A stretch of DNA of 64,000 nt from Fistulifera solaris (GCA_030295235.1 AP026125.1:2046001-2110000), one strand, 5' to 3'; positions 1-64,000 are shown, counted from the first letter of the stretch. The notes: generated by a model not told the origin, from the letters alone. Numbers and translations: made by a program.

Positions 1-2514
1 GGTGAGAAAAGCAACTTCAGGAGCTGCGCTGTAGTTCACATCAAAATCTATTTACTCACCGCTAGCAAGCCCTGTTTTTCACGGGCATCGTGCTCTTTTA
101 GTGCTCGTTGTGCCATCGCCGTTCCGGCTGCACCAAATTGTTGTGCTCTGATCAAAAGATTCGTGACATTTTTGACATCAGCCGTTGTCTGAAGGTAGCG
201 GCGTAAAGTATGGAAGCCTTCCGGTGTGAATTTGGAAACAACCATTCCGAGAAAAGCGGCTTGAGCTTTCGAAACATCGTTGGAATTCGTTAAACACGAT
301 CGTTCATACTCCATAAGAGTGCTAAATATAAAGTCCAAGTCGCTGCACAAAAGGGAGGCAAGCGTCAGAAAGAATCCGTACACACGAAGATTGTTTTTTG
401 TTTACTTACCGAGCTTGTGTTGCTACCGCCATGGCGTCGGCGTAAGCACCTGTTGAAAGCAACGCGGGCACTTTATCTACCACGCTTGTTTCTAAAAGCA
501 ACAACAGATTGGCAACTCCCGGCCGACCAGCTTGGTTCGCCGCCATAGCGACCGTAGCATACGCTCCTCGATGCAGCGAATGATCGCCTGCGCCTCCAAG
601 AATGATTTCTGTGGCGGCCTCGGCAACTTGTGCGTCCGTACCTTCCGCCGCCATCACGTAAGCCGCGGCTTTAGATGCACGTGCAAAGATTTGCACAGAT
701 TTTGGTAAACCTAAGTATTGAGATATGCTACACGCCAGTGCCGGTCGTTGTAAAGCAATGAGTCTGGCAACGACACCGATTGGCGTCATGGCGTCGTACT
801 GAGCGCTTGTCGCTATCCATCCGACATTAGGATGACGAAGCCGATTTAACACGCGTAGCTTTCTCGCTGCCGCAACAAATTCCTGGGCAGTTGGCGATGG
901 TTGAACTACACCTTTCGACTCGATGCTTTTATAGGAAAAGTGCATCCCATAAGATGCAGCTCGCAGTAGGCGTTTCTGTTGTACAATGTCAAACTCCCTT
1001 GTCGCTGCTTCCAGACAAGTTTCAACAGCAGATAGCAACTGATCCGAAGCAGCTATATCTCTCACTGTGCTATCATCCGCGCTCGTTCCTGCATAAAAGG
1101 CATCTGAAGCGTCCACAAGCATCGCAGAGGTTTCGATCGAACCGATGCTGAGCATTTGGGCGGTAACAGGTGGTACACGTTGCAATATCTCAATAGCAGA
1201 GTCTGTGATAACACGACAGCAATCGATTTCGGGAACTATGTACACTGTGTCGTCTTCATACGGAAATCTTAACCAGTCTCCATAGGGACCAACCATAAGG
1301 ACACCCAAGCCTTTCCAGTGCAAGACCACACTAATTGAAAAGTGTTAGCGAATTAGTCGGTTCTCTCCAGCGCCGCACGCAAAGACTTACCTGTCTTCTC
1401 CGCACCACTCCATCTGCGAGGGAATCTGTTGTGATCCTTCGGATGTATCAAAATCGAGCACTTTCGTTTCAAAAGACGTTGAAATGACCGTCAAGATACA
1501 CGATTCGGTGAAACAGGCCAGAAAGCGTCCGTTCGGAGCAAAGACCATATCCACAATGGGGCTGTTGACGCGCGCTCGGCAGTCGACGTCTGTCATTTTC
1601 ATTGTGGAAACCTCTACTAAAATAACCGAGTTATCTGATGTCGATAAGAAGAGTTCTGGATGCTGTGAAGTCGTTCGTAAGCGTGAGAACACCGCCAACG
1701 TCGAAAAGGTACAAAAGTGGCGCTTTGCGTATTCCGAAGTTGGCAAAATGGTGACTAATGCATAGTGCGACATGTCATCTGAATCAATTCGTTGCGCAGA
1801 CAAATGAGCTGTCTGTGAATACTCTTCTTCGTCATGATGGTCGAGTAACTCGGCAATCGCGGCATCTTGATTCTTTGTCAACACCGCAACGCCCCCTTCG
1901 TAGACCTTGGCCTGAAGAAGAGGAATCGATTCTTGACAGACATAGAATGGCTGCAACAGAGTTTGCCCTTTTAGATTGTACGTGAAGCAGAGTGAATCAT
2001 TGAGAACCACAACGAGTGTCGTGCGGCTCGTAAAACCCAGACACAAAATATCTACCGCACCGTATCGTTCACGATACTCCGCGGGAGGAAACTCTTGTTG
2101 CGACAAAATTTGCCCCGAATTCGTCAAGATACGGAGTTGCGTGGTGCGAAACGAGTCCGTCAAAGGCGCTGTACATGCGGCAATCGGTCCACCGTGTGGA
2201 CACGCTTTGACGTGCGTTTGTGTTGTTGTTTGATACCAATTGCGAATTTCTTTGGGATCTACCAAGTGCTGCGGTTTTGAAAGTCCTTGAGGATACCATG
2301 CCAGACAATTCTGCTGCATAGAGGAAGGACACGATGAACGCCATTGTACATGAGAATAAATCGGGATGCGACGGTAAGGCAAATCACCCAGATATTGCCA
2401 GGATGCTTCGGCCGGTGAAGCAGAAAACTCCTTGTCTTCCACAGAGGATTGTTCCGTGTACGCCGTTTCCGTCTCCGCGATTGGGTCGTCGAAAGGATTA
2501 GATGAAGCTACCAT
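1..2514 (-). CDS. VPS16: Vacuolar protein sorting 16 (HOPS/CORVET subunit), multi-exon, continues beyond the left edge
   Basis: ORFs 1387-2514, 406-1329 and 48-383 are joined by GT-AG introns. Vps16-like motifs: HGGPIA, PNGRFLA, QMEWCGED, VGPYGD, PEIDCCRVIT, QKRLLRAASYG, LRVLNRLR. Confidence 0.9.
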
Positions 2515-3028
2515 GAATTTATTTGTTACTTTTGTCTATGAATGAATTTAAATGGGGAAGATCATTCTTCGTTTTATCTCGCATAAAAAAAGCAACGCAT
2601 TTGTTTTGTGTTAACGTTCTGTGTGTCGCCACGGTAATGCCCTGTACAATTTGCACTACAACAAAGTTTACTATAGACCCAGTGTCAACGACTTTTTATC
2701 CGAATGGATTTTTTTAGTCATGAGTCACCAGACATAAAATGATTTGAACTAAGGTTATAAGCACATCAGAGGCCGCAACACCGACAATGACATTACCTAT
2801 TCTCGTAAATAATCTTTTCTGCCATCATTTTTATATTATTTGATACGTAGAACTGCTGCTCTTGGTAATTTTTTTGAATATAAAAGAAGCAAACCGTTGT
2901 TGCTAACTTAGAATAAGCAGAAGGTCGCCGTCCGCAAGTCTAGAGCCACACCTTCAGGGACCTTAACACAAGCAAAATTAATAACACCGAGTACGGACGC
3001 TATTTCAAGTAATGATATGAATTATATG

Positions 3029-4621
3029 TTACGATTGACGTTGAAGATGAGCCGGAGCCGAGAATTGACCCATCGACGATGCCGCAGCCAAGTCGGCCAA
3101 AGACGCCTCCCGAGAACCCCCTCCAAAGCTATTGAGACTCAGCAAGGAAGACAAGCGGTTCGAACTGCCCAACAAGCCACCAAAGGAAAGAGTACTGTTC
3201 TCCGGGAAGATGGCGGTAGAAGACGGAAGACGGCTCAACAAGTGACTTGACATGCCTCCGCGGCCACTGTTGTTGTTATTATCATTGCTTGCCTGAAAGC
3301 CCGGGTGCGAGTTCAACAAGGACTGCAAGTTCGCCGCCGAGTCGAACATGTTGGTACTGGTTTGGTTCGACGATGCCGCCGCATCCATGGCAGCCGTGGC
3401 GGGGTTGCTCGAGCTGCTCTGCGCCTGCAACGCGGCCGTAGCCGAACTGAACCCCGAGTCACCAGTGGTTTGATTCTTTTGGTTCAATTGCATAAAGTTC
3501 TGGAAACTGTTGGCGGCACTGTTGTTGCCATTGTTATTGCCTCCGTTCTGTCCCGCGAGAGCGGCCAGTTGAGCCTGCAACTGCTCAATGCTGGCTGCTG
3601 TCGTACCGAAACTGTTATTGCTACCCGCTGCATTCGTAAATTGATTCTGTTGATTCTGATTGTTTTCTGGAACCGGTGCGGGAGCGGGCATCGAACTCGA
3701 AGCACTTTGATTGACTGCGGCTCGGAGCTGTTGATTCTGCAGTTCCTGCAACTGCTGTTGTTGCTGCTGAAGAGCCAGCAGACTGAGCTGTGCGTGAGGA
3801 TTGTTTTGCCCAAACTGCAGCTGCCCTAATCCAGCACGGAAGGCATTCTCTTGTAAAAGAGCCATTGCGTTAGTCAGCGCTTGGCCGTTGAGACCTCCCA
3901 AGTTTTGACCGGTCGCCGCCGCAAGGGCTTGCAAGTTCATCCCCGCTAGTGCCGGATTAAAAGCACCGATCATATCCGAAGCACGCTGTTGCATAGCCGC
4001 TTTCCGTGCGGCGGAACCGTTCGTTTTTCGCTTAATAAGCAAGAGACTGCGGATATCCGACGTAGCCGCATCATTGACGTACGAGCACGGACTCATCTTT
4101 CCCTTGCCAGCAATTTTCCGAAAGCCAAAGTAATTCAATTGCCTCTGAGAAAGAAAGGTTAGAGACACGAGAATAAGAATGACACTGCTACTGCAACCGA
4201 CGACTGCATCTTACCTGAAAGCTCGCAAATTTACTATGACGAAAGCTATCAACATAAGCAATTCACGATGAATGAATGAAGAGGAAACGGGAAGAGAAAG
4301 GTAAGAGGATGACACAGTCACTGCAACCAACACGACTGCCGTAACAACTTACTACTTGTGCAGCACCTCTGCTTCTAAGCGCTCCGGATAGTGCACCCGA
4401 ATCCTTCCATCCGACCATTCAATCACCTCATTATTGTCGTCCGTCAACATTTTTGTGAGCTGGTATAAGAACTCGGCAATTGGATGGTGCTGCCCATTGC
4501 GATCTTGGTATTCGTGCGCGGCATGTCGTAACTCGAGAGAATCGTCGCCGATGTTCAGATTTCCATTGTTCACAACATCCGAACTATTGATGTTGGGAGC
4601 AGACGAAGTATCGGCTTGCAT
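3029..4621 (-). CDS. Heat shock factor (HSF DNA-binding domain) with a Q/N/S-rich tail; exons 4353-4621, 4215-4245, 3029-4144
   Basis: Spliced sequence [38 protein letters not shown] is the HSF signature. Introns 4246-4352 and 4145-4214 are canonical. Confidence 0.9.
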
Positions 4622-5293
4622 AACGATGATGCTTTCCTTGACTTGGTTTGTTGATAAAAAGAGAAAGAAAATGAAGAACGAGGAACAGTGATTCTCTTCC
4701 GCGGCGAATGAATAGCGAAGGTCGTCGCTGTTTCGCAGCGATATCCAAATAATCGCATTTCACGTAGAGTCTCGTAGTTTTGCTACGTGAATGGGTTGAC
4801 AATATTTTGCGATGGCCATTTCATCCGCCTCGGTATCACTATAGGAATTTCCTACTCTTTGAATGACGTGGCCTTCGACATTCGCTGCTTACGTGGGTCA
4901 TTCCGAAAGTGTCACAATTCAAAACGAAAGCCACTTCAAGTCTTCAAGTCATACATTTTACACTTAAATGGTATATAGAATATATACTCTATCTGTTGTT
5001 GTAGTATCTGATTTTTCTTAGTGACGTAAGAACCGATGCACGGTTTCCTATCAGCTTAGAAGTAGTTCAATCTGCAAAGGTACCTGGTAGTCAGTGAAGA
5101 ACACAGTCGAAGGACGACTTTCGTAAATGTCGGTCAGACATGGTATTGTAAGTTTTCAGTACCTTTAAGACTTCAAGACGTTTGAAGTTCAGATGATCAT
5201 AAAGGGGAAAAAACGAAAAGATTTTTCTCTTTTCCGTCAAACACCAAGGAAGCAACAAACAATAATGCATGTGTTTGTAACTAAAGCGCAGCG

Positions 5294-6349
5294 ATGGTAT
5301 ATTTGCCTTCATTCAAGAGATCTTGTTCTATTCCCCTCGTATTTCTACTGCTAGCATCACTCTGCTCGACTACTCAAGCCGCGAAAGATAATTGCTCCGC
5401 CATGAACAAACCAAAAATCAATGATCTTTCCTCGGACAACATCGTGGATCTTTTGGGAGGAATCTACGAACATTCTCCATGGGTCGCACAAGAACTTGTA
5501 AAAGCATATGATCCAACATCGTTCAATAGCGTATCAGAACTTGCGGCTGCCATGAAATCGATCGTGGATGGAGCCTCGCGCGAACAGAAAATGGATTTGC
5601 TGCTCAAGCACCCGGACCTCTGTCAGAAAGTAGAACAACGAAAGGAACTTACGGCAGACAGTCAAACAGAACAATCGAAAGCCGGCTTATCCGATCTTAC
5701 CGCCGAGGAATTAGAACTATTCAATAAATTGAACGACGAATACAAGGCAAAGTTCGGTTTCCCGTTTATTCTGGCCGTTCGGAATGCTTCCAAATATACC
5801 GTGTTGTCGGCTCTCGCTGGGCGCGTCAAGCATACAGCGGAAAAAGAATTCGTCGACGCGCTAGCTCAAGTCCATAAGATTGCGTGGATGCGACTGTTGG
5901 ACAAGATAGACTACTCGGATGCGCAAGGATTTTTGACGTGTCACGTGCTCGACACAGCGAACGGAATCCCAGGTAAGTCTATTATTTGGCTGTGTGGGAC
6001 GACCGTGTGTGTGCGGAGTGCGCTCACTTTTGTTGCTTTAGCGGAAAAGATGAGAATCACGCTCCATCGATTGTCGGAGCCAGCAGGGCTAGTAGGTGAA
6101 TTTCTGACCAATGATGACGGTCGCTTAGAAGGTGGACCTGCTCTCAAAGGTGGTGATCAGTTTATTGTTGGGGAATATGAATGGACTTTCTACGTTGCGG
6201 ATTACTTTGCCTCCAAGGGCACTTTTGTTTCGGGGACACCCTTCTTGAATACGATTCCGCTACGATTTGGAATCGACAACCCCGACGATCACTATCATGT
6301 CCCTTTGTTGGTTAGCCCGTGGGGATTTTCGACCTATCGAGGATCTTAG
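5294..6349 (+). CDS. Bifunctional OHCU decarboxylase / 5-hydroxyisourate hydrolase (allantoin synthase, TTL-like)
   Basis: UraD motifs IYEHSPWVA, HPDL, SQTEQSKAGL, YKAKFGFPFILAVR. HIUase motifs LTCHVLDTANG, TNDDGR, HYHVPLLVSPWGFSTYRGS. Probable intron 5973-6041. Confidence 0.95.
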   Translation: MVYLPSFKRSCSIPLVFLLLASLCSTTQAAKDNCSAMNKPKINDLSSDNIVDLLGGIYEHSPWVAQELVKAYDPTSFNSVSELAAAMKSIVDGASREQKMDLLLKHPDLCQKVEQRKELTADSQTEQSKAGLSDLTAEELELFNKLNDEYKAKFGFPFILAVRNASKYTVLSALAGRVKHTAEKEFVDALAQVHKIAWMRLLDKIDYSDAQGFLTCHVLDTANGIPGKSIIWLCGTTVCVRSALTFVALAEKMRITLHRLSEPAGLVGEFLTNDDGRLEGGPALKGGDQFIVGEYEWTFYVADYFASKGTFVSGTPFLNTIPLRFGIDNPDDHYHVPLLVSPWGFSTYRGS

Positions 6350-7000
6350 TAATTTGAACGGTGACATTTTGATTTGTCTCGCAACGATGTAATTTTGGTT
6401 CGAACTTTTTTCTCTTGGTCAATTTGGTACCGGGTAGTCGCTCTGCACTGCCTTGGCCTGTATTGTGTTTTCTCCGTGGAATGCAACGCAATAGCTTTAA
6501 TCTGAAGTGCACTCAAATAATTTTTAGCAGACTCACTTTTGTAAGAACGAAGTTTGGAGTTTGGCCCTCCTATGCTCCTGATAGTCTTATTTACTGCTGG
6601 CCCACAGGTTTCATCTGAGCGAGACCACGAATGCTTTTCAGTCACGAACCCTGATTGTTTTCGAGCAAGATCTTTCTGAACAAGACTACTTATTTACCAA
6701 TAGAAGCCTTGGTAGCTATCAGTCATGAAGAGCTAAATATGTAAATAAACGCGAATGATTTGACAAGACCGACTGGAAAGTTCTCGAACACCCAAGAAAA
6801 TCCAAGTCATTCATCGCGTCGTCATTCCATTTTCATGGCTTCTTCAATGATGATGAATGGTGAACGATTCTCAAATACGCCTCTCACATCATCGACATAG
6901 ACCTAATTGCTTCCATCATCTATTTGTGTAGCAGGTAGCAAAGGGCCGCATCGCTTTTTAACGCTTTTCAAGCGCACAGTCTTAAACGGCTATAACGACG

Positions 7001-7885
7001 ATGATAATGAACATACTGACCGAAAAACAAAAGAAGGCCATTGCTGGTCTTCGATGGGGTTCTACTCATGCTCTATTCGGTATTGCCACTGTTGTGTTGG
7101 GGGTTTTGTTGCTTGCGGAGACGATCTTTTGGTCGAAACTTGATTTGTATTATACATTTCTTCCGTATTTATATGCGACTGCCGCCTTTGGCAACGCGTT
7201 CGTCGGCTATTCCATGCCGGCACCCAAGCACGGCCAGTTCGCATTCCGGACTAGTGCCGTGTTTCAAATGTGTCTTTTATACTACGTGGTCCGCTTTTTG
7301 CCTTCGTTCCGCAATTACAGCAGTCGATATCTCGATATCGCGGTATGCTTTCCTCTCTTGACCGCATGTTTGCAGTTTCTGCAAATCGCTTTTCAGCAGA
7401 CAGATACTGCATTACAAATAGCGCTTTCGGTGGGGACTCTGGCACTTTCTTTGACTCTTTTCTACCCGTTACAATTAGCATGGGATCCTCTATGGCTGGA
7501 TTGCTTGTTGGAGCATCGATACCCCGCACAAGATCTCGCGATGTCTGTCTACATTTACATGCCAGCGACGTACACATTCGCCTTGATTTTATTTGGTGCT
7601 ACGCTTTATTTGCGAAAGATCATTACCGACACGCAGCTCGGACTCATGTCTCTTTGTTTGGTGACATTCACTTTGTTGGGAACGGTGTTACTGCAAGAAA
7701 TACAGTTGCCCGAAATCAGCGCGCAAGAATTGATCATGGCATGTCCTTCCCCGAATGCTTGGGAAACAGCAACAAGCCCTCGGCCGATACTTGATGCCAT
7801 GATGCAAACAAAATTCGTACAATGGTATTTTGGATTCATTGGCGCTCATCGTATGGAAGAATATTACACATCAAAGTTAGATTAG
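7001..7885 (+). CDS. Multi-pass membrane protein of unknown function
   Basis: 294-aa ORF with about 7 hydrophobic segments. Confidence 0.65.
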   Translation: MIMNILTEKQKKAIAGLRWGSTHALFGIATVVLGVLLLAETIFWSKLDLYYTFLPYLYATAAFGNAFVGYSMPAPKHGQFAFRTSAVFQMCLLYYVVRFLPSFRNYSSRYLDIAVCFPLLTACLQFLQIAFQQTDTALQIALSVGTLALSLTLFYPLQLAWDPLWLDCLLEHRYPAQDLAMSVYIYMPATYTFALILFGATLYLRKIITDTQLGLMSLCLVTFTLLGTVLLQEIQLPEISAQELIMACPSPNAWETATSPRPILDAMMQTKFVQWYFGFIGAHRMEEYYTSKLD

Positions 7886-7959
7886 AGGAGAATGTATCAC
7901 TATATGTTGATGTACAAAGTTAAGCGTAAATAGAGACACAATAAACATATGGTAACATT

Positions 7960-9223
7960 TTACAGTTTTCCGATTGCATTTTCAATCGATTCTTTCCACT
8001 GGGTCGCCAAATCAGCCGTCTCGGCTTGAAAGTCGAAATTGCGTCCTTCAGCATGAACGCGAAATGTGTTTTCACTGTCATTCAATAGTTCCACGGAACT
8101 AGTGTCGTCCAAAGCAATCATTCGCGTTGCCTTGTTCTTTTCATCTACTTGAGTCGAATCAAAGTAATAGAGTGATTTTGGGACGGCGACCAGAAGCTTC
8201 GTTTTCCATTTTCGGCTACTCAAGAATCCAATTCCTGAACCTTGCTTTTGCACAGTGCCTTGAAAGATGACTTCAGTGTGCTCAAGCAACGCACTGGCGG
8301 TAATGATGTTGTCAATGGCATGATACGGCCGTCCTAGACCACGAGGGCAAAGCTTTTCGAGTGGTACATTCTCTTCCCCGGGCTCTCCATTCCACATATT
8401 CGTCCAAATCAAACTCAAGTGTTCCTCCCCATTCTTTCAGCATATTCTCTTTGCTAATGTACTTGGATAAGTGATTGAAATTGGGTTTCAGCTGCAATCG
8501 GTCCAAGTCTAGGAATGAAGCACACATGGAGAATCCAGCTGTAACGTATCTTGGGAGACCACAAAAGTGAATCGTACCGGTCTGAGAGCCCGGGAAAAAG
8601 CGTTTGGCCACGTCAATAGCCGATCGACTGGCGGCTTCTGGAAAACGAAAGCAGGAAGTATCTTGTTTCGTTCGAGGTTGTACCTCAATTACATCAAAGG
8701 TCTTGCCAGTTTTCGAATAAGCCGCTGCTCGTTGTAATGCGTAATGCATTTGCTGGATAATCTCGTGTTTGTTGCCGTGAAAGAAGCCACCGATGACCAC
8801 GACAATCGGATTTCCCATCAAATCTCGCGCACAATCTCCTGTTTCAGGATTCTCGAGAACGACACAACAACCCGGAGGATGCTTAGCACCGGGCGGAGCG
8901 CGATAGAACGCACTCACATCTAAAATACTAACAGGATTATCTCGTTTCCACGCAGCCGCAGCCTCTACAGCTTTCACCGCCGCGGTAACCTTGCGGTGCA
9001 TGGCGAGAAATAACTCTAATTGTTCGTCACAGATTTCCTGCAGTGACGCGTCCAGTAATTTACGCATTTCCGCAATCGCCTCTTCATTATCGGCTTTCGC
9101 GGTCTCTGGTTGGCACATGTCTGTAATTAACTGGATATTATCAATGAATACTCTAAGATAGACGTTTGAAAGGTTATACGAAGTAGTCTTCTTGAGGACC
9201 TCGTGCTCTTGCGTGTTTCTCAT
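7960..9223 (-). CDS. CRAL-TRIO (Sec14-like) plus C-terminal PH domain protein (apparent frameshift near 8385)
   Basis: RDLMGNPIVV..FFPG..YISKENMLKEWGGTLEFD is CRAL-TRIO-like. FQGTVQKQG..WKTKLL..LYYF..FDFQAET..WKESI is a PH domain. The start may be the ATG at 9118. Confidence 0.75.
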
Positions 9224-9493
9224 TCATCGCTTGTTGCATGCTTGGTGTTTTGTGGTTAAGGGGTTTGTTTGGCGATCAACCACGTCAGCTACCACAATAA
9301 CTTAACATGAAAATCTATAGTCAATGTCAACTGAAACATACTATAGTTATATATGTACTAAATATTTCAAAGGTTGGTACCAAAAATTTAGTGCGAAGAA
9401 TTTGTGATAGGCTTTTCAGGAATTACTTGCTAAGGTTAGCTAAAGCTATTTGAAAGGAGATCTTCTCGGGTCGTCGAGAAGTCTATATCCTGT

Positions 9494-11073
9494 TTATTCA
9501 TAATGTTTCACTGCATTACGCAAGATATGAACCACTTCAAATATATCGATTCGTTCATCAGGGTTGTGAATCCAACATCGTTCAATGATGTCGACCATGG
9601 TTCGTTCCGCAAAACTTCTTTCCCGATACCGTTGATCAATTGGTGGCTTTTCTCCGTTCATGATTCTTTCTTGATATTCCTCTGTAGTCTTAGCTTTGGA
9701 AAACACGGTGGAACCAGTCAGCACATAATACATGTTAATGCCTAGACTCCAGACGTCAATCTTTTCGTTCAGAGGGCGATCCAAGTACTCCTCAGGAGCA
9801 CGAAACTGCGGATACAGAATATGAGTGAGGTGGTCCATTTCGATCGATGAATACAGCAGTATCTTATATGACGCACCTCGCCGTCTCCAGGATTGTTTCT
9901 ATAACGACAGTATTCACCATCCTCTTCATTCCAGAGCATAATCTCGGCTCGATTGAAATCTTGTAGCTTGAGATGCCCGTAGTCATCCAGTAAAAATTGC
10001 CCGAGATGTATGTCGTCATGAACAATGACACCACCAGGATACGCGTGGAGTTTTGACAAAGCTTCGGCCATTTCCAGAGAGTAGACGAGTTTCTGTATCG
10101 CAGTCAAGTTGTTGAGAGGCTGAGGACCATTTTCACTATCTTCTTCGATAAACTCTCCGCGCTCAATCTCAACCGGAGTCGCAAATTCTTCCAGATCTCC
10201 TCCCAATATCCCCTCATTTACAAGCGCCAAAGCGCAGAAACCGTATATATCAACAATGTCTGGCTCAGCGGACATGACCTCTGCTACCACGGCATCCATG
10301 CGCATGAATTCCATGTCACGAAAGTCATAAGCGGCGTCCCATCGATACTTTTTGAAGGCTATCATAGAGTCTTTGTCTAGTTGCATCAAATGAACTTGTC
10401 GATAAGCACCTTCTCCGGCAAATTTCGCAGTACCGTCTTGGATCGAGCTTAAAAAATCCAGTTCATGAATGAGGTTGCAGTTGATGGGTAGTTTTCGATG
10501 CCACGCGACGCGACGGCAGTGCTTCGAGGTTCGTATCGAGTCATCGTCGTATTCCGAATACGGATTCCGCACAATGTCATCGTCAAAGGCGTAGTACGTA
10601 TCAATATCGTTTTCGTCAGTGTCGTGCGGTGGCCAGTTTGGTTGCCGATGGACGTCGATGGCTCGAGGTGCATTTCCCTCCGCAAGAAAGTGAATGTTTA
10701 ACCCGCCATAGTCAGGTGTGGCGACATGTCTTGAGTTTGATTCGTGTAAATGTGGGAGAGATTTATGGAAATGTACCATTTTTCGATGAATTAGACCTTC
10801 CGGATGGATGCGAACTGGTCGAGGAGTGCGCCCAAAGAAGATTCGCAAAAGAAGAATTATCGCTATGATAGCAAACACTTTACATCCCAAAAGAACAGAA
10901 GAGGCAGAAAACAGCTTTCTGTCACGATCTCTTGCTCGCAAAGGCCGATTGGTGATTGGCAACATGCTCTGTTGATCTCGTTTGCTTGACACCGCGCTCA
11001 CAAGGGGGAGGTGATTTTTGCGAGCATTGGGTCGCCTTATCATTGTTTTTACAACGCTCCTCCCGTAATTCAT
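9494..11073 (-). CDS. Protein kinase with an N-terminal transmembrane anchor (atypical catalytic motifs)
   Basis: GEGAYRQV, IAFKK, HDDIHLGQFL, KLQDFNRAE, (intron ~9809-9877) FRAPEEY..KIDVWSLG. TM segment VFAIIAIILLLRIFFG. Confidence 0.85.
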
Positions 11074-11491
11074 TCATCATGGATGCGCTGCAGTGATACT
11101 ATGATCATCTGTCATGAAGTAATGTCAAAAGGATGAGAAGGCCCAATAAGAAAGTGTTTCGGAGACGCCTGGAAAGGAAATGGATGGCGCATTTCAAGCA
11201 GCGTCGCAAAAAGCAAAGATTCTTCCTCTTGCACTATGCGCGTCCGTGAATTTTCCAATTCGTTAACCACAAAACGTGATCTACCTTCGTACTATAGTGC
11301 TTTGCATTCGTTGCGACACAGGAACGGCGATCGCTCATTTTTTCGATCTTTCGCTCTTTTCGGTTTTCGACGCTCACAAATAACAATAACAATAACAATT
11401 CGAGAATCGACGCTCACAAATCATCATAGCACCTTGACTTCATTCATTCGAGAGCAACCATAAGAAGCTCGCACCTCCATCATCCTTCCAC

Positions 11492-12225
11492 ATGGCATCT
11501 CGATTATCGTACTCGTGCGACCCACTCAATTGGGAAATTACAGTCGTCAAGAACTCCACCGGTTCTCGTTCGCCTCATCATACGAAACAAGCTCGGAACG
11601 GATGTTTCTCGAGTGTCAGTTCACCGTTTCGTAGCCCAAAGAGAGAAAACCCCAATCACTTTCGCTGGTCTACCGTACAAGAATCGGAAAATGTATTCTG
11701 TTTTCCGCGATCTTTGTCATCGCCCATGAATAATGCGACACTTGTTTCCGAGCACTCCTCGCGAAATGGACCCTTTCCGCACAAGGCGAAGTATAACAAC
11801 ATTAAGAACAAGAGCCATACTCGTCATCCGTCGAAAGTTTCCGTCTCTCTGAGACCGCCCAAGACGAAACCAGGGAAACGAACTAACAAAAGGGAAAGAA
11901 TACAAAGCCCGCCCCAGCTCCATCGCCGTCCGTCAAAACAACCTTATCTTCCATTCACTCGCTGGCCCCCGCTCGACCAAAGACTCCCTACAAATTCAAT
12001 CTGATGCGAAGAATGGTATGGATACGTCCCAAACCTGACGATAAATTCTGGATTCGAGGTAGAATCGAGAAGTGCGAGCAATCGCGGGTCGATGAAGTTA
12101 AAGAAAACGGAAAAGTATCGAGTACAGAAACGGTCTATCATGTCGTCAAATGCGCCGACGATGGAACTCTGTATCGCGTCCAGTTGCAACAAATGGAACA
12201 ATCAGAAAACCTGATCTGGTTGTAG
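11492..12225 (+). CDS. Array member 1: low-complexity basic N-terminus plus the shared C-terminal Tudor-like domain
   Basis: ORF 11492-12004 frameshifts into PYKFNLMRRMVWIRPKPDDKFWIRGRIEKCEQ..NLIWL*, homologous to the ends of the next four genes. Confidence 0.65.
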
Positions 12226-12923
12226 CTTGTGTTGAAGAAAGCCCAACCTATGCTTATTTTCTTGATGTTGCTGCGTCGCGAGCAGGAAGAGAATTCTTTC
12301 GAGGCTATGAGTGCTTGTCTCGCGGATGAAGATTGAAGGTCTTGATACGCAAATAAACGCAACGATGCCACTTGATGTATGATCACTTCTTTTGTTCATT
12401 CCGTTTTTTAAATCATGTGAAATGTTTGAGTGTAGTTGTTGATCGTTATGACGGCCAGGTCAAAAAAAAGCAAAATAATTGTCTATAGTGAATCAATTCA
12501 TGCGACCCGATGCGACCTGGAATCATACTGGTTACTCCAACGCAAGGCGTTCTCTAGTCTACAATAGAATTTAAATCATGGCGTTTCAGACTACAGCAAA
12601 TTCATCTCTAGTTTTCTCGGATGCGTCCTACGTAAACGATGAAAAAATATCCTAATTTGGATTTGAATCGGTTCGTTTCGCTCTTAATTATTGCGGCAAG
12701 GCGTTCTAGATAAGGTACCTGATACGAGGTACGACTCGCAAAACTAATGGTGACCAAGATCCGAGGGAGATAGTTCGATGCGGATGCGACATGAAGAGGT
12801 ACACTTAATGCGACAATTTCGTCGCATGGCAAAAAAAATGTCTATCTTTTTATTGCGTTCTTCATTACCAGGTATCTTATTAGACCTACATGAACACATT
12901 TCGCATTCAAATAATCGAGCACA

Positions 12924-15900
12924 ATGAGTGAAAGTCAATCAAATCTTCCGCCTGAAATTCTTCGCGCTTACAAAGAAGCCAAGGAGAGAGGGCTACCGGA
13001 TGGCTGGGTTTGCTCGGTTGATGTGAGTGAAACCCGTCCTGTTCGGTCAATCCAGGTGGCTCTAATAAAACGCCCACTCTTGCTTTTATTTTCGTCGTAG
13101 GAACAACATCGCCGCACGTGGACATCTCCGGATGGCAGAACGTGTAACTCGGTGCGAAAAGCGCTCGAGATTGCGGCTGAAAGTGTACCTTTAACTGGCG
13201 TCGAGTTGGGAAAAGAAGTTCCTACTTTGAGGACTCCCAGTATAGTCAAAAGAGGGCTAGGGAAGACGAAAGACCAGGCACATTTTTAAGAGCATCAATT
13301 CCGGTAATTACGCTTTCTTCAGGGAATGCTGGAGGAGGAAGCGACAAAGATTGCAACGCCGGAGATAAAGAGAAAGGAAAACAACGTAGGCGGCCAAAGC
13401 CGCGTAGAGGGCGGGGTCGACCTAGGAAAACACCGAGTTTGTTAGAAACATCGTACACTGAAGAAACAAAGGGAAATACTGATGAAAACGAGTGGGAAAG
13501 AGACGAGGAGCCTCTGACGTCGCCTCCACCGCCCCTGGACCCCGAATATTCGTTGGATGGGAAAGATCATCCTACAGCACCCACCACGGTACATTGGGAT
13601 CCCCAGAGTGCAGACGGAAAGAAAATTGGGTGGAAAATCCGAGTAGCTCTCGATAGTACAACATGGGCCGAAGGCCGCATTGTTCGGTACGATCCCTACA
13701 CACACAAGCACAAAATTCGTTTGCAGCACAACGGAGAAGAACACTATGTTTGGATTTGGATCCGAAACAAACAGCATAACGTAAATCTCGCAACGCGTAT
13801 AGTATGGGCACACATGAAGGGTTATGCATGGTGGCCGGTCATAGTCATGGAGACAAATACTTATGATCCATTGACAATGCATGTTCAGGTAGAATATTTC
13901 GGATCTACGAGAAGAGCCAAAATACGAGACGTCGATCAATATATTCGGCCTTTTCATCCCAATGAGTGTGACCCAATCGAAGCGGGAATTGATATTATTC
14001 GTAACGCCTACGAAATAGCTTGTGTGGAATTCAAAACCATTCAGAAAACACAAAATGAAGCAGCGCTTTTCTACGCGGAAAAATCATTGCATCTTTGTGA
14101 TCAGAAAGCTCCGATGCGGATTGTCGGTAGGCGCGTCCAGGTGTTTCGAGATGATGTCAACTACCCATATGGTGATACTGTGGTCGGAACAGTCCGCAAG
14201 TACAGTGGCATTCAGAAAAAGTTCCTGGTCTCCTTTGAGGTATCGGAAAAGACCAATAGTAAATATGATGCAATGTGGATGACGCTCTCTACTCGCAATG
14301 CAAAGTTACAGGGTAAGCGCACTGCCCACGCTGAGGTTACACCGAAGGCCTTGGTCCCTTTCTTGGTCGGGTATCAAGCCGATGAATCAGATGAATACTA
14401 TAAACTTCTAAACGGCCACTGTCGTGCCTGCGTCGAGACATGGAAGTCGACAGACTCGCTTCGAGTAGTTTGTGATCAGTGCCATTCATCATTTCATTTG
14501 GGGTGCTTTGATCCGCCACTACAACAAGAGCAATATCAAAAGCTAGTCAAGGACGGCGCTCCCTTGTTGTGTCCGCAATGTACAGTATGTCGCGGCTGCT
14601 ACCAAAAGGACTCAACCTTTGGCAGTCATCAGCTTTCGCCAATACCCAATAACCTGAATTTTCCTGCTTATGAGACATTAAATGTCTGCTTGCCGTGTCG
14701 CGAAGCGTACGAAGAAGATCGATATTGTCCAAATTGCGCGCACACATTTGATGATGATCGATACAATGAAGTTCGGCAACAACATAATTGGTACAGCAGC
14801 CAAGACGGCTGCAAGCAAAGAACGGGACTGGTGGAAGACACGGAATTCCCTCTCGCCACCGGAAGGTTCTCCGATGATTGCACGATACCGCAAGGGCTAG
14901 AGGTACATCCGTCTAGATACTATCCAGAAAACACTGAGTTTGGTATGGCAGAAGCCGAAATGTTAGGGTGCGATTCTTGTGGAGGATGGGTACATGCGGG
15001 CTGCGCAAACTTGACCAGAGAAGAATATGAACAAATACTGAACGGAAATCACAAGCCTTCGGCGACTGGGCAAGAGTTTCTTTGCCGCGTTTGTTGTCGC
15101 AAGCGTTGTTTGAAAATTATCAAGGAGCTAAAATTGCAAGATCGCACAATGCTATTTTCTCAACCAATATCCCGAGTACAAGCGCCTATTTATCACGATC
15201 TGATTGAAGGCCCGGTTAATTTCAAAGTTTTTACTGATCGGGCACAGAACAATGACTATTTTTCCTACGCATGGACACGCGAGCTCTTCGAGCTAATGGT
15301 GTTCAATGCATTGTCTTCTTGTGGTAATGTAAGTCCTTTTTCCTTTGAACAAATGTAACCGCTATGTTGCGTTTCCTTACATGTGCACGAAGGACAAAGC
15401 TACTTGGAACGAAGCGAAGCATTTTACCTCTCTGGCTTAAAGAATGTATTTCAAAAGATTGGCAAGGTGCTCCACCCGGCGTTTATGACAAAGATATTCA
15501 GATTTTGCTTAAAAACGGCCAGAAACTACAGTGTCGCTCAGAGGTACATCGTGCTCGTGATGTCATAAGAGCGAAGAACGACGATCGGGCTTCTGCAGAA
15601 ATAGTACCTGCAGCTGGTGTTTCCCCTCTCAACGCAGCAGCAGTATTGAATGCCGACAGTGGTAGCTCCGATCCGATTCACGCGTCGCAGACATCTACTC
15701 CATACCACAGGAATATGGGGGGAGGGAACAGCAAGAACGGAAGGTCTGTTTCAACAGCGACAGGTCCTCCAGCGCAACCTAAAGCGGCTTACAACCAAAC
15801 TGCAGTCGGACGAATGGTGCTGTACCGCGAAAACGCCGACGAAATCTTTTGGGTTCGATGCAGGGTTGAGAAGCGTGAACAATTGCGTGTGGATGAGATT

Positions 15901-16029
15901 GGAGAAGACGGGAACATCTCGACTTGCGAAACAGTAATACATGTGATCAAATGCTGCGAAGATAGCAAGATATCTTACCGGGTGGACCTGGAGCAATCAG
16001 AACAGTTGAAGAAATTGATTTGGATATAG
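12924..16029 (+). CDS. Array member 2: SET-less paralog of the 25527 gene (MBD-like, AT-hook, Tudor-like, PWWP, PHDs, degenerate bromo, novel C-terminal domain)
   Basis: Exon 1 MSESQSNLPPEILRAYKEAKERGLPDGWVCSID, intron 13023-13100, RGRGRPRK, KGYAWWP, CDQC..HLGC and CDSC..VHAGC PHDs, C-terminal YNQTAVGRMV..LIWI*. Confidence 0.85.
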
Positions 16030-16536
16030 CTACCAGAGTACGTGTGTCCACGCTTTATTTTTCTAATAGACTGATGTTTGTTATTTTTCGTTTCCTGTTT
16101 TGGTTTGTTGCATTTGGTTTCGTACGAGCATTATTTTTAGCCATCCACTACTTAGAAGATCCTAATTTGGACATAAATCGCTTCGTTTTGTACTTGGCTG
16201 CAAAGTCAATAGTCAATAGATCCATCTCTTATTTGAAAGCAGACAAATTATTTCTGTGGTTTTCGATTGCCATCTTGTTCCTCCTAGTTTACTACTGTAC
16301 CAAGTACCAGGTAGGTTGCGTGCAACGACTTTAGTCTTCCTAGTTGAGTGCCGTTGTGTCACCGGTGCTGGTCTGATTTTTAGAGTACTGCGGTACCTTG
16401 TAATAAAACTCATTCTATTCATTCATTCGTCTTTTTTTTGTCCTCTTTCATTCATTTCAAAGTTTTGTTGCATAAACGCAGGTTTCATAGACTAAACTGC
16501 ACCAATACCAGCCAACACCGATTCGTTATTAGAATT

Positions 16537-18085
16537 ATGACTGAGCAGTCGGACTTGTGCCCGGAGCTCAAGCGAGCTTATCGCGAAGCGAAGGCTCAAG
16601 GCCTGCCCGAGGGTTGGACCTGCCGCATACTAGAACACAAGGTAAGATCGATTGGCCCACGCGAGACAACAATAACTTATTGACTTTGCACTTCATTTTT
16701 TTAGAGTGGCAAAAGCGCCGCAGATGGGAAGCACCCACTACAGACAGCCGTAGATTACGTCGAATATGTCGATCAATTCCAGATGCGCTCGAGGTTTCTG
16801 TTAAGTTAGGTTTGCTTCCTCCTGATACGAAAATTATGCGGAAGAAATTAAAACGAACCGAGGAGCGGACAGGAAGAGATCTTCTTCAACAGGTTGCTCC
16901 GTCAACCGAAGCGTTTCCCACGCAAGCAGCAGAAGGGAAAGGCGATGACGGAAGAAAGGAGGTTTCGGTGGAAACGCGGCCCGTTCAAACAGCAAAAGTG
17001 CAAGATAAAGACAGGCTGATGGAAACGACCGCGGCGCGGACATCGAGAGAGCCCGGTAAAAACGAAGGAGAAGAGGGCGAACCTCAGACTAAAATTTCAT
17101 TGACGGCAGCTGTTTCATCGAAGCCTTCTGAGACGAAGCCAGCGATCCAAGAGAATTCAAAGCATACATCACCTCAAGCGCAATTGGTAGGCACGCACCC
17201 TACGCTGGCCGAAGAGCATCGTTATGACAGAAGACAGGATACTTTGCTGGAAACGACCGCCGCGCAAAAAGCAAAAGATCGAGTTGAAAATGAACGAAAA
17301 GAGGAAAACCCCCGAATCAACATTCATTGACGGCAGCTGTCCCATTGAAGCCTTCTGAGACGAAGCCAACGAGCCAAAAAAAATACAAAGCATACACCGC
17401 CTGAGTCACAGGTAATAGACGCGTCGCCAGCGCTAACAGCGGAAGAGCGAGGGGGAGGCGGAAACAAGGATGCCGTGATGGGAACGACTCCTTCGCAAAC
17501 AGCCAAGGGACGAGGTGACGACGTACGACAAGGGAATGCAAAACATACACCACCTAAGTCACGACTGATGGACACACACCTGACGCTGGCGAGAAGAGAG
17601 CAAGGTGAAAATGGAAGAAAGGGTTTTCTGATGCAATCGACCCCCGCACAAACAGTGAAAGAGCCAGGTGAAGACGAACAAAAGAGGACGACTCTCCGAA
17701 TAATTCAGGGATTACAACTCTTCCATTAATGTATTATGACTTGAAGACAGCAAGCAAAGAGGATACAAAGCATGCCTCCGCTCAATCACCGACGAAAGCG
17801 GATTTCTTGGCTCTTTCACACTTGTTGACGACTCCCAAACCACCGTACGGTCATAATGTGGTGGGACGAATGGTTTGGCTTCGACCGAAACGCAACAAGG
17901 AGTTCTGGGTTCGAGGGCGGATTGAAAAGTGTGAACTATTAAGTGTTTGCGAGGTTAAAGAAGATGGGGAAATTTCTCATAGTGAGACGACGCTTCATTT
18001 TATCCGATGCATGGACAATGATACGACGTACTTCAAAGTGAAAATACAACAGATAGAAAGCCCGGATAATTTGATTTGGATGTAG
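16537..18085 (+). CDS. Array member 3: MBD-like N-terminus, degenerate ~76-aa repeats, shared C-terminal domain
   Basis: MTEQSDLCPELKRAYREAKAQGLPEGWTC, intron, then KRRRWEAP..CRSIPDALEVSVKLGLLPPDT. Ends YGHNVVGRMVWLRPKRNKEFWVRGRIEKCE..NLIWM*. Internal frameshifts. Confidence 0.75.
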
Positions 18086-18656
18086 CCGGTATAGGGTAGG
18101 TAAAGACTATAAATTTAGAGGGTAGGGTCGGAGGTCGGAGTGTCAGTGGCCTTATGGAACTAGATTCCCCTACGGGAGTCTAAGGTTACGTGATTTCCAG
18201 GTAAACATGCGCGACATTTGCATCTGTTTTCTTATTCATGTTTAATGCTCCCATTAAAGTCCCTTTTTCAAATTTAGTCTCTATGCAGGCATGTGGAACG
18301 CCTTGAAATGATATAAATTGCTGTCGGACCCGAATTTCAGCGAGATCGAGGATGATTAGGTCCGCTTCGATAAAATTCCTACGAGGCCTACGTGAATTTC
18401 CCACAGACAATCGAAGCGTTCGATTCAAAGCGACTGTAATCATCCTGTATGTGAATGAGCAAGGTTAGGTCAAGGTATTACGGAGTATTACATTTAAGTC
18501 AAACCTACCTGGTACTCGTAAAGTGCACGATGGCGGATTGGACAATATCCGGGTACCCCTCTGTCGATAAATTTCCCTATCTGCGTTTTCTGTTGTGTTC
18601 TTACTTTACGGTTTCATTATATTGACAAGCTTTTTATATCAAATTCATCAAGCACA

Positions 18657-21600
18657 ATGAGTGAAAGTCAATCAAATCTTCCGCCTGAAATTCTTCGCGC
18701 TTACAAGGAAGCCAAGGAGAGAGGGCTACCGGATGGCTGGGTTTGCTCGATTGATGTAAGTGAATCTCGTCCTGTTCGATCAGACCAGGTTGCTCTAGGT
18801 GTAATAAAACGCTCACTCTTTGTTTTTTGTCGTCGTAGGAACACCATCGCCGCACGTGGACATCTCCGGATGGCAGAACGTGTAATTCGGTTCGAAAAGC
18901 ACTCGAAATTGCGGCTGAAGTTGCTGCAGTCACTTCCGGAACGCATACTGAGTTAGGAAAACGAGATTGGGGGTGCGATAATCTATTTAGTCGGAAAATG
19001 GCGAAGATGGAGGGAAGGCACGCATCACTCTTTGAAATCACGCCCTCTCCAGAGATGGATGAAGAGAGTAGTGATGACGAAGACGACGGCAGAAGTAAAG
19101 TTTCACATGGGACATGTAGCGAAGAAAAAGAAGAGGAAGACGACGAACCTCTGAAGCCTCCGCCTACTCCATTAGACCCGGAATATTCGCTGGATGGGAA
19201 AGATCATCCTACCGCACCGACCACGGTGCATTGGGATCCTCAAAGTGTCGATGGCAAAAAGATTGGCTGGAAAATTATTGTCGCTCTTGACAACGATGAG
19301 TGGGCTGAAGGTCGCATCGTTCGTTATGATCCTTACTCGCATAAACACAAAGTTCGATTGCAGCACAACGGACGAGAAAACAATGTATGGCTGTGGATAA
19401 GAAATTTTCAACACAACGTGCACCTGGCAACGCGTCTGGTGTGGGCGCGAGTCAGGGGATATGCATGGTGGCCGGCCACGGTCCTGGAAGCAATTAGTTA
19501 TGATCCGTCGTCAAAGCAAGTACAGGTAGAATTTTTTGGAGCCGGCGAACGAAACAAAGTGATAGATTCAGATAAGTTTATTCGGCCTTTTGTCCCTCAT
19601 CAAGACGAATTGATTGTAACGAAAGGCGACAAAATTCGTGAAGCAAATGAGTTGGCTTGTAGTGAATTCAAGAAGATTCGGGAGATACGAAACGAAGCCG
19701 CGCTTTTTACGCGAGAAAATCGTTGCACCTTTGTAATCAAAAAGCGCCGATGCAGATCGTCGGTAGGCGCGTCCAGGTATTTCGAGATGGAGGCGACATT
19801 GTTGTCGGTAAAGTGCGCAAATACAGTGGATTCCAGAAAAAGTATTTGGTGTCTTTTGCTATGATGGAAGACCACAGCAATCAACACGATGCGGAGTGGA
19901 TGCTATTAAGTTCAGGTAATACAAAAGTGCTGGAACCGAGCAATCCGCAAGCTGAAATACCAATGGAGGCCATAGTTCCCTTTCTTGTCGGTTATCAAGC
20001 TGATGAAGCAGATGATTACTACAAACTGATAAATGAACACTGTCATGGCTGCGTCGAGACATGGGGGGAAACGGATACGCTTCGGCTAGTGTGTGATCAG
20101 TGCGATGCGTCCTATCACCTGGGATGCTTTGATCCGCCCCTACAACAGGAGCAATATCAAAAGCTTATCAAGGAGAAGGTCCCCTTATTGTGTCCGCAGT
20201 GCACAATGTGTCGTGGTTGTTACCAGAAAGACTCGACCTTTGGGAGTCACCAGCTTTCGCCAATGCCTAAGAACCTGAGCTTTCCCACGAATGAGACGCT
20301 GAATGTATGCTTGCCGTGCCGTGAAGCGTATGAAGTGAAACGATATTGTCCAAATTGCGCACACACGTGGGATGATGTGCGCTTTAACGAGGTGCGACAT
20401 CAGCACGATTGGTATGGGAGCAGGGAAGGTCGTAAGCGAAAGACGGAATTAGTGGAGGATACGGAATTTCCTCTCGTCATAGGGGCGTTTTCGGGTGACG
20501 ACAAAATACCCCACGGTCTCAAAGTCCATCCATCTTTGCACTACCCGGAGACAACTGAGTTTGGCATGACTGAAGTTGAAATGTTAGTGTGTGATGCGTG
20601 CGGTTCTTGGGTTCATGCTGGTTGTGCAAATGTTAGCGAAGAAGAATACGAAAAAGTCTCGGACGGGAAACACCCGTTATTTGGAAAAGAATTTCTATGC
20701 CGCGTTTGCTGTCGAAAGCGTTGTCAAGCTATCATTGAGGCTCTGAAAGAAGAAGATCGAATGATGATGTTTGCCCGACCAGTACCTGAAAGGGATGCTT
20801 CGAGTAACTGTAACTCCATCAATGGTCTGATGGACTTAAACATCATGAATCATGACAGAACACGCGGAGAACGGCCATTATTTGTCTTACGCGTGGACAC
20901 GAGAAATGTTTGAACTGATGGTTTTCCACTCGTTGTCGTTGTCCTACGTTCGGCGTGTAAGTGAACTTTGCTTCTGAAACTCGGAAATGGTCTGCGTATT
21001 GCTTCACTCACACGACCACAAAGGATACTGTCGCCTGGAATGAAGCGAAACATTTTTATCGGCGTGGCATAACTCATGTTTTTCGAACACTTGGAAAAGC
21101 CGCTCCGTCTAGTTCCTATAGAAAAGATATAAGAAATTTGCTCAAGATTGGTGAACGAGCCCGACTTGAAGAAGATGGCAGCGCCCGCGTTAGTGAAAGA
21201 GCTGAAGTTGATGATGTGGTCAACGATACCGGAGACATGGCACATGGGGTTGCGTTGGTTCCACTCAATACAAGAAAGGAGAATTCCAACAATTGCGAAG
21301 GAGGGGGTGACCTTTCAGATGATGCTTTGGATGTAGCTGCGTCGTCGACCCCAATCGAAAAGCAAGCGGCCGAGAACTGCTTTGTTGGGCAGGAGACCTC
21401 AGCAACTACAGCCACACAGGTGTTGTCTCCCCCAGCGACATACAAAGAAAATGTTGTGACCAGGGTAGTGATGTTTCGTGAAAAACGTAAAGATGAAAGC
21501 TGGATTCGGGGCAGAATTCAAGAATGTGAACAGGTGCAGATAAAAAAGCACAGCGAAGACGGAATCACGACAACCTGCGAAACAGTATATTATCATTTGA

Positions 21601-21695
21601 TTAATTGCTTTGACAAAGAACAAACTGTTTGCAGAGTGAATCTGCAGCGCTTGGAACAAACGGGGAGACTAATTTGGACGGAGGAAGTCAAATGA
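18657..21695 (+). CDS. Array member 4: SET-less paralog (MBD-like, Tudor-like, PWWP, PHDs, degenerate bromo, novel C-terminal domain)
   Basis: Exon 1 is nearly identical to member 2. RGYAWWP and PHD fingers present. Ends YKENVVTRVV..WIRGRIQECEQ..LIWTEEVK*. Confidence 0.85.
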
Positions 21696-22045
21696 CGTGT
21701 GTGATTTCTGTGTTGCCGCTTGCCTTATTCGTTTGTTATTACGAGTAGCAAAGTTTAATTTACATGCTTCGTTGAATCAGTCAAGCGAATGCACATTATT
21801 TGCATCTACTTAGAAAAATGATGGTTCGCCACAGTTAAACACATAGTTGAGTACCGCTGTGATGATCCTTTCCGGCCTGTTTAACGCATAACCTTATACG
21901 GAGTAACGATGCGGATGATTTTGTTGGTTGAAAACAAAAAAAAACGCAACAAAAAAAATGCATTTGTTGAGTGTCAATAGGAAGTCTTTTTCATTGTATT
22001 TACTTGAGACAGCGAGGATACAAATGCTTTTATTTGAAATCTTGA

Positions 22046-25000
22046 ATGATGAACGGAAATCAGTCGAACATTCCTCTTGACATCATTAACGCGTATTGTA
22101 ACGAAAAAGTTGGAGGCAGTGCGGATAGCTCGACGTCTTCTATTGCTGTAAGTGCTCGCTCCGTAATAGGAGTCTTCCGGTTTCCCATTACCTGGTACTC
22201 TCAATTATTTCTTGTTTAATAGCTAGATTACTCACTCTATCATATTTGCAGACGCAGGGTCCCCTGTCCTCAGGCAACGATCGCTCATATAATGCAGTCT
22301 CGAAAACAGATCGAATCTCGGTTGACAAATCTTTGCTCCCGCCCAAGAAGCGGAAGCTCACTTCCGCCTTTTCCCCGGTTCAATCACCAGAGAAAAGAAA
22401 GACAGGGCGACCGCCGAAAAGAGGGCCGGGTCGGCCGCGAAAGACACCATTATTAGAAGCACCCGACGTTGAGCCATGCGAGGAGGAAAGTGACGAGAAT
22501 GAATGGGAATGTGATGACGATGAACCGCCGCCTCCTCCTCTGTTAGATCCGGAACACTCACTGGATGGGAGTGATCATCCGACAGCACCCACCACAGTGC
22601 ACTGGGACCCTCAAAGTGTCGATGGAAAGAAGATCGGTTGGAAGATACACGTCGCATTAGACAACAATAAATGGGTGGACGGACGCATCGTTCGCTACGA
22701 TCCTCACTCGCACAAACACAAAATTCGACTGCAGCACGACGGACGAGAGCACAATGTATGGATTTGGATCCGCAACGATCAACACAGCGTCCACTTGGTC
22801 ACACGGATGGTGTGGGCGCTGGTCAAGGGGTATGCCTGGTGGCCGGCTATGGTTAGGGAGACAAACAGCTACGATCCAGTGCAGCCATTGCAGGTGGAAT
22901 TTTTCGGGACGGGAGAGACGAGTGCACTGAGAGATTCTCCCGACTCGATCCGACCCTTTTCGCCGCATCAGTTGGATCCCCTGGTCGCGAAACACGATAA
23001 GAAACGGGACGACAGGGCGTACGAATTAGCGTGCGAAGAATATGATAACGTTCGGAAGACGAGAAATGAGGCCGCGCTGTTTTACGCGAAAACGTCGTTG
23101 CATCTTTGTGATAAGAAAGCTCCCATGCAGATCATCGGGAAACGTGTTCAGATTTTTCTTCCGGGTGGTGACATTGCAGTCGGGCAAGTGCGCAAATACA
23201 GCGGCTTACAAAAGAAATATCTTGTTGCTTTTGAAATGTCAGGAGATCCCGACAATCAATGTGAAGCGTCTTGGTTGACACTGAATACTCGTAATGCACG
23301 AGTGCTCGGAACTCACTCTCCCTACGCTGAAGTTGCACCGGAGGCTTTGGTTCCCTTTTGGTCGGTTACCAAGCCGTCGAATCGGATAGCTATTTCAAGC
23401 TACTCAACAACCACTGCCGTGGCTGCGTTGGGACATGGAAGAAAACAGATATGCTCCGGATAATATGTGACCATTGCGACGCTCCGTATCATTTGGGTTG
23501 CTTTGATCCACCATTGCAACAAGAGCAGTATCAACAATTGATCAAAGACGGTGTTCCTTTGTTGTGTCCGCAGTGCACTATGTGTCGTGGTTGTTACCAA
23601 AAGGACTCGACCTTCGGAAGCCACCCACTTTCACCACTGCCGGAGAATCTGAGCTTCCCTGCGAACGAGACGCTGAACGTTTGCCTGCCGTGTCGTGAAG
23701 CGTATGAAGACGAACGATACTGTCCTAATTGCGCACACACTTTCAATGACGATCGATATAATGAAGTGTTAGAGAGGCATGAATGGTATAGCAGTCGAAG
23801 GGGGCGTAAAGTAAAGACAGAACTTGTTGAAGATACGGAGTTTCCTCTCGTCATGGGAACGTTTTCAGGTGATGATAAAATTCCGCACGGGCTCAAAGTG
23901 CACCCATCTCTGTACTACCCCGAGACCTGTGAGTTCGGAATGGCAGAATCTGATATGCTAGGATGCGATTCTTGTGGAGCATGGGTTCATGCAAGCTGTG
24001 CAGGTGTCACCGAAGAAGAATTCGAACAAATATCAGAGGGGGGAGATCATATGTTTGCAAAGAGTTTCTTTGCCGAATTTGTTGTCGCGAGCGTTGCCTT
24101 GATATTATCGAAGCACTTAAAGAAGAAGACCGAACGGAGCTCTTTTCGCGACCCGTAATTGAAAGTGATGCACCCGATCACAACCCTAATTACGGACCAA
24201 TCGACTTGAACATAATGACAGAACGAGCAGAAAAAGACGAATATTTATCGTATGTGTGGACACGGGAAATGTTCGAGCTGATGGTGATGAACGCATTGAC
24301 TTCTACTCAACTCGTAAGTGCGACGAGAATATCTTGCCTGGCCTTACAGTGTACGGTGCTAATCTGCTCGCTCTCAATTGTAGGATACAGCCGCTTGGAA
24401 CGAAGCAAAGCAATTTTATCAATCTTGTCTCCGAAATGTTTTCCGTAAACTTGCAAAAGCTGCTCCGCCCGGACCCCATGAGAAAGATGTTCAAAAATTA
24501 CTGCACGATGATAAAGAAACGAAAGGTGAAGGAATACGGAAAGAAGACTTGATCGTTGATGAAGTAGTGCCAGTGGTTGCAATTGACGCTCCTTCTTTCC
24601 CTTCGGTTTCTTCCAAAGACCGGAAGACCACGAGGTCGACCTAGGAAGACGCCTCTTGTGACAGAAACTTTTCCTGCGCAAATCGCAGCGGGGGATAGCG
24701 AGGAGGAAGCTGATAGTACTCCATGTCATTCGCCGAAAGCGGTAGTGTCATCCAACCCACGCAAGACGAATTCCACGGGAAAGAATAGCAACGATCGGAA
24801 ACATGTGAATCCTATTCCACCTCAGCCACAGTTGATAGAAACCACCCGAGCGGTAACTGGTTCAGTCTTGCTAGAGCAACCGACACCGCCGTACAATCAA
24901 AATGTGGTTGGACGAATGATATGGTTCCGTCGCAAACGAGACAAACTTTCCTGGTTTCGTGGGAAAATTGAGAAATGCGAGGAAACGAAATCGCATGAGG

Positions 25001-25131
25001 CCGGAGAAGATGGAAGCATGTCAACGAAAGAGGTTGTGATTCACGTCGTCAAATGCGTGGATGCGGAAGAAACTTTCCACCGACTGAGATTGCAGCAAAA
25101 AGAAGAGTCGGGGAACTTGCTTTGGATGTAA
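22046..25131 (+). CDS. Array member 5: SET-less paralog (degenerate MBD-like exon, AT-hooks, Tudor-like, PWWP, PHDs, degenerate bromo, novel C-terminal domain)
   Basis: Exon 1 22046-22147 MMNGNQSNIPLDIINAY.., intron 22148-22251, GRPPKRGPGRPRK, KGYAWWP, PHDs, GRPRGRPRK, YNQNVVGRMIW..NLLWM*. Confidence 0.85.
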
Positions 25132-25526
25132 TCGAACTAAATAATTAGACTCATTACGTCCATTTCTTGGGGATCGGCATGTCGTCCCGATATCATCAGG
25201 AAGTCCCTTCGTTACTACTGCTCCATAGGATCTACAATTGTATGGATTAGACTAGATTGTGCTGTTATGGCCTCGAAAACGTTGATTGCTATTGGCCTAA
25301 AGCTAAAGGACTAGAGATCATGGGAATTGAGAGTCACTAGTCAAAGTCATCGAGTGAGTCACGCATTGACTGTCACTTCAAGAGTGCGATCGAGTTCTCC
25401 GCCGCGCCGCCGCGACGACAACGATGCGATGCGATGCGGCAGCGAAATAAAAAGGCGGCCCATTTGATCGCATCTATCTTTCATTCATCCTATTTATAAC
25501 CTTTCTAACTGACTCGAAAGTAAACA

Positions 25527-28500
25527 ATGAGTGAGGATCAGTCCGACCTTCCTCCCGAAATCATCAACGCTTATCGCGAGGCAAAGGCCAGAGGTCTCCC
25601 CGACGGCTGGACCTGTTCTATTGATGTACGTGAGATTCTGATGCCTGTGCTCTTTGTTAACGGCGAGCCCTAGTCTCCTTCTCCTTTTCTCGTATACTCA
25701 ATCAATTACTTTATTTTGCAGAAACGTCATCGCCGCAAATGGACGGCTCCGAACAACGGTCGATCGTGCGACTCGATTCCGAAAGCACTGCAAATTTCTG
25801 TCGACTTGGGTTTGCTTCCTCCGGACACTGTAATTGAATCAGGAAAGCGAAAGCGAACGTCGGGGGATACAGGTAGCCGAAAGAAAGCAAAGGATGGAAG
25901 ACGACGAGGCCGACCGCCCAAAGCATCTTCAGCAGCGGAGACACTTGATGCCGAAGAGCCAGAGGAGCAATACAGCGAAGAAGAAGAGGAGGGAGACGAC
26001 GAGCCTCTCAAGCCTCCTCCCCCTCCATTAGACCCGGAGCATTCTTTGGATGGTAAGAATCATCCTACCGCACCCACCACGGTGCATTGGGATCCCAAAA
26101 GCGCCGATGGGAAAAAGATTGGCTGGAAAATTCGAGTCGCTCTCAATAGTACGACATGGGCGGAAGGCCGCATCGTTCGCTACGATCCCTACACACACAA
26201 ACACAAAATTCGACTGCAACACAACGGACGAGAACACAATGTGTGGATTTGGATCCGCAACGATCAGCACAACGTGCACGTGGCGACGCGGATGGTGTGG
26301 GCCCACGTGAAGGGTTATGCCTGGTGGCCGGCCATGGTCATGGAAACGAACACCTATGACCCGGCGCAGCAACTGAGAATTGAGTTCTTCGGAACAGGAG
26401 AAGTCAGTACGCTTCGGGATTCGCCCGAGTCGATTCGTCCCTTCTCGCCGCACCAGTTGGATCCCATTGTCGCGAAACACAAGAAGAAACGCAATGCCAG
26501 GGCCTATGAGCTGGCCTGCGAGGAATACGAGAACATTCAAAAGACGCGAAATGAAGCAGCGCTCTTTTACGCGGAGAAGTCATTACATCTTTGCGATCAG
26601 AAAGCTCCGATGCAGATCGTCGGTAGGCGCGTCCAGGTGTTTCGAGATGATGTCAACTACCCCTATGGTGATACTGTGGTCGGGAAAGTTCGTAAGTACA
26701 GTGGCTTCCAGAAAAAGTTTCTCGTTTCTTTTGAAGTGTCGGAAAAGACCAACAGTAAATATGATGCAACTTGGATGACGCTCTCTACTCGCAATGCAAA
26801 GTTACAAGGAAAGCGTACTGCGCACGCTGAGATTACACCGGAGGCCTTGGTCCCGTTCCTCGTCGGTTACCAAGCCGATGAATCGGATGACTATTACAAA
26901 CTGCTAAATGATCACTGCCGTGGCTGCGTCGAGACATGGAAGAAATCGGATACGCTTCGGGTAGTATGCGATCAGTGCGACTCGTCCTATCACTTGGGAT
27001 GCTTTGATCCGCCCCTGCAACAGGAGCAATATCAAAAGCTAATTAAGGAGGGGGTACCTTTGCTGTGTCCGCAGTGCACAATGTGTCGTGGTTGTTACCA
27101 GAAAGACTCGACCTTTGGAAGTCACCAGCTGGCGCCAACGCCTAAGAACCTGAGCTTTCCCGCGACTGAGACGCTGAATGTATGCTTGCCGTGCCGTGAA
27201 GCGTACGAAGTGGAACGATATTGTCCCAATTGCGCACACACGTGGGATGATGTGCGCTTTAACGAGGTGCGACATCAGCACGATTGGTATGGGAGCAGGG
27301 AAGGTCGTAAGCGAAAGACGGAATTAGTGGAGGATACTGAATTTCCTCTCGTCATGGGGGCGTTTTCTGGTGACGACAAAATACCCCACGGTCTCAAAGT
27401 CCATCCATCTTTGTACTACCCGGAGACAACTGAGTTTGGCATGACTGAAGTTGAAATGTTAGTGTGTGATGCGTGCGGTTCTTGGGTCCATGCTGGTTGT
27501 GCAAATGTTAGCGAAGAAGAATACGAACAAATCTCGGACGGGAAACACCCGTTATTTGGCAAAGAGTTTCTTTGTCGCGTTTGCTGTCGAAAGCGCTGTC
27601 AGGATATTATTGAGGCTCTGAAAGAAGAAGATCGGATGATGCTATTTGCCCAACCAGTCTCTGAAAGAGATGCTCCAAACTATCACGATCTCATCAAACG
27701 ACCGATGGACCTGAAAACGTTGACAGAACGGGCGCAGAGCGACGAATATCTATCTTATGCGTGGACAAGAGAACTTTTTGAGCTTATGGTGATGAATGCA
27801 CTAACTTTCAATCGCTTCGTAAGTGGTTTGATTTGATTTCGCTTGTCAGCTGTACAATGTGCCTAACCCGACCGGCCCGCTTTTCATAGTATACTGCTGT
27901 TTGGAATGAAGCGAAGAGATTTTACCACTCCAGCTTAAAGAATGTTTTTCAAAGAATTGGTAAGGCTGCACCACCTGGTCAGTACGAAAAGGCAGTTCAA
28001 AAGTTACTCAAAGAGGGTGAAGAAGCACGACGTCAAGAAGCAGATCGCGTTCAGGTTGACGAAACAGTAGAGAAAAAGGATTTAGTTGCTGGGAGTATGG
28101 CAGTTGCGATTGATTTGCCTCCTATCCGTTCTTCAGTTCCAGACCAATCTTCTTGTGTACCTTTTCTGGAAGTCGAAGTCACAACTGTGGACGCATTCTA
28201 TAATTGCTGGATGGATGCTTGCTTTACTTGCGGAAGCTCTGGTGCTTCGGACACGATGCTATTTTGTGTAGATTGTGGCGAGGCTTTTCACGCTTTCTGT
28301 GCCAACGTTCCCATTCACAGTATGAGTGAGGCGGCGGTAGCTGGTTGGAGATGCCCTAATTGCAAAATTTGTGAGATTTCCGGCGATGTTCCAGCGGACG
28401 ACACTCAAATGATCTTCTGCGAGATGTGTGATCGGGGCTTCAATTTGGGGATGCTTGATCCGCCCTTGACTAAAAGCTCCACCCGGTTTGTGGGTGTGTG

Positions 28501-31401
28501 GGCAATGTTTGGATTGTCAGTTTTGTCGCAGCACATCCGAACCAGCATCGCTGAAATTCTGGTCTCGACACACAGACATTTGCTTTCGGTGTGGTGGTTG
28601 TGATGGCTTCTCAGACACAATGGAAAAGTGTAAAGTCTGCAGTGGGCTGCTGCGAGAAGCGGATACCGATTTTGTTGTATGCGATACATGTTCTGCGAAA
28701 GTTCACACAGCTTGTGACCAAGAAGCGTATGACTTTTCCCAGACATCGGCATCGCGGACCCAACGAGTTACTCGAATCAAGGTAAAATCGGATTTGTTCT
28801 TTGACTTCACACAGGATTCCACAAAACCTGACATCGTTGTCTCCGGTTGCAGTACTCTTGTCCTTCTTGTCCTCGTCTTATCGCTCCCGATGCATTAGAT
28901 GCTGACGCTGATCGAAGCTTATTGCTAAAAATCGCTCGTTCGAGCGCAGACTGTTCAGAGAAGCTATTGGATAGCATCATATGGAAAACGCACGACATGT
29001 GGAGAGATGAGTATATTGGCATTATTAACACAGGTATTCGTTTGGTCGAACAAACCCGCCGCGACTTGGGTGATCCGCGATTTGTGGCTCAACAAATTCT
29101 TGCAGATGGAGCCGACGTCTGTATGTCAACAATTCAAAGAGCGCTTCGCTTTTGTCATGTTGTGAAACGCCGCAGAGTAGTTGAGCGTGGGTGTAGATCA
29201 TCGAGCATCGAACACACTCTACTCTATGCTAAGATGGCAGCTTCATTTATAGAATTATCATGCCAGGTTCTTCGACGCAGTGTGAGCAAAGAGGTCGTGC
29301 ACTACGATCGACTTTTAGAGTTGTTAAAGCCGCCAAATCAACAAGGCGTCTTTTTGGCACCATTAGACCCTCTCCGCTATCAGCCAGTCTCGCTTTCTGA
29401 TGAAAACATCACTGATGTGAATCTCTCCCTGCATGTACGGGTGGCAGATGTTGCAGATCCTGAAAATACAAAGAATGCTCATTTGCAACCTGCAGCACCT
29501 CTCTGCGGTTGGACAGAGCAGTTGGGTCAAGGTCGAAATCAAAGTGAATGGAAAGACCCTCGTGAATGCTGCCTCTGTCATATTTGTGGAGATGTCGATG
29601 CCGGCTTCCAAGACGAGGAACCCGACGAGGCCCCTGAGGGTGAAATAATCTTTTCACCTATGGGTCGGTTATTGCCTTTGAAAGACGGTTATTGGGTTCA
29701 CACTTCTTGTGCGTTGTGGAGCTCTGAAGTTTTCGAAGCTCCATCCGATGGGAATTTACATGCTGTCGAGAAAGCCAGAAGCCGGGGAGCTCAGTTAAAG
29801 TGTTTTGGTTGCGGAAGACCAGGTGCCACAGTCGGATGCTGCAAGAGCAATTGTCCATATAATTACCACTTCACCTGCGCAAAAGTCTGTGGGGCTGTCT
29901 TCACTCGCGAATCAAAAAGTTTTTTGTGCAAACCACAAAATGCACGCAACCGAAATTGTCGCTAAGGAAAGCTTTGAACCAATGAAGAGTTTAATTGTCG
30001 CCGGAGAGAAAAGGAGCGCCGTAAACGACTTCGGAGACAGGAGAATGGGAGACATGCTTACGGTCGGAGCCCTGACAGTTCATTCTCTAGGAAAGATTGA
30101 CCCGGATTCGGATAATTTTCACTCGGAAAATTACATAACGCCGCCCTGGTTATATTGCGACGCGTATTTTTGGTCGATGAAAGATCCTCGAGCAAGGACA
30201 GTTTACGTTTTGAAGGTTTTCAAATTACCTGACGGTCGGGCTGAGTTCGCGATAATTCCAGGAGACGACCCAACGTCGACGATTCGCGCAAATTCAATTT
30301 CGTCAGCTGCACACGACGTTCATGGACCGATTAGCGTAAAGTTAATTTTGATTGTTTTTCACAAGGTGACCTACTGTCCCGCCTTCCGATGACTCGACGA
30401 TCTCGGAAGAAAACATTTGGCCTCAATGGCCCACAGGTATGTCGCTGAATGAGATACATTTACCTCAAACGAAATCCGCTGACCTTTTTCGGCTTTTTAG
30501 TTTTTTTGGTTTTGGGCTCGATTGCATACGTAGAAAGCTGGAGACCCTGCCTAACGTTGAAGCCGTTGTTACGCCGCTAACTCCCAACTTCACTTCTTAC
30601 CGCTTTTGTTTCCAGCCAGCCAGATATTGAAACAGTCATGGCATTGCACCGAAAACGAGCCGCTGCTCATGCTGAGCTTGCTCTAGAAAATGCTAGTGGC
30701 TGTGCTCGTACCGAGGGCATAAAAGCTGTTGCTCGTAGTGGTGGCAGCGGGAGAATTACTCGAGCTCTGGTCCGAAGTGCAGAAGAAGTGGAATCCAATA
30801 CTACATCCCAGTCGAAGCGGACAGAAGACCGCGCTAAAGCTGACCGAAATATGTACCAAGTCAAGTACAAGCGAATGAAAAGCGTCCCGATCGAAGAGCG
30901 TCTAGCCGCCCGTCGATCTCATATCCACGGATGGGGTCTTTTTACGAAGATCGATATTCGCAAGAATGATCCTATCACCGAGTATATGGGCGAAGTGATT
31001 CGACAAGCAATTAGCGACAAGCGCGAACGTGCTTATGAGATCTCCGGGGAGGGTAGCTGTTACATGTTTCGGCTGGACTTGCAGCGCATTGTGGATGCAA
31101 CCAAAATCGGTTCCATGGCACGGTTCATGAACCATTCCTGCCAGTCGAATGCGTACGCTAAGATCATCAATGTGGATACCGATCAGGGCATGGACCAGAA
31201 AATTGTTGTTTTTGCCTCTCGAGACATTGCTGCGGGCGAGGAAATCACGTATGGTACGTTTGTTTTGGGTTCATCTGTGTCGTCTCTGTACTTGTTTCTG
31301 AATAACTCAATTTGCCTTGAACAGACTACAAATTCCCTGTTGAAGACGGCAGTCTCAAATGTACTTGCGGAGCACCCAATTGTATCGGCCGATTGAACTA
31401 G
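25527..31401 (+). CDS. Trithorax/MLL-like histone H3K4 methyltransferase (MBD-like, AT-hook, Tudor-like, PWWP, PHDs, bromo, ePHD, FYRN/FYRC-like, SET, post-SET)
   Basis: SET motifs SHIHGWGLF, EYMGEVI, YMF, DATKIGSMARFMNHSC, GEEITY|DY. Post-SET CTCGAPNC. Bromo PNYHDLIKRPMDL..NALTFN. ePHD WVHTSCALWSSEV..CFGC..GATVGC..YHFTCA. FYRN VGALTVHSLG. Confidence 0.93.
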
Positions 31402-31448
31402 ACTTGTCTAATAAACGTGTTCTTATTAACTTTAATATCTCTGTAGTG

Positions 31449-32050
31449 TTACACACGAAAGTTTTTTATTATTCGGCTCGTTTCTCGTTTCGCCTCCCGC
31501 TCTTTAATCGCAGCTCTCTTGTCTCTCACATTCTTTCCTCGACATAGAGCCACCTGTATCTTGACTCGATTGTCGTCATTGAAGTACGCTTTAATAGGCA
31601 CCACCGTCATACCCTGCTGTTCCGTTTGTTGCATAAACTTGCGCGCTTGTTGTCGGTGTACTAATAAATCGCGTGGTCGTCGTTGCTCATGTTGAAAATA
31701 CGCTCCAGCCATGTTGTGTTTACCGATGTGCACATTGTACATGACAAGGGATCTTCCGTTCTTACTCACTCGACAGAACGAATCACGCAAATTCATTTTT
31801 CCATCCCGTATGGCTTTGACTTCCGTCCCTTTGAGTGAAACTCCTGCTTCAATCGTTTCTAATATTTCATAATTCCGATACGCGATTCGATTCACAGTAA
31901 TCATATTGTCTTTCGGTTTCTTCTTTTCGTGCCTGATTTGGCGAGTGCGAGTGCGAATGACGATCTCCGAGGCACGGAGGCTGCCAGAAAGGCTTTGCAG
32001 TATTTTATTGATGTTGCGAGTAACAGCAGGAGAGCAAGAGGCAATCGCAT
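31449..32050 (-). CDS. smpB: SsrA-binding protein SmpB with a bipartite plastid-targeting presequence
   Basis: NRIAYRNYEILETIEAGVSLKGTEVKAIR..RDLLVH..GMTVVP..GKNVRDKRAAIKERE. The upstream ATG at 32050 gives MRLPLALLLLLATSIKYCKA-FLAASVPRRSS, joined through a 1-nt homopolymer slip near 31925. Confidence 0.93.
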
Positions 32051-32833
32051 GATATCTTTTTTGTTATAGCTCTCCTATTCTAGATGCCTTCGATTTCTCT
32101 GTGAACGCCTTGCAATTTCAAATTAGGGAACGGAGACTTTAAAAAATAGATGCACATTAACACATCAAACGATAGATGATGATGGTTGCAAGGAAATAAT
32201 GCAATGTTCATGTTGGCGGGGAAGAAACAGATGTTGCTCGTTTGACAAACAAGACTACACTATGGGAAAGAGTAGCGGGCTTATGAAGTTTTAGACTTAA
32301 TTCTTCAATACCTGGTCGACATGGAAACTCACGACTGAAATTCAGTCATGAAAAAAGTAATCTACACATTGAACCACAGTAAAATTAAGTTGCGGACAAC
32401 AGATCAATTTTGGACGTCCACAATGAAGCTGGTCAAGGCAAGTGTGTTTCATTATGACCTCTAGTAGCGTTGATAGCTAAATGATAGTTTGCTAGGGAAA
32501 TCTACCATCGCGGGGATGTGACACACACGAGAAAGGACATCGAACTGTTTTGGCTCGTGACTGAAATTCAGTCTTGCGATTGGAGAACCAACACTTTGGC
32601 CCACAGTCAGTCTGTCCTTCTTCGGTGCTGCAGACACATTCTCGCATCCCTCGAATTTTTTCGAGGTAGAGTCAAAATGAGAAGAAATTCTTTTGAGCAA
32701 AGTGAGTTGGCGATGTTACCATTGTTGTTGCAGTTCTTCTTTCACCCTGGAAAACAGAGCATCCGATCATTAACTAGAAAGACTTACTAGCACATTTAAA
32801 CACGACAAATTACCGATACCAGTCCATTACACA

Positions 32834-35385
32834 ATGTTGCCCTTCAAAGCTCGCTCTGCTTATCCACTGGTATTCACTGCCTTCATCTTGATACTGGCCT
32901 CCCATCAAGCCAATGGCTTTTTGACGCCTGCAACGACGAGAACATGTCGTAAACAAGAAAATGTAGTGATGCCTTCTTCTAGTACAGCATTACTGGGAAT
33001 TCCGAAAATGTTTCGCTGGCTCACGGATCAATATCCGGATGTCTTGAATCGACAATTAGAGCAAGGTCTCAGTGATGATTTAATTGTTGATAACTTCTAT
33101 CTGGATATGAATGGAATCATTCACCCTTGTACACATGGAAATAATGAAGGAGAGATTGTCATTTTGGATGAAACGGCCATGTTCAAAAGATTTTTCTTTA
33201 CGTTGACCGGTACGTAAAGATATTTGAAAAAAAGCTGCGCATTCTTAAAGCCGTTAACTTACTTTTCCTTATTCTCTCGTCGCAGACTATACAAGTTGGT
33301 CCAGCCGAGTAAGCTTCTGTATTTAGCTGTAGATGGTGTCGCCCCTCGGGCCAAGATGAATCAACAACGTTCGTAAGTCAACTACTACTACGTTAAGCAT
33401 GTCGTGTACTCCACCCGTTCTCACAAAAAAGAATTAAAATTAACAGTCGTCGATTCCGAAGTGCGAAAGAAGCCGAAGCAGCCGCATCCGAGATTCTGGC
33501 GCGAGCGCAACAGACGGGAAAGATTCCAGAAGACTGGGAGAATCAAAAACGATTCGATAGTAATTGCATCACGCCGGGTACGGATTTTATGCTGAAGTTG
33601 TCACTAGCGATGCAAAAGTGGGTTGAATTCAAAATGCAAACGGATGAATTTTGGATCCATGGTGCAGATGTAATCATTAGTGGTCCTGATGTGCCCGGCG
33701 AAGGTGAGCATAAAGTGATGGACTTTTTGAGGGGAAGCGAAAGAGGGAAAGGTGTATTCGAAAGATCTGTATCAGCCAGATCATACGCATGTGTTGTATG
33801 GGGTAAGTCGAAAGAAAAGATGCCGGTTTCGTTTTGATCTACGGTGCATTTTCTGTTTCAGTGACACAAAGCTCTAATCAACATTCAATCTTTTTTTCTT
33901 TTTTTCTGAATAGCTCGATGCTGACTTGATCATGGTAAGCACTCAGAACGACGCACGTCGCGTGTAATTCGTACTCGGAAGTTTACTCACCATCTGTCAT
34001 CACCTGTCGTTGCCTTTGCCTTGTCTTAGTTGGGACTTGCATCGCACGAAAAGAATTTTCTCTTACTACGCGAAAAGATGAGTGTCGTCATGGCTGGAAG
34101 AGGTCGTAACAAGTATCGAAAGCGCAAAGATATGCTGGAATACAATGAAAATGATTTTGAAGTACTCGACTTGTCCGGTCTCCGACAAATGTTAGGTTTG
34201 CAATTTCGAAAGTATTTGGAGACGGAAAATTTGAAAGTGAGAACGTTCGAGCTCGACCGTATTATTGATGACTTCATCTTTATGTGTATGCTTGTGGGAA
34301 ATGATTTCCTGCCGCATTGTCCACATTTGGAGATTGATGGAGGCGCTTTATCGCTGATGATGAACAATTACATGGATCTTCTTCCTGATTGGGGCGGGTA
34401 CCTTACAAAGAAAGAGAAACTACACCCTGAGCGTTTTGAACAATTCATGTACCATCTCGCTCTTTATGAGGAAGAACACTTTAGTCGTCGTGGTTATGAG
34501 GAAAACGAGGCGGGATGGAAGTTGTCTTCTGAGAATGAAGACGATAAAGACGATTTTTACGGAAAATTTTACACAGGGAACCCAACTCCTGCTTGTGCAC
34601 AAGCCGCAAATAGACGCGGTGGCAGCGAGCCCGCACCGGAAGAAGTCCCTATGGCCCCCTCGGGCAATCGAGCATTTCGCCGTAGCCACCCGGACAGCAC
34701 AAGCCGCTCGTACCGTGACTTTTACTACGAGACTAAAATGGGGTGGAAGCCTCAAGACCGCAGTAGAACACTATTTCGTCGTCGCGCTCATGTCAGAGAT
34801 TACATGGAGGGTCTACACTGGGTTATGAACTATTATCACAATGGGTGCCAATCCTGGGATTATTTCTTTCCTCACTTGTACAGCCCTCTGGCGACAGACT
34901 TGGTTAACCTAGCTGAATTGTACTCGGAACCCGATGAAGAAGGATTTTGTGCGTGGGAGTTCGAAAAGGGCACTCCATTTCCCTCATTAGCCCAGCTTCT
35001 TTCCGTACTGCCACCGCAATCGGCCGATCTTCTTCCCAAACCTCTGGCGGAACTCATGTTGCACCCATCGTCGCCACTGCTTGAGTACTACCCGAGTGAT
35101 TTCAAAGCAGATGCGAACGGAAAGCGGCAATCGTGGGAAGCCGTTGTTCAGATTCCTTTCATCGATGGCGCTCGTTTGCTCGAAACAGTTCAACAAATAT
35201 TAGACGCAGATAAAAACGGACAGAACATCTTGACACCTGGCGAGCGTCGGCGCAATATGCCAGGCAAAGTGCATTACGTTCCTGCCCCCGGCGAGCGCGA
35301 TCCAAATAGAGGAAGGAAGTTGATAACAACCAAAAGCAGTCCCAAGCGTCCAAGCTCGTACCGAAAGCCCAAGCAGGTGCGGTAG
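32834..35385 (+). CDS. XRN-family 5'-3' exoribonuclease (catalytic core only) with an N-terminal signal plus transit peptide; multi-exon
   Basis: [77 protein letters not shown]. Confidence 0.93.
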
Positions 35386-35620
35386 ATCGTCGTGCACGAG
35401 AAAATTGTCTTGTTTACAAGCGGGTCGCCTTTCGCTTTGTTTGTCAAATGATACAAATGGTGGGGCGCTGCTCTTTTCACAGAACGTTCAATCCATAAGT
35501 GACTGATTTGGTGCATGAACGCTGATTCATTACATAAATAACTTACTGGGAATGGGAACTCCATACATTACTAATGGAGTTGATTTTAATGTGTTACAAC
35601 TCGAACTAGATTTTGCTATA

Positions 35621-37264
35621 CTACAGTTCGACGAGTTTTGTCACGACATCATTTTCTAAATTTGAAGAAGGAAAGCCGCTTGCATCGGAACGAATTGATG
35701 CCGATTCCGGATCCGTTACTCCAACATGATCAACAAGCTTTTGCTTTGCCCTCGCTCTGACAAACTTGTCGACTCCTGCCAAGGAAGGCGGTTTGCTCGA
35801 AGAAATTTTATGCGGAGGCTGTCCTTTCTTGGCGGGATCGTTTGAAATACTCTTGATTTTAGAAGCCAAATCTCGGCGATTCTTCTGAAAAAGTGGATGA
35901 TAAAAACAATCTGTCCCCGTGCCAGAAGTAAGACGAACAAATCCCCACCTGCAATGTACACCAGTGAGTTGAGTGAGCAGTATACAAGCGAGCAACTAAT
36001 TTTGTCCCCGTGACTACTAACCGATGCAATTTGCGGACAAACGACGAATACTTCGTCGTATTCTTTGCTTCTTTCCCAAGTACTTGATTCATAAACTTTT
36101 CCGGCGACACAATGACGAACGATTTTCCATCGGGAAGCCAACCCACCACATCTTCGTTTCTATTTTCCAACATGGCGCTCATAAGCTTCTCAGGAAAAGA
36201 TTTGGTTTTGGATGACTGCGAAGTATTGTTTGCTGGACGCCTGGTTGGTCTCTTAGGAGCTTTATCGGATTCATCGTCCCTGTATTGCAACGTATTCGTG
36301 TCATCTAATTTTCCTAAATCGGGCAAGGGACGCGAAAGAGGAGAATTGGCGTTTGACAGGAAAGGAGACTGCATTTGAGATTGGGGTTCCGGAAAGTGCA
36401 TGGTCTGTCTCTGAAACTGCTGAAGTTGTAGTTGATTCTGTTGAATTTGCTGTTGCAGTTGCTGCTGCTGCAACAGCAATTGTTGCTGCTGTTCAAATTG
36501 AAGCTGTTGCTGTTGTTGCTGCTGCAAGAAAAAGGATGGATTGTTGTTGCCGGAAAGAAAAGTATTCTCCAATTGCGCCCCGTTCAGAAGGTTAGCCTCG
36601 CCTGCCATTGACATTGTGGGAAAATTAATATTGTTTCCGGAATTCAATGCAGAAAACATGCCGCCCATATTCATACCACCTCCTCCTAACGAAGACGAGT
36701 TCGCAAAATGTTGCAAGGAGTTGCCACCCATCATTCCTTGAATTGCCTGCGGTAGCAGTTGATGCTGATTTTGTAGTGTCGCAAAAGATTCGAGTTGTCA
36801 TCCATGATGGACTGATGAACGAACGGTTGCTGTTGAGGGAAGGACCCTAACATGTTCGTGTTCATTTGAGAACCAGAGTAAGTAGACGGGTGCCCTCCTA
36901 GAGCAAACGCAGAATTGCTTCCGGGACCGAAAGATGATACTCCGGCGGCATTCGGGTCTTGCAATAAAGATTCTAAATAAAGAGAAGAAGAAGGAGTGTG
37001 TGAGACTTGTTTGTTGCAACGTTCACGCGTCATTGCAGCTTCAATCCATATACACTGAAAGCACTACGCTAACAAATATGTGTTTTCATACAAACGCTTC
37101 GTTTTACAACACAAGAACATGTAGCAAAAAATGACGTGCAATGACAAGAAAGTCAACAGCGACTTACGATCGTAACGTATCCCATTGCTGTGCTGAAGCA
37201 GAAGATCATTATTGTTTGCGCTATTCAGGCCTTCATCTTGCAAAGAGAAGTTAGGGAATACCAT
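35621..37264 (-). CDS. HSF-domain transcription factor with a polyQ region, DNA-binding domain near the C-terminus
   Basis: SFPEKLM..VGWLPDGKSFVI..KYSSFVRKLHR|WGFVRL..FYHPLFQK. The start and upstream exons are inferred from GT-AG sites. Confidence 0.85.
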
Positions 37265-37933
37265 GGTGTTTGGTGTCAATTTGTGATGACGGAGATGTTG
37301 ATACGAAACACAGCAACAGCGAATAAAGTTTCACAATATTGTTGGATCGATAACACAGCAACACAAAAAGCGCAACGGGCAACGTTTGTCGCTGAAATTT
37401 TGTCTTGATTCCGCCATCCGCCATGTCTTTCATGTTGTCAGCCGTTAGCCGGACAACCGCGTCAGTCTATTGTACGTGTTTCCTCACGTAGAATTTCTAC
37501 GATAAACCGACTTACTCGCTCAGCCAGTAACGACCGAACCTCTGTCGCATACAATACAACAAAAAGTACAAACGATCCATTTCAGCGTGTTCTTTGGGGC
37601 GTGGCGCAGTTGGCGTGACTACTATCTGATAGTAGAGTCAAAGTTCCAGTAAATGAAGAAAATATCAATCTACTGAAAAGACCGCTAACCCTAAACGAGT
37701 CCGCCGCTATCCATTGCTGCTTGTTTTTGTACCGTTCCGACGCAACGACTGATATTCATTTTTCTCCTTTCCGTGGCTGCAAGTTGAAGGTAAAAAAGAT
37801 CGGGGAGGATTTACTATAAGAAAAGAAGTACGAACCGAAGATCTTTTTCTCCCATGCCAGCCTCGACACTCGACACTTCATTCACATTCAACGTTTAAAA
37901 GCATAAACCAACACAACCGTATTTAATTCCACC

Positions 37934-38527
37934 ATGAAGACCGCTGTGATTGCCTCCCTTGTCGCCTCGGCTGCTGCCTTTGCCCCTGCCCAGCAAAGCG
38001 CCCGCAGTACATCGCTCAGTGCTGCGTTCGAGAACGAGCTCGGTGCCCAAGCCCCTCTTGGCTTCTTCGATCCCCTTGGCCTTGTTGCCGATGGTGATCA
38101 AGACAAATTCGACCGTCTTCGATACGTCGAATTGAAGCACGGCCGTATCTGCATGTTGGGTGTTGCCGGATACCTCGCCACGGAAGCCGGATGGCGTCTA
38201 CCGGGTGCCATCTCCCTCGATGGCAAGCAGTTCTCCGACATTCCTTCCGGATGGGCGGGAACCTTCGAGGTCCCTGTTGCCGGTGCCCTCCAGATCCTTG
38301 CCTTTGTTGGTTTCTTGGAAGTTGCCGTCATGAAGGATATCACTGGCGGAGAATTCGTGGGTGATTTCCGAAACAACTTTATCGATTTCGGCTGGGATAC
38401 TTTCTCCCCCGAGACCAAGATGGAGAAGCGTGCTATTGAATTGAACAACGGACGTGCTGCCATGATGGGATTGTTGGCTCTTTGGGTGCACGAGGAGCTC
38501 GGTGTCTCGCTCATCCCCAGTGTCTAA
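37934..38527 (+). CDS. Lhcf: Fucoxanthin-chlorophyll a/c binding protein (Lhcf family)
   Basis: SAAA-FAP presequence, FENELGAQAPLGFFDPLG, RLRYVELKHGRICML, ELNNGRAAMMG. Confidence 0.97.
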   Translation: MKTAVIASLVASAAAFAPAQQSARSTSLSAAFENELGAQAPLGFFDPLGLVADGDQDKFDRLRYVELKHGRICMLGVAGYLATEAGWRLPGAISLDGKQFSDIPSGWAGTFEVPVAGALQILAFVGFLEVAVMKDITGGEFVGDFRNNFIDFGWDTFSPETKMEKRAIELNNGRAAMMGLLALWVHEELGVSLIPSV

Positions 38528-38796
38528 GTGCACATTTACGGAAAGGTATCGAGCGCAGCCATTTGTAATTATTAATTTTTAATAGAACGCTAGTTGTGCT
38601 CCCTAAGTTTTCCTTGATTGAATAGACTGTTCTCAGCCACATCGCAAAAGGTGCAAGGGTGCATAACTTGCGGCGTCGTATCGAAAGACCTATGCTTTCT
38701 CCACTTTTTTCGACTGCTCTTTAGGCTGTTGGATGGAAAGCTGGACGACGGACGGCGCCAAGTTTTGAGCCAAAAGATAAAGGATAAAGGACGAGA

Positions 38797-39832
38797 CCTA
38801 GTTCCCGAATATCAAGAGCGTCCAAAGCATTTTACAACATGATCCAGTACACCAATTCCAGAATATCTGGAATGTGCACGAATAGGTCAAATTCTGGACC
38901 AGTCACACAGAATTTCTGGCTGACACAAATCCACGGATTCCAGATTTTCTGGAATTTGCAGAAACTTGTAGTAATTCTCAAAGCACCAGTTTCCGAATAT
39001 CAGGAATGTCCACAGAATATTTACATGATCCAAAACACCGATTAAAGAATATCTGGAATGTGCACGAAATGTCTGTTTTTTTTGACTCGAAACAATTGGT
39101 CCAGATTTTCTGGACCAGTCACACAGAATTTCTGGCTGACACAAAAGCACGGATTCCAGATTTTCTGGAATTTGCCGAAACTGGCTGTAATTCTCAAAGG
39201 ACTAGTTTCCGAATATCAGGAACGTCCAACGCAATTTCACATGATCCGAAACACCGATTAAAGAATATCTGGAATGGGCACGAAATGTCTGTTTTTTTGA
39301 CTCGAAACAATTGGTCCAGATTTTCTGGACCAGTCACACAGAATTTCTGGCTGACACAAAAGCACGAATTCCAGATTTTCTGGAATCAGCAGAAACTGGC
39401 TGTAATTCTCAAAGCACTAGTTTCCGAATATCAGGAATGTCCACAGAATATTTACATGATCCAAAACACCGATTCCAGAATATCTGGAATGTGCACGAAA
39501 TGTCTGTTTTTTAAAAACTCGAAACAATTGGTCCAGATTTTCTGGACCAGTCACACAGAATTTCTGGCTGACACATATTCACGGATTCCAGATTTTCTGG
39601 AATTTGGAGAAACTGGCTGTAATTCTCAAAAACCTAGTTTCCGAATATCAGGAATGTCCTCAGAATATTTACATGATCCAAAACACCGATTCCAGAATAT
39701 CTGAAATGTGCACGAAATGTCTGTTTTTTAAAAACTCGAAACAATTGGTCCAGATTTTCTGGACCAGTCACACAGAATTTCTGGCTGACACAAAAGCACG
39801 AATTCCAGATTTTCTGGAATTTGCACAAACTG
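38797..39832. repeat. Tandem array A, ~216-bp unit, ~4.7 copies, rich in TCCAGA-n3-TCTGGA palindromes
   Basis: GTTTCCGAATATCAGGAA recurs at 38989, 39205, 39420 and 39637, with a variant at 38801. Confidence 0.95.
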
Positions 39833-39977
39833 GATGTTGCTTCGCTGTCGACGAGATCGCATCCACCATGATGCGATTATATTTCCGTTACAAGTATACC
39901 GTCCTTTGCCATCTTTATTGCCGTGTCATAAACTAGCAGCTATCTCTCTCTTTCCGCTTCTTTGAGTTTCCTGACAT

Positions 39978-41427
39978 ATGACACAGAATAGCGACTTTGA
40001 TTCCTTATTCGAAGAGGTGTCATTGTCCCGCTTCAATCTCGGACAAGTTGCCCCTGATGGTGCGTCGTCACCGACCTACAAATTATTGCGTGAACCCAAC
40101 AGTCTAGACGAAATTTTGAAGTATGAGCGCCGAATGATTATATGGAGGGATAACGGTACGCGTACGTATGTATCAACGCGAGACCTCAATAATTTTCCGC
40201 AAGGGCTCAATTATTTTCCTCCAACTTGATGACGAAGGCTGCGAATTGACCATTGTCGGTAGCACGGAAGATACCATTTCACAAACGGCTGCATTCTTCA
40301 TCAGCTTGATGCGACCACCGACAAGCATTTCCCGACTTTCAATCAGCAATGAGTTCTATGACCACCACCCTTTCAATTTTAGTGCTGCTGATTCTCGTTG
40401 CTTTGTGGACTTGTTTGAGGCGCTCCCATCTCTTCAACTGGCGCTTAAAAATCTTACATTGAGCGCAGCGCAATCAAATGTTTTGGCAACCAGATTGCAT
40501 CCCATAGCGATGACCATCTGTGACAGCAACTTTGTAGATGGAGGGAATGCATTTGTCAGCGCGCTCCAGGGCCGCGAATCGTCATTCGGTTCGCTAACCT
40601 TTCAGTGTGACCTAAGGGAAGTCATAGACATGGATGACGACATCTTCAAGCGTTTGCTAGAAGTCGACACGATAAAGCATTTGATTCTTCCCTACCAGTA
40701 TGTCGACCCGAGAAGTCATGAACTCATCCTTGCTCCTTTTTCGACAAAGGCGGATTTTCTCAATTACCACATTTGGTCTGATACCATAACTGCAGCCAAC
40801 TTGGAATTCTGGTCATAGATCCTTCAAAACTTTGTCTGTGCATATGTTGCTTCGAAGAACAAGATTTTCTAACTGATCTTATTCGTGCGAATTGGCAACG
40901 GATCGCATCCTCGGGTCATTTTTGTGGAGCTGGAAATTGAAGTGTTGAACAAAATCGATTTACCTGGTTGTGTTGTTCCAGAAATTATCAATGCTGCAAT
41001 TACAAACAAAAACTTGAGGTTCCTTAATTTGTGGGATTCGCGCTTGAATTGGGCTCCACATTTGAGATCGCTTTTTCACGGTCTGAAAGATCACCAAGAA
41101 CTTCGCACCCTTCAAATACGCGTGGATGATGACGAAGCATTCGGTCCCCAATTTTCCTATTTGATTGATTTGCTGTCGCATCATAGAAACATCACAATGG
41201 TCAATAAACGTAAAGTTCCTTATTCAGACGGCTTACTTGTGGATAAGGTCTATTCTTTAAACCGCTTTTACACGGGTTCGGCAAGTTGCGGTGAATCCAC
41301 CAATGGAGCGTCCAATGCTAGAGTGGTAGCAGCTTTGACGGAAAGCGCATCGAACGATTTCCAGCGCTCTGCTCTCTTGCTCTCAAATCACCTCGACACC
41401 TTGAATGAACTCATTCATTTTGCTTGA
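39978..41427 (+). CDS. Hypothetical protein with a weak RNI/LRR-like pattern (frameshifted)
   Basis: Three consecutive same-strand ORFs with LxxLxL-type segments (LRFLNL, LRTLQI). Confidence 0.55.
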
Positions 41428-42309
41428 CTATATGAGTAGGATGGCAGCATTTTTCAAAGACGGATTCAATTCAGACGCTTCTCCCTGCGAAAAAGGATTG
41501 TGAATTGATCACTGTGAGAAATGTGCAGTACTCTAGGTCAAGCTGACTATTTTCCTTTTCCGATCTAAAATTTTCAGACAAAACATTTTATTCTCCTGTT
41601 TGTAATTCTGACATCGTGTTTTGCACGTTGCTTCGCTTTTGTTCCATCCGAAAATTGTTTAAGGCTTATTATACACCTTTATCAAGACAGACACGGCACA
41701 CGGCACGTTAAGTTAGACAAGTAAACGTAGCTAAGGTGCACTTAGGGCTCAGTAGCTGTTCTCGACTGAAATACAGTCGTGGCGCAATACGAACATTATT
41801 TTGGGCTACGAAAATGATTGCAAATAACTACGACATCGGAAACAGAAGATCGCACTGAAAATGATAGCAAGAAGAGTTAATTCCATTGTAATTGAGATGT
41901 ACAAGGCAAATTGAGCTAGAAATTAAACGGAGCTAGAGTGCACTATGGCTCAGGAGCTCAGGAGAATAACTACTCATGACTGAAAAGCAGTCGTGGCGAA
42001 AACGGAAAACACTTTAAGCTATAGTAAATATTGACGACTCAAAAGCTTTCAGTCACGGAAGTTACTTTTGTTTATTTCTGTTTTGTTGATGCGCGCGAAG
42101 AATCGAGAAAGGCGACAATTATATCACCGACGCTGTTGTTGTTCATAATGTTGTTCGTTTAATTATCTAAATACAGTAAACAATCAACAAACCACTAATA
42201 CCCTCGGCATAGTTACGCTTTACGCCGATCGATTTCGACGAGATCACATTTCACAGTCAGAGAAAGGACGGAAAACGCTGCATTCTTTCTGAATGCATCA
42301 TTACTCATC

Positions 42310-43524
42310 ATGTCGATGATTCGATGGCGTCTTTACTCTATTTTGACAGTATTTTTGTATTTTTCTGTTTCATATTCCAATGGATTGGTTCCGTCTTCAA
42401 AAACGATTGCAAATGTCCGCAAATCGCAGAAATCATTTTCAACATTGCATGCCCAATTCTCAGCCGACGAAGAAAAGGCACTTGAACGACGCAACGGTGT
42501 GCTAGTCCTTTTCACCGTACCCGTCGCATGGGGCTCCTTTGAGCCAGCCACACGGTTTGTGTATTCCACGGATCCAGAATTACCGAGTCTGCTCTTTTCC
42601 GTCGCGTACTATTTTGTGGCGGCCATCACATTATTGTCCTTGACACTATTGCCACAGACGTGGCATGATACAGACGACGACAAGACGACGCCATGGCCCG
42701 TGTGGGGAGGTTTGGAACTGGGATTCTATCTATTTGTTGGAAATCTATTGCAAGTACTAGGCCTTCGGACGGTGCCCTCGGATCGTGCCGCTTTCTTATT
42801 GCAATTGACGACTGTGATTGTACCTTTGCTGGAATCCTTTCGATCCAAACAAGTGTCGTCACGTACATGGTGCGCTTGTCTTATAGCGCTGTTGGGTGTG
42901 GGTGTCATGGGACTCGACAACAATGACAGCGCATCTTTGGCTTCTCCTGCTTTGCTGCTATCCAATGGAGATCTCATGATCGGAGCGGCGGCAGTGGCGT
43001 ATAGCTTCCATTGTATACGCTTGGAAAAATATGCACAAACAACTTCTGCAATTCAATTGGCGGCTAGTAAAGCCGTGACAGAAACTTTGTGTTCCTTCCT
43101 GGCGATCCTCTCAGTGTTGTGGTATGTTTCTTCGATGAGCCCAACTTCGGGAGGAAGTAATGGTGGCTTGGGGCTATTATCGTCCTTTGCTTTGGATTCA
43201 GGAAACGAAATAACAAACTACCTGTCAAGTCATCCATTAATGACAAGCCACATGGACCTTAGTGTGATTGCCGCAATCTGTTGGACAGGATGGGTGACCG
43301 TTGCGTACACCATTTATGCACAAAGCTATGGACAGAGCCGTGTACAACCCACGACAGCCAATCTCATTTATACCATTCAACCAATCTGTACAGCTTTGAT
43401 TGCTTGGTTCCTTCTAGGAGAAAGTTTGGGTCCTTTGGGTTGGTTGGGAGGTTCTTTGATTGGGTTAGCGGTCCTTCTTGTGGCGTTGCCATCCGGCGCT
43501 GCGAGTACGAATGCGGATGTGTAG
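42310..43524 (+). CDS. EamA/DMT-family transporter with a probable bipartite presequence
   Basis: About 10 TM segments, two EamA halves (GLELG..LQVLGL..AAFLLQL..VP; YAQSYGQ..ANLIYTIQP..LLGESLG). N-terminus SYSNG-LVPSS. Confidence 0.88.
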   Translation: MSMIRWRLYSILTVFLYFSVSYSNGLVPSSKTIANVRKSQKSFSTLHAQFSADEEKALERRNGVLVLFTVPVAWGSFEPATRFVYSTDPELPSLLFSVAYYFVAAITLLSLTLLPQTWHDTDDDKTTPWPVWGGLELGFYLFVGNLLQVLGLRTVPSDRAAFLLQLTTVIVPLLESFRSKQVSSRTWCACLIALLGVGVMGLDNNDSASLASPALLLSNGDLMIGAAAVAYSFHCIRLEKYAQTTSAIQLAASKAVTETLCSFLAILSVLWYVSSMSPTSGGSNGGLGLLSSFALDSGNEITNYLSSHPLMTSHMDLSVIAAICWTGWVTVAYTIYAQSYGQSRVQPTTANLIYTIQPICTALIAWFLLGESLGPLGWLGGSLIGLAVLLVALPSGAASTNADV

Positions 43525-43939
43525 TAATCATTTGAATTGTCAAGTCGACCTCCCAGCATCAAGATTCTTCCTGATGATGCGCTATCCAAATGTGATTCTT
43601 CGCGAAGGTGTATATACGGCGGAGCTCTCATGATCCTAGACCGCCTGGTTATTGGTCCCTCGCTATCCGCGCTGTACGCTGTTGTACTTCAAGGAAAAGA
43701 AAGTGCAAGTACTTTGGTGTAACAACCTTGGCGAAGGAGGTATCAATTCTTCACCGGCGGATAAACCCGGCGGGCTGTGTACCTTAAAGTCTATTTACTA
43801 TTTACTCAGTAAATCAACAATATAACTGACAAGATTTTTAGTCACGAAAGACGAGAGACGACTTTTTCTCGCATTTTTCTTCTCCATTATTTCTTTTACG
43901 TCGTTGTGTTTCGAAACAGAACAAAACTACTAAAGAATT

Positions 43940-44695
43940 TTTTCTGGAAAGTCATCACAGAATTTCTGTATGACGGCAAACACAGATGGTCCAGAATTTC
44001 TGGACCAACCACAGATTTCCTGCAAATTCATGATCGCAAACACCGATTCCAGATTTTCTGGAACGACCATAACAGAATTTCTGTACGACTGCAAACACAG
44101 ATGGTCCAGAATTTCTGGACCAGCCACAGAATAGGATCGCAAACACGGATTCCAGATTTTCTGGAAAACAAATCACAGAATTTCTGTACGACTGCAAACA
44201 CTGATGGTCCAGAACTTTTGGACTAGCCACAGAATAGGATCGCAAACACCGATTCCAGATTTTCTGGAAATTAATTCACAGAATTTCTGTACGACTGCAG
44301 ACACGGATGGTCCAGAATTTCTGGACCAGCCACAGAATAGGATCGCAAACACGGATTCCAGATTTTCTGGAAAATAAATCACAGAATTTCTGTATGACTG
44401 CAAACACAGATGGTCCAGAATTTTTGGACTAGCCACAGAATAGGATCGCAAACACCGATTCCAGATTTTCTGGAAATTAATTCACAGAATTTCTGTACGA
44501 CTGCAGACACGGATCGTCCAGAATTTCTGGACCAGCCACAGAATAGGATCGCAAACACGGATTCCAGATTTTCTGGAAAATAAATCACAGAATTTCTGTA
44601 GGACTGCAAACACAGATGGTCCAGAATTTTTGGACTAGCCACAGAATAGGATCGCAAACACCGATTCCAGATTTTCTGGAAATTAATTCACAGAA
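43940..44695. repeat. Tandem array B, 103-bp unit with a 206-bp dimer higher-order structure, related to array A
   Basis: CACAGAATTTCTGT at 44174, 44277, 44380, 44483 and 44586, with alternating variants. Confidence 0.95.
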
Positions 44696-45410
44696 CTGAA
44701 ATGCAGTCGTGGTCTCCCTAAACCAACACTTTGGGTCCATAGTAAATGTAGGCAGACAACGTTTCGCAAAGCTCTTCGACCAAAAAAATATATTGATGTA
44801 TAATGAAAGCAATGATAAAGACTGTTTCATTGCAACAATGACAAGTTAAGTTCAAGAAACGGGGCGATTGAACAACGACTTGTAGTTAACATTGTCGCTC
44901 GAAAGAATATTGATTCATGACTGAAATGCAGTCGTGGTCTCCCCTAAACCAACACTTTGGGTCCATAGTAAATGTAGGCAGACAACGTTTCGCAAAGCTC
45001 TTCGACCAAAATATATTGATGTATAATGAAAGCAATGATAAAGACTGTGTCATTGCAGCAATGACAAGTTAAGTTCAAGAAACGGGGCGATTGAACGACT
45101 TGTAGTTAACATTGTCGCTCGAAAGAATATTGATTCATGACTGAAATGCAGTCGTGGTCTCCCTAAACCAACACTTTGGGTCCATAGTAAATGTAGGCAG
45201 ACAACGCCGCAAAGCTCTTCGACCAAAAAATATATTGATGTATAATGAAAGCAATGATAAAGACTGTGTCATTGCAACAATGACAAGTTAAGTTCAAGAA
45301 ACGGGCGATTGAACAACGACTTGTAGTTAACATTGTCGCTCGAAGAATATTGATTCATGACTGAAATGCAGTCGTGGTCTCCCTAAACCAACACTTTGGG
45401 TCCATAGTAA
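44695..45410. repeat. Tandem array C, ~220-bp unit, ~3.2 copies
   Basis: ACTGAAATGCAGTCGTGGTCTCC at 44695, 44920, 45140 and 45360. Confidence 0.95.
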
Positions 45411-46003
45411 GATAAGGCAAACCTGCGTGTACCAGATTTTCTGGAAACTGTTTTCCATTGATTTTTTCGTCGTTTCAAGGGGGAAATCACTGGGGGACTC
45501 GCTTCATTCAGTCACGTGGACCGCTTATTGTCCCCGCTGCGTGCTGCTGCTGTGTGCGTCCTTGCCTGCTTATTTGACGCAAAATAAGGAATAGTATAGA
45601 AGCTTAATTCTCGGTAGCCGACCTGAGAATCTCATTCTTCATATTTTAATTAATTATCCTCAAGTGAAGGCTACCGAGGATTTAACATCCTTGACGTTCA
45701 TATTTAATGACAAACATTGTCATTGTTGTCGTGATGCGTCGCGATGAAAATTTTTGAAAATTTTACCAAAGCTCGAAGCAGCGAGCGGGGTTCACAAACA
45801 AGTTACAGTCTTATTTTGGCGGCACTCATCGGTTTGGGGATAATAAGAGGTCATTTTTCCTAAAGCCTGGAGTATGGCGTACAATGTACGATCCTCGCGT
45901 GACTGCAGAAGCGAGCCCCCCAGTGATTTCCCCTTGGTCGTTCCCTCAACAACAATCCATTCCACCTTTACAAAATCAATAAACACAACTTAGACTTCCA
46001 AAC

Positions 46004-47221
46004 ATGGCGGAGGAGAAGACGAATAGCACGATTAACTTTCGGATGTTTTCCGCAGCGGCCAAGGATGACGCAGCAGACGAGCCAAGGTGTATTGTCGTTC
46101 CGCCTTCGTACGGAAGTCAAGAGTACTGGGAAGAGCGTTATTCTCGGGATAAAGTTGATTCCGAAGACGACCCTGCGCCGTTTCATTCATGGTATTTTAG
46201 CTACGAAGAGATGCGTCCTCTGTTACTACCGTTGATTCTGGGGACGGAAGAAGCCGATGCGTTGTTGGAAGAATCGTCTGATTCTGACAAATTGGGCAAT
46301 ACATCAACCACAGAAAAACAACAAGGAGAGGCAAAGCGCTCGACCTCATCAAGTGAGCAAAGAGAACCTAATGCAGAAACGAAAGTTGACGAGAATTCGA
46401 AATCTAGCTTTAATAAAGTTGGTGAAGAGGAAGACGTCGAGGATGAGGAAGAACAGTCGGGTGACGAGGGAGGACAACAAGATAATGACGAAGAATCAGA
46501 AACATATTCTGAAGAAGAGGAAGAATTCGAAGAAGCGTCCAGTGAGGAGGAAGATGACACAGACGATGAATTCGAAGTGACGCGTGCTCCGTTGTCGAGT
46601 GACCCAATATCAATTTTGGAGGTTGGTTGCGGGGATGTTCCAATGGGCACGGGCTTGGTGACGGATCTGCCGTCCGAACGCTTGGCTCGTGTGGTTTGCA
46701 TCGACTACAGTGCCAGTGTCATTCAGAAAATGGAAAAGAAATATACGAAAGATCCAGAACCCGAAACGAAGAAAATGAAGACCATAGACAACGAGCAAGA
46801 GCCGTCAAAGAAAGAAGCTTTACCTTTAGAGTTCCAGAAAGTAGATGCTCGAGACATGCCATATTCCGATGAATCTTTTCATTTGGTTTTAGAAAAGGGG
46901 ACTTTGGATGCCATGTTATCGGATCGTGAAGCGGGGTCTGCCAACTGCCAAAAGATCATACGAGAGAGCGCCCGAGTACTCAAGACGGGTGGTATTATTG
47001 TCTTGGTATCCCATTTAAATGCTTTTGATACATCGGGTATTGATTGGATGGAGGATGTGGTATTTGGAGGCCTGCGATCCTTGGAGACCAGTAGTTGGGC
47101 CATTGAAGTGCACGGCAATGACGGTGGTGATGCACAACCCGGTCCAGCCGTTTATGTCATCCACAAGAAGCCAAAGGATGCCAAGTCATCTAAAATACCA
47201 GTTCAATTCTTCTCCTATTGA
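46004..47221 (+). CDS. Class I SAM-dependent methyltransferase, EEF1AKMT4/METTL13-like, with an acidic insertion
   Basis: YGSQEYWEERY..SWY, ILEVGCGD, CIDYS, DARDM..FHLVLEKGTLDAM, RVLKTGG. Confidence 0.85.
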   Translation: MAEEKTNSTINFRMFSAAAKDDAADEPRCIVVPPSYGSQEYWEERYSRDKVDSEDDPAPFHSWYFSYEEMRPLLLPLILGTEEADALLEESSDSDKLGNTSTTEKQQGEAKRSTSSSEQREPNAETKVDENSKSSFNKVGEEEDVEDEEEQSGDEGGQQDNDEESETYSEEEEEFEEASSEEEDDTDDEFEVTRAPLSSDPISILEVGCGDVPMGTGLVTDLPSERLARVVCIDYSASVIQKMEKKYTKDPEPETKKMKTIDNEQEPSKKEALPLEFQKVDARDMPYSDESFHLVLEKGTLDAMLSDREAGSANCQKIIRESARVLKTGGIIVLVSHLNAFDTSGIDWMEDVVFGGLRSLETSSWAIEVHGNDGGDAQPGPAVYVIHKKPKDAKSSKIPVQFFSY

Positions 47222-47899
47222 GTGCTGTTTATACGATGTTCAGGCTATGTTATTTGCTTGAAGGGACGGCAGTGGATTATTAGACACAATGTTTTTGGTG
47301 ACGCTGAAGCCTAAATGATACAGCGAGGATGTGCGATTTGTCATTAAAGCTTGACTCGATATAAAGGCTTTGACAATGAAAAGCAGAACGTATTTGTAAC
47401 GGTTCAACTAGCTTTTACTTAACTATTTATAAATCCAAGTGACCAACAGATGTCAAGTAGATTTGCATCTTTTCAGGTCTATGTTGATACTATCATCAGA
47501 ATCCAGGTGGATTTGCCCAGTGAACAATCGACAATCTTTAGAGAGTCCATCTTGGCGACTTGCTATTTATCCCCGAATCGTCGCACGCACAATACGTTCG
47601 CATGAATCAAAAACGTATCGTAAATACGATCGAAGTAGATTGCAACGAAATGCGCTCGCTCACTTGCTCGTAGTCGTTTGCCAGACACTCAATTTGTTAA
47701 CGCTATACTGCCCTAGCTAGTACGAGGCACCGCATCGAAAGCGGGCCGGGAGCAATGTCATGTGTCAACACATTTGATCCTGTTAAGCGCTTTGCTCAAG
47801 AAATCCTCATTTTGCGGCTATTGCATGTTCTACAACTGGCGCCACGACAAAACACTGCTTTCAAAAATGTGCAATGAGTTTTCTTCGTCATCGTCATGG

Positions 47900-49072
47900 T
47901 CAGTCATCAATGGCCAACAATCGCCGTTGTAATTCCGTTAACTTATCTTCCGATAGTATGGACGAGTTCGACTGCTTGACATCGCTTTCAGTTGTCTCTG
48001 ATGGATTCATCCAGAGTCCACCGGAAGACGGTGGATTTCGACCTCGTCGTATGTGTTCCAACTGCTGTCGCGCATATTGTCGATTGATCGCAACGTCGGG
48101 CAAAAAGAGGTATACACAACCACGCGCGGTTCTGTTCCGTCGTGACGATACGCATTCGCGTGTGGGATGCGATTGTCCCATAAGACGGCGCTTCCCGCCG
48201 TCACGGGGATATGCTGGACGCGTTGTAGAACGGCGGCATCTTCTCGGGGTCGTATGTGCGTGTATTCTCCGACACAGGGTGCTGGGAGTGCTAGCGTCTC
48301 ACCTCCTTTTCTGGTCACGAGCGTTGGTGGTCGATGGGCAGCCCAAGTCGCGAATTCGCGATGAAAACCGGGGGCTGCTTCAAATCCACCTGTATTCGGT
48401 TCCGTATTGTCAGTCAATGAAACAAAACACTGGATCGGTCTCCATTTGGAGTTCATTGGGAACGGGTTTTCGGGGCAACAATCCAAGTGGGGCGTGAGAC
48501 TTCGTTGAATAGGAATATGTTTGTTCTTTTTTGAGATGGTTCCAAGTCGCTCAGCCAATCGTGTTGGTATCCGATAGCCCACGCGGTCTATGTAGGCATA
48601 TCCTTGCGTCGGATTGAAAGCACCATAGGGATGCCATTTAAATTGTTCTGTATGAAGTTGTTCCTTCGTCTCTCCTTGATAACAATAAGCTGCTTTCCAA
48701 AGCTGTGATGTCAAATGAAAGAGTTTCGAGTTTGTGCTTATTTTGAATTTCCATTCGGCGTAGAAAAGGTCGAGTACACCGCCACTTCCGCCGGTCGAAC
48801 TGAGTTGTTGCAAATGCTTCCCTGTCTCTTCCAAATTGTGTGCCTCCACTCCATGAGACGCCAGTGTCTCGTAAAGACCGCTCAGTGCCTCAGTAACTTC
48901 CTCTTGTGACAATACGTTAGGGACGACCAGGATTCCTGAGAAACAAATAGAATGAGAATGTATTATTAACGCAGCACATGCTCTCTTGAGCACTCGTTAG
49001 ACGCGTACCTTGATTCAAAAAGGTTGCAATCTGTTCTTCCGAAAGCACTTCGAACAATTTATCTACGATCAT
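47900..49072 (-). CDS. Fe(II)/2OG dioxygenase-like protein (PhyH/Gig2-like)
   Basis: Exon 1 MIVDKLFEVLSEEQIATFLNQG, intron, then ILVVPNVLS. Motifs PHLD, IQCFVSLTD..GGFEAAPGFH, AGSAVLWDNRIPHAN. Frameshift near 48105. Confidence 0.8.
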
Positions 49073-49215
49073 GTCTCATATCGATCGCACTTTTTATTGT
49101 TTACTTCATTTCAAGGAAGAAAGTTATCTGCAACAAAAATTATTTGCATTGAAAAAGATAGCAATTGTTGTTGCTCGTCTCTATTTGCTCTCTTGCTTCG
49201 CAATTGTTTTCGCGT

Positions 49216-49415
49216 GTTTTCACGTCTCCAGAAAATGTGGGAGTGTGGATTTTCAGGTGTCCAGAAAATATGGGAGAATGGATTTTCACGTGTCCAGAAA
49301 ATGTGGATGAGTGGTTTTTCACGTGTCCAGAAAATGTGGGCGAATGGTTTTTCACGTCTCCAGAAAATGTGGGCGAGTAGGTCTAGAGTTTTTTCACGTC
49401 TCCAGAAAATGTGAG
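49216..49415. repeat. Minisatellite D, 33-bp unit, 6 copies (TTTTCACGTSTCCAGAAAATGTGG...) between divergent genes
   Basis: TCCAGAAAAT at 49227, 49260, 49293, 49326, 49359 and 49401. Confidence 0.95.
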
Positions 49416-49529
49416 AATGTACAGTGAAAGATTTTTCGATCCGCTCGTCTCGATCGTCACCGGAGAAATTCGACAATGCGATGAAAAAAGATTGAGGGGA
49501 TTTCACCTCGCATCTGACTCAAATCAATA

Positions 49530-50096
49530 ATGAAGACTTCTTTTCATTTACTGCTCTGCGTGAGCACTATCCTTTCGGCGCACTCTTTCCTGACGCCAGT
49601 TCCAGTAAATGTCCCGACATCGTCATTTTCTCTCGACCACCGCCTTAACACCGCGAAAATGCCATCGTGTATCGCACCCAAGCAAAAATCATCTACCTCG
49701 ACGAGTCTCTTCAATGCGCGCTACGACGGAACAGCCGGACGAGGCCTCGTCTTGTTCGGCTTCGTCCTGTTTCTCTGTGTATGGCTGTTTAGTATTCCTC
49801 CCGAGTTTCGTCGTGCCTATTTTTGTTCACCGGCATGTGAAGAGAATCCCATCTACTGCAATGATTGTGTAACTCCTAAAGAGTGGGTATCGGGTATTGT
49901 GGAGTATTACCAAAACGGAGGTACGCGATTGACGGAATCGGTGACAATGTGCCGTACTATTGTCGTCGGAATCAGTTACCTCATTTCTCATTCTTTTCGC
50001 TTTCACGAATCTTTTTATGATCGACTACTAGGCGGTGTTCAATTTGATTTTTCGATTGACCCGAAAACGAAACGATTTTGGGAAAATACGCTCTAG
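49530..50096 (+). CDS. Small, probably plastid-targeted single-TM protein with a Cys cluster
   Basis: Signal ..ILSAHS-FLTP, S/T-rich transit region, TM segment, FSIPPEFRRAYFC..C..C..C. Probable intron 49921-~50031. Confidence 0.7.
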   Translation: MKTSFHLLLCVSTILSAHSFLTPVPVNVPTSSFSLDHRLNTAKMPSCIAPKQKSSTSTSLFNARYDGTAGRGLVLFGFVLFLCVWLFSIPPEFRRAYFCSPACEENPIYCNDCVTPKEWVSGIVEYYQNGGTRLTESVTMCRTIVVGISYLISHSFRFHESFYDRLLGGVQFDFSIDPKTKRFWENTL

Positions 50097-51062
50097 TCGC
50101 GTTGCGGCAAGGCATTGCCACATCATTTAACGACTTGCCACTCAAAATGAAGATGAGTTAACCTAACTGCCATTCGGTTGAATTGTGGGGAACTAGATTT
50201 ATAAATTCAAAAGTAATAGACCTAGTGTTTCAGGATTGCAAAGCTCTTCTTTCATCAAATCTGTTCATGTCACCTCTTGTGCCGAAGAGGATGTCAAATT
50301 TGAAAAAACGACCTTCATGAGAAAGAAGGGCGTTTTGTGTCACTCGATATAATCGACCTACAAAATATAAAGCCCTATTTAGTGTTCCATACCTTGGTGG
50401 AACCTAAATCACCAACTAGGTTATACCCGGAGTAAGGTAGACTAGGAAGATCGTTTGAGTCTAGCGAATACAATAGAAAAAAAGAATATATTACTCGCTC
50501 AATATTGTTTTTCGCAACTCGAATGTTATATCATTAAAGCTGATTTCAATAACTTTACGATAAAACTACAATCAATATTCATAATACTAGTCTATTTGAC
50601 GTCGAAATCGTTCGGCATAGCTCGCGTTTGATTTTACTGTGATATAAAGTGTAAATTACTTTTTTTCTGGACTGAATTTCAGTCACGTGTCGTGAGCCGA
50701 AACAGTTCGTTGCTCATTCTTGTGTCAAAGACATCCCATAAATTTTCTACTAGAGTAAACAGTGACTAGCTAGTTAAGCTATCAGGCGCTTCTAGATTCA
50801 TAGACCAATCTTTTGACGTTAAAAATGGAAGCATCATCGTTTGGTATTGTCCCCCCTTTTTTATTTTAAAAAAATTGACAACTTCACTGTGACACAAACA
50901 CGGTTTGAATCGGACATACTCACGTTTTTTGCGGTCATGCTGGAGAAACGGGGAAATGACAAATGACACTTCTTGATTCTTGATTGTGCAAGTTTTATTT
51001 TATTATAAAAAAATAATCCCAACATACCAGCAAATGTCCTCGTAGGAAAGATAGAGGCACTA

Positions 51063-52735
51063 ATGTACTCTAGTGGAACGACGAGATGTGCAATTGTAGT
51101 GCTTTGGATCGTTCTTCATGCCTTGCAATGGCAGACATTCGCACGCGATGACGATCTTTCTCGGCATCGAATGACTGCTATTGCAGCGTCCGAGAATAGA
51201 ACAACCTTTTGTGAAAAGAATCGCATCCATCTCGTAATGATATCTGTACTTTACTTCCGGTGGATGTGTCTGCAAGTTTCATTTGGAATCAAAAACACGC
51301 TAATAATCGAAATGGAGATGTTTCCATTCTAAACAATCTCAATGCTTATCAGCTTCTTCGCGGTGTTCGACAGGTGCACTCACAGAATAGTTGGAGACGT
51401 CTCTGGGAAGACCGTACAAGCGACAAAGATAGTCCCTTTCGAGTATGGGTCTTTGCGAACCCCTTGGATGTACAACAATCGAACGACTGTTCCCAGGGGC
51501 AGACTTGTCCGTCGCCTTGGTTGCAGTTACTCAACGAGACGGCCAATCAATACTGTCATTTGCTCAACATCGAGTGGACTATTTTTGATTGGTCGTTTGC
51601 GACAACGGAACTCTATACACAGCTTCTCACGGCGCAGCGCGGAAAGGAACAGGGGCCGGACCTGATCTTTCACGCTCTTTCCCGACATGATTTGCGATAC
51701 GCGAATATGGAAAACAGAGATCCTCATACCGTTCTATGGGAAGAAGAACGTCGCCGTGTGCTTCAGGACTTTGTGCGAGCCGGGCGTCGATCCAATCCGT
51801 GTCGGGATACTGTGATCATCTTTGTCGATGATTATGTCCCTTCGATGCAGCCATCGTTGTCGCTGTGGGTAGAACAAGTCAACAGCCGGATGCTCCAACA
51901 AATCTCGGAATATTACAGGACAGGACTGATTTCCTACAGTCAAGTCGTCACGGAATTGATGTTTTTACGAAAGGAATATCGTTCTTTGCTAATTCCGAAC
52001 GACCTGGGCGACTTTGGAGAAATTGCGCACAATGTCCTTGCACATTGTGTTTTGTACGGTTTGCTTCATTTTGCGGTAACCTTTTGCAATACGAAAGATC
52101 CAATGACGGCAACGGCTGATGTGGAACCTATGGTACCAGCTGATATCACGAAACGAGTAAAGACGATTGTGCCACCAGTCCTCGACGCCGAACAAACGTT
52201 GCTGACCGTTTCCGGAGAATGGATTTTACAAGAAGAATTGGAGCGACAGTTTCAGGAACGATACTGCACTATTAAAAACAACAATCCGCCATCGAACTGT
52301 TTGGCAGCATTCTACGCTGGTCAGTCGCTTGCAACGTTGGGAAATGGAGTCAGCCCGGATGGTTGGATGCTGTCACCGGAAGGAATACTCCGTTTTCGGG
52401 GATCGGCCAATTTGAGATGGTCATTCAACGGAAACGAAGAAGTACAGACAGGATACGAAGGAGGAAGAATCAGAATATTCGTACGTTTGCAAGAAAAGAA
52501 CGACATGCAATTCACTTGGACTGTCAGTTCACAAAACATGTCCACAACGGGAAGTTTTTCGACACAAAACCATACATTGAGTAGCACTATAGCGGTGCCG
52601 ATGGTTGAACAACTTCCTGATCGTATTGAGAATGACTTGTCCTTTCGTTTGGAATGTTCTGATCCCGTCGATACGGTGGAAATAGTCGGTCTCTTTCTTT
52701 GCCAAGAAGAACCTATTCAACGAATAACCAGCTAG
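51063..52735 (+). CDS. Hypothetical secreted or membrane-anchored protein, weakly SGNH-like
   Basis: 491-aa ORF (VWVFAN..PDLIFHALS..IIFVDD..AHNVLA) preceded by a hydrophobic N-terminal ORF in another frame. Confidence 0.5.
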
Positions 52736-53241
52736 TACAGGTGCACTGTTGTGAACGATACGAATGATAATCAACCAGTTTGCAGCCAATATTCATTGAC
52801 ACAATTAGGATTGCGGCACAAGGCCTTCTTCAAACAAACAAAAGCAGCATACGTAGTCTGGTTCAGGTCAACATGTGACATGGTCCCCTAGGATTGCCAT
52901 TCTACCTGGTAGAAGGGAACGCCGTGAGCTGTAGAAATCCAAGTGATCGTTGGGGAACGGTACTATTATCAAAGTTTTGCTATTGGCCTAGAATTAAAAA
53001 AAGGTGAATGATACTATAGGAACAAACACAAATGTTAGATTTTTTCGGGTTCGTGATTCAAAAACGTGTTAACTACTACATTGACAGTCATCCTGTCCCG
53101 CCAAATGCCGCACCAGAACTGACGGAAATCTTTCCGCACCGTCCTTTTTCGCGTCGTGATGCCGAAAGCCAAAACGAAAAAGATTGATGCCCATTTTGTT
53201 GACACCGAAACAAACTAAAAAATACTCTACATACAATCGCA

Positions 53242-55739
53242 ATGAAATCCAGCACCAGACGCCGAAAGCCTCACCGCGTACTGGTGATTGGCAGTGGAAT
53301 GAGTGGCTTGGCGTGTGCGCGTGAATTGCAACAACGAGGTTACGACGTTCTTGTCGTCGAAGCCCGGAGTCGTGTCGGCGGTCGTTTGAAAGGAGGCAAG
53401 TTGCGTGTTCCTTCTGGAGGCAACACGGAAACAGAAGAACACGCTGTTGATCTGGGAGGAGCGTTAATTCATGGGATTGACGAAAATCCGTTGTACATGC
53501 TCGCGCAAGAATTAGGAATTGCGACACGCAGCGTGCAAGAATGTTTGTTGATGGATACTTCTGGATGGCCTGTAGATCCCAAACAAGATGAAAAAGCACA
53601 ACATTTCTTTGACGAATGTTTGGAAGAGTCATTTCGTCGCATACAAGAAGCGAAAATGGGGAAGGGCGTCCTGGAAAGTAAGGCGCCAGTCGAGTCGTCG
53701 CCGTCGAGGAAAAAGCAAAATAGCCAATCGGTCAGCGCATCTACCCGTAGCCGAAAGTTACATGCCGAGACGTCATCGTTTGGTGATGTTTTTGAGACAG
53801 TGTGTGCAGAGAAACGAGTGGATGCGCCTCCGGCTTTATTGCAATGGCATCAAGCGAATCTGGAAGTTTTCCTGCGGGGCTAGTTTTGATCGATTGGGTT
53901 GGGATTGGAATGAAGACGAGCCTTATGGGTTTGATGGAGAGCATCATGCATTAAAAGACTCATGGAATTCCGTCACTGAACGTCTAGCGGAAAGTCTGGA
54001 TATACTGTTCGAATCGACGGTTACGCAAATACGGCTGATTCACCCCGATCCGATTGAGCTTGCTAAGCATCGAAAGAAATTAGAAAAAGAGGAACATCAG
54101 CGACAACAGCTGTTGCGTGCATCCGTTAGTCCTTCCAAATCTGTCAGTACCAAAAGCCCGGATGTGGTGCCGGTGCGTGCTTCTCGTCGGATTCGCGGAG
54201 AAGATGTCGACGTACGACGATCGGGACGACAAGTGCGAAAGGCGGTGGATCGGTTTGTCGTTGATCATACCATTCCACAATTTCTGACCAGCCCCATCAA
54301 TCGAAAGCGAGCACATTCATCGTCGGGACAGCTTCCGTTCCGCAGCGAAAGTTATGTGCAGGTGACAGTCCTCCAGCCATCCGGTCACACGTTAGAGTTA
54401 GAGGCCGATGCTGTTGTTTGTACGTTGCCTTTGGGTGTACTGAAACAAGATCCGAACGAAGGAGGAGTAGCATTTGATCCTCCTCTTCCACAGGAAAAAC
54501 AGATTGCCATTCAGAGACTGGGGACAGGCTTACTCAACAAATGTGCTTTATCGTTTGATCGGATCTTTTGGCAAAATGTCGACTTCATTGGCTGGGCAGA
54601 GTCGGAGCAATCATCGTATCTTGTTCTTAATGGAGCCGCCTATACCGGTGGGAAACCGATTTTGATTTTCATGTACGGTGGAGACTTTGCGAAAGATATC
54701 CAGGACTGGACAGACCAACAAATAGTGGAAGATTGTATGAATGTGTTGCAGAAACTCTGTGGTCGGCGCACAATCCCTCGTCCGCTGGATTATTGTGTGA
54801 CAAGATGGGGCAAGGATCCCAGATCTCGAATGGCCTTCAGTTACATTCCACCTGGAGTGGATGGCTTTGCTGAGTTAAGGAACATGAGCAAACCGATTTA
54901 CGGGCAGAGTGAAAGTTTCGGTGACGTACCCTTGTTGATGTTCGCTGGAGAGCACACTACTCCGTTCCATCCAAGCACCATACACGGGGCTTTCTTGTCC
55001 GGTATCAGGGAGGCGTATAGATTAGATAGTGTTGTTTGCGCCGACGCTTTCGAAAACTTTCAGTTTTCTGAAGACGATCTGTATCAGCATACCTTTACTT
55101 TCGGAGAACATGAGAACGAGAATGGTGTTAATGACGTTGATGGCAATAATCAAGACTTCAATGATAATTTAGCAACGCATAAAGCTCGATCAACAGCATC
55201 GATGACGAACCGTGAACACGTAACGAATGGTAGCTTCCATCGTCGAAGGGGGAGCGTCGGGAGTTATGCGACTTAGCCGGCATGATGAAATAGCTCCCAC
55301 CCCTGATACGAATGGGAAACACGTTGAACACAAAGAGAAAGTGAAAAGCGAGGAGAAAGAACGGCCACAACGACGATTACGAGCTGCTTTTGGTCTTGGT
55401 TCGCCGGGATCTACGACTTCCGAAGGTAATCACGAAGAGAACCAAGCTCATGCCGCGAGTATCCGAGACTTGGAGGATAGGATGTTGCTGAGGAGTTTGG
55501 AAAGCTATGGCGCAGATTACGAATACATCCAAGGAGTTAGCCTTCCAGTTTACGGAGCTGAAAACGATCGCAAGACGAATTTAACGCAAATTCAGGCCCG
55601 CTGTCATAAACTTGTGAAATCTTCTCAGCTAAAACCGCCATCTCGCCCCCGGCCTGCTATTCTGAAAAACTGGATTGCAAAACCCGCTTTGGATTCCAAG
55701 GAGAAGCTTGGCGGATCCACTCCGAAAAAGAATCGATGA
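53242..55739 (+). CDS. LSD1/KDM1-like FAD amine oxidase with a C-terminal SANT/Myb-like segment (two apparent frameshifts)
   Basis: VIGSGMSGLACA..EARSRVGGR, DLGG..IHG..NP, LQWHQANLE, VCTLPLGVLK, GLLNKCAL, TRWGKDP, FAGEHT..PSTIHGAFLSGIREA. Confidence 0.88.
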
Positions 55740-55874
55740 ATAACATTCATTGAATTTTTAAATGAACGAAACGCTATTATATATGTATAGTGATGTATCT
55801 ACCAGTTTGATTGTGTTTATGTCCTGCGTTTGAGCCCCAGCGCGACAGATATGTGCGAGAGAATGACTCAAACA

Positions 55875-57399
55875 TTATGATTTCTCTTGTCCTCCAAAGT
55901 CTTCGCGACTACTTTCCTCGACGACACTCCAGCGGCTTAGCACGGCCACTATGACGCGATCCCTGTCGTTTTTCGGAGCCTTTCGGTGGTGCACAAACTT
56001 TTGGAGTTGCTCCGCTGTTACAAGTGGTTTGCCCCCACGGCATGAGAGTATCACCACACGCCGACTAGCATCAAGCCAAAGCGACGTTGAGCAAGGTTCT
56101 CCGTACTCACAAGTCGGAACAGCAAAGATTTCCTTTCGTTCCTCGCCATTTAATACGGATATTCCGAAATCGACTTGATTGCTATCTGTTATATAAGGTC
56201 CATCTGAACGACTCGGATCTTGGCGCAAGGCAACTCCCACTAGCAGCTGATCATCAGCATTTTTGGCGTGGTATTCCTGGTGGACCTTGACCGCCAGGGG
56301 ATGACACAATGCTCTCAAGGACAAATAACGTTTGCCGTGGCGGTGAACAGTGAGCGACTCAGGAAAAGAGCGATCCATAGCCACATGAATTAACAATGGA
56401 CCGGGCCAGACTTTGTTTGCTAGCAAACGCAGCAGCTGCTGAGCTTCATTGAAAGCGTGTGCTGCTAAAACTTCCCCGTCCTTGCTCTTCACGGCGTAGG
56501 GTCGTTTAGGGAAACATTGGCGCCAGAACGGTCCGTCTAATGCAGTAGGGAGAAGATAAACGTGTGGAACGTCATAACTCTCTTTCTTGATCTGATCAAG
56601 ACTAACCATACTATCGCTTTCAATCCCTGTCGCGCTCCCATCACTGCTGAAACTACAAACGCTTGTCGAGGACACTTGTCGAGGGTAGCAAATCTTATCT
56701 TCCGTAGCTTGATTGGATGACTGACGGATATTTTTTCCAGACAAGTCTTGTATTCTACTTGACCACGAGTTCGGATTCCGCCAGTTGAGTTGAGCGACAG
56801 CTTCGTATGTGCATTCCGTTGGAATAGCCACCGCTTGTCCTTCGAGAAGCTTAGCGACAACCTCCTCCATGCCGGATGTAGTTGGCTGAATCACAGTCGG
56901 TTGCGGGGTAGGACTTGCAGACAAGGGTCGTTTACTAGCTTCCAGAGGACCAGGATGGTCGATCTTCGTGCGTTTCTGTGATAATAGAAAGAAGCACGGA
57001 TAATTGTGTAAGAGAAGCTTTCGAAAAAGATGGTTTTAGCCAATGATCTTCTGATAGCGCGGGGCGCACTGAATCGGTCGAGTCGATGAGGTGCGTCAAC
57101 CCTCAATCACGAGAACTCGCAACACTCCATCATCTTTGCTGCATTCTTAGCACAAAGATATCACACAAAGACAGCTGTTATAATTACATACCTGACGATT
57201 CTGTAACGAACGTCTCACTAAAACCTTTCGGCGTTTTTCGACGAGCCGCTGCCGCAGCAGCCGCAGCTTGAGCTCGTTCATGGTCGTCTGACTCCAAGTC
57301 ACTGGGGAGCGAGTAAAGGCGTTTCGGGGAAGGAGAAGAAAATTGCGTTGCAACCGAAGAAGGCGCGTCATTCGTCAGCGGCGGCGACGCAACCTTCAT
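55875..57399 (-). CDS. Degenerate YrdC/Sua5-like domain protein with low-complexity upstream exons
   Basis: LLEGQAVAIPTECTY and VWPGPLLI resemble YrdC. The upstream exon MKVASPP..(57399) ends at a GT donor. The exon structure is tentative. Confidence 0.6.
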
Positions 57400-58074
57400 T
57401 ACTCTGATTTGTTCCTTGAGTCTTTCTGCACTTTGTCGAAGCGAGAATACGAAGGATGAGGATGAATAAAGTTGTGTAGCTTATTTGTTGTATGTTGATA
57501 TGATGTAACAAACAAGCAGCACAACCGAACCCGATTCTCACATCTGTTTCTCGATAGAAAATAAACGGCGAAGTGAGTTGAGCGGCGCCAAAGACCTGTG
57601 TAGCCGACGCTACATCAAAGCTCGTGGCTGCGACCGCCAAAGGGTATCTACAAGATTTTCGATGGCTGTGAACGAGTTCTCTATTTTTTGCTACGACAGC
57701 TTCGACAAAAGGTCACTTTATTAAGGTTAAAGGATACTTTTGGTAGGATAGCCGGTCGTTCTATCGAAAACAAAGTAGGCAACCGGCATTTACTTAGACT
57801 GAGATGTTTTTGTAGATGACATCAGCAGCAGCTTCGCGGGCTTCGAGATCTTTTGATGTTGTCGATTGGCGATTGGTGTCATTGCGATGCCATCATGAAC
57901 AGATGTCAATGTGTCAACAAATCGACTCAATGACGATCGTTGTCCATCTTGTCGATGACATGCTTGCGTCCGAGTTGAAGGATCGAAAGAAAGGAAGGGT
58001 TATGAACGATGGCCAGGGTTGATTAGGTCACGGAGAAACAAAGTCGTGTCAATCGTTTCCTGCTATACAGTCTA

Positions 58075-58985
58075 TTATTTTACTTTCCTATTGAGTGGAA
58101 GTCGTCTTACAAAAGACGATGGATACTCAAACCCACTCCTTTCATTGTCGTCTTGTAAAAGCAGTTGAAAATCTTCGCTTCGCATGCTATTCAACAAGGC
58201 CTCGATATTTCCCAGACTTGATTGTTGTTGCAGGACGAAGGATTGGCGGTTGGGATCGATTAGCGGAGTGGGTTCAATGTCTAACAAGTGTCCGTCGCGT
58301 GACTCGTTGGATGTGCTTCTTTGAAATTTGAGTCGGAAAAGAGGTTCTTCCGGAAGGCATTGCGCATCAAACTGTTGAGACAAACCCATGCCTCCAAGCA
58401 ACGCGTCTCGTCGTAAGCATTGCTGAAAATCAGTGAAATGAGGATGCGTGAAGTCGAACTGGTTCGGGTAACAGTTCTTGTAGGCAGTTTCGTAGCCTTG
58501 CAGCAGACTACCGCGGAAAGTTTGAAAAGTATGCTTCACCGGGTCCTCGTTTTCTCGGCAATGGTCTTCCAACTTCTTGTTCGATCCGGTGTGGCGATGA
58601 CCTCTTTCATGTTGGCAGCGAAACGAAGAGCGTGGCTAACCTTGTCACGTGCAATAGCGTCGGATATCTGTTCCCACATGTCGATGCCGTTCCACTTGAC
58701 TCGCTTAATGAATCTAGTGTTGTATCGTTGTTTCATTACGGCAACGATAGTGCGAGTAATCTTCATTTTATCCTGTTTGGAGTGAATGCCCTTGTATACT
58801 TCTACGAAACTATCAATCATTTCGCGAAACCTTTGGTTACCTGGGTGGATCCCGTAGGTCTTATCTTTCCCACAAAGCACATCATTCAATGCAGGCTGCT
58901 CGAATGGTTCTGTATCAATGTCTTTTTTACTGCGAGCCTTGACATCTTCGGTCCGTTCCATTTGCCGCGCTTCCTTCACAATCAT
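58075..58985 (-). CDS. DUF6824-domain protein (diatom-expanded family)
   Basis: NDVLCGK..HPGNQRFR..K.KI..IV..RF..WEQIS..ARDKVSHALR. Frameshift near 58570. Confidence 0.82.
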
Positions 58986-59468
58986 ATTTTAAAATTAAAA
59001 CAACGTGATTATCCTGGAAGACACTTTCTGTTTTTGTGAGCTGCAAAGTCGATCATTGAACTGGTGTGAGATGAGAATGCCGACACGATGCGAGGCTGCG
59101 AGGCGTTGCTTTCAAAAGAGCTCAGGCAATGTTTGAAGACGTAGTTTAGCTTTTGGTGGCGACCGTCTGGTGTGTCTTTACAATTCCCTCTCAAGTTAAT
59201 GTGCACAGAAGGCCAAACGTGCACCACAAATTATGTATGATATTTCGTATATAATAATATTTAGATCTTGTACATGAATGTATTAAGAGAGAATTTAAAG
59301 TGGCAGAAGGAGTTCTCTTTATTTTTCAATATTTAGGGACCGTTGAAGATTAATTGTTCTTCGCGAAAGTAGACTACTAGTTCGTGCATATATCTTCATT
59401 CGTGCTTCTCAGTGCTCAAGCATTACGTAGAATGAAAGGGTGAAGGGTGAAGAGTGAAGAGTAAAGAG

Positions 59469-60039
59469 TATAGTTCGACACATGTTTATTTGGTCAATAA
59501 ACATAAACTGCATAAACGGTTTATAAACGTGTTTATACGTTTACGATTTTTCATAAACCTGTTTATGTCTATAGCGTCTGTACGTGGTACGGGTTTGTGC
59601 GTGCATTGTGTGCGTCCGTGAGTCATTAAAGAGCAACCAAATCATGGTTATCGAAGCCCTAAGCAATGAACCGGCCACACAACCGTGACATGAATAGCTT
59701 GAATAGTTTGAATGTTCTCAAAATCATTCGTTATGCTATGGATAGCCGGGTTTCAGATAAATTAAAAGTTCTTTAAATATAGATACGCTGATAAAAACTT
59801 GAAAGGGCGCATAAACTACTCCGAGATTCAAACCTCATCATCAAGACAGTTGTTAACCATGCAAATGTGCAGCAATTTAAGATGCTTAGATACGTTTACA
59901 ATCATTGAAAGATGGGATAACCTCTGCTGGTGAGAGCGGGACGAGGGACAGACGATAACCTGCATATTCTTGCATAAACTTGTATAAACTTGCATAAACT
60001 GCATACGATTTTTCATAAACATGTTTATGTCGAACTATA
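59469..60039. mobile_element. Non-autonomous DNA transposon (MITE), 12-bp TIR, 8-bp TSD
   Basis: TATAGTTCGACA (59469-59480) and TGTCGAACTATA (60028-60039) are flanked by GTAAAGAG at 59461-59468 and 60040-60047. Subterminal CATAAAC repeats. Confidence 0.85.
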
Positions 60040-61157
60040 GTAAAGAGTGAAGAGATCAGACATCAGACATCAGACGTGCGTCGAGAGTCGCGAGTCCCGA
60101 ATCAACCACCGGTACTGTATTCTTGATTCTTTCTTCTTTCGCATATACAAACGAGAATCGAGTATTAGGTATTAGCCCTAATCCCTAATCCCATATAATC
60201 CCATTTCTCATTTCTCATTTCTCCCATACCGGGTAATTATTTGTTCTGAGAAGGACAAGGAAGAAGTTCTTAGAAGCGAGAGGCATTATGCATTTATGCA
60301 ATGCCCTTCTTTAATCTACATTTTTGTAGTAGTAAATGTATAACGGAAGTTTTATTCACCTCACGAATGAATCACGACTCACAACTCACAGCACCCAAAC
60401 ACAAACACCCAAGGAACAGGAACGCGGAACGCGGAACGCGGAGGTCGCACGTCGCGCGTATCGTCGATCGTCGGCAATGAGTTGTAATTGTCATAGGCTT
60501 CATTGATGGTCGGCTGTCGGCTGGCGGCCGTTGCTTGTTGCTTGTTGTGCTTTTGCTTTTGCTTCGTGCACAGTACAAATTAAGGTACCGGTAGGCTGTG
60601 ACGTTTTATTTTTTTCTTTATCATGCTGCGACGCACATAAATAATAAAACAAGTCTTTTGTCTTTTGTCCCGAAGCTCCAAAATGTTTTCAATTTTTTAT
60701 TAAAATTACTTTTACGTCCTACCAGTATCACTAATCACTACGTAAGATCCAGCAGGAAGACCGCATTAGCCCGCTTGTCAATCGCGCCAAGACTTTTTGC
60801 ATCGTTTACATTTGTTATCGTTTCGTTATTAAGGAGTAAGATCATGCATTTAGATTATCAAAATGCATCTCCCTCAATTTTTTTAAACTTATTCTTTGGA
60901 GTAAGTTTAGTTCATTCTAGTTGCTGAACCAACTTTACACATTTTTGTACGTACGCCAGTGAATGGAGCTAAGGTTATGGCTAGCGATCATCGATCATCG
61001 TGACTCCTCGTGACTGCATTGAATTACTTTGAACCTTAATCTACGATCGGCGACGCATCTGCGCACATGATCATCACAATCGCAACATTGAACGGAACAG
61101 GCTAGACTTTCTATAGATGCAAACAAATTATGCGCAACTAATATTGAAAACTAGTCC

Positions 61158-62283
61158 ATGAAGCAGGAAAGAAGGCACTCTGTGTACCCACAGCATCCTC
61201 CGGGAAGCGAAATTATCTTTCGTGTACCAGCTACGGAGATGACGTTCGTAGATCGACTCATTGTGTCCGTTAGCAGTCTTACGATTATAGGATCCGTTGT
61301 TTGGGTGCCGGCATGTATTGCATGGGCTTGGCGACGATGGAAGAATGTCAAAGATAAGCGACGGAAAGCTCTTTATGCAGCGCTCGCGATCGCCGCGTCC
61401 ATTCTTCTGGCCGTCGGGCCACATCGGTCACCACATTTTGGGAAGAAATTGCAAGTCAGGAAGTGGCGACTCTGGCAAGCTTGGCTGAGGTTTATTGCCA
61501 TGGAGGTCATCTCTGATACAGCTAACAACAACAGGTCGATAGATGTGAAAGAAGAAAAAGCAATACTGGCTTTTGCGCCGCATGGTATTTTCCCTTTGCA
61601 TTTGCCTTTGCAGCTCTACCAGAAATCGCTCAATCCGCCGCATTCGGTGTATTTCGTCCTGTGGTGGCTTCTGCCACCGCTCTATTTCCCATTGTACGAG
61701 ACTTTTTATCATGGTGCGCCGCCATGTAAGTTTCATACGGAGCAATATTGGCTCTTTTATTCATTTGTCTCTCACATCATATTCGAACAGCGACGCGAGC
61801 AAATCGTCCGTCGATAACGTTCTTTCGAAAGGCGAACGAATAGGAATCGTACCCGGAGGGATAGCAGAGATATTTGAAGGTTATCCAAAGCCGATGACCA
61901 GCCCCAACGAAGAGTACAGCATCGTACGCAAAGGATTCTTGCGCATGGCCATCAAACACAATCTACCAGTGATTCCTATTTACGCGTTTGGCGCAACGAA
62001 AATGATGAAGCGTCTTGATTTACCGCTTCTGGAAACTATATCTAGATGGCTCAGAATATCCATTGTACTTTTTTTTCGGTGTTTGGGGGCTACCGATCCC
62101 TTTCCGGCAAAGACTTTCGTATGTGATAGGGCGACCGATCCATCCGCCCAGCCACGCAAACGGCGACGAGGAGCATGTTCGAGCCATGCAAGATCTCTTT
62201 GTCAAGAACTAGAAAGAATATTTAATCGACACAAGGAGGCATATGGATGGGGACACAAGACGCTAAAGCTTTTAAAAGAGTAG
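61158..62283 (+). CDS. DGAT2: Diacylglycerol acyltransferase type 2 (DGAT2/MOGAT family)
   Basis: N-terminal TM segments, FAPHGIFP, IGIVPGGIAEIF, RKGFLRMAIK..VIPIYAFG, VIGRPI. Intron ~61726-61790 and homopolymer slips. Confidence 0.9.
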
Positions 62284-62496
62284 CTTCTAAATTTCTATTT
62301 AACTGGAATAATAGCTTGATTGTAGCTCAACACATGACGCAAATGTCAAATCGAGACTTGTGCACCATAGAATCATGTGTCGTAATAGCATCGATGTATA
62401 GCCTTTTAAATTTGAGGTGAGCTTAGCATGATGTTGTGAGCGGCCCGTGTTTTTGAATCTCTGATAACGCGATAGTGAAAAGCTTGTAGCGGACGC

Positions 62497-63895
62497 TTAC
62501 ACTCGCATAGTAGAAATTCCAGTAGATGACATGTTAGTGACAGAGTTCGTCCTCTTCGCAACAAGTTCCATACTCTGGAAAAGACGCGAAAGGTCAATGA
62601 TGGATTCTTCGTAGTACCCACTATCTTCTTTTGATCGACGGTCTTCAATCAAATCCGGAGCTGTCAAAATACCATCGTCCAGCGGAATACTGTGCGGCGG
62701 TGCGGTGCTCCGGTATAACAAAACACGGAATTCGAGAGAAACGCGAGTCGCATCAGTGGTATTTGCTACATCGAAATGAATGCATCGAGACCCGTCAAAG
62801 ATATAACCCAGACCAGCGGATTTGGCTATCAAAGGATGCCAGTCTTCACGTCCGGGATGAGATTCAACATAAAGCGCATTGGTTCCGAAGGAAGGTGTCA
62901 GCGGGACATGGAACTTCAGACAGCCAATACTGTGTCCTGAGGCCAGATCGCAGGTAGGTGAGAGAAGCTGTGTGTGCGATCCAGGTACATGAACGTGGAT
63001 TGTGGGGAAAGCCTGATATCGATAGACGATACATCCCGAAGAATTTGAATTGACGTGTAGCATTCGCTTCGATATTGCCATTTCATGGAGGAGTGGTATG
63101 CAAAAAGAATTTACGAAATTTTCGTAGGCGGAATGAATGCGTTCCCTAATCCCCGCTTGACTTAATTTGAATTGCAAATCCGAACATGGCTCTCCGCCAT
63201 ATACCTTGTGAAGACTAGCAAGATCGGTAACTCCTAATGTTGAAGCAATAATCTCATGGAGAGGATGGGTATGCGTATCAAAAAGAAACACTCTCTCTCC
63301 TCTCAAAGCAGTGTAAGGCACGCCCATTGAACTTGCTATCGATGCGTGCACCGCGTCGACTTTAAAAACGGTTCCATGAGCTTTCTTAGACCAGAATCAT
63401 GAAAGTCTGGTGATTGCAAGGCACCGTCTGTGTATTTTAAAATAGCTGTAGCAAGAGCAAGGTTGTCCTCATCGTCGGTGACAACACTCTGATCTGATTC
63501 CGAAGTTGTCACGCAGGATGCAAATGAACCTTCGGAGAAGGTACTGAAGCCTTCTGATAAGCTAGCAAAGACAGACTTGCTTCGACTCATTCCAAGGCCT
63601 CCAACGCTACTCTCTATTGATATTTGATTCATCGTGCCAATCCGATTCAAAGCTCCGAGCAAGTCGACACGCACTAAATTAGAGAATTTCCTTTGCGATG
63701 ATGGATTCGATGATTGAAGGGCTGCTTGCAAGAGCTTCTGGCTTGCTCTCGGTCATCCCGATGTTGATAGAAGTGATTTTGCGGTGATGGCGATGTTGAA
63801 AACGTTGATCGGTTCGTCGGGAAATGTCGAAAACCATCGAGAAAATGAAATGGCCACCTTTCGTGATTTTTTTTTGTGCGCATCATCGCAGCCAT
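62497..63895 (-). CDS. Protein with a Ser-rich N-terminus and a StrG-like/2OG-dioxygenase-fold C-terminal domain (frameshifted)
   Basis: YQAFPTIHVHVPG..GH..FHVPLT..TNALYVES.PGREDW..FDG..C.H..NTT..TRVSLEFRV. Confidence 0.65.
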
Positions 63896-64000
63896 CAACG
63901 ATAGGAGTGACGCCTACAGTACGGAAGACATCAAACGGAAAAAGCTCACGTTGGGCTTGATTTCTTCAGTAATAATCAATGACGTCATGTCGAAAGAACA

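Follow-up and report, generated by a model that had tools for sequence, protein, structure and literature searches.

The gene cluster described here raises the question of why a complete KMT2/trithorax-type gene of Fistulifera solaris is preceded by five genes that carry no SET domain, and whether these neighbours are working chromatin proteins or mere remnants. The window, that is, the whole stretch of DNA analysed, comprises 64,000 nucleotides (GCA_030295235.1 AP026125.1:2046001-2110000), and the six genes (G1-G6), all on the same strand, lie at 11492-31401. GenBank proteins were placed on the window by exact 5-mer chaining, and a stop codon directly follows each chained gene (G1, G2, G3, G5 and G6). 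A preliminary description had proposed five same-strand genes upstream of a full SET gene; the same starts and stops were obtained from the chaining and, for G4, from its ATG and ORF end. At least five of the six genes are annotated in GenBank, as hypothetical or PWWP proteins and one "MLL3", and homeologs in the other subgenome were seen for G1 and G6 only. The genes and their introns are as follows.

11492..12225 (coding to 12222), + strand: G1, GenBank FisN_4Hh256, 244 aa, single exon
12924..16029 (coding to 16026), + strand: G2, GenBank FisN_4Hh257, 988 aa
13023-13100 and 15329-15392, + strand: introns of G2
16537..18085 (coding to 18082), + strand: G3, GenBank FisN_4Hu258, 471 aa
18657..21695, + strand: G4, ATG at 18657, last ORF ends at 21692
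22046..25131 (coding to 25128), + strand: G5, GenBank FisN_4Hu260, 970 aa
22148-22251 and 24314-24383, + strand: introns of G5
25527..31401 (coding to 31398), + strand: G6, GenBank "MLL3", 1831 aa
25626-25721, 27819-27889, 28782-28852, 30437-30501 and 31253-31323, + strand: introns of G6

Judged by its domain content, G6 is a full KMT2/trithorax-type gene. Its N-terminal module, AT hook, Tudor-like region, PWWP domain, PHD fingers and bromodomain are followed by more PHD fingers, an ePHD, FYRN/FYRC, SET and post-SET. Matches in Pfam were obtained for SET (E 1.6e-24), FYRN (1.1e-20), FYRC (2.5e-4; 21.6 bits at a cut-off of 21), the ePHD as zf-HC5HC2H (3.7e-11), PHD across five stretches (1.5e-23) and the bromodomain (3.1e-14). 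The PDB chain closest to the SET region is KMT2A (E 9e-31), followed by yeast Set1 and KMT2B/D/C, and EZH and NSD chains score below KMT2/Set1. The C-terminus reads ...CTCGAPNCIGRLN and contains the CxCxxxxC post-SET motif. SET, FYRN, FYRC, ePHD, several PHD fingers, bromodomain and post-SET are shared with the MLL/Trithorax enzymes, whereas G6 has in addition PWWP, a Tudor-like region and a small N-terminal module with conservation among diatom orthologues. Family membership alone suggests that G6 may act as an H3K4 methyltransferase in a COMPASS-like complex.

The five upstream genes contain graded portions of this protein. G2, G4 and G5 copy G6 over its reader half, which begins with the N-terminal module and ends with the bromodomain; the copy is continued by a linker, which in G5 contains a second AT-hook/acidic segment, and by a C-terminal domain (CTD). 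Only PWWP, PHD and bromodomain are recognised by Pfam in G2 and G5, and only PWWP and PHD in G4, the bromodomain of which falls under the detection level. G3 consists of the MLL N-terminal module and basic region, a long low-complexity linker and the CTD; its aa 3-163 are 40% identical to G6 aa 4-127 (E 2e-23), and it copies no more than the first ~130 residues of G6, the proposal having been that it keeps only the MBD-like exon. G1, for which no parent-derived domain had been recognised, indeed has none: a low-complexity basic N-terminal part precedes the CTD, and blastp against G6 returned nothing significant (best E 0.57). No Pfam domain exceeded the threshold in G1 or G3. SET, FYR and ePHD were absent, according to Pfam, from all ORFs in 11438-25128 and from the GenBank proteins of G1, G2, G3 and G5. 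This upholds the absence of ePHD/FYR/SET claimed for G2, G4 and G5 (GenBank proteins for G2 and G5), as well as the description of the genes as catalytically null, in so far as none of the five has a SET domain. Unlike KMT2 enzymes, G1-G5 lack SET, FYR and ePHD and are not members of that class as enzymes.

The CTD, of ~85 aa, forms the C-terminal end of all five genes, each of which terminates at the CTD stop codon. An HMM built on the five copies was run on the whole window in six-frame translation (1,326 ORFs) and matched precisely these five (E 9e-46 to 4.5e-42; next ORF E 0.67), with no match in G6, so that a single shared end domain absent from the parent was confirmed.

11968..12222, + strand: CTD of G1, HMM E 2.1e-45
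15772..16026, + strand: CTD of G2, HMM E 1e-43
17828..18082, + strand: CTD of G3, HMM E 9.2e-46
21423..21692, + strand: CTD of G4, with a 4-residue C-terminal extension, HMM E 4.5e-42
24874..25128, + strand: CTD of G5, HMM E 1.4e-44

Among 1.84 billion representative proteins the CTD profile has 9 matches. No Pfam family was matched at E <= 0.01 in any of the five copies (at E <= 1, a lone 12-residue Agenet stretch in G5, E 0.024), no PDB chain by sequence at E <= 10, and hhalign gave a probability of 0.25% for a relation to the parent reader half. The predicted model is all-β (pLDDT 79.8). VIA-align ranks the chromo-barrels of RBBP1 and MRG15, Tudor, SAWADEE and Agenet domains highest (rmsd 2.1-3.9 Å over 51-64 residues), with Z of 5.0-5.9, where any Z below 8 can mean merely a common arrangement. 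The best Foldseek match is the hybrid Tudor of KDM4, which is weak (E 0.25), and the Atlas feature leads Spin/Ssty and PTM/DIR17 Tudor score 0.85-0.87, under the 0.9 bar. The model thus points weakly to a Tudor/chromo-barrel-like β-barrel. The likeness to Royal-family barrels (Tudor, chromo-barrel, Agenet, SAWADEE, PWWP), a class with an SH3-like five-stranded fold, would consist of the predicted all-β barrel and these weak structural rows, whereas the CTD differs from them in having no sequence match to a Pfam family or PDB chain and a Z below the specific level. Royal-family domains bind methyl-lysine or methyl-arginine by an aromatic cage; in the CTD, all of 11 sequences agree on Y7 and W27, and almost all on H57 and W84. 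The pN/pS between copies is 0.32-0.55 with pS saturated, and the apparent constraint on the CTD is best shown by a single comparison, that of G1 with its homeolog (P0066), in which the CTD is ~94% identical and the remainder of the protein ~59%.

With their common end domain, the five SET-less neighbours look like products of gene fusion that form one family of non-catalytic chromatin proteins. The reading favoured here, with moderate confidence, is that of an old family restricted to the Fistulifera solaris lineage, the fusions of which arose by tandem duplication at the DNA level with breakpoints inside coding exons, and the intact members of which are non-catalytic chromatin-binding proteins. 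A small G1-type gene would have donated its 3' part, the basic segment and the CTD, which would have been placed after a ~130-residue N-terminal piece of the KMT2/trithorax neighbour (N-terminal module, AT hook and acidic stretch), giving the G3 type. The KMT2 reader half, to just beyond the bromodomain, would then have been joined to a G3-type gene at the AT hook, giving the G2/G4/G5 type, and this chimera would have been duplicated. Such a two-step fusion is likely, as it fits two alignments: from AT hook to CTD, the G3-type protein P0065, which comes from a related source, runs unbroken along G5 aa 799-930 (E 1e-35), and the AT hook in the linker of P0061 aligns with G6 aa 89-121 (E 6e-6). 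The positions of introns 1 and 2, common to the reader-half copies and G6, suggest duplication at the DNA level. Intergenic similarity has nearly gone (one 33-bp match, otherwise almost none), and therefore the duplication breakpoints cannot be read directly; the order G1, G2, G3, G4, G5, G6 requires rearrangements beyond the two-step model. Chimeric genes formed by tandem duplication with breakpoints in two neighbouring genes have been described in Drosophila. The arrangement is the same: between an intact upstream and an intact downstream gene lie one or more chimeras that begin with the 5' part of the downstream gene and end with the 3' part of the upstream one, and introns are retained. 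In Fistulifera, however, the process would have been iterated, with at least two fusion steps, more duplications and then gene conversion, and it involves a chromatin writer.

What the intact members may do depends on the state of the copied modules, which was scored on 96 positions invariant in 20 diatom orthologues. G2, G4 and G5 keep 85, 82 and 85 of these, respectively. All 14 invariant positions of the PHD1 and zinc module are retained in the three copies; in the same order, PHD2 keeps 15/15, 15/15 and 14/15, the middle zinc module 9/10, 10/10 and 8/10, and PWWP 14/18, 14/18 and 17/18. All zinc ligands of the PHD modules are retained, as are the Tudor-like region and PWWP, and Pfam scores PWWP and PHD over the cut-offs in each copy. 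The bromodomains keep 13-15 of 21 invariant positions and reach 32 bits in G2 and 26 in G5, against 53 in G6, with no match in G4. Bromodomains anchor acetyl-lysine through the conserved Asn with which helix B ends, and the ortholog-invariant pair F696/N697 is replaced by S/C in G2, L/S in G4 and S/T in G5. The N-terminal module, complete in G4 (18/18 conserved positions), is eroded in G5 (4/18). This module, first called MBD-like, has no Pfam MBD match at E <= 1. Its profile against the PDB returns WW domains only, weakly (E 0.017-0.84), and Foldseek mostly weak WW domains (E >= 0.15), with AtMBD6 at rank 23; in the structural alignment of the predicted model (pLDDT 78.1), AtMBD6 stands at rank 20 (Z 3.3, rmsd 1.9 Å, 40 residues, 28% identity). 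The proposal that G2, G4 and G5 copy the N-terminal half of G6 and stop after the bromodomain stands, with the qualification that the N-terminal module of G5 is eroded and that the G4 bromodomain escapes Pfam detection. The loss of the bromodomain Phe-Asn pair and of the G5 N-terminal module reduces the set of readers that had been attributed to the family.

The intact members would share their targeting modules with the H3K4 methyltransferase but would not methylate, the region of the catalytic core being replaced by the family-specific, putatively Tudor/chromo-barrel-like CTD. They would therefore occupy or partition the target sites of the writer, or link another partner to them. That they compete with the H3K4 writer or serve it as adaptors would be plausible; the earlier proposal had also named decoys. 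A comparable adaptor is NSD3-short, in which reader modules work without the catalytic domain. NSD3-short and other SET-less isoforms of histone methyltransferases share this feature; they are products of alternative splicing of one gene, whereas the Fistulifera proteins are encoded by separate genes under their own selection and have a new C-terminal domain.

The SET-less proteins might instead be partners of the writer, joining the same complex or being docked by the CTD so as to extend or redirect its reading. The targeting modules are common and conserved, and a CTD present on three N-terminal builds (G1, G3 and G2/G4/G5) suits a common docking or effector module. In Drosophila the MLL3/4 homolog is split between Cmi/Lpt, which has the reader half, and Trr, which has the SET half, so that a KMT2 reader half with PHD fingers likewise exists as its own SET-less gene. 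In Fistulifera, however, the parent is intact, and the reader half is duplicated rather than split, fused to a foreign CTD and present in several tandem copies. Cmi/Lpt is counted among the subunits of the MLR COMPASS complex in the fly (PMC7144903), which provides a precedent. Partnership is nevertheless considered unlikely, since the reader half of G6 is itself complete and leaves nothing to complement, and no COMPASS-binding motif is apparent to which the CTD might be related.

The coding capacity of the copies was a further point, as the window shows frame changes in every one of them. The sequence was compared with Logan contigs, not reads, of two independent runs (X1 and X2) and with RNA contigs (X3 and X5). 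Relative to the contigs of the two runs, the window contains 12 listed indels, at least 8 of them within G6 exons, and 46 further ones in 20 kb. The GenBank proteins of G1, G2, G3, G5 and G6 read through every frameshift site, and the gap count of each independent contig equals the number of predicted sites. The frameshifts in G1, G2, G3 and G5 are thus errors of the window sequence. G4 is the exception.

~11890, + strand: 1-bp window error in G1
~13208, 15422 and 15466, + strand: three 1-bp window errors in G2; GenBank reads through, X1/X2 gap number agrees
~23358, 24060 and 24616, + strand: three 1-bp window errors in G5; three gaps in X1 contig 23169-25775
between 28473 and 30613, + strand: nine frame-breaking 1-bp window errors in G6
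19704..19708, + strand: G4 lesion 1, run of 5 T, one base shorter than in the three paralogues, -1 frameshift
20842..20855, + strand: G4 lesion 2, ATCATGA tandem duplication within the bromodomain, +7 frameshift

Both G4 lesions are reproduced in independent contigs, one contig for each: lesion 1 by X1 contig 18856-19770 with 0 gaps and 0 differences, lesion 2 by X2 contig 20623-21814 with 0 gaps. G4 has therefore probably been disabled recently, and it is either a transcribed pseudogene or a gene for a stub alone, of ~373 aa. That it is alive as such a short gene, the remainder being a long 3' UTR, is rather improbable. The ORF is open from the ATG to its stop at 19864 and covers the N-terminal module with all its conserved positions, the Tudor-like region and PWWP; RNA contigs lie at both gene ends, and the terminal-branch dN/dS of 0.18 is non-neutral. 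Past lesion 1, however, the sequence is still free of ancestral-frame stops and has recently been converted by G6, which fits a very recent loss equally well. Moreover, an mRNA whose stop codon lies well before the last intron is normally exposed to nonsense-mediated decay, as that of G4 would be.

It is very unlikely that all five genes are decaying pseudogenes, functionless partial duplicates. Frame changes are many in every copy as the window reads, G4 carries its two reproduced lesions, and the bromodomains and the G5 N-terminal module are eroded. The GenBank proteins lack the frame changes of G1, G2, G3 and G5, however, the number of which equals the gaps of independent contigs, and the window has nine errors of this kind in the parent itself. 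The pairwise dN/dS of the reader halves is 0.06-0.22, with terminal-branch estimates of 0.14 (G2), 0.18 (G4), 0.08 (G5) and 0.03 (G6), and no copy has an ancestral-frame stop over ~620 codons although synonymous sites are saturated (pS 0.6-0.8 between copies). These values indicate that the reader halves are under purifying selection and, as a group, do not decay neutrally. In the tree, all five reader halves from Fistulifera group together (support 100/100), which, with the rarity of the CTD (9 in 1.84 billion), bears out the lineage-specific family; the three chimeras form a clade inside it (98/94) with branch lengths of 0.30-0.39 against 0.02 for G6. Judged by these estimates, the chimeras evolve faster than the parent, yet under clear purifying selection. 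Tree and dN/dS values alike are blurred by gene conversion, through which the copies exchange sequence with the parent; a tract between G4 and G6 stands out (blastn 88.5% over 980 bp; core 92-99% identical; dS 0.21 versus >1.2 elsewhere).

19946..20922, + strand: conversion tract in G4, with its counterpart at 26821-27790 in G6

Retained PHD zinc ligands and the presence of G1-, G3- and chimera-type relatives in other, more diverged sources also contradict decay, as does expression. RNA contigs cover G3, G4 and G6; among the SET-less genes, transcription is shown for no fewer than G3, G4 and either G5 or its homeolog. X3 and X5 contain GT..AG joints within G6 and the G3 3' UTR; three of the five G6 introns are confirmed by RNA joints. 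X3 shows 0 differences at G3 17999-18198 and at G4 18892-19135 and 21467-21701. Splicing is thus seen in RNA contigs on G3 and G6, and difference-free RNA contigs lie on G4.

18201..18277, + strand: G3 3' UTR intron, 77 nt, GT..AG; joint 18198>18276 (cut +2) in X3

An assembly artefact, in which copies of a single gene or of the two homeologs had been mis-joined or duplicated, has a negligible probability despite a window full of indel errors and an allodiploid genome, since the copies differ by 20-50% in DNA outside conversion tracts versus 6-10% for homeolog-like contigs on G6, long contigs of both independent runs bridge neighbouring genes (X1 15877-18396, 20623-23049 and 23169-25775; X2 21810-25038), and the separate GenBank gene models sit on a single 292,843-bp contig.

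In leukaemia, MLL fusions join the N-terminal targeting part in frame to a foreign C-terminus with loss of SET; they are somatic, pathogenic translocations with breakpoints ahead of the PHD fingers. The Fistulifera chimeras resemble them in combining an MLL N-terminal part with the C-terminus of another gene and no SET, whereas they would be germline, old, joined behind the bromodomain and kept by selection. A bolder and doubtful extension of the favoured reading is that the CTD is a new, diatom-lineage-specific β-barrel that reads methyl marks, and that the array would be a counterpart of the MLL fusions that arose naturally and was kept by selection, the writer's own targeting platform having been copied several times and connected to another output domain. 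If this were true, a graded set of non-catalytic proteins would tune the place and strength of H3K4 methylation in Fistulifera solaris, and G1 and G3 would be minimal forms of the same switch.

The array of five genes lacking a SET domain, upstream of a KMT2/trithorax-type H3K4 methyltransferase gene, is confirmed as an observation, far beyond chance. A search with the C-terminal domain encoded by the third gene led to a single protein cluster, which includes GenBank GAX24700.1, 'hypothetical protein FisN_4Hu258 [Fistulifera solaris]'. The genes were placed by linking identical 5-residue words, shared by the GenBank proteins and the three forward frames, into chains. The chained proteins, together with the ATG and ORF end of G4, agree with the starts and stops proposed in the preliminary description.

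Genes of the array and the adjoining writer gene (for each chained GenBank protein, a stop codon comes next)
11492-12222, + strand: G1, FisN_4Hh256, 244 aa, GenBank protein chained
12924-16026, + strand: G2, FisN_4Hh257, 988 aa, GenBank protein chained
16537-18082, + strand: G3, FisN_4Hu258, 471 aa, GenBank protein chained
18657 (ATG) to 21692 (last ORF end), + strand: G4, read from the window sequence, no GenBank model retrieved
22046-25128, + strand: G5, FisN_4Hu260, 970 aa, GenBank protein chained
25527-31398, + strand: G6, 'Histone-lysine N-methyltransferase MLL3' GAX24703.1, 1831 aa, GenBank protein chained

A single 292,843-bp contig carries the GenBank models of G1, G2, G3, G5 and G6. 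A second MLL3 (GAX24173.1, 1830 aa), located on another contig, is 95.6% identical to G6; it was taken as the G6 homeolog because F. solaris has been described as allodiploid. The Pfam domains of G6 comprise SET, FYRN, FYRC, zf-HC5HC2H (ePHD), five PHD stretches, a bromodomain and PWWP. The parent is a typical KMT2/trithorax gene that also has some features specific to diatoms. The copying of its reader half without ePHD, FYR and SET was borne out in G2 and G5 (PWWP, PHD and bromodomain) and in G4 (PWWP and PHD), while G1 and G3 gave no Pfam match above threshold. As had been described, G3 keeps only the N-terminal part of the parent (aa 3-163 against G6 aa 4-127, 40% identity, E 2e-23), and G1 carries no parent-derived domain, its best match to G6 reaching only E 0.57. 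Moreover, the claim that all five genes end in one shared domain absent from the parent was tested by an HMM of this roughly 85-aa C-terminal domain (CTD), built from the five copies. Of the 1,326 ORFs that the six frames of the 64-kb window contain, it matched exactly those five (E 9e-46 to 4.5e-42), with the next-best ORF at E 0.67 and no match in G6.

Frame changes occur in all of these genes. The GenBank proteins continue through every frame-change site (one in G1, three in G2, two to three in G3, three in G5 and nine in G6, the latter between 28473 and 30613), and many of these sites contain or adjoin short homopolymers. Contigs of four public sequencing runs were compared with window positions 11450-31449, including X1, a 51.6-Mb contig set, and X2, a wetland metagenome from an independent study. 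Over these 20 kb the window differs from the independent contigs by 12 listed indels of one to three bases and 46 more that were counted. G6 holds 10 of the 12 listed, most of the ten being common to X1 and X2, and the positions 28472, 29906, 30030, 30062, 30144, 30166, 30308 and 30333 match sites predicted from the GenBank G6 protein. Long contigs also show as many gaps as there are predicted sites within them, both in X1 (one in 11450-12066, one in 13118-14082, three in 15877-18396 and three in 23169-25775) and in X2 (two in 14281-15643). Most frame changes are thus errors of the window sequence, and the frameshifts observed here are no sign of decay. The errors are probably window-wide, and false frameshifts are to be expected in ORF readings elsewhere in the window.

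G4 is the exception, as its frame disruptions are not window errors. It is one base short in the T-run 19704-19708 relative to its three paralogues, and inside the bromodomain ATCATGA stands twice in tandem (20842-20855). Each lesion is supported by one independent contig: X1 18856-19770 covers the first with 0 gaps and 0 differences, and X2 20623-21814 covers the second with 0 gaps. As it stands, G4 encodes about 373 aa (the N-terminal module, Tudor-like region and PWWP) and stops at 19864. Real frameshifts, combined with a lack of expression and dN/dS near 1, had been named in advance as the mark of decaying pseudogenes; frameshifts supported by independent contigs are present in G4, and the other four SET-less genes are intact in independent data.

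The selective regime of the copied reader half was determined from a DNA alignment of G2, G4, G5 and G6, with the G6 reading frame as reference. Pairwise dN/dS was 0.06-0.22 in every region, far from the values near 1 that had been associated with decay, and no stop in the ancestral frame was found in the four genes over about 620 codons. Outside the conversion tracts, synonymous change has reached saturation (pS 0.6-0.8). A rough ω calculated from copy-unique changes, at codons where the other three copies are identical, was 0.14 for G2, 0.18 for G4, 0.08 for G5 and 0.03 for G6. Positions invariant in 20 diatom orthologues are largely kept (85 of 96 in G2 and G5, 82 of 96 in G4), including those of the Tudor-like block and almost every PHD/zinc position. 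Selection has conserved the reader modules apart from the bromodomain. In the bromodomain part only 13-15 of 21 invariant positions are retained, and the invariant F696 and N697 are replaced in all three copies. The bromodomain Asn anchors acetyl-lysine; because N697 is replaced, this function has probably been lost in G2, G4 and G5. The small, putatively MBD-like N-terminal module retains all 18 conserved positions in G4 and is eroded in G5, where 4 of the 18 are left. It had no Pfam MBD match, and its profile gave only weak WW-domain matches against the PDB. In a search with its structural model (pLDDT 78.1), AtMBD6 appeared at Z 3.3 (rmsd 1.9 Å over 40 residues, 28% identity) among many unrelated entries, and Foldseek returned mostly WW domains at E >= 0.15.

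Evidence of transcription came from the contig sets X3 and X5, which were treated as RNA on account of their GT..AG joints, none of the listed runs being recorded as RNA. These joints excise three G6 introns (27819-27889, 30437-30501 and 31253-31323), and one X3 contig excises a 77-nt GT..AG intron at 18201-18277, about 115 nt after the G3 stop and hence in its 3' UTR. X3 contigs with zero differences cover the G3 CTD (17999-18198) and two parts of G4 (18892-19135 and 21467-21701). Some X3 and X5 depth, for which the exactness of the match was not given, lies over G5 at 23456-24789. The contig over the G1 CTD, with 18 differences in 256 nt, probably derives from the homeolog. The cover is patchy, none being seen over 12784-17452 (G2 and most of G3), a stretch not counted as expression evidence; as contigs, these data carry no readable levels or full-length transcripts. 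At least some SET-less members are transcribed. Four locus tags and 'MLL3' were absent from the 11 supplementary files of PMC5935921, a paper that uses other gene identifiers and may give expression values for these genes under those names.

Several other features of the window were recorded. Within the G3-G4 spacer (18397-18579), contig depth rises to near 4,000 in X1 and X2 at about 18542-18579, with many different loose ends, and some contigs omit about 157-159 bases (from 18396/18398 to 18556). This stretch resembles a short repeat of high copy number or a small mobile element, which some copies have and others lack. Directly downstream of G6 lie a gene of the tmRNA-binding SmpB family (31449-32063, - strand, E 9e-48), the product of which is presumably organelle-targeted, and an XRN 5'-3' exonuclease gene (32774-35385, + strand). 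A single ORF at 5285-6349 (+ strand) joins OHCU decarboxylase and HIUase/transthyretin domains, two successive steps of urate breakdown in one predicted protein. A flavin amine-oxidase ORF at 53576-55276 (+ strand, E 3.5e-43) is a candidate polyamine oxidase or LSD1-type histone demethylase.

The history of the family was approached by a maximum-likelihood tree of 27 reader halves, namely 22 orthologue-like proteins, G6, its homeolog, G2, G5 and G4 (with X at the breaks). The five Fistulifera sequences form one clade (support 100/100), in which the three chimeras form a nested clade (98/94), and the terminal branches of the chimeras measure 0.30-0.39 as against 0.02 for G6 and the homeolog. 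Therefore, the duplications are lineage-specific, as had been proposed, and much older than the subgenome split, and they were followed by faster protein evolution. Introns 1 and 2 of G6 are present in the chimeras, which rules out retroposition and indicates an origin by DNA duplication. A sliding-window comparison revealed a mosaic: G2 and G4 are 86-98% identical over the first ~280 bp, G2 and G6 86-93% around G6 26577-26850, and G4 and G6 92-99% around 27072-27520 (blastn 88.5% over 980 bp, dS down to 0.21). This pattern is the result of gene conversion between the copies and the parent.

In the chimeras, the reader half gives way to the CTD part at a point inside the counterpart of G6 exon 3, and homology of the chimeras to G1 begins about 50 residues upstream of the CTD. 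The linkers preceding the CTD in G5 and in two chimera-type relatives, P0060 and P0061, hold a second AT-hook/acidic segment resembling the N-terminal one of the parent (P0061 aa 94-126 against G6 aa 89-121, E 6e-6). In G5 the AT-hook motif GRPRKTPL occurs twice, near the N-terminus (22429-22452) and in the linker (24616-24700), and this doubling suggests a fusion in two steps. The G3-type relative P0065 aligns without a break, from AT hook to CTD, with G5 aa 799-930 (E 1e-35). In the first step, the 3' part of a G1-type gene would have been fused behind the 5' end of KMT2, which encodes the module, AT hook and acidic stretch; the G3 type would be the product. In the second, the whole KMT2 reader half would have been joined to a G3-type gene at the AT hook, giving the G2/G4/G5 type, which would have multiplied afterwards. 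A tandem duplication with its ends in two neighbouring genes yields the upstream gene, a chimera and the downstream gene, and two fusions of this kind appear to be the simplest reading of the alignments. The present gene order requires further rearrangement beyond these two steps. Intergenic similarity is nearly gone (a single 33-bp match at 85% and another of 15 bp) and is uninformative on the duplication model. Comparison of G3 with itself by blastp gave no internal repeats at E <= 1e-3; one 15-aa stretch recurs.

The CTD belongs to no Pfam family and matched no PDB chain at E <= 10. Its profile found nine matches among 1.84 billion representative proteins, all at E <= 1e-10, made up of genes from the window itself and a small number of relatives. 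Word-indexed searches returned only Fistulifera-like clusters; these searches score representatives alone, so that representatives devoid of the CTD may hide long CTD proteins.

CTD-bearing relatives
P0088: G1-type relative
P0064 and P0065: G3-type relatives
P0060 and P0061: chimera-type last exons (second half of the bromodomain, linker and CTD)
P0063: protein of 111 aa with the CTD alone, from a different contig

P0088 and P0065 lie together on one 5,794-bp contig; therefore, G1-type and G3-type genes adjoin in a more diverged relative too. CTD genes thus occur beyond this locus, in that relative and, as P0063, elsewhere. A first metagenome scan found no CTD loci, and two metagenome loci were rejected as relatives, as their pattern-selected matches span 15-24 residues, of which no more than 15 positions fall under the HMM. 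Constraint on the CTD shows most clearly in its identity of about 94% between G1 and the homeolog, against about 59% over the other 160 residues. Among the five paralogues pN/pS was 0.32-0.55, with pS saturated. The AlphaFold model (11 sequences, pLDDT 79.8) predicts an all-β fold. Foldseek gave nothing below E 0.25, the top entries being the KDM4 hybrid Tudor, UHRF1 TTD and SETDB1 Tudor. An exhaustive structural aligner placed the RBBP1 and MRG15 chromo-barrels, Tudor domains, SAWADEE and Agenet first, at Z 5.0-5.9, which is below the tool's specific level, and atlas leads to Spin/Ssty and PTM/DIR17 Tudor (0.85-0.87) fell under the 0.9 bar. The Tudor-like and PWWP barrels of the parent were rejected as a source of the CTD, as profile-profile alignment (hhalign) with the G6 reader half gave a probability of 0.25%.

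Non-catalytic relatives are a recurring means of regulating chromatin writers and include SET-less isoforms, split genes and inactive paralogues. G1-G5 lack the catalytic half. The intact proteins would bind chromatin via the AT hook, Tudor-like region, PWWP and PHD modules at sites overlapping those of G6. They could not methylate, and they would also be devoid of the SET-proximal region, which carries the catalytic core complex in KMT2 enzymes. The shared CTD would add a further reading or docking function, which G1 and G3 would have too. The role rated most likely, at rather less than even confidence, is that these proteins compete for the sites of the writer or divide them with it, the CTD acting as an adaptor. 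A partner role inside the writer's complex, by analogy with fly Cmi/Lpt and Trr, ranks next and would be unlikely.

SET-less relatives of histone methyltransferases are known from split genes, short isoforms and oncogenic fusions, and chimeric genes formed by tandem duplication are known as well. Known non-catalytic relatives of writers are mostly from animals and plants and arise via splicing or simple duplication. GenBank already has entries for at least five of the six genes, G6 as MLL3 and the others as hypothetical or PWWP-domain proteins. A literature search on Fistulifera with MLL or histone methyltransferase gave no paper on Fistulifera among the ten best matches; searches on diatom trithorax, SET domain or PWWP found nothing on such a family, and those on chimeric, tandem-duplicated histone methyltransferases without a SET domain nothing comparable. 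What is new here is the combination, its iteration at one locus beside the intact parent, the C-terminal domain and the visible intermediate forms.

Summarizing, a practical lesson is that the window holds many 1-bp errors and that its frameshifts are no evidence of pseudogenes. F. solaris serves as an oil producer, and a method based on CRISPR ribonucleoproteins has been reported in this species (PMC13276009); knock-outs and tagging are therefore feasible. The array supplies a new domain of about 85 aa whose partner can be sought. Moreover, the whole proposed path is present at one locus: the donor gene, the intermediate fusion and the fusions with the full reader half stand beside the intact writer, one copy has only recently been broken, and gene conversion between copies and writer continues, which makes the locus a clean natural case of new chromatin regulators assembled from parts.
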